A stretch of DNA of 64,000 nt from Bacilli bacterium (GCA_036657515.1 JAVXGI010000002.1:45652-109651), one strand, 5' to 3'; counted from the stretch's first letter, positions 1 to 64,000 are shown. The notes: a model not told the origin generated them from the sequence alone. Made by a program: numbers and translations.

Positions 1-831
1 AGTCTTAAATATTTTGAATTATCATTTTTTATTCAAAATATACACACTGATATCGTTATTATTTACTATATTTTGTATTTTTTCGAATTAATTTTCTTTG
101 AAAAACAATTATTTTTCCTTACGAAAAAATACGCAATATGCTGCGCAATATTTGTTGTTATTTATGCTGTACCAATAAGAAATTTAACAACATCTGAAGT
201 TGTATTCGTAAATGTTGGACAAGGGGATTGTATATTTATTAGAGAAAAGAACAAGGCAATGATGATAGATACTGGTGGTTCAATTTTTAAAAATATTGCA
301 GGTGATGTGCTCATACCATTTTTAAAAAGTAAAATGATTTATAGTCTTGAATCAGTTATTATTACACATAATGATTATGACCATTGTGGTGCATTAGACG
401 CATTGTGTGCAAATTATAAAGTAAAAAGAGTCATTAGAAATGATGAAGAATTTCCATACACATTTGGCAGTTCAACGTTATACAATTTGAATAAAAACAA
501 AACAGGTGATGAAAATTCGCAATCTTTAGTGATTAAATTTGATTTCTATAATGTTAAATATCTATTAATGGGAGACGCTCCTTTAGAAATAGAAAAAGAG
601 ATTATTAAAAGTTGTGATGTAGATTGTGACATTTTAAAAATTGGACATCACGGATCAATAACATCTACCTGTGAAGAATTTATTAAAGCAACAACTCCAA
701 GAGATGCAATTGTTTCTGTTGGAAGGAACCATTATGGTCATCCTGATAAGAAAGTTTTAGAACTATTAAAAAGTTATAATATCAATATTAAAAGAACTGA
801 TAAATTAGGCAGTGTTGTATATACATATTAA
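1..831 (+). CDS. comEC: ComEC/Rec2 competence channel protein, C-terminal metallo-beta-lactamase domain; the 5' part lies outside the window
   Basis: The frame is open from base 1, with no stop before the TTG at 73. MBL-type motifs VNVGQGD, ITHNDYDHCG and GHHGS are present. It is followed by holA and rpsT, as in Bacillus. Confidence 0.8.
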   Translation, partial: SLKYFELSFFIQNIHTDIVIIYYILYFFELIFFEKQLFFLTKKYAICCAIFVVIYAVPIRNLTTSEVVFVNVGQGDCIFIREKNKAMMIDTGGSIFKNIAGDVLIPFLKSKMIYSLESVIITHNDYDHCGALDALCANYKVKRVIRNDEEFPYTFGSSTLYNLNKNKTGDENSQSLVIKFDFYNVKYLLMGDAPLEIEKEIIKSCDVDCDILKIGHHGSITSTCEEFIKATTPRDAIVSVGRNHYGHPDKKVLELLKSYNINIKRTDKLGSVVYTY

Positions 832-854
832 GTTAATTAAGTTATAATTATTAC

Positions 855-1820
855 ATGATTTATATTATTTTTGGTAGTTATCCTTACCTTATTAAAAAGA
901 GTATTAATAACATAAAAAACGAAATACTTGGGAAAGAAGCTGATGAGATTTCATTTGTTGAATGCGATTTTTCTATTGATGATATTAACAAAATTGGCGA
1001 TGAATTATCAATAATTCCAATGGGATACGAAAAGAAAATAGTCTCTTTTAATAATTCGACATTTTTGCTTGAAAAAGACAACGAACTTGAAAAAAATGAA
1101 AAATATATACAAATGTTTAAATTAATTGATGTTACCGATGAATCTCTAATTTTGATATTTAGTATTGAAAGCAAATATATTTCAACAACTAATAAGTTTT
1201 ATAAATTTGTTTCAGAAAATGGACAAATTATTGAACGAATTGAACCATCAAATTCCGATTTAACCATTTTTATTAAGAAAAAATTAGCATCACTTGAATG
1301 CGATATTGAAAATGACGCTATAGAAGAATTAAAAAGAAGAACTAATTCAGATTTATTTATGATTGAAAACGAATTTATAAAATTATCAAATTATAGCAGT
1401 CATATATATATAGATGATGTTAGAAAACTCGTTTCTGAGCCAATAGACGACAATAACTTTAATATCCTTTCATTCTTATTAGATGGTAATATAAATGGCG
1501 CGTTGAAGACCTTTAGAGATCTGCGAATAAGAGGCATTGAACCTGTAATTTTGATTTCAATGCTAACAACCCAAATGATATTTATTCATCAAGTTTACTA
1601 TTTGTCTCACGTTTGTTTTAAATCAAATGACGATATAGCAAAAGAATTAAGGGCTAAACCTGGAAGAATATATATGTCTTTAAAAAATATGAACAAAATT
1701 AATGAAAAAATATTACTTAAAGAGCTTGAAAACTTATATAATTTAGATAAATCAATAAAGAAAGGTGAAATAGATAGGAATGTAGGATTTGAATTCTTTC
1801 TATTAAAATTCGGAAAATAA
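855..1820 (+). CDS. holA: DNA polymerase III delta subunit
   Basis: 321 aa. It occupies the comEC-holA-rpsT position conserved in Bacillota. Length and helical C-terminal region are delta-like. The call rests mainly on synteny. Confidence 0.7.
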   Translation: MIYIIFGSYPYLIKKSINNIKNEILGKEADEISFVECDFSIDDINKIGDELSIIPMGYEKKIVSFNNSTFLLEKDNELEKNEKYIQMFKLIDVTDESLILIFSIESKYISTTNKFYKFVSENGQIIERIEPSNSDLTIFIKKKLASLECDIENDAIEELKRRTNSDLFMIENEFIKLSNYSSHIYIDDVRKLVSEPIDDNNFNILSFLLDGNINGALKTFRDLRIRGIEPVILISMLTTQMIFIHQVYYLSHVCFKSNDDIAKELRAKPGRIYMSLKNMNKINEKILLKELENLYNLDKSIKKGEIDRNVGFEFFLLKFGK

Positions 1821-1822
1821 TT

Positions 1823-2263
1823 ATGAACTGTCCAATTTGTAAAAAAGAAATAGAAAAAGATTTAAAAGAATGCCCATTTTGTGGCACTCCTTTAAAAATT
1901 GAAAACGACCAATATATTAGAGGCGAAATAAATCCTATAAAAAAAGAAAAATATAGTGATTTAAATGAAAAAGCACTTTATGAAAAAAATAATACCATTG
2001 CTGGATTAAGTGTTATAACATCTTTCATCTTATTAATTGCAGGTGCAATATTAATCAGCTTGAATGCAACTATTTATTTTTCATTCTTTGCATTAGTTCC
2101 TTGCGTTGCATTAGGTGCACTTGGCTTTTTCAAATCAAGACCAACCCACTTTAAATTTGCAAATACAGCATCATTTATAATCGTGATTTTAGGTTCAATT
2201 TTAACATTATTAGCATTCTTATTTGTACTTTTGAAGCTTTTAGGTCTGTTATTCGTAAAATAA
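1823..2263 (+). CDS. Zinc-ribbon membrane protein (N-terminal CxxC..CxxC plus about 3 TM helices)
   Basis: CPICKK..CPFCG zinc ribbon followed by hydrophobic segments. The start abuts the holA stop. Confidence 0.6.
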   Translation: MNCPICKKEIEKDLKECPFCGTPLKIENDQYIRGEINPIKKEKYSDLNEKALYEKNNTIAGLSVITSFILLIAGAILISLNATIYFSFFALVPCVALGALGFFKSRPTHFKFANTASFIIVILGSILTLLAFLFVLLKLLGLLFVK

Positions 2264-2270
2264 AGGCAAC

Positions 2271-2302
2271 AAAAAAACTAGATTTAAAAAATCTAGTTTT
2301 TT
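2271..2302. terminator. Bidirectional rho-independent terminator between the zinc-ribbon gene (+) and rpsT (-)
   Basis: A7-CTAGATTT-aaa-AAATCTAG-T6: a perfect 8-bp stem flanked by an A-run and a T-run, at a convergent junction. Confidence 0.8.
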
Positions 2303-2310
2303 CATACAAA

Positions 2311-2574
2311 TTACTTAATGTTGTTGACTAAATTTTGGATAAAACTTTTTTGTCTAGCAGCAGTCTTTGCGTGTTGAATGTGCTTAACAACTGATTTATC
2401 AATTAATGAGATAGCAAGAGTTAAGTTTGTTGTTGCTAATGCTTTATCTTTTGCTTCAGCAGCTTTTTCTACTTTTTTAATTGCTGTTCTAACTTTTGAT
2501 TTGAAAGCAATATTGAGAACTCTGCTCTTTTCATTTGTTAAAATTCTTTTCTTTTGTGATTTAATATTTGCCAT
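2311..2574 (-). CDS. rpsT: 30S ribosomal protein S20
   Basis: MANIKSQKKRILTNEKSR... is a typical S20 N-terminus. 87 aa. AAGAGGTG SD lies upstream. Confidence 0.95.
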   Translation of the reverse strand: MANIKSQKKRILTNEKSRVLNIAFKSKVRTAIKKVEKAAEAKDKALATTNLTLAISLIDKSVVKHIQHAKTAARQKSFIQNLVNNIK

Positions 2575-2601
2575 AATTACACCTCTTTCGATACGTATAA
2601 A

Positions 2602-2630
2602 ATTGTATCAAAATATAGTATCTTATGCAA
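2602..2630 (-). promoter_or_regulatory. Sigma-A type promoter of rpsT
   Basis: On the minus strand, TTGCAT-N17-TACAAT, about 30 nt upstream of the rpsT SD. Confidence 0.55.
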
Positions 2631-2688
2631 TTGTTATTTTAGGGTATTTGATATAAAATACATATGAGTTAAAAGTAGGTATAAATAA

Positions 2689-3627
2689 ATGAAATCAAAA
2701 GAATGCAGAATAATTTTCCTTGGTACACCAGATATTGCTGCGTATGTATTAGAGGCCTTAATTAATGACAACTACAATATTATAGGAATTGTTAGCCAAG
2801 AAGACAAAGAAAAAAGTCGTAAAGGTGTGCTTTTAGAAACGCCAACAAAGATGATTGGCAAGAAGTACAACATTCCAGTTTATCAATTTGATAAAATAAG
2901 ATTACATGTTGAAGAAGTTGCGGCATTAAAACCTGATCTAATCCTTACTCTTGCATATGGTCAACTTGTTTCACAAGATATACTAGATATTCCTTCTCTT
3001 GGATGTATCAATTTACATGGATCATTGCTGCCAAAATATAGAGGTGCTGCCCCAATTCAAAGAGTTTTGTTTAATGGTGAGAAGGAAACTGGATTCACAT
3101 TAATGCAAATGATTAAACAAATGGATGCTGGATTGATGTATAAAAAGTTGGTGATTAAGATCGATGATTCTGAAAATTTCTCTTCACTTTATGAAAAGAT
3201 GAAAGAATGTGCAAAAGACCTAATTTTAAGTTCGCTTTCTCAATATATTGAAGGAAAATTAGTAGGTATTTCACAAGATGAATCGGAAGCAACTTTTGCA
3301 CCTAAAATTTTAAAAGAAGATGAAAAAATGGATATTAATATGAATTGTACTGATTTTATCAATAAAATTAGAGCACTATCGTATAAACCTGGTGGTTATT
3401 TGTTGCTTGATAACGAAATAATCAAAATTTTTAAAGTTCATTATCTCAATGATAAAAAAAGTTGTGAAAATGGAACAATTATTCTTGCTGATAAAACTGG
3501 AATAGCAGTTCAATTAGAAGATGGAGTAATTATGATTGATGAACTTCAACGTCAACAAAAGAAAATGATGAAGGCTTCAGATTTTATAAATGGTTATCCA
3601 AATTTAAAAGGAAAGAAATTTTCATGA
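2689..3627 (+). CDS. fmt: Methionyl-tRNA formyltransferase
   Basis: IIFLGTPD..., HGSLLPKYRGAAPIQ motif. 312 aa. Confidence 0.95.
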   Translation: MKSKECRIIFLGTPDIAAYVLEALINDNYNIIGIVSQEDKEKSRKGVLLETPTKMIGKKYNIPVYQFDKIRLHVEEVAALKPDLILTLAYGQLVSQDILDIPSLGCINLHGSLLPKYRGAAPIQRVLFNGEKETGFTLMQMIKQMDAGLMYKKLVIKIDDSENFSSLYEKMKECAKDLILSSLSQYIEGKLVGISQDESEATFAPKILKEDEKMDINMNCTDFINKIRALSYKPGGYLLLDNEIIKIFKVHYLNDKKSCENGTIILADKTGIAVQLEDGVIMIDELQRQQKKMMKASDFINGYPNLKGKKFS

Positions 3628-5975
3628 ATTCTATTATAAAACTATCTGTTCATAATTTAGTTGATCCTATTTTAAGAACTGGAGATATTGATAATCGTAT
3701 ATTTAATAAAGAAACAATGCTCGAAGGTTCGAGAATTCATAGTAAATATCAAAAAAAACAAGGTTCAACGTATCTTTCAGAATTTCCATTGTCTTGTTCT
3801 ATAGAATATGGAGAATTTATTTTTATAATTGAAGGTAGAGCTGATGGTATTATTATTAGTAAAAATCAAACTACTGTTGAAGAAATAAAATCATGTAATG
3901 AAAACCTTGATGCTTTCTTTGAAAAAAATGGATTATGGCATTTAGGTCAAGCTAAAGTTTATGCGTATATGTATGCTAAAAAGAATAATTTGAGCAATAT
4001 TTTTGTAAGATTGACCTATATTTCTCAAAATGATAATAACAACTTGCAGTATAAAGATTTTTCATTTGAGTTTGATGATTTGGAATCGTTCGTTCTTGAT
4101 TTAATTGGAAGATATACTGATTTTTATAGTGCTGTTTCATCAAATCGTAGAAGAAGAAATGAATCTATTAAAAAAATAGAATTCCCATATAATAACGTTC
4201 GCAAATATCAACAGGAATATATGGATGCTGTAACAGATTCAATAATAGAAAAAGGAAAGATTTTAATAGAAGCTCCGACAGGAATTGGCAAAACAATTTC
4301 AACTTTATATCCACACATTAAAAATTTTGGACCAGATTTAAATAAAATATTTTTTCTAACTGCAAAAACAATCGGAAGAAATACTGCACAAGAAACGATT
4401 GAAGTATTGAATACTTCTGGTTTATTCGCTAAATGTGTCGTTTTAACAGGAAAAGATAAAATGTGCCCATTAAATGAGCCAATGTGTAATCCGGATAAAT
4501 GCCCATTTGCACGTGAATATTACAACAAAATTAGAGAAATATTGATTAAAGAATTGCATAGCGGCACATTGCTTTATACGGAAGAGATTATTAAAGAAAT
4601 TGCTTTTAAAAACAATATTTGTCCATTTGAATTATCGTTAGATTTGTCTAATTTTAGCGACATCGTTATTTGTGATTATAATTATGTTTTTGATCCGTTT
4701 TCTTATTTGCAAAGATTGCGCGAAGATTCAAGCAATGATTATTCATTATTAATTGATGAGGGTCACAATCTTATTAAAAGAGCTAGAGATATGTATTCTT
4801 CAAAGATTACATATCAAGACATGAAAGCTGCAATGAAGTCATCTGCAAAGAAGAAAAGCACAAAAATGTTTACTGGTTTAAAGAAGATGTTCAAGACAAT
4901 TTTTGAGGAATATGGACCTGGAGAGCATATTGTAGAAAGTTTTGACAAAAAAATAATAAATGCTTTAACAAATTTTGTTTCTAAATTTAAAGATAATGAC
5001 GATGAAGAAGATCGCGAAAATATGTCTAGAGATTTTAGAAATTTCTTTTATGCCGCTTCTAACTTTGTTAAACTTTATCATATTTCAGAAATGAGCGATT
5101 TATTTAAGTATTATTTCTCAATCGAAAACGAAAAAAGCATGAGTATTAGTATTTATTGTGTTTGTCCATCTCCTTTTATTAATGAAATAACATCATATTT
5201 TAGAAATACCGTCCTATTTTCTGGAACATTTAGTCCGATGACGTATTATAAAAATGCCATATTTGGAAAAAGCAATGTAAAAGTTTTACAATTTGACTAT
5301 CCATTTGATAGAAATAAATTTGGAATAGTTATTAATCCATATATTTCTCTTAAATACAAGGATAGAAGTATTTCGATTGAATCAGTTTGCAAAACAATCA
5401 AAACTTTTATTAATGCTCGAGTTGGAAACTACATAATTTATGTTCCAAGTTTTCAATATATGGAATTATTAAAGGACAACAAAGAATTTTCTGGATTTCA
5501 TTTTGAATATCAACAGCGCAATATGAATGCAACTGATAAAATTGATTTCTTAAATAACCTTGATGAATTTTCAAATGTCACAAATGTCTTAGTGGCAGTT
5601 TTAGGTGGAACATTTGCGGAATCAATAAACTTAGAAGGCGATAAACTCATTGGAGTCGTTATTTTAGGAGTTGGTTTTCCTGCAATATCAATAGAGAATA
5701 ATTCAATTAAAGATTATTATGACAAAAATGAAAATGGATCAGGAATGGCATATGCTTACACCTATCCTGGAATGAACAATGTTGCACAAGCTGTTGGAAG
5801 ATTAATTCGTTCTCCGCAAGATTGTGGTGTTGCACTTTTAATAGATACAAGATATTCATACAAAAATTACATTTCTTTATTCAAAAAAGAACGGATGCAC
5901 TATACGGTCGTGAATGACGATTTGAAACTTAATAAATATTTATCATTGTTCTATAAGAAAAATGAAAAATTATGA
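3624..5975 (+). CDS. PD-(D/E)xK (RecB/Cas4-like) nuclease domain fused to an XPD/DinG-type Fe-S SF2 helicase
   Basis: N-terminus: GSRIH, IEGRADGII, VEEIKS, QAKVYAYMY (nuclease motifs I-III plus QxxxY). Helicase: APTGIGKT (Walker A), four Cys (CPLNEPMCNPDKCPF..CPFE), DEGH box, AVGRLIRS motif VI. ATGA overlap with fmt. Confidence 0.8.
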   Translation: MNSIIKLSVHNLVDPILRTGDIDNRIFNKETMLEGSRIHSKYQKKQGSTYLSEFPLSCSIEYGEFIFIIEGRADGIIISKNQTTVEEIKSCNENLDAFFEKNGLWHLGQAKVYAYMYAKKNNLSNIFVRLTYISQNDNNNLQYKDFSFEFDDLESFVLDLIGRYTDFYSAVSSNRRRRNESIKKIEFPYNNVRKYQQEYMDAVTDSIIEKGKILIEAPTGIGKTISTLYPHIKNFGPDLNKIFFLTAKTIGRNTAQETIEVLNTSGLFAKCVVLTGKDKMCPLNEPMCNPDKCPFAREYYNKIREILIKELHSGTLLYTEEIIKEIAFKNNICPFELSLDLSNFSDIVICDYNYVFDPFSYLQRLREDSSNDYSLLIDEGHNLIKRARDMYSSKITYQDMKAAMKSSAKKKSTKMFTGLKKMFKTIFEEYGPGEHIVESFDKKIINALTNFVSKFKDNDDEEDRENMSRDFRNFFYAASNFVKLYHISEMSDLFKYYFSIENEKSMSISIYCVCPSPFINEITSYFRNTVLFSGTFSPMTYYKNAIFGKSNVKVLQFDYPFDRNKFGIVINPYISLKYKDRSISIESVCKTIKTFINARVGNYIIYVPSFQYMELLKDNKEFSGFHFEYQQRNMNATDKIDFLNNLDEFSNVTNVLVAVLGGTFAESINLEGDKLIGVVILGVGFPAISIENNSIKDYYDKNENGSGMAYAYTYPGMNNVAQAVGRLIRSPQDCGVALLIDTRYSYKNYISLFKKERMHYTVVNDDLKLNKYLSLFYKKNEKL

Positions 5976-5989
5976 TATAATTTTCAAGT

Positions 5990-7801
5990 ATGATAAACGA
6001 AAATAAAATTAGAAATTTTTCAATAATAGCTCATATAGATCACGGCAAATCAACACTTGCTGATCGTATTTTAGAGTTGACTCAAACTGTTGAAAAACGT
6101 GAAATGAAAGAACAATTCCTTGATTCTATGGATTTAGAACGTGAAAGAGGAATTACAATAAAGCTTAATGCTATTACATTAAATTACACAGCTAAAAACG
6201 GTGAGACATATCTTTTCAATCTTATCGATACTCCAGGGCATGTTGACTTTACATATGAAGTTTCAAGATCTCTTGCAGCTTGTGAAGGCGCATTACTTGT
6301 TGTTGATGCAACTCAAGGAGTTGAAGCACAAACGCTTGCTAATACTTATTTAGCAGTTGATAATGATCTAACTATTATTCCGGTTATAAATAAAATTGAT
6401 TTACCTAGCGCAATGGTAGATGTATGTAAACAAGAAATAGAAGAAAAAATTGGAATTAATGCTAGTGATTCTGTTGCTGTGTCTGCAAAAACTGGTGAAA
6501 ATGTTGCTGCAATACTGGAAAAGATTGTTGAAATTATTCCACCACCAACCGGAAGAAGAGATGCTCCGTTAAAAGCATTAATATTTGATAGCTTTTATGA
6601 TGCATACCGCGGTGTTGTCGTTTTGATTTGTGTTAAAGAAGGAGCTGTCAAAGTTGGAGATGAAATTTCCTTAATGGCAACGAATTTTAAATATTTAGTA
6701 ACTGAATTAGGTATAAAAACTCCACAAGAACAAAAAGTGAGTTCATTATCTGCTGGTGAAGTCGGATATTTAGCTGCTCAAATAAAGGATATAAAGGATG
6801 TATTTCCTGGTGAAACAATTACTACAGTAATTAATCCTGCAAAAGAACCATTACCTGGATATAGGAAACTTAATCCAATGGTTTATTGTGGCCTTTATCC
6901 AGTTGATTCAAAACAATACACAGATTTACGTGATGCACTTGAAAAATTGTCATTAAATGATGCTTCTCTTCATTTTGAACCAGAAACATCACAAGCCTTA
7001 GGCTTTGGTTTTAGATGCGGATTTTTAGGATTGCTACACATGGACGTCGTTCAAGAAAGATTGGAAAGAGAATATAATTTGGATTTAATTCTTACTGCTC
7101 CTAGTGTTATTTATCACATCAATTTAACCAATGGAACCACAGTAAATCTTGATAATCCTTCTAAAATGCCAGATGTCACAACGATAAAAAGTATTGAAGA
7201 ACCATATGTATTAGCTAAAATTATGACTCCGGGCGAATATGTTGGGAAAGTAATGGAATTATGCCAAGAAAAAAGAGGAATTCATATTGACTTAGAATAT
7301 TTTGACAAAACAAGAATGATTATCACTTATGAATTGCCTTTAGCAGAAATTGTTTATAATTTTTTTGATAAATTAAAAAGTTATACTAAAGGTTATGCAT
7401 CTTTTGATTATGATTTTTCTGATTACAAAGTTGGCAATCTTGCCAAAATGGACATCCTATTAAATTCAGAAATTATCGATGCTCTAAGTTCTATAGTTTA
7501 TAAACCAAATGCTTTTAGAAGAGGAAATGCAATTACATCAAAATTAAAAGAAGTCATACCTCGTCAAATGTTTGAAATTCCAGTACAAGCAGCAATTAAT
7601 GGAAAAATTGTAGCAAGATCTGATATTAAAGCATTAAGAAAAGATGTTCTTTCTAAATGTTATGGCGGTGATATTTCTCGTAAGAAAAAATTACTTGAAA
7701 AACAAAAACAAGGCAAAAAAAGAATGAAGTCAATTGGTTCAGTAGAAGTTCCACAGGAAGCATTCATGACAATACTCAGTGTTGATGATGATCAAAACTA
7801 A
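5990..7801 (+). CDS. lepA: Elongation factor 4 (LepA)
   Basis: [32 protein letters not shown] GTPase motifs. 603 aa. Confidence 0.97.
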
Positions 7802-7805
7802 ATAT

Positions 7806-7849
7806 TGACTTAATTACTACTAATAAATTACTAATTTGACTAACAATTA
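7806..7849 (+). repeat. 11-bp phased repeat array R1 (TGACTTAATTA CTACTAATAAA TTACTAATTTG ACTAACAATTA)
   Basis: Read directly. Two perfect xTACTAAT units lie 11 bp apart, flanked by degenerate units. It sits between the lepA stop and the Fic-like gene. Confidence 0.7.
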
Positions 7850-7878
7850 TGTGTTTTTTTTGATATTATATATAAAAG

Positions 7879-9285
7879 ATGAATTTGGGAGAATGCAATA
7901 TGATAGATTCAGAGCTTGCAAATAGATTTACTAATATAAAATACGCTACTAAAAGTGAAGTTTCTAAAGATTTAAACATGACTTTAGTAGACAAAATTTG
8001 GAATGAAATAATTACCTATCGTTCACAATTTTCAGCAGATTTACGCGTAAAAAATGTTGAAGGATCACGCTATTCATTATGCTTAGCTCCATTAATAATG
8101 AACAAAATCAACTCTTTGGAAAGAAAAATTGGAAAATTAGATAGAAATTTTTCAAAAATTGAAAATATAGCATCACAAAATAAAATTATATGCGAATGTA
8201 TTTCAAATGAACTATTTTTTGTTGCAAAACACGTTAATATCGATTGTGATGAATCATCATTACTTTTAATTGCTCAAAACAATTTATCGGCTCCAAGGCC
8301 TGAACAAATGTTTTTATTAACTTATGGTTCATTATTAAAAGATTTACAAAATGAATCATATGCTTCAATTGCAAATATCGAACAATATTTAGGCAAAATT
8401 TCTATTGAAATATTAGGAAAAGATAACGTAGATTATAGACGAAGCAATTCAGATGGTCACAGTTCTATTTATAGCGGAATTTATGCTGAAGCTCCATTTA
8501 CAATGGTAGAACCAATGATTAATGAAATGTTTTCTTTTTTATCAACTAGTGAATTTAATTTTATTGTAAAAATGGCAGTTGTTTTATATTACACTAATTA
8601 TGTAAAACCATATACTTCATACAATGAAGAACTCAGTATACTTATGTCTAAATTCGTGATGAAATGTTCTGATATAGATAACATTAATTATTTAATAAAT
8701 ACTGAAAAATTCCTTCTAAACTCACCAAAACTAGAAGAAATTATACAGGAAACACAAAAAACTTGTGATATGACGTATTACTTAAATTATTTTATTGATT
8801 CAATAGATGAATCATTAAACAAACTTCAGGAAAGTTTAAATGAATTGAGTGTTTCAAGCATTGCTAAAGATTATTATAAACCTGAAGAAAAAACTAAAAT
8901 TGTAGATGTTGAAGAACCAAAAGAAGAACCGGAAAATATTGAACAAAAAGTTGATAACGTTCAAAAAAACGATTTACCTAGTTCGTTAATCATTACTCAA
9001 GATTCAGCTATTACAAATGTTACATTTGGATATAACGAAGATGAAGCTCAAAAAATTGAAACATTTTTATTAGAAAGTGATCCTAATTTGGGAGAGCAAC
9101 AAGCATATTTTTATGCAAGGCATTGTACGATGAACAAATTTTATACAATCGCTCAATATAAAAAGGCACTATGTTGCGCATATGAAACTGCAAGAACTTC
9201 TATGGACAAATTAGTCTCAAATGGGTATTATAGAAAAGAAGCTCACAAGAATAAATTTATTTATACACCAGTTAAAAGGAAATAA
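7879..9285 (+). CDS. Fic-fold-like protein with degenerate active-site motif and C-terminal winged-helix-like domain
   Basis: NFIVKMAVVLYYTNYVKPYTSYNEELSILMS aligns by eye to the Fic core (..IHPFxDGNGRxxR..), with His, Gly and Arg replaced. An acidic linker is followed by a C-terminal wHTH-like ...TARTSMDKLVSNGYY. The true start may be ATG 7900, which has a GGGAG SD upstream. Confidence 0.5.
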   Translation: MNLGECNMIDSELANRFTNIKYATKSEVSKDLNMTLVDKIWNEIITYRSQFSADLRVKNVEGSRYSLCLAPLIMNKINSLERKIGKLDRNFSKIENIASQNKIICECISNELFFVAKHVNIDCDESSLLLIAQNNLSAPRPEQMFLLTYGSLLKDLQNESYASIANIEQYLGKISIEILGKDNVDYRRSNSDGHSSIYSGIYAEAPFTMVEPMINEMFSFLSTSEFNFIVKMAVVLYYTNYVKPYTSYNEELSILMSKFVMKCSDIDNINYLINTEKFLLNSPKLEEIIQETQKTCDMTYYLNYFIDSIDESLNKLQESLNELSVSSIAKDYYKPEEKTKIVDVEEPKEEPENIEQKVDNVQKNDLPSSLIITQDSAITNVTFGYNEDEAQKIETFLLESDPNLGEQQAYFYARHCTMNKFYTIAQYKKALCCAYETARTSMDKLVSNGYYRKEAHKNKFIYTPVKRK

Positions 9286-9297
9286 GGAGAAAAAAGT

Positions 9298-9555
9298 ATG
9301 ATGTTAAGCGGAGAATGGTACAACAATCCTGGAATGATCTTTCTATTTATTATAGTTTTATTTGCTATTATAGCTTTATCTGCCTTTCTAATTAAAAAAT
9401 ATTACAAACCTTTTAAGAAAGAAAAAGAAGAAAGTGATAAGGAATTATCCGAAAAAAAGGAAGAAGATATTGCTTCCGAAGAATTAAATCGCATTCTTGA
9501 ACCAGTTGACGAATTAAAAGAAACTGAAAAAAAGAATAATGAAACTGAAAACTAA
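9298..9555 (+). CDS. Small single-pass membrane protein with acidic C-terminal tail
   Basis: AAGGAGA SD 8 nt upstream. One TM helix (IFLFIIVLFAIIALSAFLI) followed by a K/E-rich tail. Overlaps the hemW start by 17 nt. Confidence 0.5.
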   Translation: MMLSGEWYNNPGMIFLFIIVLFAIIALSAFLIKKYYKPFKKEKEESDKELSEKKEEDIASEELNRILEPVDELKETEKKNNETEN

Positions 9556-10642
9556 TAAAATAAAATCCTTATACATACATATTCCATTTTGTGAACATAT
9601 TTGTTCATATTGTGATTTTACAAAGATTATTAGAAATGATAATCTTTCTTTTTTATATATTTTAGATTTACTTAAAAGTTTAAAAGGATATATTAAAGAA
9701 AAAAAGAAATTTTCGACAATTTATATAGGTGGTGGAACGCCAACTTGCATCGAGCCATTTTTGCTAAATATTTTACTTTCGTATTGCACAAAATTATTAA
9801 AAACAACCTATGAATTTACTGTTGAAGCTAATGTTGAATCTATTAATAAGGATACACTTCGCATTCTTAAAAATAATAAAGTTAATAGATTGAGCATTGG
9901 TGTTCAAACTTTTTCTGATGAACTACTGCTTAAATTAAATAGAAAACATACAGGAAAAGAGGCAATTAATGCTGTTAATCTTGCTTTCAAATATATTAAC
10001 AACATCAATATCGATCTAATGTATGGATTTCCCTTTTCATCTTTTGAATGTTTAAAAACCGACCTCGAAATCGCAAAAACATTACCAATCAATCATATTT
10101 CAACTTATTCCTTATTAATAAATAAAGGAACTTTAATTTATAATCAGGGATATAAAGAAGTGGATGGCGATACATTAAGAAAATATTTTGATTTTATTAA
10201 GAACGAATTAAAGAAAACGGGTTTTAAACAATATGAAGTTTCTAATTTTTCAAAACCAGGATATTATTCAAGAAATAATATTACATATTGGAAAAATGAA
10301 GAATATATTGGTTTAGGAGCAGGTTCATCTGGATTTGAAAATAAAGTACGTTATACATATACTAAAAATATCAATTCTTATTTATATGATCACAAAAGAA
10401 CTGAAGAAATAGTCACGGTTGAAGATGACATTAAATATCAAATTTTTCTTAATTTACGCACCACAAATGGTATTGATCGTAAGTTGTTTAAAGAAAAATT
10501 TGGATTCGAAATATTGGAAAAATTCGGTGATTTTTTTACAAAATTGCAAAAAAAATCACTGATTAAAATCAATAAAAACACGATAAAATGCACATATAAC
10601 GGTTTAATGATATTAGATAATATAATTTTAGAAATATTTTAG
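9539..10642 (+). CDS. hemW: Radical SAM heme chaperone HemW (HemN-like, oxygen-independent coproporphyrinogen oxidase family)
   Basis: HIPFCEHICSYCDF radical-SAM CxxxCxxC motif. Sits in the lepA-hemW-hrcA position. Confidence 0.9.
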   Translation: MKLKTNKIKSLYIHIPFCEHICSYCDFTKIIRNDNLSFLYILDLLKSLKGYIKEKKKFSTIYIGGGTPTCIEPFLLNILLSYCTKLLKTTYEFTVEANVESINKDTLRILKNNKVNRLSIGVQTFSDELLLKLNRKHTGKEAINAVNLAFKYINNINIDLMYGFPFSSFECLKTDLEIAKTLPINHISTYSLLINKGTLIYNQGYKEVDGDTLRKYFDFIKNELKKTGFKQYEVSNFSKPGYYSRNNITYWKNEEYIGLGAGSSGFENKVRYTYTKNINSYLYDHKRTEEIVTVEDDIKYQIFLNLRTTNGIDRKLFKEKFGFEILEKFGDFFTKLQKKSLIKINKNTIKCTYNGLMILDNIILEIF

Positions 10643-10665
10643 CACTTTAGTATTGACACTGCTAA
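10639..10665 (+). promoter_or_regulatory. Degenerate CIRCE-like inverted repeat overlapping the hemW stop and the hrcA -35 box
   Basis: TTAGCACTT-N9-CACTGCTAA compared with the consensus TTAGCACTC-N9-GAGTGCTAA. Only the outer TTAGCA/TGCTAA halves are complementary. Confidence 0.4.
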
Positions 10666-10681
10666 TTTTTGAGTTTATAAT
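10653..10681 (+). promoter_or_regulatory. Sigma-A promoter of the hrcA-grpE-dnaK-dnaJ operon
   Basis: TTGACA (10653-10658), N17, TATAAT (10676-10681). Confidence 0.8.
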
Positions 10682-10685
10682 ACTT

Positions 10686-10712
10686 TTAGCATTCAAAAGA
10701 ACAGAGTGCTAG
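10686..10712 (+). promoter_or_regulatory. CIRCE operator (HrcA binding site)
   Basis: TTAGCATTC-N9-GAGTGCTAG, matching 16/18 positions of the CIRCE consensus. It lies between the -10 box and the hrcA SD. Confidence 0.9.
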
Positions 10713-10728
10713 AAAGGAGATTATAAGT

Positions 10729-11757
10729 ATGCTTAATCGACGTGATTATATATTAAAATTGATTATAGAACGTTTTGTGCAAACTGCTCAACCAGTTGGT
10801 TCAAAAACACTTATTGAAAACTATGATCTCCCATTTAGCAGTGCTACTATTCGCAATGAAATGCAATTATTAGAAAACGATGGGTTTCTGGAAAAGACTC
10901 ATACATCTAGTGGAAGAGTTCCTTCTTCTAGGGGATACAAATACTATATTGAAAACCTTAGAGATAAAAAGAAGAACAATAAAATTAAATTTGAACTTCA
11001 AACAATCCTAAATGAAAGAACACAAACTATTGAAGATATGCTTAAAGAATCGTGCGAGATTTTATCTGAAATGACTAATTTAGTAAGTTTGGTTTTAGGA
11101 AATAACACTAGTGAAGAAACTTTAGCTTCTTTACAAATGATTCCAATTGGCAATAATAGTTCAACTGTGATCTTTGTAACAAATAGAGGCGCGGTTGAAA
11201 GCAAAACCTTCTTCTTTGATAAAAATATTAAAGTTGATGATCTTGAAAAATGTATCGCAATGCTTAACAAAAGATTAGTTGGTACAAGTGTTTCTGAATT
11301 AGTACCAAAAATGAGGCTCTTAGAACCTATCATTCACGATTATATTATCGATGGCGACGTAATTTATCAAACAATCCTTAAAACACTTGGAACGTTAGCA
11401 AATGATAAAGTTGTAATGTATGGAAAAGAAAAATTGTTAGATCAACCAGAGTTTAGTAATGATCCAGAAAGAATTAAAGATGTCATAGATTTATTTGAAT
11501 CTCCTACATTTTTTAAAGAAATTACGGAAAAAGTTCAATTTATTGATAAAGATATTACTGTTAAAATCGGTGGTGTAGATGAACGTGATGATATATCTAT
11601 CGTCTCAGCAAAAATCTATATTCCTGGAGTAGGAGAAAATGTTATCAGTTTAATTGGACCGAAAAGAATGAATTATGATAAAGCATATGAAGCAATCGAG
11701 ACACTTGTCGATGAGCTTAATAAGAAGTTTGAAGAAATATCGAAAGGAGATAGTTGA
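10729..11757 (+). CDS. hrcA: Heat-inducible transcription repressor HrcA
   Basis: N-terminal wHTH (PVGSKTL..SSATIRNEM..LE..GFL.K.HTSSGRVPS). 342 aa. Heads the dnaK operon. Confidence 0.95.
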   Translation: MLNRRDYILKLIIERFVQTAQPVGSKTLIENYDLPFSSATIRNEMQLLENDGFLEKTHTSSGRVPSSRGYKYYIENLRDKKKNNKIKFELQTILNERTQTIEDMLKESCEILSEMTNLVSLVLGNNTSEETLASLQMIPIGNNSSTVIFVTNRGAVESKTFFFDKNIKVDDLEKCIAMLNKRLVGTSVSELVPKMRLLEPIIHDYIIDGDVIYQTILKTLGTLANDKVVMYGKEKLLDQPEFSNDPERIKDVIDLFESPTFFKEITEKVQFIDKDITVKIGGVDERDDISIVSAKIYIPGVGENVISLIGPKRMNYDKAYEAIETLVDELNKKFEEISKGDS

Positions 11758-12374
11758 AAATGGTTAATTTAAGAAGCGAAGAGATTAAAAAACAAACAGA
11801 AGAAAATGTGAAAGAAGACGAAAAGAAAGAAAAAAAGGTTCCACTTGCTAAACTTGAAAAAGTTCAAGAAGAATTACATGCCGTTGAGGCTGACCGTGAT
11901 TCATGGAAAAATAAGTATTATAGCGTTTACGCGGACATGGAAAATCTTAGAAAAGTTATTGAAAAAGATCACCGTGAGGCAATGAAATATCGTTCGGAAG
12001 GATTTGTAATTAATTTAATACCATCACTTGATAGTTTCCACATGGCAACTCAAATTGAAGGTAAAACAGATGAAATGAAAGCATTTATTACCGGATTTAG
12101 ATATATATATAACAACATTATTAGTGCTATAGCAGAAGAGGGCGTAACAGAAATAACTCCTAAAGTTGGAGATAAGTTTGATGAAAAAACAATGCATGCT
12201 CTTGATACGGTAGAACAAGAAGGTGATGAAAATATTATAGTTAATGTCGCAGGAAGCTGTTATAAAATATATGACAGAATCATTAGACCAGCTATGGTAT
12301 ATGTTTCAAAAAAACCGGCAGTTAAAGACGAAAAGATAGACAAAGACGAAGTCATAGAAGAAAACATAGATTAA
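11754..12374 (+). CDS. grpE: Nucleotide exchange factor GrpE
   Basis: Operon position, length and the C-terminal GrpE fold region (..HMATQ.., IRPAMV). The start is TTG 11754 or ATG 11760; I cannot decide between them. Confidence 0.9.
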   Translation: MKMVNLRSEEIKKQTEENVKEDEKKEKKVPLAKLEKVQEELHAVEADRDSWKNKYYSVYADMENLRKVIEKDHREAMKYRSEGFVINLIPSLDSFHMATQIEGKTDEMKAFITGFRYIYNNIISAIAEEGVTEITPKVGDKFDEKTMHALDTVEQEGDENIIVNVAGSCYKIYDRIIRPAMVYVSKKPAVKDEKIDKDEVIEENID

Positions 12375-12392
12375 TCAAAAGGAGGAAATTTT

Positions 12393-14231
12393 ATGGCAAA
12401 AGAAATTATTTTAGGTATTGATTTAGGTACAACAAATTCGGTCGTTTCATACTTACAAGCAGATGGAAAGGTAAAGGTTATTCCAAATCCAGAAGGTACA
12501 AATACTACCCCATCCATTGTTGCTTTTAAACAAAATGGTGAAGAAATCATTGGTAACGCTGCAAAACGTCAAGCAGTTACTAATCCTGAAAACACCATCA
12601 GCTCAATTAAAAGAGAAATGGGTTCATCTAAAAAAGAACATATTGCATGTTTGAATAAAGATTTTACACCACAAGAAATTTCGGCAAAAATTCTTGCTTA
12701 TATGAAAGATTATGCTGAAAAAGCTATTGGCACAAAAGTAGAAAAAGCAGTTATTACTGTTCCAGCATACTTTAACGATTCACAACGTCAAGCAACAAAA
12801 GATGCAGGTAAAATTGCAGGACTTGATGTCGTTAGAATCATTAACGAGCCAACCGCTGCTGCTCTTGCTTATGGTCTTGAATCGAAAAAATCTGAAAAGA
12901 TTTTAGTTTACGACTTAGGCGGAGGAACATTCGACGTATCTATTCTTGATATCGGCGATGGTACATTTGAAGTTATTGCTACATCAGGCGACAATAAACT
13001 TGGCGGTGATGATTGGGATGCTCTTATTGCTAGATGGATTAGAGAAGAAGTTAAAAAACAAACAGGAACAGATATATCCGATAAAGTCGCACTTCAAAGA
13101 TATACTGATGCTGCAGAAAAAGCTAAAATTGAATTATCAAGTTCATTAAGCACCGTTATTTCATTACCATTTATTGGTATGAATGCAAGTGGTCCAATTA
13201 ACTTCGAAACAACCTTATCACGTGCAAAATTTGAAGATTTAACTAAAGATTTATTAAGAAGAACAGAAGAACCAGTAAGAAAAGCATTATTAGATGCTAA
13301 ATTAACTGCTTCTGATCTTGATCAAATTATCCTTATTGGTGGTTCAATTAGAATGCCAGCTGTTCAAGAATCTGTTAAGAAATTAACAAATAAGATGCCT
13401 AACTACTCAGTTAGTCCAGATGAAGCAGTCTCAATTGGTGCTGCTTTACAAGGCGGAATCGTTTCTGGAGATGTTAAAGACGTTGTTTTACTTGACGTTA
13501 CTCCTTTAACTCTTGGTATTGAAACAATGGGTGGAGTTATGACTCCTCTTATTACAAGAAATACGACAATTCCAACCACTAAATCACAAATTTTCTCAAC
13601 TGCTGCTGATAATCAACCTGCAGTTGACATCATGGTTTATCAAGGTGAACGTCCAATGGCTCATGATAATAAATTATTAGGTCATTTCCAACTTACAGGT
13701 ATTGCTGCAAAAAGAAGAGGCGAACCTCGCATTGAAGTTACTTTCTCAATTGACGTTAATGGTATTGTTAAAGTTTCAGCAAAAGATTTAGATAGCAACA
13801 AGGCTCAAGAAATTACAATTTCCGGATCTAATGGTTTATCAAAAGAAGAAATTGATCGCATGGTTCGTGAAGCTGAAGAAAATAAAGATGCTGATGAAAA
13901 GAGAAAAGAAGAAATTGAAGTTAAAAATAAGGCTGAACAATTTATTAACTCAATTGATACTTCCCTTGCAGAAAAGGGAGATTCTATCGATGCAAAGCAA
14001 AAAGAAGATACTATTAAATTAAGAGATGAACTTAAAGAAGCTCTTGATAAAAATGATATTGAAACATTACGCAACAAGATGTCTGAATTAGAAAAAGCTG
14101 CTGAATATATGGCACAAGCACAAGCTCAAGGACAAAATCCAACAGAAGGTGCACCTGATGCTTCTTCTTCAACTGAAGGTCAAACAACAGCTGATGATGT
14201 AGTTGATGCTGATTTTACTGATAAAAAGTAA
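12393..14231 (+). CDS. dnaK: Chaperone DnaK (Hsp70)
   Basis: [27 protein letters not shown] signatures. 612 aa. Confidence 0.98.
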
Positions 14232-14245
14232 AAGAAAATTGAATC

Positions 14246-14281
14246 GAGTATTAGAGGCAAATGCCTCTAATACTCATTTTT
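14246..14281 (+). terminator. Strong hairpin plus T-run between dnaK and dnaJ (partial terminator or processing site)
   Basis: GAGTATTAGAGGCA-aa-TGCCTCTAATACTC (14-nt perfect arms) followed by ATTTTT. The dnaJ SD GGAGG follows immediately. Confidence 0.7.
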
Positions 14282-14292
14282 GGAGGTAAATT

Positions 14293-15432
14293 ATGGCAGA
14301 AAAAAGAGATTATTACGAGACGCTTGGTGTTCAACGCACCGCTACAAAAGATGAAATCAAAAGTGCTTATAGAAAGCTTGCAATGAAATACCATCCAGAT
14401 AGAAATAAAGAACCTGGTGCTGAGAAAAAATTCATGGAAGTTCAAGAGGCATATGATGTACTTTATGATGATCAAAAAAGAAAGACATTTGATCAATTTG
14501 GAAGTGCGGCTTTTGACCAAAATGGTTCAGCATCTGGCTTTGGTGGAGGAAATCCTTTCCAAGGCGGATTTGGTAATTTTGGCGATTTAAACGATATATT
14601 TTCTCAAATGTTTGGTGGTGGAATGGGTGGTGGAAGAAACTCTCAGAGAAACGGACCAAATAGGGGTGATGATACATTAATGAGAGTTAAGGTTAGTTTT
14701 ATTGATGCTATTATGGGCAAAAAAATAACTATACCTGTAACTTATGATAAGGTTTGCGATACATGTAATGGAACAGGAGCTAAATCTAGCAGTGATATCA
14801 AAACTTGTTCACATTGTGGCGGAAGTGGTTATGTAAGAACAACAAAACAAACTCTTTTCGGTGCAATGGAAAGTGAAACTACTTGTCCATATTGTGGTGG
14901 AACGGGCAAAATTATTGCTAATAAATGTCCTGATTGTGGTGGAACTGGTTCAAAACGTGTTAAAGAAAATATCGATATTGCTATACCAGCCGGAATTAAT
15001 GCTGGCCAACAAATTAGAGTTAAAGGCAAAGGCATGAAAGGCTCTAATGGCGGTTCTAACGGCGATTTATACATAGAAATTGTAATTCAGGAAGATAATA
15101 TTTTTAAAAGAGATGGTAATGATATTCATTTAAATTTAGAAATTGATTTTGTTGATGCTGCACTTGGAATATCAATGGATGTTAAAACTGTTTACGATAC
15201 TATCAGTTTAAAAATACCAGCAGGTTCACAACCAAATACTGTTTTAAAGTTATCTGGTAAAGGTATTAAAGATATGCGTAATGGAAGACCAGGTGATGAA
15301 TACGTTCATATCATTATTAAAACGCCAACAAACCTTAATACAAAACAAAAAGAATGTTTAAATGATTTTAAAATAAACAGTAATTCACAAAATAATCCAT
15401 TTTCTCGTTTTAAGGATAAATTAAAGAAATAA
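14293..15432 (+). CDS. dnaJ: Co-chaperone DnaJ
   Basis: J-domain (YHPDRN), G/F-rich region, four CxxCxGxG zinc-finger repeats. Confidence 0.97.
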   Translation: MAEKRDYYETLGVQRTATKDEIKSAYRKLAMKYHPDRNKEPGAEKKFMEVQEAYDVLYDDQKRKTFDQFGSAAFDQNGSASGFGGGNPFQGGFGNFGDLNDIFSQMFGGGMGGGRNSQRNGPNRGDDTLMRVKVSFIDAIMGKKITIPVTYDKVCDTCNGTGAKSSSDIKTCSHCGGSGYVRTTKQTLFGAMESETTCPYCGGTGKIIANKCPDCGGTGSKRVKENIDIAIPAGINAGQQIRVKGKGMKGSNGGSNGDLYIEIVIQEDNIFKRDGNDIHLNLEIDFVDAALGISMDVKTVYDTISLKIPAGSQPNTVLKLSGKGIKDMRNGRPGDEYVHIIIKTPTNLNTKQKECLNDFKINSNSQNNPFSRFKDKLKK

Positions 15433-15454
15433 TTAAAAAATTATTACGAAATAA

Positions 15455-15463
15455 TGGTATAAT
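15455..15463 (+). promoter_or_regulatory. Extended -10 promoter element (TGgTATAAT) upstream of the zinc-ribbon/TM2 gene
   Basis: TGGTATAAT lies 17 nt before ATG 15481. Confidence 0.45.
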
Positions 15464-15480
15464 CATTTTGTGAGAAATGT

Positions 15481-15936
15481 ATGTTAAAGTGTAAAAATTG
15501 TGATCATAAATTAACAAAATTTGATCGTGATCTTTGTCCATATTGCGGAGCAAGAAATCCAATTGATGAATCTTCAACTGAAACGATTGATGTAACGCAA
15601 ATAATAGACAATATCGAGAATATCGATCATAAAGAAAAATTTGTAAGAAAGAGCAGAAAAACTTATATCATTTTAATGATGATTTTAGGAATTTTTTCTG
15701 CTCATTTATTTTATATAAAACGTTACTATCAAGCTGCTTATTTAATTGGAGCTAATGCTTTATTTATTGGTGGTGGAGGTTATCTTTTAAGTATTTTTGA
15801 AATATTTACTAAATCACAATACTATTTAAACTGGATAGTGGCATTAGGCGTTGTTTTAGGTCTTTATATTATTTTAGGAACTTGTACAATATTTTTTGGA
15901 GAACCAAAAGATAATGACAATGAGGTATTAAAATAA
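15481..15936 (+). CDS. Zinc-ribbon plus TM2-domain membrane protein
   Basis: CKNC..CPYCG zinc ribbon, then a TM2-like segment (GIFSAHLFYIKRYYQA..). Occupies the position where prmA sits in Bacillus. Confidence 0.6.
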   Translation: MLKCKNCDHKLTKFDRDLCPYCGARNPIDESSTETIDVTQIIDNIENIDHKEKFVRKSRKTYIILMMILGIFSAHLFYIKRYYQAAYLIGANALFIGGGGYLLSIFEIFTKSQYYLNWIVALGVVLGLYIILGTCTIFFGEPKDNDNEVLK

Positions 15937-16649
15937 TGCAAAGATATTTTGCTGAAGCAATTAATGATAATTATTTTATTTTATCAAAAGACGATGAACA
16001 TCATTTAATAAATGTTCTAAGAACACAAAAAGATCAAGAAATTGAAATCGTTTTTGATTCAATTTTGTACAAAGCCAAAATTGAATCTTTAAATCCTTTA
16101 AATGTTGTCAAAGTCTCAGAACTTTCAAATGATAAAAAGATAAGAAAAATTAGTATAGGATTCGCAATCCCAAAAGGCGATAAAATCGAACTTATTTTGC
16201 AAAAATGTACAGAATTAGGAGTAGATGAATTTATCTTATTTTCAAGCGAAAGAACAATTGGAAAAATTAGTGCTGATAAACTCGATGATAAACTTAATAG
16301 ATACAATAAAATAGTTAAAGAGGCCTCACAACAATCAAAAAGAATTGATATACCAACAATTAAATATGTAGGAAAATTATCTAATCTTGTAAACCTCGAT
16401 ATTGAAAATAAATTAGTAGCTTTTGAAAACGCTAATGAAAGAAAAATAAATTTGATAAAGTCTGTATATGCTTACGCTTCAACTTTATTTATAACTGGTC
16501 CAGAAGGCGGATTTTCTACTGAAGAAATCGATTTTCTTGAAAAAAATGGATTTGAAACCATTAGTTTAGGAAAAAACATCTTAAGATGTGAAACGGCGCC
16601 AATTTATATAGCCTCAGTTGTCTCATTTTTATTAGAAAGGAGCAAGTAA
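15936..16649 (+). CDS. rsmE: 16S rRNA (uracil1498-N3)-methyltransferase RsmE
   Basis: MQRYF start and C-terminal ITGPEGGFS..E..L..G SPOUT motif. Sits in the dnaJ-(prmA)-rsmE-mtaB position. Confidence 0.9.
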   Translation: MQRYFAEAINDNYFILSKDDEHHLINVLRTQKDQEIEIVFDSILYKAKIESLNPLNVVKVSELSNDKKIRKISIGFAIPKGDKIELILQKCTELGVDEFILFSSERTIGKISADKLDDKLNRYNKIVKEASQQSKRIDIPTIKYVGKLSNLVNLDIENKLVAFENANERKINLIKSVYAYASTLFITGPEGGFSTEEIDFLEKNGFETISLGKNILRCETAPIYIASVVSFLLERSK

Positions 16650-16652
16650 AGT

Positions 16653-17420
16653 ATGAAAATATTTGCATTATTAAATAAATTCCAAAACAAACAGTTTGAA
16701 TTTAAAAAAACTCAAGAATATGCTTATTATAAGAAAAATAAGAAATATTTAAAAACAATGCCAAAATTGAAAAGAACCATTAATGTTAATAGTTCATTTA
16801 GTTTAATTTGTACTAATATCTATATCACTACAATTATTAATAAAATTAAAATTGATGAAATATGCAAAGACGCTATTTCATCAATCTATCTAAAAGATAA
16901 ATTTACGGAAGAAGAATTTTTGAAGTATTATCACGCTAGAATCATTGATTTAAAATCGTTCGTATCTAATGATACACATGTTTTTGTTCCGTTTTTTTCA
17001 CATATTATAAATAATATTTATTATAATGAACCATATAAATTATTAAATGAACCATATAATATATTGTTTGATCAATATACTGAAAATTTGATTGATCCAT
17101 TTGAATGCTATTCCCACAATTTGTTTGATTCACTTTTTACAAAACTTATTAAAATCAAACAATATGGACAATCAGTAGTTTTTTACCATTTTGATTTAGC
17201 AACGATTTTTGTTATTAATAATCAAGGAAGATTGGATGCTATTTTTCCAATATTTGATAAATGGTTAGCAAAGATTAAAACGTCTCATGTTTCAGAAAAA
17301 ATAGAAAAAGTAACTGACCTATATTTCGCAAATGATAAAAAAGGATTCATTGATGAATTGTTTAAACAAGAATTTGTATCTCAAAAAATGCATGATTTAT
17401 TGATTGAAAAGTGTTTATAA
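16653..17420 (+). CDS. Hypothetical protein (no family recognised)
   Basis: 255-aa ORF packed between rsmE and mtaB. Contains an in-frame 21-bp tandem duplication (NEPYKLL/NEPYNIL). Confidence 0.5.
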   Translation: MKIFALLNKFQNKQFEFKKTQEYAYYKKNKKYLKTMPKLKRTINVNSSFSLICTNIYITTIINKIKIDEICKDAISSIYLKDKFTEEEFLKYYHARIIDLKSFVSNDTHVFVPFFSHIINNIYYNEPYKLLNEPYNILFDQYTENLIDPFECYSHNLFDSLFTKLIKIKQYGQSVVFYHFDLATIFVINNQGRLDAIFPIFDKWLAKIKTSHVSEKIEKVTDLYFANDKKGFIDELFKQEFVSQKMHDLLIEKCL

Positions 17421-17421
17421 T

Positions 17422-18699
17422 ATGAAATTTAAATTATTTTTCTTAGGCTGCAAAGTAAATGCCTATGAAATAGATTCTATTCGTGTTTTATTAACAGAAA
17501 AAGGATTGATAGAAGCTAAAAATGGCGAAGAGACGGATATAATTGTTATAAATACATGTAGCGTTACAAGTGTTGCTGATAAAAAATCACGTCAAATGAT
17601 TCATAAATATAGATTGGAACAACCAAAGGCAATATTATGTGTTATTGGTTGTTTTACACAAGGAATTTCATCAAATATTGAGTTTCCTTTTGAAGCAGAT
17701 ATTATTTTAGGAAATAAAAATAAATCTGCTCTTTACGATAAAATCGAAGAATTTTTAAAGAATAAAGAAAGAATTGTTGATATTGATCATGATAATAGAC
17801 ATTTTACATACGACAATATGCCAAGTATTCAATTTAGCGAAAAAACTCGTGCATATGTAAAAATACAAGATGGATGTGATAATTTTTGCTCTTATTGTTT
17901 AATACCTTTTGTTCGTGGAAAATCACGTTCAAGAGAGCCTCAATATATCATTAATGAAATAGAGGATTTGATTAAAAACGGTTATAAAGAAATAGTTTTT
18001 ACTGGAATTGATGTTGCATCATATGGAAAAGATTTAAAAGAAGAGATTTCTTTTTCTGATTTATTAGAAAAAGTATTACAAATAGATAAAAACAATACAA
18101 TTATTAGAATTTCTTCAATTGAAGAATCAATGATTGATGATAAATTTATTAATCTTATTGCAAAAGATCAAAGAATAGCTCGTCATATGCATCTTTCACT
18201 TCAAAGTGGCAGCAATTATATCTTAAAAAAGATGAACAGAAAATATACAACAGAAGAATATTTAACAAAGTTACGTCGTTTACAAACAGCTGTTCCCGAT
18301 ATTAATATTACAACAGATGTAATTGTTGGTTTTCCAGGTGAAACAGAAGAAAATTTCACGGAAACACTTAATTTTGTTAGATCGTGTGAATTTTCTCATA
18401 TTCACGTGTTTCCGTATTCGGTTAGGAAAGGAACAGCAGCTGCTGTTTTTCCAAACCAAATAGAAACTAACGTTAAAAAAGATCGTGTAAAAAGACTAAT
18501 TTCGTTAGGTGATGAGTTAAAAGTAACTTATATTAATAAATTTATTGGCAAAGAAATGGATGTTTTAATTGAATATTGCATTCATGATAACCTTTACACA
18601 GGTCATACTTCTAATTTCTTAGAAGTGATGGTAAAAAGTGATGTAGATATCATTGGTAAAGTCGTAAAAACTACAATAAATTTTGACAATGTCAAATAA
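17422..18699 (+). CDS. mtaB: tRNA t6A37 methylthiotransferase MtaB (MiaB-like radical SAM)
   Basis: LGCKVNAYE N-terminal domain, radical-SAM CDNFCSYCLIPFVRG, TRAM-like C-terminus. ATG 17422 is chosen over the upstream TTG because the preceding gene ends at 17420. Confidence 0.9.
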   Translation: MKFKLFFLGCKVNAYEIDSIRVLLTEKGLIEAKNGEETDIIVINTCSVTSVADKKSRQMIHKYRLEQPKAILCVIGCFTQGISSNIEFPFEADIILGNKNKSALYDKIEEFLKNKERIVDIDHDNRHFTYDNMPSIQFSEKTRAYVKIQDGCDNFCSYCLIPFVRGKSRSREPQYIINEIEDLIKNGYKEIVFTGIDVASYGKDLKEEISFSDLLEKVLQIDKNNTIIRISSIEESMIDDKFINLIAKDQRIARHMHLSLQSGSNYILKKMNRKYTTEEYLTKLRRLQTAVPDINITTDVIVGFPGETEENFTETLNFVRSCEFSHIHVFPYSVRKGTAAAVFPNQIETNVKKDRVKRLISLGDELKVTYINKFIGKEMDVLIEYCIHDNLYTGHTSNFLEVMVKSDVDIIGKVVKTTINFDNVK

Positions 18700-18757
18700 T
18701 TATTATTACGTTATAAACGATGTTATAGCACTATTTAAATAATGTGTCAAAAATTTA

Positions 18758-18786
18758 TTGTAAAAATATTTTATAATGTATATAAT
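18758..18786 (+). promoter_or_regulatory. Putative promoter of rpmF
   Basis: TTGTAA-N17-TATAAT, about 25 nt upstream of the AAGGAG SD. Confidence 0.45.
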
Positions 18787-18812
18787 ATCAATGTTAAATA
18801 AAGGAGAATTAT

Positions 18813-19004
18813 ATGGCAGTCCCATTCAGAAGAACATCGAAGACAAAGAAAAGAATGCGTAGAACGCATTTTAAGTTAATACCACAAAGTTTAGTAAAAT
18901 GCCCACATTGTGGACAAATGATTAAACAACATCAAGTATGTCCACATTGTGGATTTTATGATGGCGTTCAAGTTATTAAAGTAAAAGCAAAAAAAGCTGA
19001 ATAA
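18813..19004 (+). CDS. rpmF: 50S ribosomal protein L32 (zinc-ribbon form)
   Basis: [27 protein letters not shown]. Confidence 0.95.
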
Positions 19005-19024
19005 GCTTTCGAATTGGAGGATTT

Positions 19025-19660
19025 ATGAATTACAATAAATTAATCGATCATACAGTTTTAAAACCAGAAGCATCTGAAAGTGATGTTGTTGCACTTTGCG
19101 AAGAAGCAAAGAAATTTGACTTTATGTCAGTTTGTATTAATCCATGTTACGTTAAAATTGCAAAATCATGTTTAAAAGACAGTGATGTTGCTGTTTGTAC
19201 CGTTATTGGATTTCCATTAGGTTCAAATACAACCGAAACAAAGGTTTTCGAAACAAAGTTAGCTGCAAAAGAAGGAGCTTCCGAAATTGATATGGTTATC
19301 AATGTTGCTGCTCTTAAAGATCACAAAGATGAATATGTTTTCAATGAAATATCTGCTATTCGTAAAGCTTGCAAAAAGCAACTTTTAAAAGTAATCTTAG
19401 AAACATGCTTATTAAACGATGAAGAAATTGTTAGAGCATGTGAACTTTCAGTAAAAGCTGGAGCAGATTTTGTTAAAACTTCAACAGGATTTAATAAAGA
19501 AGGAGCAACTGCCCACGCAGTATCCTTAATGAGAAAAACTGTTGGACCAAACATTGGAGTAAAAGCTAGTGGTGGAATTAGAACTCACGAAACTTTACTT
19601 GAAATGGTTGAAGCAGGCGCAAACAGAATTGGAACATCATCTGGTCCAAAAATTATCTAA
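19025..19660 (+). CDS. deoC: Deoxyribose-phosphate aldolase
   Basis: [20 protein letters not shown] (Schiff-base Lys), KASGGIR. Confidence 0.93.
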
Positions 19661-19687
19661 ATATTGTTATTTACATACGCAAAATAG

Positions 19688-19695
19688 TGTATAAT
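19688..19695 (+). promoter_or_regulatory. TGTATAAT -10-type box upstream of rpsU
   Basis: TGTATAAT lies 34 nt before ATG 19730. The same octamer recurs before ybeY and parE. Confidence 0.45.
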
Positions 19696-19729
19696 GAATA
19701 AGGCGTTTAATGGAAGGAGTTGAGTTAAT

Positions 19730-19903
19730 ATGCCAAAAGTCGTTGTAAGAGATAACGAAACACTTGATGAAGCACTTCGTAGATTCAAGAGAACAGTAAA
19801 TAAATCATGCGTTCTAGAAGAAGCTAGAAAACGCGATTTCTACTTGAAAAAATCTTTGAAAAGAAAGATGAAAAGCGAGCTTGCTCGTAGAAAAAACAAA
19901 TAA
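19730..19903 (+). CDS. rpsU: 30S ribosomal protein S21 (57 aa; absent from the ORF track because it is shorter than 60 aa)
   Basis: My own translation is [25 protein letters not shown]...ARRKNK. GGAAGGAG SD upstream. TAA at 19901-19903. Confidence 0.93.
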
Positions 19904-19922
19904 TTTGATAAAAATTAAAATA

Positions 19923-19954
19923 CCTCCCTACTTATATAGTAAGGAGGTTTTTTT
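19923..19954 (+). terminator. rpsU terminator hairpin whose 3' arm is the SD of the next gene (copy A of a twin element)
   Basis: CCTCCCTACT-tatat-AGTAAGGAGG (10 bp with one C.A mismatch), then T7, then ATG at 19955. Confidence 0.75.
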
Positions 19955-21139
19955 ATGCGATATTATATTAATCAAATTATGGAAAAAGATTGTGGATTTG
20001 CTTCATTAAAGATGTTGTTTTCCTTAACAAGTAAAAATACAAATTATCTATATATTCCGCAAGAAACACGAGACAAAGCTTATTCATTTTATGATTTATT
20101 AAGAATTGGTAACAAATATGATTTTAAATTAACGTGTTACCATATTGGGGAGAAAAAGGATCTTAAAAAACTACTAAAAACACCGTTTATTGCTAGTATT
20201 AGCGACAATAACACACATCATGCGGTGGTAATTCAAAAAATTATGATGAATAAATTAACGATTTATGATCCGAAATTAGGAATTTATAAGATTAAAATAG
20301 AAGAATTCTTAAAGATTTGGGATGGGAACTGTATTGTTGTTTTAAAATGCCCAACAAAAAAATATGCAAGTTTTGAGAAGAAAATTTATCGAAAACGTTA
20401 TAAGATAACAAACATTATTTTGCAAATAATGTCTTCCATATTTTTAATTGTTGGTTTTTTCTTTATTGACGAAAAATTCCATTTTGCAACACCGATTGTA
20501 TTTTTTGCAGCGGCTATTATTTCAGAAATATTGCAAAAATTTATGATAAATAGATTTTTCATAAATTTTGATGACATTTTAATTAATGAACTTAAAAATC
20601 GTGAACAAAGTGAAATTTCTTCTAATTTAGAAGAAATAGTTCAATATAAAATGTCATCATCGTTCAAATATTCATCTTTAATAATTAATATTATTAGTTC
20701 TATTTCAATTTCTGTTTTGCTCATTATTAATAATGCCCAAAATCTTTATTTTGTTTTAGGAATATTTCTTCTTAAATTATTTGATTTATTGATATATAAA
20801 CCAATTATTGAAAATGTAAAAAAAGAAATAAGAAACAAAGAAGTAAAGATTCAAAATAATAACGATGCTTTTGCAAATTATAAAGAATTAGGAGCACTTT
20901 CAACAAAGCTTATTTCAATACTAAATATCAAAAAATACTTAGCTTATTTCGTCATTTTACTCTTATCATTTGTTTCTATGGCCATTTTTAACAAATTAAG
21001 CATAAATTATTTGTTGTTTCAGTGTTTAATGTTGTGGTTTATTTATGATGGTTTATCAAACATTGAAGGTTATAGAAATAGCCTCTATGAACATCGTAAA
21101 TTAACTGCAAAAATAGTATCATTCATATATAAAAATTAG
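19955..21139 (+). CDS. Peptidase C39-like domain fused to an ABC-exporter-like transmembrane domain, with no ATPase domain
   Basis: N-terminus Q7..DCGFASLKM (Cys13), THHAVVI (His), IYDP (Asp), matching the C39 Gln/Cys/His/Asp layout, followed by about 6 hydrophobic helices. The ORF ends at 394 aa with no Walker motifs. Confidence 0.6.
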   Translation: MRYYINQIMEKDCGFASLKMLFSLTSKNTNYLYIPQETRDKAYSFYDLLRIGNKYDFKLTCYHIGEKKDLKKLLKTPFIASISDNNTHHAVVIQKIMMNKLTIYDPKLGIYKIKIEEFLKIWDGNCIVVLKCPTKKYASFEKKIYRKRYKITNIILQIMSSIFLIVGFFFIDEKFHFATPIVFFAAAIISEILQKFMINRFFINFDDILINELKNREQSEISSNLEEIVQYKMSSSFKYSSLIINIISSISISVLLIINNAQNLYFVLGIFLLKLFDLLIYKPIIENVKKEIRNKEVKIQNNNDAFANYKELGALSTKLISILNIKKYLAYFVILLLSFVSMAIFNKLSINYLLFQCLMLWFIYDGLSNIEGYRNSLYEHRKLTAKIVSFIYKN

Positions 21140-21148
21140 ATTTTTAAA

Positions 21149-21156
21149 TGTATAAT
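21149..21156 (+). promoter_or_regulatory. TGTATAAT box 6 nt upstream of the ybeY ATG (possible leaderless transcript)
   Basis: The ORF-track start ATG 21148 is part of aaTGTATAAT. No SD precedes either candidate ATG. Confidence 0.4.
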
Positions 21157-21162
21157 ATTATT

Positions 21163-21618
21163 ATGAATATTGATTTTGAAAATTGCTGCGATGAAAGTTT
21201 TAATAAGTTTGAGAAGTTATTTTCTTACTTTTATAAAAAAACGCTCAAACAATTAAAAATAAAAAGAAAAACATTTTTAGAAGTCGATATTATTGATAAC
21301 GATCAAATTCAAAAAATAAATGCGGAATATCGAAACATGGATCGCATTACGGATGTCATATCGTTTGCATTTGATGACAAAGTCCCAGGAGAACCACAAA
21401 TTATTAACAATAAAGTAGATTTTCTTGGATGTGTATACATATCTCATGAACGAGCAAAAGAACAAGCAGATGAACTAAATAATACGTTTGAAAAAGAGAT
21501 GTGTTTCTTATTTGTTCACGGATTATTACATTTGTTAGGATATAATCATATTGATGATGACGAAGCTGAGATTATGTATGAAATACAAAGAAATATATTC
21601 AAAGGAGAAGAATTATGA
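21163..21618 (+). CDS. ybeY: Endoribonuclease YbeY
   Basis: TDVISFAF and HGLLHLLGYNH zinc motif. Start is placed at MNIDFEN (21163). The alternative is ATG 21148. Confidence 0.93.
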   Translation: MNIDFENCCDESFNKFEKLFSYFYKKTLKQLKIKRKTFLEVDIIDNDQIQKINAEYRNMDRITDVISFAFDDKVPGEPQIINNKVDFLGCVYISHERAKEQADELNNTFEKEMCFLFVHGLLHLLGYNHIDDDEAEIMYEIQRNIFKGEEL

Positions 21619-22019
21619 TTAATACAAAAATACTATTCGAAAATTGTCAAAAAGCTAGACAATTTTCGCGCTCACAATACTCGCATTTTGCCGTTGGAGC
21701 CGTAGTTGTGCTTAAAACGGGTGAGTTAATAAATGGATGCAACATTGAAAATGCTGCTTACGGATTATGTATGTGTGCTGAAAGAACAGCCTTATTTAGT
21801 GCTTATTCAAGAGGGTTTAAAAAGGATGATATTGAAGCAATTGGAATAATTGGGGATACTGAACTTCCAATTAGTCCTTGTGGAAGCTGCAGACAAGTAA
21901 TGGTCGAGCTTTTAAACAAAGAAACACCAGTTTATATGTTTAATTTAAAAGGTGACCTAAAAATAATGACAGTTGAAGAACTTATGCCTTTTTCTTTTAG
22001 TGAAGGTGATTTATCATGA
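21615..22019 (+). CDS. cdd: Cytidine deaminase
   Basis: CAERTA and PCGSCRQ zinc-binding motifs. 134 aa. Confidence 0.95.
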   Translation: MINTKILFENCQKARQFSRSQYSHFAVGAVVVLKTGELINGCNIENAAYGLCMCAERTALFSAYSRGFKKDDIEAIGIIGDTELPISPCGSCRQVMVELLNKETPVYMFNLKGDLKIMTVEELMPFSFSEGDLS

Positions 22020-22897
22020 AGTGCGGTTATGTAGCTTTAATTGGTAAACCAAACGTCGGTAAATCTACTATTATGAATGATATTTTTAACAAAAAAATAT
22101 CAATCGTAACAAGCAAATCTCAAACCACTAGAAACAGTATTGTTCAAGTTTACGACGATGAAGATAGTCAAATTATTTTTATTGACACCCCAGGAATTCA
22201 TAAACCACAACAAGCATTAGGCAACATTATGAACAAAAGTTCATATAACGCTATAAGAAGTGCTGATGTTGCTGTTTTTATTGTTGATGCAGGACATGAT
22301 TTTAACGCTAGTGATGATTATTTATTTGAACATTTAAAGTTTGATATACCTCTTATTGGTGTCTTTAATAAAATTGACACAACAAATGTAGTGTTAGTAG
22401 AAAGAATGAAGTCGAGATTTTTGCAAGTCTATCCTGAAGCAGAGATCATTGAAGTTTCTGCATTAGAAAAATTTAATATTAACGAACTACTAGTATTAAT
22501 TAAAAATCATTTAAATGAATCCGAAAGATATTTTTCTCCAGATGCTGAAAAAGAACTCATGAATGATAAATTTTTAATTTCCGAAATAATTAGAGAAAGA
22601 ATGTTGGTTTTACTAGATGAAGAAGTCCCACATGCAGTTTATGTGAAAATTGATCAAATAACTATGCATGGAAAAATGCTTGATATACAAGGATCTATTA
22701 TTATCGAAAAAGAATCTCAAAAAGGGATTGTTATCGGAAAAAAAGGAAACATGATTAAGAAAATCGGAATTGCTTCAAGAGCAGAAATGGAAAAGATTTT
22801 TCGTACCCATGTAAATCTTGATCTTCTTGTTAAAGTTGATCCAGATTGGCGTAATAATGAGAAGAATTTACAAAGTTATGGTTTTAAAGGCGAATAA
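22016..22897 (+). CDS. era: GTPase Era
   Basis: GKPNVGKST, DTPG, NKID, C-terminal KH domain (VIGKKG..IK.IG). Confidence 0.95.
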   Translation: MKCGYVALIGKPNVGKSTIMNDIFNKKISIVTSKSQTTRNSIVQVYDDEDSQIIFIDTPGIHKPQQALGNIMNKSSYNAIRSADVAVFIVDAGHDFNASDDYLFEHLKFDIPLIGVFNKIDTTNVVLVERMKSRFLQVYPEAEIIEVSALEKFNINELLVLIKNHLNESERYFSPDAEKELMNDKFLISEIIRERMLVLLDEEVPHAVYVKIDQITMHGKMLDIQGSIIIEKESQKGIVIGKKGNMIKKIGIASRAEMEKIFRTHVNLDLLVKVDPDWRNNEKNLQSYGFKGE

Positions 22898-23485
22898 ATG
22901 AAAGTTGTTGGAATAGTTATAGATTCGGCCGAATACAATGATAATGATAGAATAATTAATCTTTTAACAAAAGATAAGGTAATTCCCTTGCTAGCAAAAG
23001 GAATACGAAAACAAAATGCAAAAAATAGAGATGCTTGTTTTGAGTTTTCTATTTTAGACGTTGAATATATAGTCGCAAAAAATCGCAATATATTAACAAA
23101 TAGTCAGTTTAATCGCGTTTATTGGAAGCTTTTCGAAACATATGATGGTTTAATATTTTTGAATTTTTATAAAGAAGCTTGTCGTAAAGTGCTTTTAGAA
23201 GAAGAACTTCCAGCATTATATAAGACGATTGAAAAAGTTATGACGTTATTTGATAGCGGATTAACTAAAGAGAATATTTTAAAAGGAATGTTCATGCTTT
23301 TTACTAATGCTCTTTTTATAAGCGGGTATGATTACAAGGCATATTGCGCTAGCAATGGTTCTGTTATTGATTATAAAGAGTTTATAAAAAGTGATGCTAA
23401 AACGTTAATTATTGAATTAAAAAAGATGAATGATTTCTTTAATTTCTTTACAAATATAAAACTAAATTCTATTGATATGTTATAG
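22898..23485 (+). CDS. recO: DNA repair protein RecO (short form)
   Basis: Era-recO synteny and an OB-fold-like N-terminus (GIVIDSAEYNDNDRII.LLT...LLAKGIRK). At 195 aa it is shorter than typical RecO. Confidence 0.7.
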   Translation: MKVVGIVIDSAEYNDNDRIINLLTKDKVIPLLAKGIRKQNAKNRDACFEFSILDVEYIVAKNRNILTNSQFNRVYWKLFETYDGLIFLNFYKEACRKVLLEEELPALYKTIEKVMTLFDSGLTKENILKGMFMLFTNALFISGYDYKAYCASNGSVIDYKEFIKSDAKTLIIELKKMNDFFNFFTNIKLNSIDML

Positions 23486-23504
23486 TAATTACACTTATAG
23501 TGAG

Positions 23505-23533
23505 TTGACAACATATACACTTAAATATATAAT
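23505..23533 (+). promoter_or_regulatory. Sigma-A promoter of glyQS
   Basis: TTGACA (23505-23510), N17, TATAAT (23528-23533). Confidence 0.75.
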
Positions 23534-23578
23534 CTTTGAGTATGCTTTTTAATAAAAGTAAAAAGTATGGAGGAAATT

Positions 23579-24946
23579 ATGTATAGTTTTGAAAAAATAG
23601 TTAATCATCTTATTACATCTGGTTTCGTGTTTCCTGGTTCCGAAGTTTATGGCGGATTAGCAAATGCATGGGATTACGGACCACTAGGAGCAGAATTAAA
23701 ACGCAATGTTCGTGATGCTTGGTGGAAAAAATTTGTTACAACAAATAAATATAATGTCGGCATCGATAGTGCCATTATTATGAATACAAAAGTTTGGGAA
23801 GCAACTGGTCATATTACGAGTTTTAGTGATCCTTTAATCGATTGCAAAGATTGCAAATCTCGTTTTAGAGCTGACACATTAATCGAACAAGAATATCCAG
23901 AAGTTGATGTGAATGGCATGAGTAATGCTGATATGGTCGCTTTTATCAAAGAAAAAGGACTTAAATGCCCACATTGTGGAGGTAATAATTTTACCGATAT
24001 AAGAAAGTTTGATTTAATGTTTAAAACAAATATGGGCGTAACTGATGATTCAAAATCAGTTGTTTATTTAAGACCCGAAACAGCACAAGGAGTTTTTGTA
24101 AACTTTAAAAACGTACAAAGATCGACGAGAAGAAAATTACCATTTGGTATATGCAATACAGGTAAATCATTTAGAAATGAAATTACTCCCGGAAATTTTA
24201 TCTTTAGAACAAGAGAATTTGATCAAATGGAATGTGAATTCTTTTGTAAGCCAGGAACTGATTTAGAATGGTTTGCTTATTGGAAAGAATATTGCTTAAA
24301 ATTCGTTATTTCTCTTGGAATTAATAATGAAAATATTAGATTTAGAGACCACGAATTAAAAGAATTGGCATTTTATTCAAAGGCAACGACCGATATTGAA
24401 TATAAATTTCCATTTGGTTGGGGCGAACTTTTAGGAGTTGCTGATAGAACTGACTATGATTTAAAACGTCATATGGAGTTTTCCAAACAATCACTCGAAT
24501 ATTTCGATCAAGATACCAATGAAAAAATTATTCCATATGTTGTGGAACCTTCTATGGGATTAGATAGATTAATGTTATGTGTTTTATGCGATGCATACGA
24601 TGAAGAAACGCTAGAAAGTGGTGATGTTAGAACTGTATTACATTTAATTCCAGCTCTAGCCCCATATAAAGCAGCTATTTTACCTTTAAGTAAACAATTA
24701 GGTGAAAAAGCAAATGAGATTTTTGATATTTTAGCAAAAAAGCATTCAGTTGCTTATGATGATGCAGGAAGTATTGGAAAAAGATATAGAAGACAAGACT
24801 CAATTGGTACACCAATTTGTATAACTGTAGATTTTGATACAGCAATAGATGGATGCGTAACAATTAGAGATCGCGACACGATGAAACAAAAAAGAGTGAA
24901 AATTGAAGAATTAAACTCTGAAATTGAAACTATTTGTGAATTTTAG
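23579..24946 (+). CDS. glyQS: Glycine--tRNA ligase (homodimeric GlyQS type)
   Basis: Class II aaRS motifs ([21 protein letters not shown]). Start is placed at MYSFEKIV, with a GGAGG SD 6 nt upstream. The ORF-track start 23567 lies inside the SD. Confidence 0.95.
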
Positions 24947-24957
24947 GAGGATCTAAC

Positions 24958-26772
24958 TTGATCAGCAACGAAATTGTAAATAATATTTTACATTCTTTAG
25001 ATATAGTAGATGTTATATCGAGATATATTAATGTTATAAAAAAAGGAAAAAACTATGTGGCAGTATGTCCTTTTCATAATGACACGAATCCTTCTTTATC
25101 AATTTCTAAAGAAAAACAAATATTCAAATGTTTTGTATGTGGAAAAGGCGGAAATGCCATCAACTTTATTGCTGATTATGAAAAAGTATCCTATCATGAT
25201 GCTATTTATATTGCCGCAAATTTAGCTGGCATTAAATTAGATGAACCAAAAAACGTTATTGAAGACAAATTTAAAGATTTAAAAAAAATATTTCAAGATT
25301 TAACAGAATATTATACATTAAGTCTTAATCTAAACGATGGTGCTGAAGGAAAGAAATATTGTGATTCAAGAAAATTAAATCGTGATATTTGTGAGAAATT
25401 TTCTATTGGTTTTGCTCCTGAAAATGGAACTAATACGATTAAATTTCTTAGATCTGCTGGTAATTCAATTGCTAAAATCAGAGAATTAGGCATTACTAAT
25501 TCAATTAATGATGATGCCAATGATTTAAATAGAGGAAGACTTGTCTTTGCAATTAAAAATAAAAATAACGAGCCAGTTGCTTTGAGTTCGAGAAGAATTG
25601 ATAATAGTGATTCTCCGAAATATATAAATTCGCCTGAATCAAATATATTTCATAAATCAAATATTCTATATAATTATTATAATGCTAAACAATCGGCAAA
25701 AATTGATGGATTCATCTATGTTGTTGAAGGATTTATGGATGTAATTGCATTATATAGAGCAGGAATTACCTCAGTTGTAGGTTTGATGGGAACAGCATGC
25801 AGCAAAGAACATATTGCAATGCTCAAATATTTAGATGTTGAAATAAGAATGTGCTTAGACTTTGACGGTCCAGGTCAGCAAGCTATTTCGGATATCATTT
25901 CAAAATTAGAAATCGAGAAAATTAACTATAGAATTGTAAAAAAAGTTGATTTTGCTAAAGATTCTGATGAAATCCTTACCAAATTTGGAAAAGAAAAACT
26001 TGTAGAAGTGGCAAACACATTAATTTCAAAGCAAGAATTTAGTATTGATTTTAATATAAGTAAACACGATTTAACAACGGATGATGGTAAAAAAGAGCTG
26101 ATACGTTCGTTTCTACCAATAATTGAAAATGCTTCAAGCTCCTTAGATATCGAAGCATATGCAACTAAATTATCGACTGTAACAAACTATTCAAAAGATA
26201 GTATATTATCTGAGTTTAAAAATCATATTTATGTAAAAAAGAATGTTGATCCAGTTTATAATCAAAAGATTCCGGATTCAGCATTAATTCCAGGAGAACG
26301 CCAAAATTATCAATTATATGATGGCACCATCAAGAAACTTGAGAATGAATTATTTTATCAAATATTGAAAAGTGAAAAAGCGTTACAATTTTATCAGACA
26401 AATGTAGAATTTTTCTATAATGAGATTTATTCAAAAGTGGCGATATTTTTAATTAATTATTTTAATGAAAGTGGTAATGTTAATACATCGCAGTTAATTA
26501 ACTATATTTACTTAAACTCGAACGAAGAAGAAGCAAATAAATGTCAGTCCACAATTACTAATGTTCTTACAGATGGCACAAGACACGAAAAACTTACTGA
26601 TACTTTATTAGTTAACATTAAGAATAGACTTGAATTTGAAAGAGAATACTATTTTAAAGAGATTGAACTTGATAAAAAGATGCGTGAAGAGATAGACAAC
26701 GTTAAAAAATTTGAAATTCTTTATGAAAAACAAATGTTGAAAAGATCTAAAAACCAAAAGGGAGGTCATTAA
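24958..26772 (+). CDS. dnaG: DNA primase
   Basis: Zinc finger [24 protein letters not shown] (VEGFMDV). TTG start after an AGGAGG SD. Confidence 0.95.
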
Positions 26773-26774
26773 TT

Positions 26775-28025
26775 ATGGCAAAGAAAACCGAGGAAAAAGC
26801 AGTTAAGAAGAACAAAGTTGAAGAATTAGTTAGAAAAATTCTAGGCGAGGAAGATGAAGACAATCAACTTACTATTTCTTCATTTGAAGATATTATTAAG
26901 AGATACGAAAATAAAACTAAGACATCAAAAATTATCTGTAGTTCAGATTTATTAGCTGATTTAAACGATGTTTTTGAATTAGAAGACGAAGATATTAAAA
27001 AAGTAATTGATTATTTTATGGAAAATGGATATTCCATTGAAAAGGAAAAAGTTGATGAATTAGAAGATTATTCGGAAGCTGATATTTTGGACGATGAAGG
27101 GCTTGAACCAGAAGATTTAGCTGCAGAAGAAGAGCCTGCAATTGAAGACCCTATGATTTTGAGTGAAACAATTCCAAATGATTCAGTAAAAGCATATCTT
27201 CACGAAATTGGACAAGTTCCTTTATTAAATAAAGAGCAAGAGCTTGAGATTGCAAAAAGAATTACAAATGAAGGCGATCCATATGCAAAAGAGCAATTAA
27301 TTAATGCTAACTTACGTCTTGTTATAAGCATTGCTAAGAAATATTTGGGTCGTGGATTACCTTTTCTTGATTTAATTCAAGAAGGAAATATTGGTTTAAT
27401 GAAGGCAGTTGACAAATTTGATTATACAAAAGGTTTCAAATTTTCAACTTATGCAACGTGGTGGATTAGACAATCTATTACAAGAGCTATTGCAGACCAA
27501 GCTAGAACTATTAGAATTCCAGTACATATGGTAGAAACGATAAACAAAATTTCTAAAGCACAACGTCATTTGCTTCAAGAGTTCGGTAGAGAACCAACTG
27601 CAGAAGAAATTTCTAAACATTTAGATGATAAAGCACTAACTCCAGAGAGAATTAGAGAAATTCAAGCAACCTCGCTTGATCCTATTTCATTGCACGGACC
27701 AGTTGTTAAAGACGAAAATGAATCAACGATGGAAGATTTTATTCCCGATCCAAACGCAAAATCCCCAGTAGATGAAGCTACTAGAATAATGTTAAGAGAA
27801 TCGTTGGAAGAAGTATTAAATGAAGGATTAAATGAACGTGAACAAAAAGTCATTAGATTAAGATACGGTCTTGATGATAATATTTGTCATACATTAGAAG
27901 AAGTAGGAAAAGAATTTGGCGTTACAAGAGAAAGAATTAGACAAATTGAAGCAAAAGCTATTAAGAAATTAAAACACCAAAGTAGAAAAAAGAAATTAGA
28001 TGATTGGGAATCTTTGAATAAGTAA
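26775..28025 (+). CDS. sigA: Primary sigma factor (SigA/RpoD)
   Basis: Region 2 ([47 protein letters not shown]) and region 4 ([20 protein letters not shown]). Confidence 0.97.
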
Positions 28026-28029
28026 AAAA

Positions 28030-28725
28030 ATGACAACAGCTCTTTCTAAAAGACTTAACTCAATATTTTCGATGCTTGATGAAAGGTGTTATGTTGCTGA
28101 TATTGGTGCTGATCATGGGCAGCTAGTTATTAATTTGGCAAAAAAATATATTAATAATAATTTTTTTGCTGTGGAAAATAAAAGTGGACCATTTAATACG
28201 TTAAAAAAAGCAATTGATTTATCTAAATGCAATAATATTGAAATAAATTTGAGTTCTGGAATATCGCAAATACCAAGTTATATCAATACTTTGGTCATTT
28301 GCGGAATGGGCGGCGACACTATCCATTCAATTATATTAGAAAATTTGGAAAAATTATTTTTCATTAAAACAATTGTGTTTTCAGCTCATTCTAAATCAGA
28401 TATTGTTGTATCACTGCTAAACAATATAGGATTTTCACTAACTACTTATTGCAAAGTAGATGAAAATGGCAAAATTTACGATATATATAGATTCGATCTA
28501 AATACAAAAAGCGAAATTTTCTTAGGAAAATATTCTATAAATTTACCATTTTGGACAAATACTAATCCTTGTGATATACACTATTCAAATATTGTCTTAA
28601 AAAATTATTTGTTATATAAAAGCTTTATTAATAATAAAAAATTTATTATTTTTAAAGATGATTATATCAAAGAAAGAATGCAGATGGAGGAAATAAAAAA
28701 ATATGAACACAAAATTGCTGCTTAA
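28030..28725 (+). CDS. trmK: tRNA (adenine22-N1)-methyltransferase TrmK
   Basis: ADIGADHG SAM-binding start and GMGG motif. Sits in the sigA-trmK-nif3 position, as in Bacillus yqfN-yqfO. Confidence 0.75.
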   Translation: MTTALSKRLNSIFSMLDERCYVADIGADHGQLVINLAKKYINNNFFAVENKSGPFNTLKKAIDLSKCNNIEINLSSGISQIPSYINTLVICGMGGDTIHSIILENLEKLFFIKTIVFSAHSKSDIVVSLLNNIGFSLTTYCKVDENGKIYDIYRFDLNTKSEIFLGKYSINLPFWTNTNPCDIHYSNIVLKNYLLYKSFINNKKFIIFKDDYIKERMQMEEIKKYEHKIAA

Positions 28726-29482
28726 TAAATTAGGAAAGAAATTTCCAAAACGTATTGCAAAAGAGAACCAAGATTATGTTGGTTTAATGTGCGGAAAGCT
28801 TCCAAAAGATGTTAATAAAGTAGTATTATGTCTTGATTTAGATAATATAATTATCGATGATGTTTTAAAATCGAATCCAGATTTAGTAATTACGCATCAT
28901 CCTTTTATATACGGAAAGAAAAGCGACGTATTAAAACGCGATGAATTTAAAAAGAAATTAATAGATATATTAAACAAGAACAATATTCCTGTATACAGTT
29001 TTCATACCAATTTCGATCAAGGTACTGACGGAATGAATGATGCATTAGCTGAACAACTTGGCTTATTAAATATCAAACCATTAGAAACGCTTCCAATGGC
29101 AAGGGGTGGCATATTGCCAAGAACAATGGATATTTCTGAATTAGCAAATTTTGTTATCAACAAACTGTCGATTACTTATTGCACAACCTTAAGCTATGGA
29201 AAAAAAGAAATTAGTAAAATTGCTATTATTGGTGGTGGAGGATGGTTTGGCTTCTCAAATGCAAAAAAGGAAGGCTATGACGCATTTATATCTGGAGATA
29301 TACCACATCATGGAAGAAGAGATATAATTATCAATTCATATAATTATGTTGACGTTCCACATGAAGTTGAAAGAATTTTTATGACGCAAATGGAAAAAGT
29401 GCTACTTAAAATTGATAGCAATTTAATTATTACAAAAATAGATCATGAAAAAGAACCTAATGTCTATATTAATCTAAAGTAG
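28703..29482 (+). CDS. Nif3-family dinuclear metal centre protein (YqfO-like)
   Basis: ITHHPFIY, FHTNFD, PHHG..VPHEVE motifs. Confidence 0.85.
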   Translation: MNTKLLLNKLGKKFPKRIAKENQDYVGLMCGKLPKDVNKVVLCLDLDNIIIDDVLKSNPDLVITHHPFIYGKKSDVLKRDEFKKKLIDILNKNNIPVYSFHTNFDQGTDGMNDALAEQLGLLNIKPLETLPMARGGILPRTMDISELANFVINKLSITYCTTLSYGKKEISKIAIIGGGGWFGFSNAKKEGYDAFISGDIPHHGRRDIIINSYNYVDVPHEVERIFMTQMEKVLLKIDSNLIITKIDHEKEPNVYINLK

Positions 29483-30347
29483 ATATAAATTCAGATATAT
29501 CAATTATTGTTTTCAATGATGTTGAAGAACCACTGATTATAGCTGCATGTAAGTGATTTTTTAATAAGGAAGTTTTAGAAACCGCATCTTGAAGACTTTC
29601 TAGCAAAATCACTTCTTTAACATCGCACTCTTTAACTGCATAATTATAAAGTTCTACAGTGTTCGAAGATAAACTAGATCCTATAATAACGAGTATATCA
29701 AAATCATCACTAGATATTTTTGATATTACTTTTTGCCTTGATAAGGGAATTTGACAAAGTGTATTCTCTACAATGAGATGACTTTGTCCGTTTTCTTTTT
29801 CTAATTTTTCTATTGAAGAAAAAAACTTTTCATAACTAATTGTTGTTTGGGCGAATACAACATATTTTTCATTTTCAATTAGGTTCATATTGTTTTCATC
29901 ATATAATTGGATATCATCCTTAAATGTCTGCAAATAGCATTCTGTTTCAGGATGACCCTTTTTGCCAACTAATATGAGTTTATAACCATTAGTTTTATAT
30001 ATGCTGAGTTTTAAAAGTATATCTTTAATAATGACGCAGGTAGTATCTAAAAATTCAATATTGTGTTCATTACAATATGTTTCGAGATTATAATTGTGAC
30101 CATGTGCAGTAAAAACTACTAAATTACTACTAGTTAACGACTGTAAAACACCTAGATATTCACTAGTAGTGCAATCTATTGTTTCTACACCATGATCTGA
30201 GAATGTTTTAATTATTTCGTTGTTGTTGATCAATTTTCCCAAAGTAACCATCTTTTTGTTTGATGTTTTACTTTTATTAATAACTGTATCAATTGCCCTC
30301 TTGACACCAGGACAATAACTAGTTGGTTTTAATAATGTATATTTCAT
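29469..30347 (-). CDS. ispH: 4-hydroxy-3-methylbut-2-enyl diphosphate reductase (MEP pathway)
   Basis: YCPGVKRAI (Cys1), VFTAHGH, DTTC, AQTT, TLCQ Fe-S ligand pattern. The 3' end overlaps the convergent nif3-family gene by 14 nt. Confidence 0.9.
   Translation of the reverse strand: MKYTLLKPTSYCPGVKRAIDTVINKSKTSNKKMVTLGKLINNNEIIKTFSDHGVETIDCTTSEYLGVLQSLTSSNLVVFTAHGHNYNLETYCNEHNIEFLDTTCVIIKDILLKLSIYKTNGYKLILVGKKGHPETECYLQTFKDDIQLYDENNMNLIENEKYVVFAQTTISYEKFFSSIEKLEKENGQSHLIVENTLCQIPLSRQKVISKISSDDFDILVIIGSSLSSNTVELYNYAVKECDVKEVILLESLQDAVSKTSLLKNHLHAAIISGSSTSLKTIIDISEFISTLD
30116..30148 (+). repeat. Possible fifth 11-bp phased array (R5), inside ispH coding sequence
   Basis: CTACTAAATTA CTACTAGTTAA CGACTGTAAAA in the same + strand orientation. 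It may simply reflect the codons for LTSSNLVVF. Confidence 0.3.
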
Positions 30348-30403
30348 ATAAATATTTTATCTATTTTATACAATTTAATCAATTTTTATAGTATATTTAT
30401 TAC

Positions 30404-31771
30404 ATGGCAAATTTTAAAGCATATTGTTTATCTGATACAATTATAAAATCACTTAATCGTCAAGGCTATTTAAGCGCAACGCCTATCCAAGACTTAGTTA
30501 TTCCAAAGGCCCTAAAAGGAAATTCACTTGTAGTTAAAAGTGAGACGGGGAGCGGAAAAACGCATTCTTTTATTGTTCCAATTTTACAAAAAATAAATGT
30601 TGATATTAATAAATTACAAGCTGTGATAATTTCACCTACAAGAGAACTAGCAAAACAAACATTTGATTTCTTTAAAGAATTTTGTGTTGAAATGCCTAAA
30701 TTATCTGTAAAACTTATTTCATCCGTTGATGAACGTACGAAAAGCGTGGAAGAAATGTCTAAAAATCCGCAAATTATAGTTGCTACAATTGGTAGACTAC
30801 ACGAAATGCTTGTAAAAAGTTCATTTTTACCACTTGATGATGTTAAATTTATTGTACTAGACGAAGCTGATATGCTGTTAGAATCAGGATTTATGGATGA
30901 TGTTGACTCAGTAATTACAAAAGTCGGTGCTCCACAGCTATTAGTATTTTCCGCAACCATTTCGCAATCACTTCAATATATTTTAAGCAAATATATACAA
31001 GCTGATTTCTTTATTACAAACGATAGTACAGGTAATACATCTAAAAACGTGAAACATTATGGTATTGACATAAAACACAAGCCAATAGATGAAGCTGTTT
31101 TAGAATTTTTACGTGTAAAACCTGCATATATGATACTTATATTCGTTTCAAAGAAGGAAGATATGCAAGCAATTTATAAAAAAGTTGCTGGCGCAAAATT
31201 TAAGACATGTCTTTTTAATGGTGATCTTTCAGCTCGTGAAAGAAAATCTTTGATGAGAAGAATAAAAACTGATGAATTTCAAGTAATTATTGCTTCAGAT
31301 ATAGTTGCAAGAGGTCTTGATATTCCTGCAATCGATGTAGTTTTAAGTGTAGACTTACCTAATAATGAAGAATTTTACTACCATAGAGCAGGTAGATGTG
31401 GTCGTTATGATAGACCGGGAGAATCATATTTCTTTTATAATATAGAAACTGTGAAAAAAGTGAGAAAATTAATCGAAGATAAGCTTGATATTTCGTATCT
31501 TAAGTTTGGAGACAACGAATTAGTAGAAGGAAAGGCTGTAGACTATAAAAAGATATTCAAAAGCAAGAAAAACGAAGAATTAGATCAAAAAATATGGGCA
31601 GCTAAATCAAAAGTTAATACGAGAAAAGTTAAGCCTGGATACAAAAGAAAAATAAAGACTGCTGTTGATAAAGTAAAGAGAGAACATCGTAGAGAAGTAA
31701 TTAAAAAAGATATCAGAAGACAAATAGAAGAAAGAAACAAAGCTGAAAGAGGCAACAGATCTGATGAATAA
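30404..31771 (+). CDS. cshB: DEAD-box ATP-dependent RNA helicase with basic C-terminal tail
   Basis: Q-motif (ATPIQ), SETGSGKT, DEAD, SAT, HRAGRCGR. Sits in the ispH-cshB-nfo position, as in Bacillus yqfP-yqfR-yqfS. Confidence 0.9.
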   Translation: MANFKAYCLSDTIIKSLNRQGYLSATPIQDLVIPKALKGNSLVVKSETGSGKTHSFIVPILQKINVDINKLQAVIISPTRELAKQTFDFFKEFCVEMPKLSVKLISSVDERTKSVEEMSKNPQIIVATIGRLHEMLVKSSFLPLDDVKFIVLDEADMLLESGFMDDVDSVITKVGAPQLLVFSATISQSLQYILSKYIQADFFITNDSTGNTSKNVKHYGIDIKHKPIDEAVLEFLRVKPAYMILIFVSKKEDMQAIYKKVAGAKFKTCLFNGDLSARERKSLMRRIKTDEFQVIIASDIVARGLDIPAIDVVLSVDLPNNEEFYYHRAGRCGRYDRPGESYFFYNIETVKKVRKLIEDKLDISYLKFGDNELVEGKAVDYKKIFKSKKNEELDQKIWAAKSKVNTRKVKPGYKRKIKTAVDKVKREHRREVIKKDIRRQIEERNKAERGNRSDE

Positions 31772-32642
31772 AGTTTTACTTGGTTCGCATGTTCGCATGA
31801 CTGGACCTGAATATTTTTTGGGAAGCGTAAAAGAAGCAATTTCGTACAACGCAACTGCTTTAATGTTTTATACTGGAGCTCCTCAAAATAGTGCAAGAGT
31901 ACCTTTAGAACATTGTAAACTTGAAGAAGCAAAAAATCTTCTTAATGAAAACGGTTTTACTAAATCACAAATTATTTGTCATGCTCCTTATTTAATCAAT
32001 TTAGCAAATATTATAAAAAAAGAAAACTTTGAAATGTCCTTAAAAATGCTAATCAATGAGATGGCGAGAGCAGAAGCATTTGGTGCTGGAGTTATTGTAT
32101 TACACCCCGGTTCAAGCCTTGGTGAGGATAAAAACACCGTTATTGAGCAAGTTGTTCTTGGATTAAATACTGCTTTAAGCAAAACTAAAAATATAAAAAT
32201 CGCGATTGAAACAATGGCAGGTAAAGGAAACGAAGTTTGTTCAAATTTTTCTGATATAGGTTATATAATATCTAAAATAGAAGATAAAGAAAGAATTGGT
32301 GTTTGTCTAGATACTTGTCATATTCATGATGCTGGTTATGATTTAAACCATTACGAAGATATTATTGCCTCTATTAATTCTAGTTTTGGAATTGATAAAG
32401 TTTTAGTAATTCATTTAAATGATTCCAAAAATTTAATTAATAGTCATAAAGATCGACACGAAAACATTGGTTTCGGTGATATTGGTTTTGATATTTTACA
32501 TAAAATATTATTTGATGAACGTTTCGAAAATGCACCAAAAATTCTTGAAACACCTTATTTTAACGATAAACCACCATATAAAAATGAAATCGAAATGCTT
32601 TTAGACGGAAACTTCAATAAAGATTTATTTAAAAATTATTAA
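31764..32642 (+). CDS. nfo: Endonuclease IV
   Basis: LGSHV, HAPYLINL, IETMAG, CLDTCH, HLNDS motifs. ATGAATAA overlap with cshB. Confidence 0.92.
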   Translation: MNKVLLGSHVRMTGPEYFLGSVKEAISYNATALMFYTGAPQNSARVPLEHCKLEEAKNLLNENGFTKSQIICHAPYLINLANIIKKENFEMSLKMLINEMARAEAFGAGVIVLHPGSSLGEDKNTVIEQVVLGLNTALSKTKNIKIAIETMAGKGNEVCSNFSDIGYIISKIEDKERIGVCLDTCHIHDAGYDLNHYEDIIASINSSFGIDKVLVIHLNDSKNLINSHKDRHENIGFGDIGFDILHKILFDERFENAPKILETPYFNDKPPYKNEIEMLLDGNFNKDLFKNY

Positions 32643-33678
32643 TTTCGTTTATAAGTTCTGTATAGGCATCTTTTTCGGGAATTGTTTTAACAACAATTCC
32701 TTTTTTAAATAACGCGAAGCATTCTTTTCCACCAGCTAAGCCAATATCGGCATTTTTTGCTTCGCCGGGACCATTAACAATGCAACCCATAATAGCTACT
32801 TTAACTGGTTTTTTAATAGTTTCGAGATAAATAGATATTCTTTTAGCAAGATCTTCTAAATTTACACATGTTCTTCCACAAGTTGGACATGATATAAGTG
32901 TTGGATATGAAGCATATAGATCAACATCATGCAAAAGACGTTTTGCAGCAATTATTTCATCAACTGGATTTCCAGTAATAGATATTCTTATTGTATTACC
33001 AATTCCATTTAAAAGTAGAGGAGAAAGAGCAGCAGCAGAACGAATCAAAGAATAATCTGATGTACCAGCCTCAGTTACTCCTAAATGAAGAGGATAAGGA
33101 AAGATTTGGCTTGCTAAAGAGTAAGCTTCAATAGTTTCTCTAACATTGGATGATTTAATAGAAATTATAATATTGGTAAAAGCCAAATCTTCCAAAATTT
33201 TAACATGTTTTTTAGCTGATTCTACAAGTAATTCAGCATTATGAACGCCGGTTTTAGATAATTCTTTATCAACTGATCCAGAATTAACTCCAATTCTAAT
33301 AGGAACATTATAATTTTTACAATATTCTACTAATTCTTTAATGCCTTCAATAGAACCGATATTTCCTGGATTAATACGTATTTTATCAACTCCATTTTTA
33401 ATGCATTCAATTGCTAATTTATAATCGAAATGAATATCAGCTACTAATGGAATATTTATACGTTTTTTTATTTCTTTAATTGCTTTAGCATCTTCCATAT
33501 CTAAAATAGATACTCGCATTAAATCAGCTCCATAATTAGCGCATTCATTTATTTGTTTTGCGACAGCAACATAGTTTGACGTCTTTATGTTGCACATGGA
33601 TTGAATTAAAACGGTATTGTTTCCGCCTATTGTTTTATTACCAACCTTAACGACTTTTGTGTTCTCTCTTGTGTTCAT
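32629..33678 (-). CDS. ispG: 4-hydroxy-3-methylbut-2-en-1-yl diphosphate synthase (MEP pathway)
   Basis: IRINPGN, SCPTCGR, MGCIVNGPGE. The 3' end overlaps convergent nfo by 14 nt. Confidence 0.95.
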   Translation of the reverse strand: MNTRENTKVVKVGNKTIGGNNTVLIQSMCNIKTSNYVAVAKQINECANYGADLMRVSILDMEDAKAIKEIKKRINIPLVADIHFDYKLAIECIKNGVDKIRINPGNIGSIEGIKELVEYCKNYNVPIRIGVNSGSVDKELSKTGVHNAELLVESAKKHVKILEDLAFTNIIISIKSSNVRETIEAYSLASQIFPYPLHLGVTEAGTSDYSLIRSAAALSPLLLNGIGNTIRISITGNPVDEIIAAKRLLHDVDLYASYPTLISCPTCGRTCVNLEDLAKRISIYLETIKKPVKVAIMGCIVNGPGEAKNADIGLAGGKECFALFKKGIVVKTIPEKDAYTELINEINNF

Positions 33679-33766
33679 ATTATCATTATATATTATTAGA
33701 AAATTATTTATAGATATTTATTTCGATATATGTTAATATAATTAAGCAAAAAGTGAGGAATGTAAT

Positions 33767-33916
33767 ATGCGTGATAACATTATCTTAAAGTGTTCGGAAT
33801 GTGGCGAAGAAAACTACATTGGTACTAGAAATAAAAAAAACCATCCAGACAGAAGGGAAATCAAGAAATTCTGTCCAAGATGCAACAAGATGACACTACA
33901 CAAAGAGAAAAAATAA
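33767..33916 (+). CDS. rpmG: 50S ribosomal protein L33 (49 aa; absent from the ORF track)
   Basis: My own translation is [58 protein letters not shown] upstream. Confidence 0.9.
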
Positions 33917-33936
33917 GGTTAAATCCTTATTTTTTT
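33914..33936 (+). terminator. Weak hairpin plus T-run after rpmG
   Basis: TAAGG-ttaaat-CCTTA followed by T7. The stem is only 5 bp. Confidence 0.35.
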
Positions 33937-33944
33937 ATTAAAGT

Positions 33945-34574
33945 ATGAAAATTAATTTTTATAAAGCAAAGAAATTATTTGCTGCAAATACTTATGTAGT
34001 CAGTGATGAAAATGTTTGTGTGGTTATTGATCCAGGTGATGATACTGGAGATTTTGAGTTATTTTTAAAAGAAAATAATTTAAAACCTACAAATATTTTA
34101 TTAACACATGGTCATTTTGATCATATAAGAGATTTAGAAAGATTAGTTAAAGCATTCAATTGTGATATTTACATTGAAGAAGAAGATGAAAAGATGCTTT
34201 ATAGTTCTAAATTAAATGAATCTTTAATGTTTAACAAAGATGTTACTTTTAATAATATAAAAGACAAGGTGATTGTATTTCGTGATAAAGAGATGCTTAA
34301 ATTTGGAGATATTGAGATAAATGTTATTCATACTCCGTTTCATACTAATGGATCTTCATGTTTTTATCTAAGTAAAAATAAAATTCTTTTCTCAGGTGAT
34401 ACATTATTTAAAGGTGATATAGGACGTACTGATTTAATAACTTCGTGTGGGAATAAAACACAGGAATCTCTCTCAAAGTTGATGAAACTAAGCGATGATA
34501 TCGTAGTTTATCCAGGGCATGACGCTTTTACATCAATTGGATACGAAAGAAAGCACAATAGAAATATAGCTTAG
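33945..34574 (+). CDS. MBL-fold metallo-hydrolase (glyoxalase II-like)
   Basis: LTHGHFDH, HTPFHTNGS, SGDTLF, PGH motifs. Confidence 0.85.
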   Translation: MKINFYKAKKLFAANTYVVSDENVCVVIDPGDDTGDFELFLKENNLKPTNILLTHGHFDHIRDLERLVKAFNCDIYIEEEDEKMLYSSKLNESLMFNKDVTFNNIKDKVIVFRDKEMLKFGDIEINVIHTPFHTNGSSCFYLSKNKILFSGDTLFKGDIGRTDLITSCGNKTQESLSKLMKLSDDIVVYPGHDAFTSIGYERKHNRNIA

Positions 34575-34646
34575 AAAACTATTTTTTAGTGCATTTTTAC
34601 AATTATATTGTTATAATATGTAAGCGATTTATTAGGAGGATTGTAT

Positions 34647-35207
34647 ATGGCAAACGTTACAGAATTAAGGCCAGGCAACTATTTTATTGATGAAGGTAAT
34701 TTATATCAAGTTCTTGATATATTATTAAATAAAACTGCAATGAGAAAAATGGTTGCAAAAGTAAAAGTCAAAAATTTAAGAACAAACTCAGTTATCGAAA
34801 TTGCAAGAAACAGTGGATATAACGTTGATGTTGTTAGATTAGACAAAAAGAAGATGATATTTTTATATGATGCAGGCGATGCATTAGTATTTATGGATCA
34901 AAACACTTATGAACAAATCGAAATTCAAAAAACAAGACTTGAATGGGAACAAAAATTTCTTAAGGGCGATTCAGAAATAGAAGTTATTTCTTATGAAAGT
35001 GAAATTATGGGTGTTAACTTACCAGCAAAGGTAGCATTAACAATTGTTGAAACGGAACCTGCAGTTAGAGGCGATACTGTTAATAAGGCAATGAAAGAAG
35101 CTACATTAGAAACTGGATTAAAAGTTCGTGTACCATTATTTATCGCATCAGGCGAATCCGTATTAGTTAGAACTGATACTGGTGAGTATGATGGAAGGGC
35201 TAACTAG
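34647..35207 (+). CDS. efp: Elongation factor P
   Basis: MANVTELRPGNYF...; KAMKEATLETG; 186 aa measured from ATG 34647, which has an AGGAGG SD 7 nt upstream. The ORF track starts at TTG 34641. Confidence 0.95.
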   Translation: MANVTELRPGNYFIDEGNLYQVLDILLNKTAMRKMVAKVKVKNLRTNSVIEIARNSGYNVDVVRLDKKKMIFLYDAGDALVFMDQNTYEQIEIQKTRLEWEQKFLKGDSEIEVISYESEIMGVNLPAKVALTIVETEPAVRGDTVNKAMKEATLETGLKVRVPLFIASGESVLVRTDTGEYDGRAN

Positions 35208-35215
35208 GTAATCAT

Positions 35216-35443
35216 ATGTTTTTAATAGAATTTGATGGAAGCTGGTTAGGAATAGCCATTGCTTGTCTAGTTATCGGTCTTGCTGTTGGTTTCTTTGTAA
35301 CAAGAAAACTTATTCAAAAAGAAATGCAAAAAAATCCACCAATTAGTGAAAAAATGATTCGTGCTATGTTTGTTTCAATGGGTAGAAAACCAAGTGAAGC
35401 TCAAATAAAACAAGTAATGAATTCAATGAAAAATTCAAAATAA
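35216..35443 (+). CDS. yneF: UPF0154/YneF-family small membrane protein
   Basis: One TM helix plus NPPISEKMIRAMF.SMGRKPSEAQIKQVMN, typical of YneF. Adjacent to plsY-parE-parC, as in Bacillus. Confidence 0.8.
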   Translation: MFLIEFDGSWLGIAIACLVIGLAVGFFVTRKLIQKEMQKNPPISEKMIRAMFVSMGRKPSEAQIKQVMNSMKNSK

Positions 35444-35470
35444 AAGAAGAACGAAAGTTCTTCTTTTTTT
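35443..35470 (+). terminator. Rho-independent terminator after yneF
   Basis: AAAGAAGAAC-gaaa-GTTCTTCTTT followed by a T-run. Confidence 0.8.
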
Positions 35471-35544
35471 ATATTTGTCAATATTAAACTCCGTTTAACA
35501 CGACAAAATACTAATAATTTAATATATAAGATAAAAATTACTAA

Positions 35545-35588
35545 CTACTAATTTGCTACTAATAAACTACTATTTCTTTACTAAGAAG
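35545..35588 (+). repeat. 11-bp phased repeat array R2 (CTACTAATTTG CTACTAATAAA CTACTATTTCT TTACTAAGAAG)
   Basis: Read directly, with an exact 11-nt register. It overlaps the stop codon and last 6 codons of plsY (minus strand). Extra out-of-phase TACTAA copies occur at 35509 and 35539. Confidence 0.85.
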
Positions 35589-36328
35589 CCGACTTGAGAT
35601 TCACTATGGTTTAAAAGACGTTTGATATTTGCTTTATGTCTTATAATAACAATGAGTGAAATAGTTGTACAGACGAGTGGGTAAATTATATGAACTTCAA
35701 GCATTCCGTTTGGTATCAATAATGAATTAGCTATTGCTGGATCACCAACTATAGATGCTATATAAATAGACCAACTAATAATAATCGATCCAATTGATAA
35801 ACAAATAGAAGATAAACTAACATATTTTTTTGAAAGTAATGGAACAAAAAATGAAAATACTCCAAATCCTAATTGTAATAAGCTTGATGTTCCAAGAGAA
35901 CCAACCATTGTAGAAACACCTTTCCCACCTTTAAATTTTAAGAAGCATGAATAGCAATGTCCTAATACTGATCCTAACGGTGTAATCCAAAGTGCTACCA
36001 TTTGAGAATCGTGAACCAATATTAAGTCTAATTGAGTATTTTTTATCACTATATAAGTAATCCAAAATGCCAATGAAGCTTTAATCATATCTGCTATCAT
36101 AACTAAAACCCCGATTTTCTTTCCCCATAATCTTCCGGAATTTGTTCCGCCTGGATTTTTAGATCCAAATTGTCGTGGGTCTTGATGAAAATATAATTTT
36201 CCAAGAATGACAGAAATGCTTATTGAGCCTAATAAATAAGCGAATATTAAGGCACAAATAGGAACAATAATGTTTATAAATAAATCCAAAGAAGACAAAT
36301 TAGTCGATAAAATGTATTGATTTGCCAT
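35570..36328 (-). CDS. plsY: Glycerol-3-phosphate acyltransferase PlsY
   Basis: GSKNPGGTNSGR and FKGGKGV motifs. Polytopic membrane protein. Sits in the plsY-parE-parC neighbourhood. Confidence 0.9.
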   Translation of the reverse strand: MANQYILSTNLSSLDLFINIIVPICALIFAYLLGSISISVILGKLYFHQDPRQFGSKNPGGTNSGRLWGKKIGVLVMIADMIKASLAFWITYIVIKNTQLDLILVHDSQMVALWITPLGSVLGHCYSCFLKFKGGKGVSTMVGSLGTSSLLQLGFGVFSFFVPLLSKKYVSLSSICLSIGSIIISWSIYIASIVGDPAIANSLLIPNGMLEVHIIYPLVCTTISLIVIIRHKANIKRLLNHSESQVGFLVKK

Positions 36329-36384
36329 ATTTACCCCTTTCTTTCAAAATGTATAATTTATTATAATATATTTGACTTAAATAT

Positions 36385-36392
36385 TGTATAAT
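36385..36392 (+). promoter_or_regulatory. TGTATAAT box 9 nt upstream of the parE ATG; a second copy lies at 36350-36357
   Basis: No SD lies between the box and ATG 36402. The ORF-track TTG start 36384 reads the box itself as codons (MYNI). Confidence 0.4.
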
Positions 36393-36401
36393 ATTAAACA
36401 T

Positions 36402-38363
36402 ATGGCAGATACAAATTTAAAAATACACAAATATGATGAAACTGATATTCAAGTTTTAGAAGGTTTAGAAGGCGTCAGAGTTAGACCTGCAATGTATATA
36501 GGTTCTACTAACTCTACAGGTCTTCATCACTTAGTTTGGGAAATCATAGATAACTCTGTTGATGAGGCATTAAACGGATTTGGAAACAAAATTTCTGTTA
36601 GTATTCATAAAGATGGATCAATCACTATTTCTGATGAAGGACGTGGTATTCCATGTGGAATTCATAAAAAAGAAAATATACCTACTATTCAATTAATTTT
36701 ATCAACGCTTCATAGTGGCGGCAAATTTAATGATAATGCATATTCATCAAGTGCTGGTTTACACGGCGTCGGAAGTAGCGTTACTAACGCTCTTTCAGAA
36801 TTTTTTGATGCAACAATTTATAGAGACAACAAAATTTATCATATAAGATTTGAAAAAGGCGGTTCAATTTTAAGTGTGCCGCTTGAAATATTGGGTAACA
36901 CAAATAAACATGGATCGGTAATTACTTTTAAACCTGACCATAAAATATTTCAAGCAATTGACTTTAAATATGATGTTATAAGAAACCATTTACAAGAATC
37001 AGCTTTTCTTTTAGGCAACGTTCATTTCATATTGACTGATGAAAGAATTGATAGCACAGAAGAATTTTATTATAAAGATGGTTTAATTGAATATATAAAC
37101 ACGATCAATGAAAATAAAACTCCATTAAATAGTCCTATTTATTTTGAAGATAACAAAGATGAAATAAAAATTCAAATAGCTTTTCAGTATTGTGTAAACG
37201 ATTATAACGAAACTTTATTATCATACGTTAATAATATTAGAACAAAAGATGGCGGAACTCACGAAACTGGCTTTAAAATTGCAATTACAAGAGCAGTTAA
37301 TGATTTCGCAGAAGAAAACAAACTTTTTAAAAACAAATCAAAATTCGAAGCAAACGATATAAGAGAAGGATTAACAGCTATTATTGCTTTAAAAATTCCG
37401 GAATCAATTCTTGAATTTGAAGGGCAAACTAAAGGCAAATTAGGCACTCAAGAAGCTGTTAGCATTGTTTCAAACTTTTTTTACAATGAATTGATTCACT
37501 ATTTAAATGAAAATAAAGAATTTTCATTAAATCTTATTTCTAAATGTTTAGAATCCCAAAGGGTTCGTGTTGCATCAAGAAAAGCAAAAGAAGATATTAG
37601 AGCAAATAAAAAAGTAAAAAACGATGTTACTTTATCAAAAAAATTAACTTCCGCTCAATCAAAAGATTATAAAAACAATGAATTGTTTATTGTTGAAGGC
37701 GATTCTGCCGGTGGTAGCGCTAAAAAAGGAAGAGACTATGTTCACCAAGCAATTTTGCCTTTAAGAGGAAAGCCTTTAAACGTTGAATCAATCGGAATGG
37801 ATAAAATGCTTAAAAATGAAGAATTTGCAACTATAATTAGCACAATTGGTGCTGGTGTTGGACAAGAATTCGATGTTACTGATTCTCATTATGGAAAAAT
37901 AATTATTATGACTGATGCTGATACCGATGGAGCACACATTCAAACTTTATTATTAACTTTTTTCTATTATTATATGAGACCTTTAATTACAAATGGAATG
38001 GTCTATGTGGCAGTACCACCTCTTTATAGAGTATCAAAAGATGCAAGTGCTAGCAAAAAGATGACGGAAATATATTGTTGGAATGATGATGATTTAGAAG
38101 CTGCTAAGAAAAAAATTGGCAATGGCTACAAAATATCTCGCTATAAAGGTTTAGGAGAGATGAATGCTGATCAATTAAAAGATACAACAATGAGAAAAGA
38201 AACACGTATGCTTCTAAAAGTCGACGTTGAAGATCCGTTATTAGTTGAAAGACGCATTAATGTTTTGATGGGTAGTGATGTTGTTCAAAGGAAAAAACGG
38301 GTTGAAGAAAATGTTAATTTTAATGAACAAGATAATTTTAAGGATAAAGTAAAAAATGGCTAA
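36402..38363 (+). CDS. parE: DNA topoisomerase IV subunit B
   Basis: GHKL ATPase and TOPRIM motifs (VLEGLEGVRVRPAMYIGST, LFIVEGDSAGG, IMTDADTDGAHI). Called ParE because of plsY linkage and a partner subunit that lacks a GyrA box. Confidence 0.85.
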   Translation: MADTNLKIHKYDETDIQVLEGLEGVRVRPAMYIGSTNSTGLHHLVWEIIDNSVDEALNGFGNKISVSIHKDGSITISDEGRGIPCGIHKKENIPTIQLILSTLHSGGKFNDNAYSSSAGLHGVGSSVTNALSEFFDATIYRDNKIYHIRFEKGGSILSVPLEILGNTNKHGSVITFKPDHKIFQAIDFKYDVIRNHLQESAFLLGNVHFILTDERIDSTEEFYYKDGLIEYINTINENKTPLNSPIYFEDNKDEIKIQIAFQYCVNDYNETLLSYVNNIRTKDGGTHETGFKIAITRAVNDFAEENKLFKNKSKFEANDIREGLTAIIALKIPESILEFEGQTKGKLGTQEAVSIVSNFFYNELIHYLNENKEFSLNLISKCLESQRVRVASRKAKEDIRANKKVKNDVTLSKKLTSAQSKDYKNNELFIVEGDSAGGSAKKGRDYVHQAILPLRGKPLNVESIGMDKMLKNEEFATIISTIGAGVGQEFDVTDSHYGKIIIMTDADTDGAHIQTLLLTFFYYYMRPLITNGMVYVAVPPLYRVSKDASASKKMTEIYCWNDDDLEAAKKKIGNGYKISRYKGLGEMNADQLKDTTMRKETRMLLKVDVEDPLLVERRINVLMGSDVVQRKKRVEENVNFNEQDNFKDKVKNG

Positions 38364-40926
38364 GAAGAAAGAAATCGAAAAAAACGTCATAGTTGAAAAT
38401 ATAATTTCATCTCCATTAGATGATTTAATGGGAAATTGTTATTCAATATATGCTAAAGACGTTATTCAAAATAGAGCAATACCTGACGTTAGAGACGGAT
38501 TAAAACCTGTTCAAAGACGCATCATTTTTTCTATGTACAAAAACTCAATGTTTTTTGATAAACCAACTAAAAAATGCGCACGCATTGTTGGTGACGTTAT
38601 TGGTAAATACCATCCTCACGGTGATTCATCAATTTATGAAGCACTTGCTAGGATGTCCCAAGACTGGAAAATAAATATGCCATTAATCCATTTCCAAGGA
38701 AATAATGGTTCAATTGATGGTGATGGACCTGCTGCTTATCGTTATACAGAAGCAAAATTGTCGCTTCTTGCAGAAGAATTAGTTAAAGATATCGAAAAAA
38801 ACACAGTTGATATGAATCTTAACTTTGATGATACAGAATTAGAACCAGCAGTTCTACCAAGTTTTTTTCCAAATCTTTATGTAAATGGAGCGAATGGAAT
38901 TGCTGTTGCTTTAGCAACTGAAATTCCACCACATAATCTTGTTGAAATAGATGATGCAATTATTTATACAATCACCCACAAAAACGTAACTATCGATGAT
39001 TTATTACAATTTGTCAAGGGACCAGATTTTCCAACAGGAGGAGTAATCTATAATTCTAGTGGAATAAGAGATATCTACGCAACTGGTAGAGGAAGAATAG
39101 AAATTGCAGCAAAAGTCGAACTTACAGAAGACAAAATAGCTAAATACATTGTTATTACCGAAATACCATATCAATTAAATAAAAAAGATTTAGTTAGTGA
39201 AATTGAAAAAGTAAAAATGAACCATGAAGTTGATGGCATTCTTGAAGTACGTGATGAAACAGAAATGCACGGTGTAAGAATAGTTGTTGATATCAAACCT
39301 GAATGTGATTCTAAATTAATTCTTCAATATTTATTAAACAAAACACCATTAAAATCATTTTATAGTGCAAATATCGTAGCAATATGTGATGGAAGGCCAC
39401 GTACTTTGGATTTACTTTCATATATTCATTATTACATCGATTTTCAAAAAGAAATTATTACTAGACGTTCTCAATTCATATTAGATAAAGATGAAGCAAG
39501 ACTTCATATTGTTGAAGGTCTTTACAAAGCTACCCTAATTGTTGATAAAATTGTTCAAGTAATTAAACAATCGTTAAATAAAGCCGACGCCAAAATTCAT
39601 TTACAAGAAAATTTTGGCTTCTCTGAAATACAATCAGAAGCAATTGTTAATTTACAATTATATAAATTAACAAATACTGATGTCGACTTGTTCTTACAAG
39701 AAATGAATGCTCTAAAGGCAGAAATTATTGAATTAAAACTCATTTTAACTAATGAAAAGAAACTAGATGAAGCTATTGTTAATGATTTAAAATATATTTC
39801 TAAGAAATACGGTATCGCAAGAAGAACAGAAATAATAGAAAAAGAAGACGAAATTCAAATTAATGCAAGAGATCTAATTCTTAATGAGCCAGTGATGTTG
39901 GCGATTACAAGAGATGGTTATGCAAAATGTTCTTCTATTAAATCTTACAAATCTTCAAACAGTGTTCTTCCTGGAATTAAACCTAAAGACTGCCTTGTTT
40001 GTGCAGATTTGGTTGATACAATAGATTTTGTTCTAGCATTTACTAGTAAAGGAAACTATTTATTTATCCCAGTTCATGAAGTCCAAGATGGAAAGTGGAA
40101 AGATGAAGGAAAGCATATAAATTATCTTATTAATCTTCCTTTTGATGAAAAAATAATAAAATGCTTCATAATAAAAGACTTTAATATTCCAGCATTCGTT
40201 GTTTCCGTAACTAAAAAAGGTCAAATAAAGAGAACTCAATTAAAAGATTTCTATGCTTTACGTTATAGTAAACCTGTTTGTATGATGAAAATGGTTAAAA
40301 ACGATGAATTAGCAGATGTTGTTGTTACTTCTGGAAATGATAATATTCTCGTAATAAATTCTATCGGAAATTCAACATTCTTTAATGAAAACCAGTTGTC
40401 GGTACTTGCTAACAAGACGGCTGGCGTTAAATCAATGAATAATTTGAAAGATTCCTACGTTGTTTCATTACTTAACTTCAAGCAAGATGAAAAAGGCAAA
40501 ATCTTATTGCTTACCGATAAAGGTCATACAAGAATCTTTGATTGCAACAACCTTGTATTAACACAACGTTTAGGAAAATCAGTGGAAATATATAAATCAT
40601 TTAAATCCGATTTACATCAAACTATATATTCGACTAAATTAAATAAAGCTGTTTCTAGTATTCATTTATTTACGCTCGACACAAATCTTGTGATGCATGA
40701 ATTTGATATTAATGATTTCTATGTGAGTCCAACAAAAAATGCAAAAGATAATCTCGGAACAAACAACGAATACGTTTTATCTTTAATATTTAATACCGAT
40801 GTGAAGCACATAGACAGCAATTTCGAAACTTTTGAAATAGAAAAAGAACAAGATAAAGAAGAAAAAGAAACCGAAGAAAACGATCCGTATCAGCAAATTT
40901 CAATTTTTGATGATTTAGGTGACTAG
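38356..40926 (+). CDS. parC: DNA topoisomerase IV subunit A
   Basis: DGLKPVQRRI, HPHGD, AAYRYTEAKL (catalytic Tyr). I found no QRRGGKG GyrA box in the C-terminal domain. Confidence 0.85.
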   Translation: MAKKKEIEKNVIVENIISSPLDDLMGNCYSIYAKDVIQNRAIPDVRDGLKPVQRRIIFSMYKNSMFFDKPTKKCARIVGDVIGKYHPHGDSSIYEALARMSQDWKINMPLIHFQGNNGSIDGDGPAAYRYTEAKLSLLAEELVKDIEKNTVDMNLNFDDTELEPAVLPSFFPNLYVNGANGIAVALATEIPPHNLVEIDDAIIYTITHKNVTIDDLLQFVKGPDFPTGGVIYNSSGIRDIYATGRGRIEIAAKVELTEDKIAKYIVITEIPYQLNKKDLVSEIEKVKMNHEVDGILEVRDETEMHGVRIVVDIKPECDSKLILQYLLNKTPLKSFYSANIVAICDGRPRTLDLLSYIHYYIDFQKEIITRRSQFILDKDEARLHIVEGLYKATLIVDKIVQVIKQSLNKADAKIHLQENFGFSEIQSEAIVNLQLYKLTNTDVDLFLQEMNALKAEIIELKLILTNEKKLDEAIVNDLKYISKKYGIARRTEIIEKEDEIQINARDLILNEPVMLAITRDGYAKCSSIKSYKSSNSVLPGIKPKDCLVCADLVDTIDFVLAFTSKGNYLFIPVHEVQDGKWKDEGKHINYLINLPFDEKIIKCFIIKDFNIPAFVVSVTKKGQIKRTQLKDFYALRYSKPVCMMKMVKNDELADVVVTSGNDNILVINSIGNSTFFNENQLSVLANKTAGVKSMNNLKDSYVVSLLNFKQDEKGKILLLTDKGHTRIFDCNNLVLTQRLGKSVEIYKSFKSDLHQTIYSTKLNKAVSSIHLFTLDTNLVMHEFDINDFYVSPTKNAKDNLGTNNEYVLSLIFNTDVKHIDSNFETFEIEKEQDKEEKETEENDPYQQISIFDDLGD

Positions 40927-40977
40927 TTGTTTTTTATAAGTAAAAGTATATAATTGTAAAGTATTTGGAGGAAAAAT

Positions 40978-41427
40978 ATGTCAAATATACACAATAATCA
41001 AATATTTGTTATCGGTTGCAGCAATTTAGGCTCTGCAATTGCAACAAAATTATCTGATCGCGGATTTGAAGTATCTATCATCGATATAAAGGCAAAAGCA
41101 TTTGATAAATTACCCGATTCATTTAGCGGCTATATGATTGAAGCTGATGCAACCGATATTCAAACATTAGAATTTAATAATATAGAGAATTCGAAACTTG
41201 TTGTTATTGCAACAAATAATGATAACATCAACATTTATCTTTCACATTTACTTGTTACCAAGTTTAATGTTCTTAAAATAATTGTTAGATTAAATGATCA
41301 AAATAAAAAAATCTTGCTTGATGATATAAAAAATTGTTATCCAATTTTTCCATTTTCACTATGTCTTGATTATTTTGACGATCTTTTTGCAGAAAAGATC
41401 GATACTAATGATGCGGAGGAAGAATAA
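40978..41427 (+). CDS. RCK/TrkA-N domain protein (short)
   Basis: Rossmann-like IFVIGCSNLGSAIA..EVSIID. 149 aa. First gene of a K+ uptake cluster. Confidence 0.7.
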   Translation: MSNIHNNQIFVIGCSNLGSAIATKLSDRGFEVSIIDIKAKAFDKLPDSFSGYMIEADATDIQTLEFNNIENSKLVVIATNNDNINIYLSHLLVTKFNVLKIIVRLNDQNKKILLDDIKNCYPIFPFSLCLDYFDDLFAEKIDTNDAEEE

Positions 41428-42090
41428 ATGAGAGCAGTTATCGCTGGCGGAACACATGAAGCCGATTATATCGTTTCATTGTTTAAAAAGAACGGATACG
41501 ACATTATTGTAATTAATAATGATCCGATTTGGGCTAAATATATATCAAAAAAGAATTCTATTGATGTTTTTCAGGGAGACCAAACAAAGCTATTTGTTTT
41601 GGAAGAAGCTGAAATTCATGACGCTGACGTTTTTTTGGCATTAAGCAGTAATGATATTGACAATTATGTCGCATGTATTATGGCAAAACACGTTTTCAAA
41701 GTAACTAAAGTCGTCTGTACTGTTGTTAACCCAAAAAACGTTGAACTTTTTAGAGAATTAGGCATTGAAGGAGTTGTTTCATCAACTTATTTACTTGCTA
41801 ATAAAGTTTTTATTGAATCATCGATTGATGAAATGCAAAAAGTTCTTTCAATTGAAAATGATAAGATAGTTATTAGTGAAATAGAAGTAGCTCCAAACAC
41901 AAGACTAGATCAAGAATATCTAAAAAATATTAAATTTCCTGTTGATGCAACGATTTCGTGCATCTATAGAGATCCAGATGTAATTATTCCATTTGGTGGC
42001 ACTTTAATAAAAAGCGGAGATAAAATTGTTGTTGTTACAATAAAAGAAAACTTGGATAAAGTTACTGATTTTATTAACACAGATAAATAA
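41428..42090 (+). CDS. KtrA/TrkA-like RCK regulatory subunit (N plus C lobes)
   Basis: 220 aa, the size and layout of KtrA. The glycine motif is degenerate (IAGGTHEA). Confidence 0.7.
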   Translation: MRAVIAGGTHEADYIVSLFKKNGYDIIVINNDPIWAKYISKKNSIDVFQGDQTKLFVLEEAEIHDADVFLALSSNDIDNYVACIMAKHVFKVTKVVCTVVNPKNVELFRELGIEGVVSSTYLLANKVFIESSIDEMQKVLSIENDKIVISEIEVAPNTRLDQEYLKNIKFPVDATISCIYRDPDVIIPFGGTLIKSGDKIVVVTIKENLDKVTDFINTDK

Positions 42091-42093
42091 GAT

Positions 42094-43629
42094 ATGGATG
42101 AAATAAAAGACAAACCTGTTGTTGGTTTTAAACTTGTAATTGGATATTTAGGAATTTTGTTGATGATTTTAGGAGTAATCATCCTTTTGCCGATGCTTAC
42201 TTTTTTAGCCTACCCTGAAGAAGCTGCTGAAAACTGGTATGCTTTCTTTGGACCTGGAATGGGATTTATTATAATTGGTTTCTTATTATTTCTTTTTATA
42301 TGTAAAAAAGAAAAAGGACGCTTAGCTAAATACGAAGATACTATATTAGTTTTATTAACATGGTCATTTATTTATTTAGGTGGCGCTATTCCATTATTAT
42401 TTTTAAAAGAATTTAATTTTGACTATACAAAAGCTCTATTTGAAGCAACTAGCGGATTTACAACTACTGGATTTAGCGCCATTGCTAATTATGAAGCTGT
42501 TCCAAAAGTTTTCTTTATTTATAGAAGTTTAACTCATTTTGTTGGTGGTGTTGGTCTAGTTTTAATTTTAACAAGCGCAATTAGTGACAGACATAACATG
42601 AGACTTTATACAGCCGACGGACATAATGATAAATTACTTCCAAATATTGTTAAATCTGCTCGTATTATATTTAGTATTTATATTTCGTATATTCTAGTTG
42701 GTTCATTGTGTCTTTTTGCCGTTGGATATAACGATGGACTTTCATACTTTGAAGCTTTTAACTACTCAATTTCTTGTGTTTCGACAGGTGGTTTAGGTTT
42801 AACTGCTGATTCGATTGGTACTTATAACAATGTAGGCATCGAAATTATTACTTCATTATTAATGCTTTTAGGTGCAACTTCGTTCCTTGTTAATTTGTAT
42901 TTAATCAAAGGAAAATATAAAAAAGTTTTTCTACATAGCGAAACTAAAATGATGATCGCGTTTTTAGTAATACTTATTCCACTTTCAACATTGCTTGTTG
43001 CAAACTATAATTATTTTCAAAATCCGACAGTTTCTTATAGCGATATATTCAGAGTGACGGCTTATACGATGGTTTCAAGCATCACAACTACTGGCGTTTC
43101 CAATGCATCTATTATTGACGCAAGAGGCATATCAACTTTAGGAACGCCATTTTTAGCACTTGTTGGCGTTATTGTCGCGATTGGTACCGAAGCAGGATCA
43201 ACTGGTGGTGGTATTAAAATGAATAGAACGATTTGCGTTATAAAAGGCATATGGTTTGCATTTGTTGATGGATTAGCTAATAAAAGAAGAGTTAAAACAC
43301 ATTATATTTATAAATATGATCAAAAAGAAGTTTTTGAACACACTTCATTTATTTCAGCTGTTACATTTTCTATGATCTATTTTGCATTAATCTTTATCTT
43401 TGCAATGACTTTTGCCATGATTTCTAAAGCGTCGTTCGGATATTGCACGTTTGATGCTATTCAATCTCTTTCAAATAGTGGACTCTCCATTGGACTTTTA
43501 GGACCTTCTTCAAGCGGAGGAATGATGATAACATCGACTATAGCAATGATGCTTGGTAGAGTTGAAATCTTACCTGTTCTAATAATTCCATTATATATTG
43601 TTAAAAAAATACAAAGAAAGGCGTTTTAA
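42094..43629 (+). CDS. TrkH/KtrB-family K+ transporter membrane subunit
   Basis: Polytopic, with repeated selectivity-filter-like TTTGFS, STGGLG, TTTGVS and SNSGLS loops. Confidence 0.85.
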   Translation: MDEIKDKPVVGFKLVIGYLGILLMILGVIILLPMLTFLAYPEEAAENWYAFFGPGMGFIIIGFLLFLFICKKEKGRLAKYEDTILVLLTWSFIYLGGAIPLLFLKEFNFDYTKALFEATSGFTTTGFSAIANYEAVPKVFFIYRSLTHFVGGVGLVLILTSAISDRHNMRLYTADGHNDKLLPNIVKSARIIFSIYISYILVGSLCLFAVGYNDGLSYFEAFNYSISCVSTGGLGLTADSIGTYNNVGIEIITSLLMLLGATSFLVNLYLIKGKYKKVFLHSETKMMIAFLVILIPLSTLLVANYNYFQNPTVSYSDIFRVTAYTMVSSITTTGVSNASIIDARGISTLGTPFLALVGVIVAIGTEAGSTGGGIKMNRTICVIKGIWFAFVDGLANKRRVKTHYIYKYDQKEVFEHTSFISAVTFSMIYFALIFIFAMTFAMISKASFGYCTFDAIQSLSNSGLSIGLLGPSSSGGMMITSTIAMMLGRVEILPVLIIPLYIVKKIQRKAF

Positions 43630-43632
43630 ATT

Positions 43633-44160
43633 ATGTTAAAGAGATTTATTCCAACATTTCACGCAAAAACAATTTATGAAATCGATATAAATTTCTTTTT
43701 AAAGTTAGGAATTAAATTAATTATTTCCGATTTAGACAATACTTTAGATGCTTTTGATACATACGTTCCTAGTGCTGAGGCATTGGAATTTGCTCATAAG
43801 TGTGAAGAAAATAATATCAAATTAGTAATTATTTCAAACAATCACTCTGAACGAGTTTATAATTATGCAAAAGGATTGAATGTTGATTTTATTTCTAATG
43901 CAATGAAACCATTTTCACATAAAGTTTTAAAATACATTAATGCATGCAAAATTAATTTAGAGCATGTTATAATGATAGGTGATCAAACAGTAACAGATAT
44001 TGCTTGTGGCAATTCTGCCAAAGTTATGACCATTTTAACTGATAAGTACGTTGAAAGGGATCAACCAACAACAAAATTTAACAGAATACTCGACAAAAGA
44101 ATCAGAAATCTTCTTGAAAAAAAGAAATTATTAAAGGATTGGAGGAAGTATTATGAGTGA
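43633..44160 (+). CDS. yqeG: YqeG-family HAD phosphatase
   Basis: SDLDNTL (DxDxT), ISNN and GDQ..TDI motifs. First gene of the yqeG-yqeH-yhbY-nadD-yqeK-rsfS cluster. Confidence 0.85.
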   Translation: MLKRFIPTFHAKTIYEIDINFFLKLGIKLIISDLDNTLDAFDTYVPSAEALEFAHKCEENNIKLVIISNNHSERVYNYAKGLNVDFISNAMKPFSHKVLKYINACKINLEHVIMIGDQTVTDIACGNSAKVMTILTDKYVERDQPTTKFNRILDKRIRNLLEKKKLLKDWRKYYE

Positions 44161-45301
44161 AATTAAAAGGGTGCTTAGATGCTATAAATGTGGCGTTATT
44201 TTGCAAGACACTGATGCAAGCAAACCAGGTTATATTATTTCAGAAGTATATAACAACCACAAATCAGAAATTCTTTTGTGCAATAATTGCTTCGAAAAGG
44301 TAGTTTTCAACAAAGCTCCTAAAAGACTTGAACTTGATGAAGGATTTTACACGATTTTAAATGATGCTCGTGCAAGCGATGCCTTAATAGTTTTGGTATT
44401 AGATCTATTTTCATTTGAAGGATTAACAACCGAAAGATTTGCAGCCGCTATTGAAGGATGCAATGTTTTAGTTGTTGGTAATAAAAGAGATTTATTACCA
44501 AACGATATCGATGACGAATTATTAAAAACATATGTTGCACACAGATTAAGAGTGGCAAATATAAATGTTAAGGATATTATTCTTACAAGTTCTAAACAAG
44601 GTTATAATATGGACGAATTTATTCAAAAAGTCCATGAATTAAGACAAAGACATGATGTTTACATAACAGGATTTTCAAATTCTGGTAAAACCTCACTCTC
44701 TAATGCTTTTTTAAGATCTTATTCGAATAATACTACAAGATTTATAACAACTGTAAATTATCAGGGCACCGATTTAAAAGTTGTTGAAATTCCATTAGAT
44801 AGAACTTCAACTCTTTATGATTTACCTGGATTTTTAGCTAATACTTCTGCATTATTTGCTTTAGTTGAAAAAAGTCTTCTTACAACTATCCTTCCATCTA
44901 CAACTGTAGAAGGAAAAGAATTGATAATGGGAAAGCAAAGTTCAATTGCATTAGGTGGATTAGCACGCTTTGACTTAATTAAAGGAGAAAAAACATCTGT
45001 TAAAGTATTTATTTCTCAAAAAATTGAAATTAAGCCATTCAAATTAACCGAAGAAATTGATGGTGTCTTTTATAACTATATTAATAAAAAATATTTCAAG
45101 CCTGTTTCTAAAATGCTTGATGGTCCTGAAAAATTTGATATTTACGATGTTGTAATAACAGAAGCAGGACAAAGAGATATTGGTATTTTGGGTTTAGGTT
45201 GGATATCATTTATTGGTAATAACCAAACTTTTAGAGTCACCGTTCCAAAAGGAGTGTTCTTATACACAACGAGAGCAAAAATAAATTATGTTAAAAAGTA
45301 A
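44153..45301 (+). CDS. yqeH: Ribosome biogenesis GTPase YqeH (circularly permuted)
   Basis: N-terminal zinc finger CYKCGV..CNNCF. Permuted G motifs NKRDL..(G4) then GFSNSGKTS (G1). Confidence 0.88.
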   Translation: MSEIKRVLRCYKCGVILQDTDASKPGYIISEVYNNHKSEILLCNNCFEKVVFNKAPKRLELDEGFYTILNDARASDALIVLVLDLFSFEGLTTERFAAAIEGCNVLVVGNKRDLLPNDIDDELLKTYVAHRLRVANINVKDIILTSSKQGYNMDEFIQKVHELRQRHDVYITGFSNSGKTSLSNAFLRSYSNNTTRFITTVNYQGTDLKVVEIPLDRTSTLYDLPGFLANTSALFALVEKSLLTTILPSTTVEGKELIMGKQSSIALGGLARFDLIKGEKTSVKVFISQKIEIKPFKLTEEIDGVFYNYINKKYFKPVSKMLDGPEKFDIYDVVITEAGQRDIGILGLGWISFIGNNQTFRVTVPKGVFLYTTRAKINYVKK

Positions 45302-45584
45302 AGAAGTAGCAGATTTAAAATATATTTCACATAGCGAACCAATAATTAAATATACAATTGGCAAAGACTATTTAAAAGATTCGACAGTTGATATGCTTGT
45401 AAAAGCCCTTGAAGCCCATGAGCTTATAAAAATACATGCATTAAAAAGTATCGAAGCAACAGCAAAAGAGATCGCAGAACAACTTAAAAACAACCTTAAC
45501 TGCGAAATAGTACAAGTTATTGGTCGTGTAATAACAATTTTTAAAGTTAGTCAAAAAAAGAAAGGTATAAGTAAGCGCATATGA
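45288..45584 (+). CDS. yhbY: CRM-domain RNA-binding protein YhbY/YqeI
   Basis: 98 aa, ..HELIKI.. and GR.ITIFK pattern, plus synteny. Confidence 0.8.
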   Translation: MLKSKEVADLKYISHSEPIIKYTIGKDYLKDSTVDMLVKALEAHELIKIHALKSIEATAKEIAEQLKNNLNCEIVQVIGRVITIFKVSQKKKGISKRI

Positions 45585-46732
45585 AAATATTATTATTTCC
45601 AGGAAGTTTTGATCCATTTCACTCAGGACATATTAATGTTATTCAAGCAGCAAATAAACAATTTAATTTTGATAAATTATTTTTAATACTTTCTAAAAAT
45701 TCTGTAAATAAAAAAGCAATTGCTACTGTCGAACAAAGACTTGATATGTTAAACCTTGGTTTACCATATTGCAAATGTGATATAGAAATAAATGATTACG
45801 AGTTTACTAAATCAAAAAGCGGATATACTATAGAAACAATTAGATACTTTAAAGAAATTTTTCCGAATGATGATTTATATTTGCTAATAGGATTGGATCA
45901 AGTTAATGTGTTTAATGCATGGAAAGAAGCAAAAGAGATAGAAGACCTAGTAAATATAATTTATTATGATAGACCTGGATATTGTGAAACAAGTCCGAAT
46001 ATTGTCAAATACAATATGATGAAAGTTAATGGATTCTCACGCGACATCTCAAGTACTGACATCCGTAATCTCAACAAATTAGATGCTCCATTACCAATTT
46101 TGAATTATATTACACTTCATAAGCTTTATTTTGCACGTGATGTTTATAATTTATTAGATTTAAGAAGATATAGACACTCAATGAGCGTAGCAAATCTCTG
46201 CTATGAAATCGCAGAAGCAAATGGATATGATAAATTAAAAGCAAAAGCATTTATGGTGGGATTACTTCATGATATAGGAAAATATGCTGATATCACTGAA
46301 TTAAATACAATTATGCACGAATATTTTAGTGAATTTATTGATTTGCCAGTATATGCGTATCATCAATTCGTTGGAAGCTACTATGCCGCAACTCAATTCA
46401 ACATTTTAGATTCTGATATCATAAATGCAATTAAATATCATTGTACTGGTAGAAATGGAATGTCTGTTCTTGAAAAAATAGTTTATGTAGCAGATAAAAT
46501 CGATCCATTAAGAGGGTATGATTCCAAATACATGATTGATTTATGTAAAGCAAATATTACAGGTGGTTTTATTTATGTTTTAAGTCAAAATATTGAATTC
46601 AACATGAACAAGCATAAAGAAAAAGACAATTATTCAGATAACAGATTAACGGCAGATTGTGTAGATGACTATTTAAACAATAAACATCACCAAGAAAGGG
46701 AAAAAAATAATGATGCAAGATTTGATTACTAA
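45581..46732 (+). CDS. nadD: Fusion protein: nicotinate-nucleotide adenylyltransferase NadD plus HD-domain YqeK (Ap4A hydrolase family)
   Basis: N-terminus GSFDPFHSGH and ISSTDIRN (NadD). C-terminus RYRHSMSVA..GLLHDIGKY (HD). These are two adjacent genes in Bacillus but one 383-aa ORF here. Confidence 0.88.
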   Translation: MKILLFPGSFDPFHSGHINVIQAANKQFNFDKLFLILSKNSVNKKAIATVEQRLDMLNLGLPYCKCDIEINDYEFTKSKSGYTIETIRYFKEIFPNDDLYLLIGLDQVNVFNAWKEAKEIEDLVNIIYYDRPGYCETSPNIVKYNMMKVNGFSRDISSTDIRNLNKLDAPLPILNYITLHKLYFARDVYNLLDLRRYRHSMSVANLCYEIAEANGYDKLKAKAFMVGLLHDIGKYADITELNTIMHEYFSEFIDLPVYAYHQFVGSYYAATQFNILDSDIINAIKYHCTGRNGMSVLEKIVYVADKIDPLRGYDSKYMIDLCKANITGGFIYVLSQNIEFNMNKHKEKDNYSDNRLTADCVDDYLNNKHHQEREKNNDARFDY

Positions 46733-47021
46733 GCTTATTGAAAAGAAAGCAGAGGATGTAGTATTAATTGATACAACACCACTTACTCCATATTATGATG
46801 AATGTATAATCGCTACTGCATTAAACCAAAGACATATAAAGTCATTAATAGAATTCACTGAAGACTATTTAATTGAAAACGGTTTAAGAGTTAAAGATAT
46901 ACAAGGTACTCCTGATTCTGAATGGATGATTATCGATGCATATGACACAATCATTCATATCCTCACAGATAATGAAAGAACAAGACTATCATTAGATCAA
47001 ATTATTAAAAGAAATAGATAA
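46710..47021 (+). CDS. rsfS: Ribosomal silencing factor RsfS
   Basis: KKAEDVVLIDT, EWMIIDAYDTIIHI, R..L.LD pattern. 103 aa. Confidence 0.9.
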   Translation: MMQDLITKLIEKKAEDVVLIDTTPLTPYYDECIIATALNQRHIKSLIEFTEDYLIENGLRVKDIQGTPDSEWMIIDAYDTIIHILTDNERTRLSLDQIIKRNR

Positions 47022-47036
47022 ATATTTCTTTTTTTA
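47010..47036 (+). terminator. Weak AT-rich hairpin plus T7 at the rsfS stop
   Basis: AGAAATA-gataaa-TATTTCT followed by TTTTTTT. 7-bp stem with one G:C pair. Confidence 0.35.
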
Positions 47037-47046
47037 TTATATGCTA

Positions 47047-47074
47047 ACTTCGCATAATATCTATTATGTAATTA
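47047..47074 (+). other. dif: dif chromosome dimer resolution site (XerC/XerD)
   Basis: ACTTCGCATAA-TATCTA-TTATGTAATTA matches 21/28 of B. subtilis dif (ACTTCCTAGAATATATATTATGTAAACT) and 19/28 of E. coli dif (GGTGCGCATAATGTATATTATGTTAAAT). The inner palindrome CATAA-N6-TTATG is intact. It lies in the intergenic gap where gene orientation flips, and xerD is 1.9 kb away. Confidence 0.8.
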
Positions 47075-47174
47075 TATTATTAAAATTGTCGATGTAAACG
47101 TTATTTTAAAGTAATATTAATAGTCTTACTATTTATCAGTCTAAATATATAGTTAAGTTTCCCACATTATATGA

Positions 47175-47218
47175 TTACTAATTTAATACTAGATAACTAC
47201 TAATTAACTGCTAATCAT
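47175..47218 (+). repeat. 11-bp phased repeat array R3 (TTACTAATTTA ATACTAGATAA CTACTAATTAA CTGCTAATCAT)
   Basis: Read directly, with an exact 11-nt register. The last unit contains the stop codon of the 160-aa orphan (minus strand). It lies 100 bp from dif. Confidence 0.85.
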
Positions 47219-47693
47219 CTTTGTTCATATTGAAAAATTCGCGTCCGATTTGTCTTTGTACTTTATATAACTGTATCTTTTCTAATATTATGTCCGGATT
47301 ACATGAAGCTGAAATTAAAGATTCAAAAGAGTCTAATGCCATATTTTGTATTAGATCTATTCTTGTAAACCCTACTTCGGTTCTATTTATATCACTAATC
47401 ATTCCAATTTCTATATCACCAGGTTTTACATTTAACCTATATATCGGTCGGAAAATAATGCCACAAACTAAAATTCTGTTTAATATAATATTCGATAAAC
47501 ACAACAAATAAACAGTGGTCCCTATACCATGCGAATCAGTTTTCACAGATGAATAGATATAACCTGCTTTATAGTTACGACTCAAACTCCTTTCCATACT
47601 GGGAAACTCTTTAATAGAGAGACCTTCTAGTATGATTTTCTCTTGTTTTGTTTGTTGTTTAGCACATTCGTATTTATAGGGACCAATTTCCAT
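47211..47693 (-). CDS. Orphan 160-aa protein (no family recognised) adjacent to dif
   Basis: Intact ORF with an AGGAGG SD 8 nt upstream. Bracketed by the SD-sequestering hairpin at its 5' end and array R3 at its 3' end. Confidence 0.5.
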   Translation of the reverse strand: MEIGPYKYECAKQQTKQEKIILEGLSIKEFPSMERSLSRNYKAGYIYSSVKTDSHGIGTTVYLLCLSNIILNRILVCGIIFRPIYRLNVKPGDIEIGMISDINRTEVGFTRIDLIQNMALDSFESLISASCNPDIILEKIQLYKVQRQIGREFFNMNKDD

Positions 47694-47724
47694 AAAAATA
47701 ACCTCCTACTATTTAAGTAGGAGG
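47694..47724 (-). terminator. deoB terminator hairpin whose 3' arm is the SD of the orphan gene (copy B of the twin element)
   Basis: On the minus strand, CCTCCTACT-taaat-AGTAGGAGG (9-bp perfect stem), then TTATTTTT, then ATG at 47693. Confidence 0.75.
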
Positions 47725-47759
47725 CAATTTTATTTTTTAGTAAATTATTTTATTTATTT

Positions 47760-48950
47760 TTATAAGATTTCTTTAATTGGCGTTCCAATCATTGTTTTAT
47801 CCGATTTTAATCCTAAATCTTCAAGAACTGTTGCGCCCATATCGGCAAATTGTTGTCTTTCGCCAACATATCTTCCATCTTTGATTTGTTTTGAATAAAC
47901 AATAAGTGGAACTTGTTCTCTAGTATGATCACTTCCAACCCATGTTGGATCGTTTCCATGATCTGCTGTAATCATTAATAAATCAGTGTCACGCATAATA
48001 TCCATTAATTCTTTTAATTGTGTGTCAAATGTCTCGATAGCTTGAGCGTATCCATTATAGTTTCTTCTATGGCCGTATTCACTATCAAACTCAACTAAAT
48101 TAACAAAACATAAACCTTCATAATCGGTTGAAGCAATTTCTTTAATAGTTTTATTCATTCCATCGACATTTGAAATGGTTTTTTGTGTTTGTGAAACGCC
48201 TACATTGTTGAATATATCGGCAATTTTGCCAATACATGAAACTGTATAGCCATTGTTTTTTAAGATATCCATTGCGGTAATTCCAGTTGGATCTAATGCA
48301 ATATCATGTCTATTTGGCGTACGTTTAAACGAATTTTTGTCTTTTCCAATAAATGGTCTTGCAATAATTCTGCCAACTCTATATTCAGGTTTCATACAAA
48401 CTTCTCTTGCAATTTCACAGCATCTGTAAAGTTCTTTAACAGGTATCGTGTCTTCGTGAGCACATAATTGTAAAACTGAATCAGCAGATGTATAAACAAT
48501 AAGTTTTCTTTCGTTCATACATTCTTCACCTAGTTTTTCAAGAATTTCAGTGCCGGAACTTGCATAATTACCTATTAATTCATATCCAGTTTTTTCTTCT
48601 AACTCTTTAATGAGAGCTTCAGGAAATCCCGTGTCTGTGAAAGAAATAAATGGTTTAGTTGTTAAAATACCCATCATTTCCCAGTGTCCAGTCATCGTAT
48701 CCTTACCATTTGAATGTTCATTTAGCTTAAAAGTGTATGAATTAAGATGTTCTGCTTTATCTCCTGATAAATTTGGAACCAAATCCTTAATTCCTAACAT
48801 TCTTAATGTTGGAATTTTGATATTAGGGACCTTTTCGACAATATGTCCAAAGGTATTAGCACCTTCGTCATTGAATTTTTTTGCATCAATGGCATTTCCG
48901 ATTCCTAAGGAATCCATAACAATAATAATAGTTCTTTTATATTTTTTCAT
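47760..48950 (-). CDS. deoB: Phosphopentomutase
   Basis: IVMDSLGIG, GKDTMTGHWE, EFDS.YGHRR, ADHGNDPT motifs. 396 aa. Confidence 0.95.
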   Translation of the reverse strand: MKKYKRTIIIVMDSLGIGNAIDAKKFNDEGANTFGHIVEKVPNIKIPTLRMLGIKDLVPNLSGDKAEHLNSYTFKLNEHSNGKDTMTGHWEMMGILTTKPFISFTDTGFPEALIKELEEKTGYELIGNYASSGTEILEKLGEECMNERKLIVYTSADSVLQLCAHEDTIPVKELYRCCEIAREVCMKPEYRVGRIIARPFIGKDKNSFKRTPNRHDIALDPTGITAMDILKNNGYTVSCIGKIADIFNNVGVSQTQKTISNVDGMNKTIKEIASTDYEGLCFVNLVEFDSEYGHRRNYNGYAQAIETFDTQLKELMDIMRDTDLLMITADHGNDPTWVGSDHTREQVPLIVYSKQIKDGRYVGERQQFADMGATVLEDLGLKSDKTMIGTPIKEIL

Positions 48951-48975
48951 AATTTATACCCTGCTATATTTTAGA

Positions 48976-49860
48976 TTATTTTCTTTTATTATACAAATCA
49001 TAAACATTAAAAATGCGATTATTTGATAAATGTGTGTAAATTTGAGTAGTTTCTATATTCGTATGGCCCAACATTTCTTGAACTAAACGCAAATCAGCAC
49101 CTGCCTCAAGCAAATGTGTCGCGAATGAATGTCTTAATGTGTGCGGCGATATTTCTTTATCTATGTTGGCTATTTTTGCATATTTTTGCATTTTTACGTA
49201 GATATGTTGTCGAGATATTGGCTTTCCTTCATTATTAATAAATAAATAAGGACTTTTCTTTTTGTTGTTGACATCTCGTACCTCTAATATGTACTTATTA
49301 ACCCGTTTTAATGCATAGTTATTAATTGGAACTCTTCTTTGCTTATTGCCTTTACCATAAATGATTACGAAATTTTCAAGAGAATTTATTTGCGTTTTCT
49401 TTAAATTAGTAAGTTCACTTATACGTAATCCACATGAATACATCACTTCTAGCATTGCTTTATCGCAAAGCTCGTCTGGTTTTTCAATATTTGGAGCATT
49501 GAGTAATGCATCAACTTCCTCTATCGATAAAAACGAAGGCAAGTACTTTTCTTTTTTTGGTATTTCAATATTAAGATTAAGTTTATTTTTAACTATTCCT
49601 TCATCTGTCACGAATAAATAGAAATTCTTTATTGTTGAAATCTTTCTTCCTGCTGATGAAGAACTCATGCCTTCAATTAGCATATCTTTTACATAATCAT
49701 TTAAATCAGATTCCAATAAATCATCCGTTGTTTCCTTGCTACTGTAAAATTCGAAAAATTTCTTTAAGTCATTGTTATAGCTTAAAAGCGTATTTAAAGA
49801 TAAGCCCTTTTCGACTTGTAAATACTGTATATATCTTTCAATTGCTTCATTTATTTTCAT
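48976..49860 (-). CDS. xerD: Tyrosine recombinase XerD (RipX-like)
   Basis: [57 protein letters not shown] (R-H-R-Y catalytic set). Adjacent to deoB, as with Bacillus ripX-drm. Confidence 0.9.
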
Positions 49861-51050
49861 TTGTTTTTCTTTAATAGCTCACTAGTTCTCTTTAATTTAC
49901 AAGTCGCATCATTGATATCTTTGTTAAAGCTATCAATGATAGTTTTTGTTTGATCCTTTTCTTCATAATATTTATAATTAAATAACGTCATTTGTGTCAT
50001 GCTGTCGGATTTTTCAGTAAATTTAGATAAAATTACTCCAATTTGCCTAATAGGTTTTTTATTATAAGATCTATCTACTAACTTATTCAATTCATCTTTT
50101 AATAGTAATTTATCATCTGTGGCAAATTTAAGTTTTTGGGCGCATGTTTGAGTAGCAAAATCGGTATATCGATAAGAGATAGTAATTTCTTCAGTAAACA
50201 TTTGTAATTCCAAAAACTTAGAAAAAACATAGTCAAAACAATCAAACAAATAGTTTTTAATTTCGTCTATGTTGTCGATATCGTAAGGAAGAGTTGTTCT
50301 ATTACTTATTGATTGTTGATTATCGTAATACCCTGTTATAACGGTGTTATCAGTTCTTCCTTCTAATGCATTTGTAATATCTTTTGTGTATTCTCCATAA
50401 AATTTCATTATAAATTCATCTTTTGATACGATAGCAGTATATAGATCTTTAATAGTTTTAATATTATGTTCAATTAACTTTGGAGCAGTAGCTTTACCTA
50501 TTCCAAAATATGATCCAACTGGAAGCGGAAATAGTTTATCTTTAATATCAGCTCTTTTTAAAATACTTATACCCATTGGTTTTTTAAGATCTGAGCCCAT
50601 TTTTGCTAAAAACTTAGTGGTTGAAATGCCAATTGAGCATTTCAACCCTGTTTTTTTAAACAAATCCATTTGAATTCCTTTAAAATACTCAAATGGATTT
50701 GCCACGTTTTTAATTGCATCTGTAAAATCAGCAAAACATTCGTCGATGGATGTTTGCTCAACAAGAGGAGTGTATGATTTTATCAATTGAATAAACTCAA
50801 TTGATAAAACTTCGTAGTAGTTAAAATCAACAGGTATTATTATTACGCTAGGACATAGTTCTTTAGCCTTAAAAGTAGGCATACCACTGTGTATGCCAAA
50901 TTTGCGAGCAGCATAAGAACATGTTGAGACAATTCCAGAACGCCCATCTCCGCCAACAATAACTGGTTTGTTTTCAAGGTACGGATTACGAAGTTCTTCT
51001 GCTCTTACAAAAAATGCGTTTAAATCAATGTGCGCAATAATTTTAGCCAT
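49857..51050 (-). CDS. dinB: DNA polymerase IV (Y-family)
   Basis: [29 protein letters not shown] motifs. The TGA stop overlaps the xerD ATG. Confidence 0.93.
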
Positions 51051-51080
51051 AATAAAATTATAACTTATTAAAGAGATTAA

Positions 51081-52928
51081 TTAAATATTTAAGAACAAAT
51101 CATCTAAAGATATTTTGAGTTCGTTTAAACCTTCTTCAACGGATTGATGTTCAATCAATTTATTGTCGATTGCAATGGAAATTATTTGTCCTTTATAATT
51201 ATGTTTAATTAAATAATCAATAAATTCGTTATTAAAGCCATTTTTAACCCCATAGACGTTATAAATTATGATTTTCGAGTATTTGACTATCGTTTGATCA
51301 ATAAGGCCGTAATCAAGCGGTTTTTGATATATTGCATTTATTAAATCTACGTTGATATTTGATGAGTTAATTCGTTCTGCAATTTCGTTAATAATAGGAC
51401 CAAAGGAAACTATAACGGTATTAGCTTGTTTTGTCGATTCCATATTCCATTTTCCATAACCTAAATATTCATTTTTGCCACATTCTGTTATCTCACATTT
51501 TGGATATCTAATAACAAAAAGACTTCTTTCTTTCATTGATTCTTCTATTAATGAAGAAATAAGAAATTTGTTACTTGGCATCGAAACACTAGTATTAGGT
51601 AAAGAAATAAAGAAAGATTCATCAAAAATACCATGATGAGTTGGGCCATCATTTCCTGCAAGACCAGCTCTATCTATTAAAAGAGTTAAATTAAAATTCT
51701 TTCGAGCTATATCGTTTGCTATTTCATCAAAAGCTCTTTGTGAAAACGTTGAATATATAGATAAAATTGGATGAATATTAGATAAACACAGTCCAGCTGC
51801 CAAAGAAAACATATGTTCTTCTGCTATGCCGACATCTTTTACCCTTTCTTGGCCAAATCTTTGTATAAATTTTTCGAAGTGGGAACCAACTAATGTTCCT
51901 GGACAAAGCAACATTGTATTATTGTACTTTTCCATTATTTTTTCGATTTGATATGATACTATTTCATTTGAACTATTAGTATTAATATGTTCTGAACATC
52001 CTTTTAAAGGATCGAATTGAGCAACTCCATGATAATAACCATTTTCATCATGCTCAGCTAAAGGATATCCGAAACCTTTTTTCGTTCTTACATGAACGAC
52101 AACAGATTTATTGCAAATCCTTGCTCTTTGAATTGCTGATTCAACTTTTTGTTCGTTGTTTCCATCGATAATTCCGATATAATCCATGCCTAAAGAACTA
52201 AATATATTATTCCTTATAAATAAACCTTTTAGATAATTTTTAATTAAATATGAGCATTTATAGATAAAATTGCCGAACTTTCCTAATTTTAAAATAACTT
52301 TATATCTAGCTTTAAATGAATTATAAAATTTTGAGGTCGATATTTTTGCAAATAATTGTGTAACTGTTCCCACGGATTTTGAAATAGACATACCATTATC
52401 ATTTAAAATAACAATAATTTTATGATTTGCAAAATCTGAATCGTTAAGAGCCTCAAAAGCTAATCCATTAACTATAGATGCATCTCCAATTACGGTGACT
52501 ATGTCATATTTATCGCCATTTAAATCTCTTACTAGTGCCATTCCTAAAGCAGCACTTAACGAGTTTGATGAGTGTCCACTTTCAAAAAAATCATATTTAG
52601 ACTCGTTAATTGAAGGAAAACCGGATATTCCGCCTTTTTGTCTTAAATTTTTTAATGATCTATTAGTTATTAATTTATGTGCATAGCATTGATGACCAAC
52701 ATCAAATAAAATTTTATCCTTATCGAAATTAAATATTCTATGTAATGCAACTGTTAATTCTACTACACCAAGGTTGCTTGACAAGTGACCGCCATTAGTA
52801 GAAACGGCATCTATTATTTGTGCTCGTAAAAAAGAACAATAATTTTTAATTTCTTTTTTTTGTAAAGTATTTATTGTTTTGCTATCAATTTGTTCAAAAT
52901 TTATAATATCTACTAATTTTCTACTCAT
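51081..52928 (-). CDS. dxs: 1-deoxy-D-xylulose-5-phosphate synthase (MEP pathway)
   Basis: GGHLSSNLGVVELT, GDASIVNGLAFEALN, IAEEH, DGPTHHG. Its first 6-7 codons lie inside repeat array R4. Confidence 0.95.
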   Translation of the reverse strand: MSRKLVDIINFEQIDSKTINTLQKKEIKNYCSFLRAQIIDAVSTNGGHLSSNLGVVELTVALHRIFNFDKDKILFDVGHQCYAHKLITNRSLKNLRQKGGISGFPSINESKYDFFESGHSSNSLSAALGMALVRDLNGDKYDIVTVIGDASIVNGLAFEALNDSDFANHKIIVILNDNGMSISKSVGTVTQLFAKISTSKFYNSFKARYKVILKLGKFGNFIYKCSYLIKNYLKGLFIRNNIFSSLGMDYIGIIDGNNEQKVESAIQRARICNKSVVVHVRTKKGFGYPLAEHDENGYYHGVAQFDPLKGCSEHINTNSSNEIVSYQIEKIMEKYNNTMLLCPGTLVGSHFEKFIQRFGQERVKDVGIAEEHMFSLAAGLCLSNIHPILSIYSTFSQRAFDEIANDIARKNFNLTLLIDRAGLAGNDGPTHHGIFDESFFISLPNTSVSMPSNKFLISSLIEESMKERSLFVIRYPKCEITECGKNEYLGYGKWNMESTKQANTVIVSFGPIINEIAERINSSNINVDLINAIYQKPLDYGLIDQTIVKYSKIIIYNVYGVKNGFNNEFIDYLIKHNYKGQIISIAIDNKLIEHQSVEEGLNELKISLDDLFLNI

Positions 52929-52953
52929 AAACTACTACTTAACTACTTTTACT
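52910..52953 (+). repeat. 11-bp phased repeat array R4 (CTACTAATTTT CTACTCATAAA CTACTACTTAA CTACTTTTACT)
   Basis: Exact 11-nt register. The first 28 nt are 26/28 identical to R2. It spans the xseB stop (TAG TAG), a 6-nt gap and the dxs start codon. Confidence 0.8.
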
Positions 52954-53126
52954 GTAATATCTTTGGCTTTTTCAAGTTCATCGCTTACTTCAGCAATAAT
53001 AATTTTTCCTTCTTTATATAGTTTCATCATTTCTTCTAAGCCTATTTCTTCGCTTTGAACTGTTTCCAATATTTCTTCTAAACGGCTAAGTTTTTGTTCG
53101 AAAGTTAGTTCTTTATTTATTTCCAT
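52935..53126 (-). CDS. xseB: Exodeoxyribonuclease VII small subunit
   Basis: 63 aa, FEQKLSRLEEI...LEE..KLY.EG pattern, downstream of xseA. Confidence 0.9.
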   Translation of the reverse strand: MEINKELTFEQKLSRLEEILETVQSEEIGLEEMMKLYKEGKIIIAEVSDELEKAKDITVKVVK

Positions 53127-54351
53127 TCTTTTTCTCCTTAGATATTATATTTGTCTTTATTAAAAAATTAGATGTTTCGATATATAATATATCATTTTCT
53201 TTTAATTTTTCATATTTAAATAAAATCTGCTTATTTTCATCCTTTATTAATGCGAAACCTTTTTTTAATAGTTCATCAGGATTAAATTTGTCGATAATCG
53301 CGTTGTACACATTAATACGATTTGAATAGTTTGCTAATTTATTGTTAATTATTTGATTAAGTTTATCATCTAATGATGTTAATTTATGTATTTCAGCATC
53401 AACAAAGTTAGAAAAATTATAGAAAAATTGTTCTTTAGATAATAATTTGATTTTATTAGACAAATTTTCAATTTGTCTTTTTATAGAACTATTGATATTA
53501 TTTTCTATTACTTTAACATATTCAAGCAGGTCCGTATCACAAGGAACAGCTGCAACAGCAGCTCCGGTTGGAGTGCTAGTTCTCATATCAGCAACAAAGT
53601 CCGAAACTGTTGTATCTATTTCATGTCCAATTGCAGAAATCTTAGGCACAGTTAAGCTGGCAAGAGTTCTAACAACCATTTCGTCGTCAAATGCTGATAA
53701 ATCTTCTTTCGATCCTCCGCCACGACCGATAATTAGTACATCAATTTTATAATTTTTCGTCTTATTTAAAGCTTCAACAATGGAATGCGGCGCATCTTTT
53801 CCTTGCACGAGGCAATCAAATATCAAAATATTAACACGTTTTGTTCTTTTACTGATGTTTTCAACAATATCTGTAACTGCTGCACCAGTTGAACTGGTAA
53901 CAATGGCAACAGTTTGCGGAAATTTAGGTAATGGTTTTTTTCTAGAATCATCAAATAAGCCTTCTTTTTTAAGTTGCTCCATTAATAATTGCTTTTTAAT
54001 CAATTCTTCCCCTAGTCCTGCAGGTGTCATAGCGCTTATTATTAGATTATAAGTGCCTCTTTTATTAAATACGTTAACACTACATATTACATCAACTTGA
54101 TCTCCATCTTTAAATGAATCAAGATTTTTAATTGATGAATACGAAAAAATAACAGCTGAAATAGAAGATTCTTTATCTTTTAAATTAAAAAAATAGTGAC
54201 CTGTTGCACCATTTTTTTTAAAGGATGATAATTCACCCGTCACTTTTATGTTTTTTAGAAAATAAGCACCATCAAAAATTTCTTTTATTATGTTATTAAC
54301 TTGAGAAACACTCAGCTTTTCTTTTGTTATATCAATATTAGAATCAATCAT
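53113..54351 (-). CDS. xseA: Exodeoxyribonuclease VII large subunit
   Basis: N-terminal OB fold (SVSQVN..IK..), GRGGGS.EDL.AFDDE, long coiled-coil C-terminus. Confidence 0.93.
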   Translation of the reverse strand: MIDSNIDITKEKLSVSQVNNIIKEIFDGAYFLKNIKVTGELSSFKKNGATGHYFFNLKDKESSISAVIFSYSSIKNLDSFKDGDQVDVICSVNVFNKRGTYNLIISAMTPAGLGEELIKKQLLMEQLKKEGLFDDSRKKPLPKFPQTVAIVTSSTGAAVTDIVENISKRTKRVNILIFDCLVQGKDAPHSIVEALNKTKNYKIDVLIIGRGGGSKEDLSAFDDEMVVRTLASLTVPKISAIGHEIDTTVSDFVADMRTSTPTGAAVAAVPCDTDLLEYVKVIENNINSSIKRQIENLSNKIKLLSKEQFFYNFSNFVDAEIHKLTSLDDKLNQIINNKLANYSNRINVYNAIIDKFNPDELLKKGFALIKDENKQILFKYEKLKENDILYIETSNFLIKTNIISKEKKNGNK

Positions 54352-54752
54352 AATGCAGCGTCTAATAAAGCGTTAATAAATTTGTATTCTTTCTCTCCAT
54401 CGTATTTTTTAGAAAGATCAACGGAAATATTTATTACTGCTACTTTATCGATATCTCCTACATATTTATAAGATGCATATGCAAAATATATAATACACTT
54501 AGTGACTTCTGATAGACGTGAAAATTTCCAATTTTTTAAAAAAGGAGTTACCATTTCTTCTATCTCGTTTTGATTTTTTATTGCTTGTAATGAAACAAGT
54601 TTGATATGTAAATCACTATTTTCAAATGTTTCTTCTGTATGCAACTCAACAATTTCTTTAAAATCAACTGCTTGTTTTGCATCTTTTAAAGAAACACATG
54701 AATAAATGATGCTAAATATAATCTCGTTAGCTTTATTTCTAGATATTTCCAT
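54348..54752 (-). CDS. nusB: Transcription antitermination factor NusB
   Basis: 134-aa helical protein in the asp23-nusB-xseA position, as in Bacillus yqhY-nusB-(folD)-xseA. Confidence 0.8.
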   Translation of the reverse strand: MEISRNKANEIIFSIIYSCVSLKDAKQAVDFKEIVELHTEETFENSDLHIKLVSLQAIKNQNEIEEMVTPFLKNWKFSRLSEVTKCIIYFAYASYKYVGDIDKVAVINISVDLSKKYDGEKEYKFINALLDAAL

Positions 54753-54755
54753 ATA

Positions 54756-55094
54756 TTATTTAATAATGTGTTCGACTCTTACTTTTATCTTAAAAGGAAC
54801 TTGTTCCAAAAGAGAAATAAGATCTTCTGCTATTGATTTTTGAATAGCTGAACATGTTTCTTCAACATTATAGCCTTTCTTTATGTCTAAATTGACTTTA
54901 ATCTCAGCTTTTCCTTCATGAATTGAACAAGAAATACTCTTGTTCAGTTGAAAAATATTGGTATATTTATGCTGAGCTTTAGTTACAGCTGCCATTTTTT
55001 CAACAGAACCAGAGGCAATTTGTTCAATAACCTTAGTAGAAACGAATAATTTGCCATTTCTAGAATAATTATTAATACTTAAATATGATGCCAT
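54756..55094 (-). CDS. Asp23/Gls24-family envelope stress protein (YqhY-like)
   Basis: 112 aa. ..VIEQIA..V..V.. N-terminus and V.V.V.HI C-terminus typical of Asp23. Supported by synteny. Confidence 0.8.
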   Translation of the reverse strand: MASYLSINNYSRNGKLFVSTKVIEQIASGSVEKMAAVTKAQHKYTNIFQLNKSISCSIHEGKAEIKVNLDIKKGYNVEETCSAIQKSIAEDLISLLEQVPFKIKVRVEHIIK

Positions 55095-55111
55095 AACTAA
55101 TTCTCCTTTTA

Positions 55112-57088
55112 TTATTTTCTTTTTAAAATATTTTCAACTTTATTAGCTAATTCTTCAGAAGTAAATTTGAAGAATTTTTGAACATCGCTAAATGGTGCTG
55201 ATCTACCAAATTCATCGATTGACATAACGTGTTTTGCATATTTGTAAAGGCCAAACGAAGAAGCCATTTCAACGAATATGCGCTTATTATAGTCCTTTCC
55301 AAGTATTTCTTCCATATATTCTTCATTTTGTTTTTCAAAGTTGAACATAGAAGGCATTGAAACTACACGCGTATCAATATCTTTAGATGCAAGTATTTTT
55401 TGTGCTTCAATAGCTAAAGAAACCTCACTACCTGTACCTATTATAACAAATTCACATTTATTTTTCTCTTTTGAAATGATATATGCACCTTTTTCTAGTC
55501 CTTCATACGAAGAAGTGGCAATAAATGGTAAATTATGTCTTGTCGTAATTATTGCTGTTGGCGTGGTTAAACTTAATAATGCATTTTTATATGCAGCATA
55601 TGTTTCTCTTGCATCGCAAGGTCTAATTACATTAACATTTGGAATACTTCTTAACATTGCTAATTGTTCGATTGGTTGATGTGTTGGACCATCTTCTCCT
55701 ACACTTATTGAATCGTGTGAGAACAAGTAAATGGCTGGAAGTTTTGATAAAGCAGCCATTCTGATAGCTGATTTCATATAATCAGCAAATACTAAGAAGC
55801 AACCAACGTAAGGACGGAGTCCACTATGTAATAGCATTCCATTAGCAATACTAGCCATTTCAAATTCTCTGATTCCGAAATTCATGCTTCTTCCAATTCT
55901 ATTTGTTGGTGAATATACTGTTTGAGCAGGAACGGTTGTTAAAACTGAACCAGCAACATCAGCACTTCCGCCAATTAAATTTGGTAATAATGAATCATAA
56001 TAATTTAAGGCTTTTTCACTAGATTTTCTTGTAGCTTCACTAGAACCTTCAACAAAATTTGTAAAATCTTTATTGTTTATATATTTACTAACGTTATGTT
56101 TGAATAAAAATTCAATTCCTTCATTTCCTTTTTCATCTCTAAAACGTTTAGTATCTAAAAGCCATTCAGTATGGGCACTGACGCCTCTTTTAACAAATGT
56201 TTGTTTAAATAAATCATAAACATCTTTTGGAATTGTAAATTCAGGGTAATCATATCCATAAAATTTCTTTGTAGCAGCAATATCATCGCCTTTTATTGGT
56301 GATCCATGAACTTTATGTGTACCTTGAGCTGGTGCTCCATAACCAATAACAGTATTTACAATAATAATTGTAGGACTGTTGGTTGATTCTTTCGCTTTAA
56401 CAATTGCTTCATCAATTGCGCGAAGGTCATTTCCATCTAATATTTCTAAAACATTCCAATGTGCTGCTTCGAAACGTTTTCTAACATCGCCATTTTCACT
56501 ATTTGCCAATGGACCATCAAGAGTGACTTTGTTTGCATCATAGAATAAAATTAACTTATTAAGGTTATTTAATCCTGCAAATGAAATTGCTTCATGAGAC
56601 AATCCTTCTTCAAGGCATCCATCTCCACATAAACAATATGTATAGTGATTGATAAATTTTGAATTATACGATGCTTTTAAATTTGTTTCAGCTAAAGCAA
56701 TGCCAACAGCTTGAGCAATTCCTTGTCCTAATGGGCCAGAGGTTGCATCAACTCCAGGGGTGTGTAAATATTCTGGATGTCCAGGAGTGAGTGAATTTAA
56801 TTGTCTAAATTGTTTTAAATCTTCCAAAGTTAATGGATATTCTGCTAAATGGAGCATTACATATAACAAAGAACTTGCATGTCCTGCAGATAAAACAAAT
56901 CTATCTCTATTAATCCATGTTGAATCAAACGGATCTGCAATCATATGATTTTTATATAAAACATATAAAATTGGAGCACTGCCAAGTGCCATACCTGGAT
57001 GTCCACTATTTGCCTTATTAATCATATCAATTGCCATTGATCTAATGGCGGCGACAGCTAATTTATCTAGTTCATTAAATTTATTCAT
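55112..57088 (-). CDS. tkt: Transketolase
   Basis: NSGHPG, GDGCLEEG (TPP binding), HDSI.VGEDGPTHQP. Start is placed at MNKFNELD, with a GAGGAG SD upstream. ATGAATAA overlap with the aspS stop. Confidence 0.95.
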   Translation of the reverse strand: MNKFNELDKLAVAAIRSMAIDMINKANSGHPGMALGSAPILYVLYKNHMIADPFDSTWINRDRFVLSAGHASSLLYVMLHLAEYPLTLEDLKQFRQLNSLTPGHPEYLHTPGVDATSGPLGQGIAQAVGIALAETNLKASYNSKFINHYTYCLCGDGCLEEGLSHEAISFAGLNNLNKLILFYDANKVTLDGPLANSENGDVRKRFEAAHWNVLEILDGNDLRAIDEAIVKAKESTNSPTIIIVNTVIGYGAPAQGTHKVHGSPIKGDDIAATKKFYGYDYPEFTIPKDVYDLFKQTFVKRGVSAHTEWLLDTKRFRDEKGNEGIEFLFKHNVSKYINNKDFTNFVEGSSEATRKSSEKALNYYDSLLPNLIGGSADVAGSVLTTVPAQTVYSPTNRIGRSMNFGIREFEMASIANGMLLHSGLRPYVGCFLVFADYMKSAIRMAALSKLPAIYLFSHDSISVGEDGPTHQPIEQLAMLRSIPNVNVIRPCDARETYAAYKNALLSLTTPTAIITTRHNLPFIATSSYEGLEKGAYIISKEKNKCEFVIIGTGSEVSLAIEAQKILASKDIDTRVVSMPSMFNFEKQNEEYMEEILGKDYNKRIFVEMASSFGLYKYAKHVMSIDEFGRSAPFSDVQKFFKFTSEELANKVENILKRK

Positions 57089-58835
57089 TTGTGCTCTCCT
57101 CTGCAATTTTAATTCCTAATTCTTCTAATTGTTTGTCAGTGACGTTGCTTGGAGCATTCGTCATTGGGCATCTTGCTTTAAGATTTTTTGGAAACGCAAT
57201 AACATCTTTAATATTATCGGTTTTTGCAAGACACATTGTTAGTCTTTCAAGACCAAACGCAATTCCTGCATGTGGTGGTGTTCCATAATTGAATGCATCA
57301 ATGAAGAAACCGAATTTGCGTTTAATGTCTTCATCAGTAAATCCAAGTAAATTAAACACTTTATTTTGGACTTCTTTTTTGTATATTCTTAACGAACCGC
57401 CGCCTGCTTCATATCCATTTATAATTATGTCATAGCAATAAGCGTACACATCGCGTGGATTTGTATCAAGCTTATTTAAATCTTCGTCGCATGGACGAGT
57501 AAATGGATGATGTTCAGGAGCGAGTGTTCCAGTATGTTCGTCATAAGCAAATAAAGGCCAATGAACAACCCATAAAACATCAAATACATCAATATCAATG
57601 AGTCTAAATTCATGTCCTAGCTGACTTCTTAAAGCTCCTAGACCGAAGTTAACGTCGTATTTTATGTCACTTGCAGCGATACAAAGTACGTCATTTTCTA
57701 ATAAATGGAATTCATTAATGAGATCCATTTTATTTTCTTCTGTTAAGGATTTTACAAGTGAACCTTCTAATTCATTATTAACATATTTAATAATAAAATA
57801 ATTACGCATACTGTATTTTTTGGAAAGTAAGCTTAAATTATCAACATATTTTCTCGTAAATACGTCTGCTTTATTTTTTACAACAAATCCTTTAATATAT
57901 TTAACTGTATTAAAATATTCAAATTTAGACGTTGATAAGATAGAAGTGAGATCGTGTAGTTTTAAATCAAATCTTGTATCTGGTTTATCACTTCCATAAA
58001 TGTTAACTGCATCATTATATTCCATTTGTCTCAAAGGTAATTTAATATCGTAATTTATAGTTTCTTTAAATATTTTTTCAAGCAAACCTTCCATCATTTT
58101 TAACAATTGTTCTTGATTTAAAAATGATGTTTCTATATCGATTTGAGTAAAATCCGGTTGTCTATCAGCTCTTAAATCTTCATCTCTAAAGCATTTAGCT
58201 ATTTGATAATATCTTTCGAAACCAGCAATCATCAATAATTGCTTAAATAATTGCGGTGATTGTGGAAGAGCGTAAAATTGGCCATGATTTACTCTTGAAG
58301 GTACTAAATATTCTCTAGCTCCCTCTGGAGTAGAAGCGCCTAATATTGGAGTTTCTATTTCCAAAAAATTGTTATTGTCTAAATATTCGTGAGCGCATTT
58401 AACAATTTTAGCACGTAACATTAAATTCTTTTGTAAACATGGTCTTCTGAGATCTAAATATCTATATTTTAGACGAACCTCTTCTGATGCATCGGTTTTA
58501 TCATCAATAATAAGAGGAGTTGTATCAGATTCATTGATTATTTCTAATATATGTACTTCTACCTCTACTTCGCCTGTTTTTAATAATTTATTAGGAACTT
58601 CTTTTTTAACTACTTGACCATATACATGAATTAAATATTCATTTCTAACATTTGGAAAATTTCTAAATTCATGATTAATAAGTAATTGAACAATTCCAGT
58701 TTTATCTCTTAAGTCTACGAAAGTAATGCTTCCTAAATCACGTTTTTTCGAGACCCGACCAATTAATATAACGTGTCTTCCGACCATAGAAAGTGATATT
58801 TCGTTGTTGTAATGTGTTCTTTCAAGTTTTTCCAT
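57081..58835 (-). CDS. aspS: Aspartate--tRNA ligase
   Basis: Class II motifs (FRDEDLRADRQPDFTQID, GGGSLRI, GIAFGLERL). 584 aa. Confidence 0.97.
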   Translation of the reverse strand: MEKLERTHYNNEISLSMVGRHVILIGRVSKKRDLGSITFVDLRDKTGIVQLLINHEFRNFPNVRNEYLIHVYGQVVKKEVPNKLLKTGEVEVEVHILEIINESDTTPLIIDDKTDASEEVRLKYRYLDLRRPCLQKNLMLRAKIVKCAHEYLDNNNFLEIETPILGASTPEGAREYLVPSRVNHGQFYALPQSPQLFKQLLMIAGFERYYQIAKCFRDEDLRADRQPDFTQIDIETSFLNQEQLLKMMEGLLEKIFKETINYDIKLPLRQMEYNDAVNIYGSDKPDTRFDLKLHDLTSILSTSKFEYFNTVKYIKGFVVKNKADVFTRKYVDNLSLLSKKYSMRNYFIIKYVNNELEGSLVKSLTEENKMDLINEFHLLENDVLCIAASDIKYDVNFGLGALRSQLGHEFRLIDIDVFDVLWVVHWPLFAYDEHTGTLAPEHHPFTRPCDEDLNKLDTNPRDVYAYCYDIIINGYEAGGGSLRIYKKEVQNKVFNLLGFTDEDIKRKFGFFIDAFNYGTPPHAGIAFGLERLTMCLAKTDNIKDVIAFPKNLKARCPMTNAPSNVTDKQLEELGIKIAEESTNE

Positions 58836-58837
58836 AT

Positions 58838-60151
58838 TTACTCCTGTTGTTCATGATGATGATGGTGATCATGATCTTCAAATTCTTCTAAAATTTCATC
58901 TATTTTTTCGGTCAAATCATCTAATTTAACCTCAAACTGTTCTTTAGTATGCAAATTTTTAAGTTGTACAACAGAATTTTCTATTTCATTTTGTCCAATT
59001 ATTATTGCAAGCTTTGCATTTCTTCTCTCTGCTTTTTTGAACATACTGGAAAAGGATCCGTTTTCTACGTTCATATCAGCGGAAAAGCCACAATTTCTAA
59101 GCGAAGTAACTAATCCGAATGCAGCTTCATTAAAATCAGGTTTCATCGTCATAATATAAACATCTAACGAGCTTGCATCTGGCAAATTATTATTATCAGC
59201 TAATATGCTATATAATCTTTCAATACCACAAGCAAATCCAACACCTGAAAGCTTTGGTCCGCCTAATTGTTCGACTAATTCTGAATAATGTCCTCCAGCA
59301 CCAATAGCTCCATAATTTTTTCCTAGATCAGAAACATAGTGAAATTCAAATACTGTTTCACTGTAATAATCAAGCCCACGGACTAAAGTATCATCAACTT
59401 CGTAATCTATTTCATTGTCTTTTAATAACTTTAAAACATTTTCAAATCTTTCGGTTGATTTGGAGTTTAAATAATCCTTTAATTTTGGTGCACCCTTGAT
59501 AATTTCTATATCAGATTCGACTTTACAATCTAATATTCTAAGTGGATTAAGATTAATGCGTTCTTTGCAGTCCAAACACATATTGTCTATATATTTTGAA
59601 AAATAAGAAACTAAAGCCTCTTTGTATTTCTTTCTTGATTCTAAATCTCCAAGAGTATTTATCTTAAATTTAAGATTTTTAAAACCAAGCATTTTTAATG
59701 CTGTGAATCCAAGAACTATTACCTCGACATCGTTTATATATGAATCAGAGCCAACTGATTCGACGCCAAATTGATTAAATTGACGAAATCTTCCTTGTTG
59801 TGGTCTTTCATATCTAAAATTAGGACCAACATAATATGCTTTTATTGGAAAATCTTGTATTGCAAAAAGTTTTGCATTTATCATTGCGCGAATTGTACCT
59901 GCAGTAACTTCAGGTCTTAATGAGATATTACGATCTCCTTTGTCTTTAAAATCATACATTTCTTTTCTTACAATATCGCTACTTTCACCTGATGTACGAA
60001 CAAATAATTCAGTTTTCTCAATTATAGGAGTTCTGAATTCTCTAAATCCGTAATTAGTTGCACAAGTTGTTAGTAAAGATTCGATGGCTGAATAAGCATC
60101 AGCTTCATCTTTTATTACGTCATGCGTCCCTTTTAATACTGAATATTCCAT
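58838..60151 (-). CDS. hisS: Histidine--tRNA ligase with C-terminal poly-His tail
   Basis: Class II motifs (YYVGPNFRYERPQQGRFRQF, GGGHYSEL, GFACGIERL). The C-terminus is ..EDHDHHHHHEQQE. Confidence 0.95.
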   Translation of the reverse strand: MEYSVLKGTHDVIKDEADAYSAIESLLTTCATNYGFREFRTPIIEKTELFVRTSGESSDIVRKEMYDFKDKGDRNISLRPEVTAGTIRAMINAKLFAIQDFPIKAYYVGPNFRYERPQQGRFRQFNQFGVESVGSDSYINDVEVIVLGFTALKMLGFKNLKFKINTLGDLESRKKYKEALVSYFSKYIDNMCLDCKERINLNPLRILDCKVESDIEIIKGAPKLKDYLNSKSTERFENVLKLLKDNEIDYEVDDTLVRGLDYYSETVFEFHYVSDLGKNYGAIGAGGHYSELVEQLGGPKLSGVGFACGIERLYSILADNNNLPDASSLDVYIMTMKPDFNEAAFGLVTSLRNCGFSADMNVENGSFSSMFKKAERRNAKLAIIIGQNEIENSVVQLKNLHTKEQFEVKLDDLTEKIDEILEEFEDHDHHHHHEQQE

Positions 60152-60224
60152 ATTATTTTGCCCTCAAATATCATTAAATTATACTAATTTTTGGTATTAA
60201 AGTAAAGCAATACAAAACAGTTAT

Positions 60225-62456
60225 CTAATGAATAACGCGTTTTACATTAAAAACTGTTTTAATGTTTAAAATTACATTAATTATATCAGTTAATGATCTA
60301 GCATCGCTTACATAAATTGTTGCATTTATGTTTGTTGTCATAGCAATTGAATTAAATTTTGCATTTAATTGTGCGACACTTATTTTATTTGTCGATAAAG
60401 CTGTCATTACATCAATTAATAAACCTGGTCTATCTCCACATTCAATAATAATATCAACTGGATATGTAGCTAAACCAAGATCTTCTTTCCATAAAACATC
60501 GATAACACGTTGTTTTTCATGAATTATGTTAGGGCAGTTTGCTCTATGTACTGTTACGCCTTTTCCCTTTGTAATGTATCCAACAATGTCGTCGCCAGGA
60601 ATTGGATTGCAACATTTTGCTAATGTTATCGCGATACCACTAGCGTTTTTAACATATACCGGCATTGAATTATCAATTTTTCTTTCTCTAGAAACGAATT
60701 TAAATTTTGGCTTTTTATCGCTAATCCCAATAAAATCGCAAACTGAAGATGGAAGTGGATTGTGATTTGCAACTGCGACAAAAAGATCATCTGTAGTAGA
60801 ACAATGGTAGTAATTTAGTACTTTATTAGTACTTATTGATGCTAAAATTGAAGATTCATCAGTAATTCCTCTTTCCTTAGCACATTCAAAAATTCCATCT
60901 CTTCCTTTGTCTATTTTATCATCTTTAAGAAATTCACTATTCTTTTTTAATAAAAACTTTTTAATGTTAGAAACTGCATTATTTGTTTTGACAAATTTTA
61001 GCCATCCCTCATTTGGACCTGGTGATGTCGTAGAGGTTCTTATTTCTACAACGTCAGAAGTTTTTAAAACATAGTTTAATGGAACTAAAGTGCCATTAAC
61101 TAAGGCACCAATAGCTTGATCTCCAACTCTTGTATGAATTCTATACGCGAAATCAATAGGAGTTGAGCCTATTGGCAAATCAATAACTTTTCCTTTTGGA
61201 GTGAATACATATACGTTTGCGCTGAATATATCCTTTGATAAATTTTCGATATATTCGTTTGCATTATCAGAACTTTCTGATGACATATTAACAAAATCTC
61301 TAAACCAATGCAGTTGTTCTTCTATTTGTTTTTGTTCTTCTTTAGCGTTGTAATTAAATCCTTCTTTGTAACGCCAATGAGCAGCAACACCTGTTTCTGC
61401 AATTTCATCCATTTCTCTTGTTCTGATTTGAACCTCGAAAACATTTCCGTCGCCAGAAACGATAGTCGTATGAAGAGATTGATACATATTTGGTTTTGGT
61501 ACAGCAATGTAATCTTTAAATCTACCTGGAATTGGTTTGTAGATTGAATGAATCAATCCAAGTATTTCATAACAGTTAATTTCTGTAGCAGTAATTATAC
61601 GTAATGCAAGAATATCGTATATATCATCGAAATTGTGCATTTTTATATATATTTTTTTGTAAATAGAATAGATGGATTTTACTCTTGATTCAATTTCGAA
61701 TTCAAATTTGTTTTGGAATAACAAATCTGCTAATCTTTTTTTCAAGCTGTCTAAAGATTTTTGTCTATTTCTTGTTTTTTGATCTAATAACGTCGAAATA
61801 TTATTAAAAATATCTGGCTCAACATATTTTAATGAAAGGTCTTCAAGTTCGCTCTTTACTTTATTCATACCTAAACGGTGTGCGATAGGAGCAAATACTT
61901 CTAATGTTTCTTTTGCAATTGCGTATTGTCTTTCAGGTTTTAGCGAACTTAATGTACGCAGATTGTGTAGTCTATCAGCAAGTTTAATAATAATAACTCT
62001 GATATCTCTTGCCATTCCTAAAAATATTTTGCGATGATCCTCGGCTTCAAATTCTTCTTGAGTTCTTTTTGAAAGCTTTAAACGTTGAATTTTCGTTAAT
62101 GAATCAACAAGATTTGCAGCATCTGTTCCAAAAAGAGATTCTATTTCACTAATTGGAGTGTCTGTATCTTCTACAACGTCGTGCAAAAGCCCAGCAACTA
62201 TCGTAGTTGGGCCAGATTGTAGTTGAGCCAATATATAGGCAACCTCAATTAAATGATGAATGTAAGTCTCTCCAGACTTTCTATATTGTCCTTCGTGTTT
62301 TTTCTCAGCATACAAATATGCTTTTTTAATTAATTCACGATCTTGTTCATTTTTTATATAGGTAAAAAACAATTCTTGAAGTTCTTGAAAAGTGTGTAAG
62401 TATATTTTGTTAGTGTTAACTACTGGTGCCAATGCATCGTTTTCTGTATTTGTCAT
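60225..62456 (-). CDS. relA: Bifunctional (p)ppGpp synthetase/hydrolase Rel
   Basis: HD domain (HHLIEVA..LLHDVVEDT), synthetase (YKSLHT, EVQIRT), TGS and ACT domains. 743 aa. Confidence 0.95.
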   Translation of the reverse strand: MTNTENDALAPVVNTNKIYLHTFQELQELFFTYIKNEQDRELIKKAYLYAEKKHEGQYRKSGETYIHHLIEVAYILAQLQSGPTTIVAGLLHDVVEDTDTPISEIESLFGTDAANLVDSLTKIQRLKLSKRTQEEFEAEDHRKIFLGMARDIRVIIIKLADRLHNLRTLSSLKPERQYAIAKETLEVFAPIAHRLGMNKVKSELEDLSLKYVEPDIFNNISTLLDQKTRNRQKSLDSLKKRLADLLFQNKFEFEIESRVKSIYSIYKKIYIKMHNFDDIYDILALRIITATEINCYEILGLIHSIYKPIPGRFKDYIAVPKPNMYQSLHTTIVSGDGNVFEVQIRTREMDEIAETGVAAHWRYKEGFNYNAKEEQKQIEEQLHWFRDFVNMSSESSDNANEYIENLSKDIFSANVYVFTPKGKVIDLPIGSTPIDFAYRIHTRVGDQAIGALVNGTLVPLNYVLKTSDVVEIRTSTTSPGPNEGWLKFVKTNNAVSNIKKFLLKKNSEFLKDDKIDKGRDGIFECAKERGITDESSILASISTNKVLNYYHCSTTDDLFVAVANHNPLPSSVCDFIGISDKKPKFKFVSRERKIDNSMPVYVKNASGIAITLAKCCNPIPGDDIVGYITKGKGVTVHRANCPNIIHEKQRVIDVLWKEDLGLATYPVDIIIECGDRPGLLIDVMTALSTNKISVAQLNAKFNSIAMTTNINATIYVSDARSLTDIINVILNIKTVFNVKRVIH

Positions 62457-62474
62457 ATTACAATATTAATTACA

Positions 62475-64000
62475 TTAAACTATTTTTTCAATATAAAAAT
62501 TTAATGTTCTTCTGCCTTTAAATTCGTTTTGACCAATTGTTCCATATAAGGTACCAATTTTTTTGTTTGGAATATCTCCATCTTTGAGGAAAAATTTTAC
62601 AATTTTAAACTTTGGACCTAAATAAGTAACAATATGTTTTCCATCTGGGCTTTTTGTTAAATCTGAAAGAGTAAAATTTATCATTCTAAATTTCGGTCTC
62701 TTATTTCCTTGACCAAATGGAGCAAAATTACGTAAAATATAGTAATTTTCAACTTTAGTAAAATCTGCTTTGTAAATATCGATATATTTCGTTTCTTCTT
62801 CTACAAATGTTTTATCTTTGCAAAAATCATAGCATCTTTCTTCAAATTCTTTAAGATTTGATTCTTCAATTGAACAACCACCTGCGCCTTCGTGTCCGCC
62901 GTATCCTAATAATAAATCTTTATTTTTTTCCAACATCTCAAAAACATTGATTCCTGGTTTTGATCTAATACTTGATTTATATATGTGTTCTTTGTCATTT
63001 TTTCCATTAGTTAATACAACAGCTAGTTTATTGAAATCATTGCATAATTTTGATGCTATTAAACCGATAATGCCTTCTTTTTCTGAAGTAACATTAAAAA
63101 TACATGGTTTATCAACTTTGAATACGTCGTTATCAGAACTATAATTTTTAGTAATTTCTTTTCTTTCGTTGTTATTTGCTTCTATAAATCTTAATATTCT
63201 TAATCTTTCTTCTTCATCGTTTGTTGTAAAGTAAGTGACAACTTTATTGGCTCCCAATCCTTCTTGTAAACGTCCCACTGAATTAATTTTTGGTGCAATC
63301 AAACCGCCGATTGTACTTTCATCAGTAAATATTGAATAATTGTTGAGTAATAATATCGGTTCAAAAGAATTATTATCAATTAATCTTAATGAATATCTAA
63401 CAATTTCTCTATTCGTCTTAGTTAGTTGCATTAAGTCTGAAATTGTTGAAATTCCAGCAAGAGTTAGTAGATAATCATCATGTTTTCTTAAAAATGCCGT
63501 TGCAAAAATATACGCACAAAAACCTCCGCTACAAACTTCTGGTTTAATTTTTGAAAATTCTGGATGAATTATATGTTTAGTATGTGGCAATTCAGCTGGT
63601 AAGGTATGATGATCGCAGATAATGACATCCATTCCATTATCAACGCAATAATTAACAGCTTCATTTTGAGAAACTCCGTTATCAACACAAATAACAAGTT
63701 TATATCCTTTTTCTTTAAATTGTTTGGCTTTTTCAAGTGTCAATCCATATCCATCGGTATATCTTGATGGAATATAAAAACCTTTATTTTCGTAATTAAG
63801 ATAGTCTAAAGCCTTTATTATGATTGATGTGGCAAGTATGCCATCACAATCATAATCACCATAGACTACTATTTTATCGTTTCTTTTTATATGTTCTTCT
63901 AAACAAACGACCGCAAATTCGACATTTCTAAAATGCTTGGTAATTGGAACTAATCCCAAGGTTGGTGGTTCAGCAAGACGATTGTAATCTTCAACTGTTA
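62475..64000 (-). CDS. recJ: Single-stranded-DNA-specific exonuclease RecJ; the 5' end lies outside the window
   Basis: GDYDCDG, VDNG, ICDHH (DHH motifs) and GGHEGAGG (DHHA1). The frame stays open upstream of the TTG at 63959 to the window edge (..TVEDYNRLAEPPT-LGLVP..). Confidence 0.9.
   Translation of the reverse strand, partial: TVEDYNRLAEPPTLGLVPITKHFRNVEFAVVCLEEHIKRNDKIVVYGDYDCDGILATSIIIKALDYLNYENKGFYIPSRYTDGYGLTLEKAKQFKEKGYKLVICVDNGVSQNEAVNYCVDNGMDVIICDHHTLPAELPHTKHIIHPEFSKIKPEVCSGGFCAYIFATAFLRKHDDYLLTLAGISTISDLMQLTKTNREIVRYSLRLIDNNSFEPILLLNNYSIFTDESTIGGLIAPKINSVGRLQEGLGANKVVTYFTTNDEEERLRILRFIEANNNERKEITKNYSSDNDVFKVDKPCIFNVTSEKEGIIGLIASKLCNDFNKLAVVLTNGKNDKEHIYKSSIRSKPGINVFEMLEKNKDLLLGYGGHEGAGGCSIEESNLKEFEERCYDFCKDKTFVEEETKYIDIYKADFTKVENYYILRNFAPFGQGNKRPKFRMINFTLSDLTKSPDGKHIVTYLGPKFKIVKFFLKDGDIPNKKIGTLYGTIGQNEFKGRRTLNFYIEKIV

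Follow-up and report, generated by a model that had tools for sequence, protein, structure and literature searches.

The question raised by this locus is why short direct repeats with an 11-bp period recur along a Bacilli chromosome, mostly where genes meet, and what, if anything, reads them. Five such arrays (R1 to R5) had been picked out in a first-pass annotation of the window, by which we mean the whole 64,000-nt stretch of DNA analysed here, and all five quoted sequences were confirmed at their coordinates, as was the 26/28 identity of R2 and R4 over their first 28 nt (direct reading of the sequence). To these we add a sixth array within relA (Table 1). As a family, the arrays span 33-55 bp and consist of 3-5 copies of an 11-bp unit in which the core (C/T)TACTA is followed by ~5 mostly A/T bases. 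Core positions 2-5 are invariant in 12 of the 12 units of R2 to R4 while the spacer varies.

Table 1. Arrays and associated features in the window
Feature	Position	Strand	Description
R1	7806..7849	+	lepA stop to degenerate-Fic gene; four units, of which two (7817-7838) are strong and the others weak
Predicted promoter	7840..7869		extended -10 type, CTAACA-18-TATTAT with TG upstream; -35 region overlapped by R1
Fic-like gene	7900..9285	+	candidate binder (hypothesis); degenerate Fic fold with N-terminal winged-helix-like module and C-terminal winged helix; directly downstream of R1
R5	30116..30148	+	three units within ispH coding sequence, antisense to ispH
Terminator	35442..35467		bidirectional; ~75 bp from R2
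R2	35545..35588	+	four units over last codons of plsY (minus strand), its TAG stop and 3' flank
dif-like site	47047..47074		~100 bp from R3
R3	47175..47218	+	four units; TAG stop of 160-aa lineage-restricted gene
R4	52910..52953	+	four units over xseB C-terminus and TAG, 6-nt spacer and first six dxs codons (genes on minus strand)
Sixth array	60789..60832	-	four units within relA; CTACT on sense (minus) strand

The arrays exist and their 11-bp phasing is exact. A scan of the window for TACT chains at exact 11-nt spacing returned only + strand chains, at 35546 (four copies), 47176 (three) and 52911 (four), and among all 4-mers at periods 7 to 30, TACT at period 11 was the sole case combining a period not divisible by three with three separate arrays. 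Tandem Repeats Finder independently recovered R2, R3 and R4 with an identical consensus unit, and the pattern TACTAAT-N4-TACT-N7-TACT, allowing at most one mismatch, matched 7 times versus 0.02 expected from shuffles. Using a consensus score without training on the arrays and a null of 200 third-order Markov simulations (maximum 19.5, mean 17.1, 95th percentile 18.2), R2 (23.3), R4 (22.3) and R3 (20.5) all exceed the null maximum and are far beyond chance; R1 (19.2), R5 (19.0) and the relA array (19.5) fall in the extreme tail of the null and are marginal on window statistics. The register claimed in the annotation is also period-specific: three CTACTA cores occurred as 5 arrays at period 11, whereas periods 9, 10, 12 and 13 yielded none, and over 199 kb comprising the window and homology-fetched relatives there were 20 arrays at period 11 versus 0-2 at periods 8-14. 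Unrelated permutations of the core TACTA gave no arrays there. The family appears to be undescribed.

Orthologous junctions carry arrays in uncultured gut and rumen Bacilli relatives down to ~45% protein identity. R1 is kept in L323 and L325, while L327 and L328 have it in the opposite orientation, R2 is kept in L245-248, L249, L131, L317 and L329, R3 in L250, L252 and L330, and R4 in L250, L252 and L254. In relatives at ~60% protein identity the arrays are better conserved than their coding and non-coding flanks, with identities of 0.80 for R2 versus L249 (flanks 0.56 and 0.52), 0.76 for R3 versus L252 (0.38 and 0.59) and 0.89 for R4 versus L252 (0.70 and 0.50). Arrays persist in a relative of 47% GC, and the (C/T)TACTA core is common to lineages spanning 27% to 47% GC. 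Because the arrays outdo both kinds of flank in conservation and persist in distant relatives, they are, judging from these alignments, under purifying selection. The annotation's view that the family is non-random and conserved is upheld on both counts; its suggestion that the arrays mark insertions or breaks in synteny is not, since relatives with identical gene order carry arrays at these same junctions, and the 468-aa gene that it considered an orphan belongs to a widely conserved family. The comparison with relatives backs R1 clearly, and R5 and the relA array less directly.

Array position is conserved among the genomes compared, with some turnover. The ispH arrays of relatives occupy other positions in or beside the gene, intragenic in L329 (16429-16483) and just past the ispH stop in L131, and are always antisense to ispH. 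The relative represented by L329 and L330 has the unit CTACTAGAAAA at all six of its arrays, four of which are intragenic (xseA, dinB, ispH and relA). It has no array at the xseB/dxs junction, with a five-unit array found instead ~250-400 bp away within xseA, where the in-frame TAG of one unit reads TGG so that the reading frame stays open, and the protein alignment shows no insertion. The relA array shares its position with L250 and L330, the L330 copy being two repeats of CTACTGAAAAA, the unit flavour of that genome; retention of this array might owe something to constraint on the peptide it encodes.

All copies had been described as lying in one orientation, which is true of the five arrays first listed (all +) and fails for the relA array (minus), for the inverted lepA-junction arrays of L327 and L328, and for sense-strand arrays within genes of L330. 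The inverted arrays at the lepA/Fic junction nevertheless still lie just upstream of the -35 box. The CTACT-bearing strand tracks neither gene strand nor GC skew, CTACT being on the C-rich strand about as often as on the G-rich strand across loci. Array function is independent of orientation.

We infer that the arrays are phased sets of 3-5 binding sites for a sequence-specific double-stranded DNA-binding protein, with a probability of roughly 0.55. With the 11-bp spacing, the sites would face approximately the same side of the helix. Protomers could then align head to tail and bind cooperatively, and the resulting protein assembly would probably form on bent DNA. Complexes at gene junctions, and occasionally within genes, would then act as a local operator, a roadblock between transcription units or a nucleoid-organising anchor. 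An iteron-like or winged-helix binding site, as the annotation had proposed, is a plausible interpretation. The E. coli Pho box is composed of two 11-bp units, each combining 7 conserved with 4 A/T-rich bases; the sites of B. subtilis PhoP are TT(A/T/C)ACA repeats with an 11-bp period. Like these PhoB/OmpR boxes, which have two to at least four units, the arrays are head-to-tail repeats with a 10-11 bp period and a core plus A/T-rich spacer, and R1 and its counterparts in L327 and L328 are located at the -35 region or immediately 5' to it. The likeness to PhoB-type arrays extends to layout, but not to sequence: to our knowledge, and by eye, the unit CTACTAAT / ATTAGTAG is unlike the consensus sequences of PhoB, PhoP, WalR and SaeR, and we know of no match of the (C/T)TACTA core to CTGTCAT, TTAACA, TGTWAH or GTTAA-N6. 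Location also differs from that of PhoB/OmpR boxes, as R2, R3, R4 and the intragenic arrays are not in promoter position, and most arrays are away from obvious promoters, with several between convergent genes or in coding sequence, a placement unusual for a classical operator.

Tandem 11-bp direct repeats are likewise found in plasmid R1 parC, where the iterons are bound by ParR, and in pMV158, where they are bound by RepB, in each case nucleating a cooperative protein-DNA complex. The arrays differ from such iterons and plasmid centromeres in being chromosomal, dispersed, limited to 3-5 units and conserved beside housekeeping genes, whose order is itself conserved; neither rep nor par genes adjoin them. 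Similarity searches gave three weak partial plasmid matches at E=0.4 and none to phage records, and the strict array pattern matches only five viral stretches. We consequently rejected a plasmid or phage iteron or partition centromere. MraZ boxes, also direct repeats phased at about a helical turn, occur in the array-bearing genome group, where canonical copies, AAAGTGG(T/G)AG three times at a 10-bp period, lie directly upstream of mraZ (L155, L198 and L315); they were set aside, as core, period and location all differ from those of the arrays.

The alternative that fares best, although we regard it as unlikely, dispenses with a specific reader and has the arrays selected as statically bent boundary DNA, used for example by gyrase or a non-specific nucleoid protein. 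The curvature suggested by the annotation is indeed predicted and is unusually strong, at 41-67 degrees per 33 bp versus a window mean of 22 degrees, which ranks the arrays between the 93rd and 99.9th percentiles for the window in a wedge model where array percentiles are the maximum over several positions. An 11-bp period is about one helical turn, and since bending is predicted for every sequence with an 11-bp period, curvature itself may be selected; a function independent of orientation would also fit. However, many sequences would curve, yet the (C/T)TACTA core has been retained from 27% to 47% GC, its positions 2-5 are fixed across the 12 units of R2 to R4 around a variable spacer, and a single unit variant occupies every array of the L329/L330 genome. 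Curvature alone leaves the conserved core unexplained.

Location invites a second alternative, namely a terminus-linked signal for replication or segregation, such as a Ter-like polar fork barrier, a KOPS-like FtsK guide or a matS-like organiser. The window spans the terminus, with GC skew and coding strand both reversing at ~47 kb, and its arrays lie from -39 to +14 kb relative to the dif-like site, with R3 remaining within ~100-200 bp of dif in four lineages. In L330/L329, three arrays on one side of dif are oriented opposite to two distant arrays on the other side, and the sixth, beside dif, follows the distant pair. Against such a role, R3 and R4 beyond dif have the same orientation as R1, R2 and R5 on the other side, CTACT falls on the C-rich and G-rich strands about equally often, and in other genomes arrays also follow groEL and mnmA and lie in the division-gene cluster. 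Ter/RTP-type barriers and KOPS/SRS were rejected specifically, there being no orientation switch at dif in the window and a CTACT strand that is G-rich or C-rich depending on the locus, and we consider a terminus signal of any kind improbable.

Somewhat more doubtful still is action at the RNA level, in which (AUUAGUAG-NNN)n in 3' UTRs or between cistrons would be read by an RNA-binding protein or RNase, or would serve as a three-frame UAG trap. The sense strand of the flanking genes does read ATTAGTAG at ~11 loci, a run of three 11-nt units puts a TAG in each frame, and the stop of the upstream gene often falls in the first unit, as at L131 ispH and at plsY, xseB and the 160-aa gene, whose TAG stops lie inside arrays as first annotated. 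Stop codons fall out of the array sequence anyway, as the reverse strand has TAA in all three frames, and the organism, which reads the standard code, mainly uses TAA as its stop (39 TAA, 12 TAG and 9 TGA). Conserved arrays also have CTACTAAT on the sense strand (R1, relA and L330 xseA and dinB), lineages differ in the direction of the lepA junction array, and some arrays are downstream of intrinsic terminators (L234, L198 and L254). Neither array strand has a significant predicted fold (z-scores -1.3 to +0.7) and Rfam returned 0 matches in the window and 18 related loci, on which basis a structured non-coding RNA or known RNA family was rejected.

Finally, a functionless, slippage-prone minisatellite or mobile-element footprint is very improbable. 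Simple 11-bp satellites built on this core do originate by chance, since in metagenomes the strict pattern mostly picks up perfect tandem repeats of unrelated organisms, but the window arrays are imperfect, identical in 4 independent metagenome assemblies, fixed at orthologous sites across species with stable positions and approximate unit numbers (which excludes a hypervariable minisatellite), conserved above their flanks, and free of mobile-gene association or meaningful plasmid or phage matches.

If the arrays are indeed binding sites for a sequence-specific protein, a parallel to their core is found in Rok, a winged-helix nucleoid protein of B. subtilis that prefers TACTA and AACTA over all other pentamers, reads the minor groove with its winged helix, binds in clusters and shapes the chromosome (PMC6212790). 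The invariant part of the array units is TACTA, sometimes AACTA, i.e. the two top pentamers of Rok. Rok sites, however, are not described as 11-bp phased arrays, and Rok is known from some Bacillus species only. TACTA in the window has an observed/expected ratio of 0.44 relative to base composition and 1.00 relative to a Markov model, the latter ratio indicating no avoidance signal like that of Rok-encoding genomes.

A candidate reader is encoded next to R1. The Fic-like gene has 834 homologues, and the AlphaFold2 model of its product, from which the domain layout in Table 1 is taken, has a mean pLDDT of 83.7 with CbFic2 (8cil) and SoFic (3eqx) as best PDB matches. The Fic motif is replaced by KPFE.Y.EEIA (family consensus), indicative of a catalytically degenerate protein, and the C-terminal winged helix is nearly invariant in 49 homologues. 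An array lies upstream of this gene in 5 of 5 lineages examined. DNA binding is established for Fic proteins that contain a winged helix (CbFic2), and one of them, CccR, is a repressor acting on its own promoter (PMC10628234). Adjacency at one locus and this precedent make the Fic-like protein a weak, circumstantial candidate for the array binder. It would then autoregulate through R1, which overlaps the -35 region of the promoter predicted for the Fic-like gene.

More speculatively, the arrays may be cis sites through which a new system organises the chromosome or silences genes globally in a clade of uncultured gut and rumen Bacilli; its reader would be a Fic protein that has lost catalysis and been co-opted to bind DNA by winged helices. 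The 11-bp CTACTAAT arrays of rumen and gut Bacteroidales might represent the same or a convergent mechanism. We consider this extended proposal unlikely. The Bacteroidales arrays are similarly intergenic, with the CTACTAAT core and an exact 11-bp period. They differ in belonging to another phylum, in being perfect or near-perfect with 3-8 units and C-rich spacers (AAC, CAC and CCT), and in occurring in many copies per genome, mostly upstream of genes. Variant units next to them have AATCAC in common, not CTACT.

The array sequences quoted in the first-pass annotation were all found where it had placed them, and the exact 11-bp register it described proved to be specific. Chains of exact TACT words at 11-nt spacing occur only on the + strand, starting at 35546 (four members), 47176 (three) and 52911 (four), and the other recurrent chains among all 4-mers at periods 7-30 comprise only multiple-of-three periods and common coding words. 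Tandem Repeats Finder recovered R2, R3 and R4 with the same consensus unit, and a degenerate three-unit pattern gave 7 matches against 0.02 expected. By a consensus score that was not trained on the arrays, R2 (23.3), R4 (22.3) and R3 (20.5) all score above anything seen in 200 Markov simulations (highest value 19.5); a sixth array within relA, which is new to this analysis, reaches 19.0-19.5 together with R1 and R5, so that these three lie only at the tail of this null. A search for three CTACTA cores yields five arrays at period 11, whereas periods 9, 10, 12 and 13 yield none. Across 199 kb, comprising the window and relatives fetched by protein homology, 20 arrays are found at period 11 versus 0-2 at the other periods from 8 to 14, and unrelated permutations of TACTA give zero arrays in 264 kb including pattern-found loci. 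The sequence analysed comprised 64 kb of the source genome and segments of about 20 kb of its relatives, and several additional array loci were found by pattern search and are hence ascertainment-biased. A genome-wide avoidance of TACTA was unsupported after modelling lower-order composition.

The unit reads (C/T)TACTA, usually followed by AT and then three variable, mostly A/T bases, and its positions 2-5 are invariant in 12/12 units of R2-R4. Predicted folding of R2-R4 is no better than that of shuffled sequence on either strand, and no sigma-70 promoters beyond chance expectation were found inside arrays. Only two sigma-70-like sites stand out, the promoter downstream of R1 and, just upstream of R4, a TTGCTA-17-TATAAT match, the latter probably fortuitous because it falls within dxs coding sequence and is poorly conserved in relatives. 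Two relatives have an intrinsic terminator hairpin whose 5' arm is made by the final unit of an array, with AGTAGT pairing with ACTACT in one (L155) and TAGTTTTCAAC pairing with GTTGAAAACTA, followed by a T run, in the other (L329).

Coordinates of arrays and associated features in the window and in related or pattern-matching loci (L-numbers)
Feature	Locus	Coordinates	Strand	Context
R1	window	7806-7849	+	between lepA and next gene; overlaps -35 region of predicted extended -10 promoter
Fic-like gene	window	7900-9285	+	directly downstream of R1
R5	window	30116-30148	+	within ispH
R2	window	35545-35588	+	over last plsY codons, TAG stop and 3' flank
dif-like site	window	47047-47074		at switch of GC skew and gene strand
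Short box	window	47157-47168		between R3 and dif
R3	window	47175-47218	+	provides stop of 160-aa gene
160-aa gene	window	47211-47693	minus	adjoins dif and R3
XerC/D-type recombinase gene	window	48976-49860	minus	
TTGCTA-17-TATAAT	window	52879-52907	+	ends 3 bp before R4; antisense to dxs and xseB
R4	window	52910-52953	+	coding throughout on minus strand: xseB C-terminus and stop, six bases, first six dxs codons
relA array	window	60789-60832	minus	within relA
Terminator hairpin	L155	2200-2250		
Terminator hairpin	L329	10745-10790		
MraZ-type boxes	L155	about 4102-4135		
MraZ-type boxes	L315	about 2164-2200		
MraZ-type boxes	L198	about 1783-1815		
Bacteroidales array	L171	4099-4169		
Bacteroidales array	L172	7306-7365		
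Bacteroidales array	L231	7285-7355		

Orthologous regions were reached via homologues of plsY, of dxs and of the gene that follows R1. R1, R2, R3 and R4 each recur at the orthologous junction in relatives with 43-60% identity in the flanking proteins, and in relatives of about 60% protein identity the arrays themselves are more similar (0.80, 0.76 and 0.89) than their flanks (0.38 to 0.70). A MAG of 47% GC with the same gene order has retained arrays after plsY and after ispH. The identical plsY protein was found in just a few assemblies, all from public sequencing runs (SRR258203xx), and a version 92% identical in NCBI MAGs labelled 'Bacilli bacterium', such as GCA_036651135.1 and GCA_036654355.1; R2 is identical across four independent assemblies of the same strain, indicating that the arrays are not hypervariable. 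Pattern scans identified additional arrays in other gut and rumen Bacilli MAGs: four MAGs have one in the interval from an ftsL-like gene to ftsA, and others occur after groEL, at the rpmG/efp and mnmA/alaS junctions, and a short distance upstream of a 406-aa gene.

The most informative relative, L329/L330, is a scaffold with a protein identity of about 45-49%, in which the arrays following plsY and the dif-adjacent gene are retained with the unit changed to CTACTAGAAAA. These two arrays are almost identical to each other, and the same unit flavour recurs in arrays within xseA, dinB, ispH and relA. The xseA frame stays open in L330 because the single unit that would place TAG in frame reads TGG, and the protein alignment shows no insertion at this array. 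An xseB/dxs array was not found in the L329/L330 sequence, and the array in or near ispH occupies three different places in three lineages; array positions therefore turn over locally while an array persists nearby. Units co-vary across loci within one genome, as expected if a single trans-acting factor reads all arrays, although gene conversion between arrays may be an alternative source of this co-variation. Curvature alone might also account for the arrays, and the predicted bend at them is high, but it leaves the conservation of the core and the genome-specific units unexplained.

The earlier suggestion that all arrays share one orientation fails to generalise, as the relA array lies on the opposite strand and the lepA junction array is inverted in two relatives (L327, L328), where it still lies immediately upstream of the -35 box. 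ATTAGTAG is found on the sense strand at about 11 loci, with R1, relA, xseA and dinB as conserved exceptions. This mixed orientation argues against an RNA-level element and polar replication signals, and favours recognition of the arrays as double-stranded DNA. Among terminus-related signals, the polar versions are rejected, including KOPS or Ter polarity, as CTACT falls on the G-rich strand at some loci and on the C-rich strand at others; a matS-like, non-polar signal restricted to the terminus region would be an unlikely alternative. Clustered primase start triplets (CTA/TTA) on the lagging-strand template were likewise rejected because array orientation relative to GC skew is mixed. An RNA element or all-frame stop trap is contradicted by conserved arrays in opposite orientation, by the position of some arrays after terminators and by the standard genetic code, with 39 TAA, 12 TAG and 9 TGA stops in the window, which also dismisses stop-codon reassignment. 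A Rho loading site on the CUACUAAU strand was rejected from reading the units, which have almost no pyrimidine-C dinucleotides. A neutral satellite is ruled out by array conservation.

The window has a GC content of 29% and spans the replication terminus, as indicated by the switch of both GC skew and gene strand at about 47 kb and by a dif-like Xer recombination site (AACTTCGCATAATATCTATTATGTAATT) exactly at this point, which is kept in L250, L252 and L330. The short box between R3 and dif (reverse complement AATGTGGGAAAC) is kept in L250 and L252, and L330 has a similar sequence, AAATGTTGAAAAC, at its position. The adjoining 160-aa gene is fast-evolving and conserved in position: it has no family match and only three relatives among 1.8 billion representative proteins, and genes of 160-180 aa with 19-89% identity occupy its place in L250, L252 and L330. 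Its single-sequence structure model was unusable (mean pLDDT 35). The window contains no Rfam match and no tRNA.

We predict that the arrays are phased sites at which an oligomerising, sequence-specific DNA-binding protein docks, a reading that we consider somewhat better than even (probability about 0.55). They share their layout with PhoB-type direct-repeat boxes, and their unit is not known to match any response-regulator consensus. A winged-helix reader of a TACTA core is known to exist, since the winged helix of the Bacillus subtilis nucleoid protein Rok prefers TACTA and AACTA (PMC6212790), exactly the invariant pentamer of the arrays and a variant seen in some units. Selection on the arrays is so strong that it shapes codons at the start of dxs and at the ends of xseB and plsY and that arrays are superimposed on coding sequence, which would make them an unusual case of DNA-level selection overriding protein termini.

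The gene downstream of R1, annotated at first as a 468-aa orphan, belongs to a widespread family with 834 homologues and encodes a catalytically degenerate Fic-fold protein of 461 aa. Its structure model (mean pLDDT 83.7) comprises an N-terminal three-helix/two-strand, winged-helix-like module followed by a Fic-like core and, beyond a disordered linker, a C-terminal winged helix, and its best structural matches are CbFic2 and SoFic. Across the family the catalytic motif is degenerate and the C-terminal domain nearly invariant. CbFic2 binds DNA via its C-terminal winged-helix domain, and a related protein, CccR, acts as a repressor of its own promoter (PMC10628234). At every locus examined the gene occupies the lepA-hemW interval, with a gene for a small membrane protein of about 85 aa after it, and an array is present upstream in 5/5 lineages. 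The Fic-like protein is a candidate array binder, albeit an unlikely one; if it does bind them, a pseudo-enzyme with a well-studied fold would have gained a new role.

We classify the arrays as predicted phased direct-repeat protein-binding arrays with a previously undescribed unit. A literature search by sequence (CTACTAAT, AGTAGTAAATT) returned nothing relevant and no described family with this unit, no Rfam model matches the arrays in the window or related loci, and comparison with plasmids and phages gave no meaningful similarity (three partial plasmid matches at E=0.4, none in phages). The unit may resemble the Tn916 integrase arm site and a FapR half-site, a likeness not used as evidence. 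To our knowledge, hardly any cis-regulatory or architectural DNA sites have been described from uncultured, genome-reduced Bacilli, and this short, easily recognised family offers a concrete experimental handle.

Two other kinds of phased array were encountered. MraZ sites were rejected as an identity for the arrays, as the MraZ-type boxes of related MAGs form a separate phased array within the same group of genomes, with three AAAGTGG(T/G)AG boxes (GTGG core) at a 10-bp period between the -10 box and the mraZ start codon. Matches in a metagenome scan were mostly unrelated perfect satellites, and most of the matches listed in the genome-collection pattern scan were arrays of Bacteroidales MAGs from rumen and gut (Paludibacteraceae, Prevotella and others; L125-L244), which match no Rfam family. 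These are tandem 11-bp arrays with the same CTACTAAT core and C-rich spacers, perfect or near-perfect, of 3-8 units (at least 13 arrays in one MAG), all intergenic and mostly upstream of varied housekeeping genes, and AATCAC is common to their neighbouring variant units.
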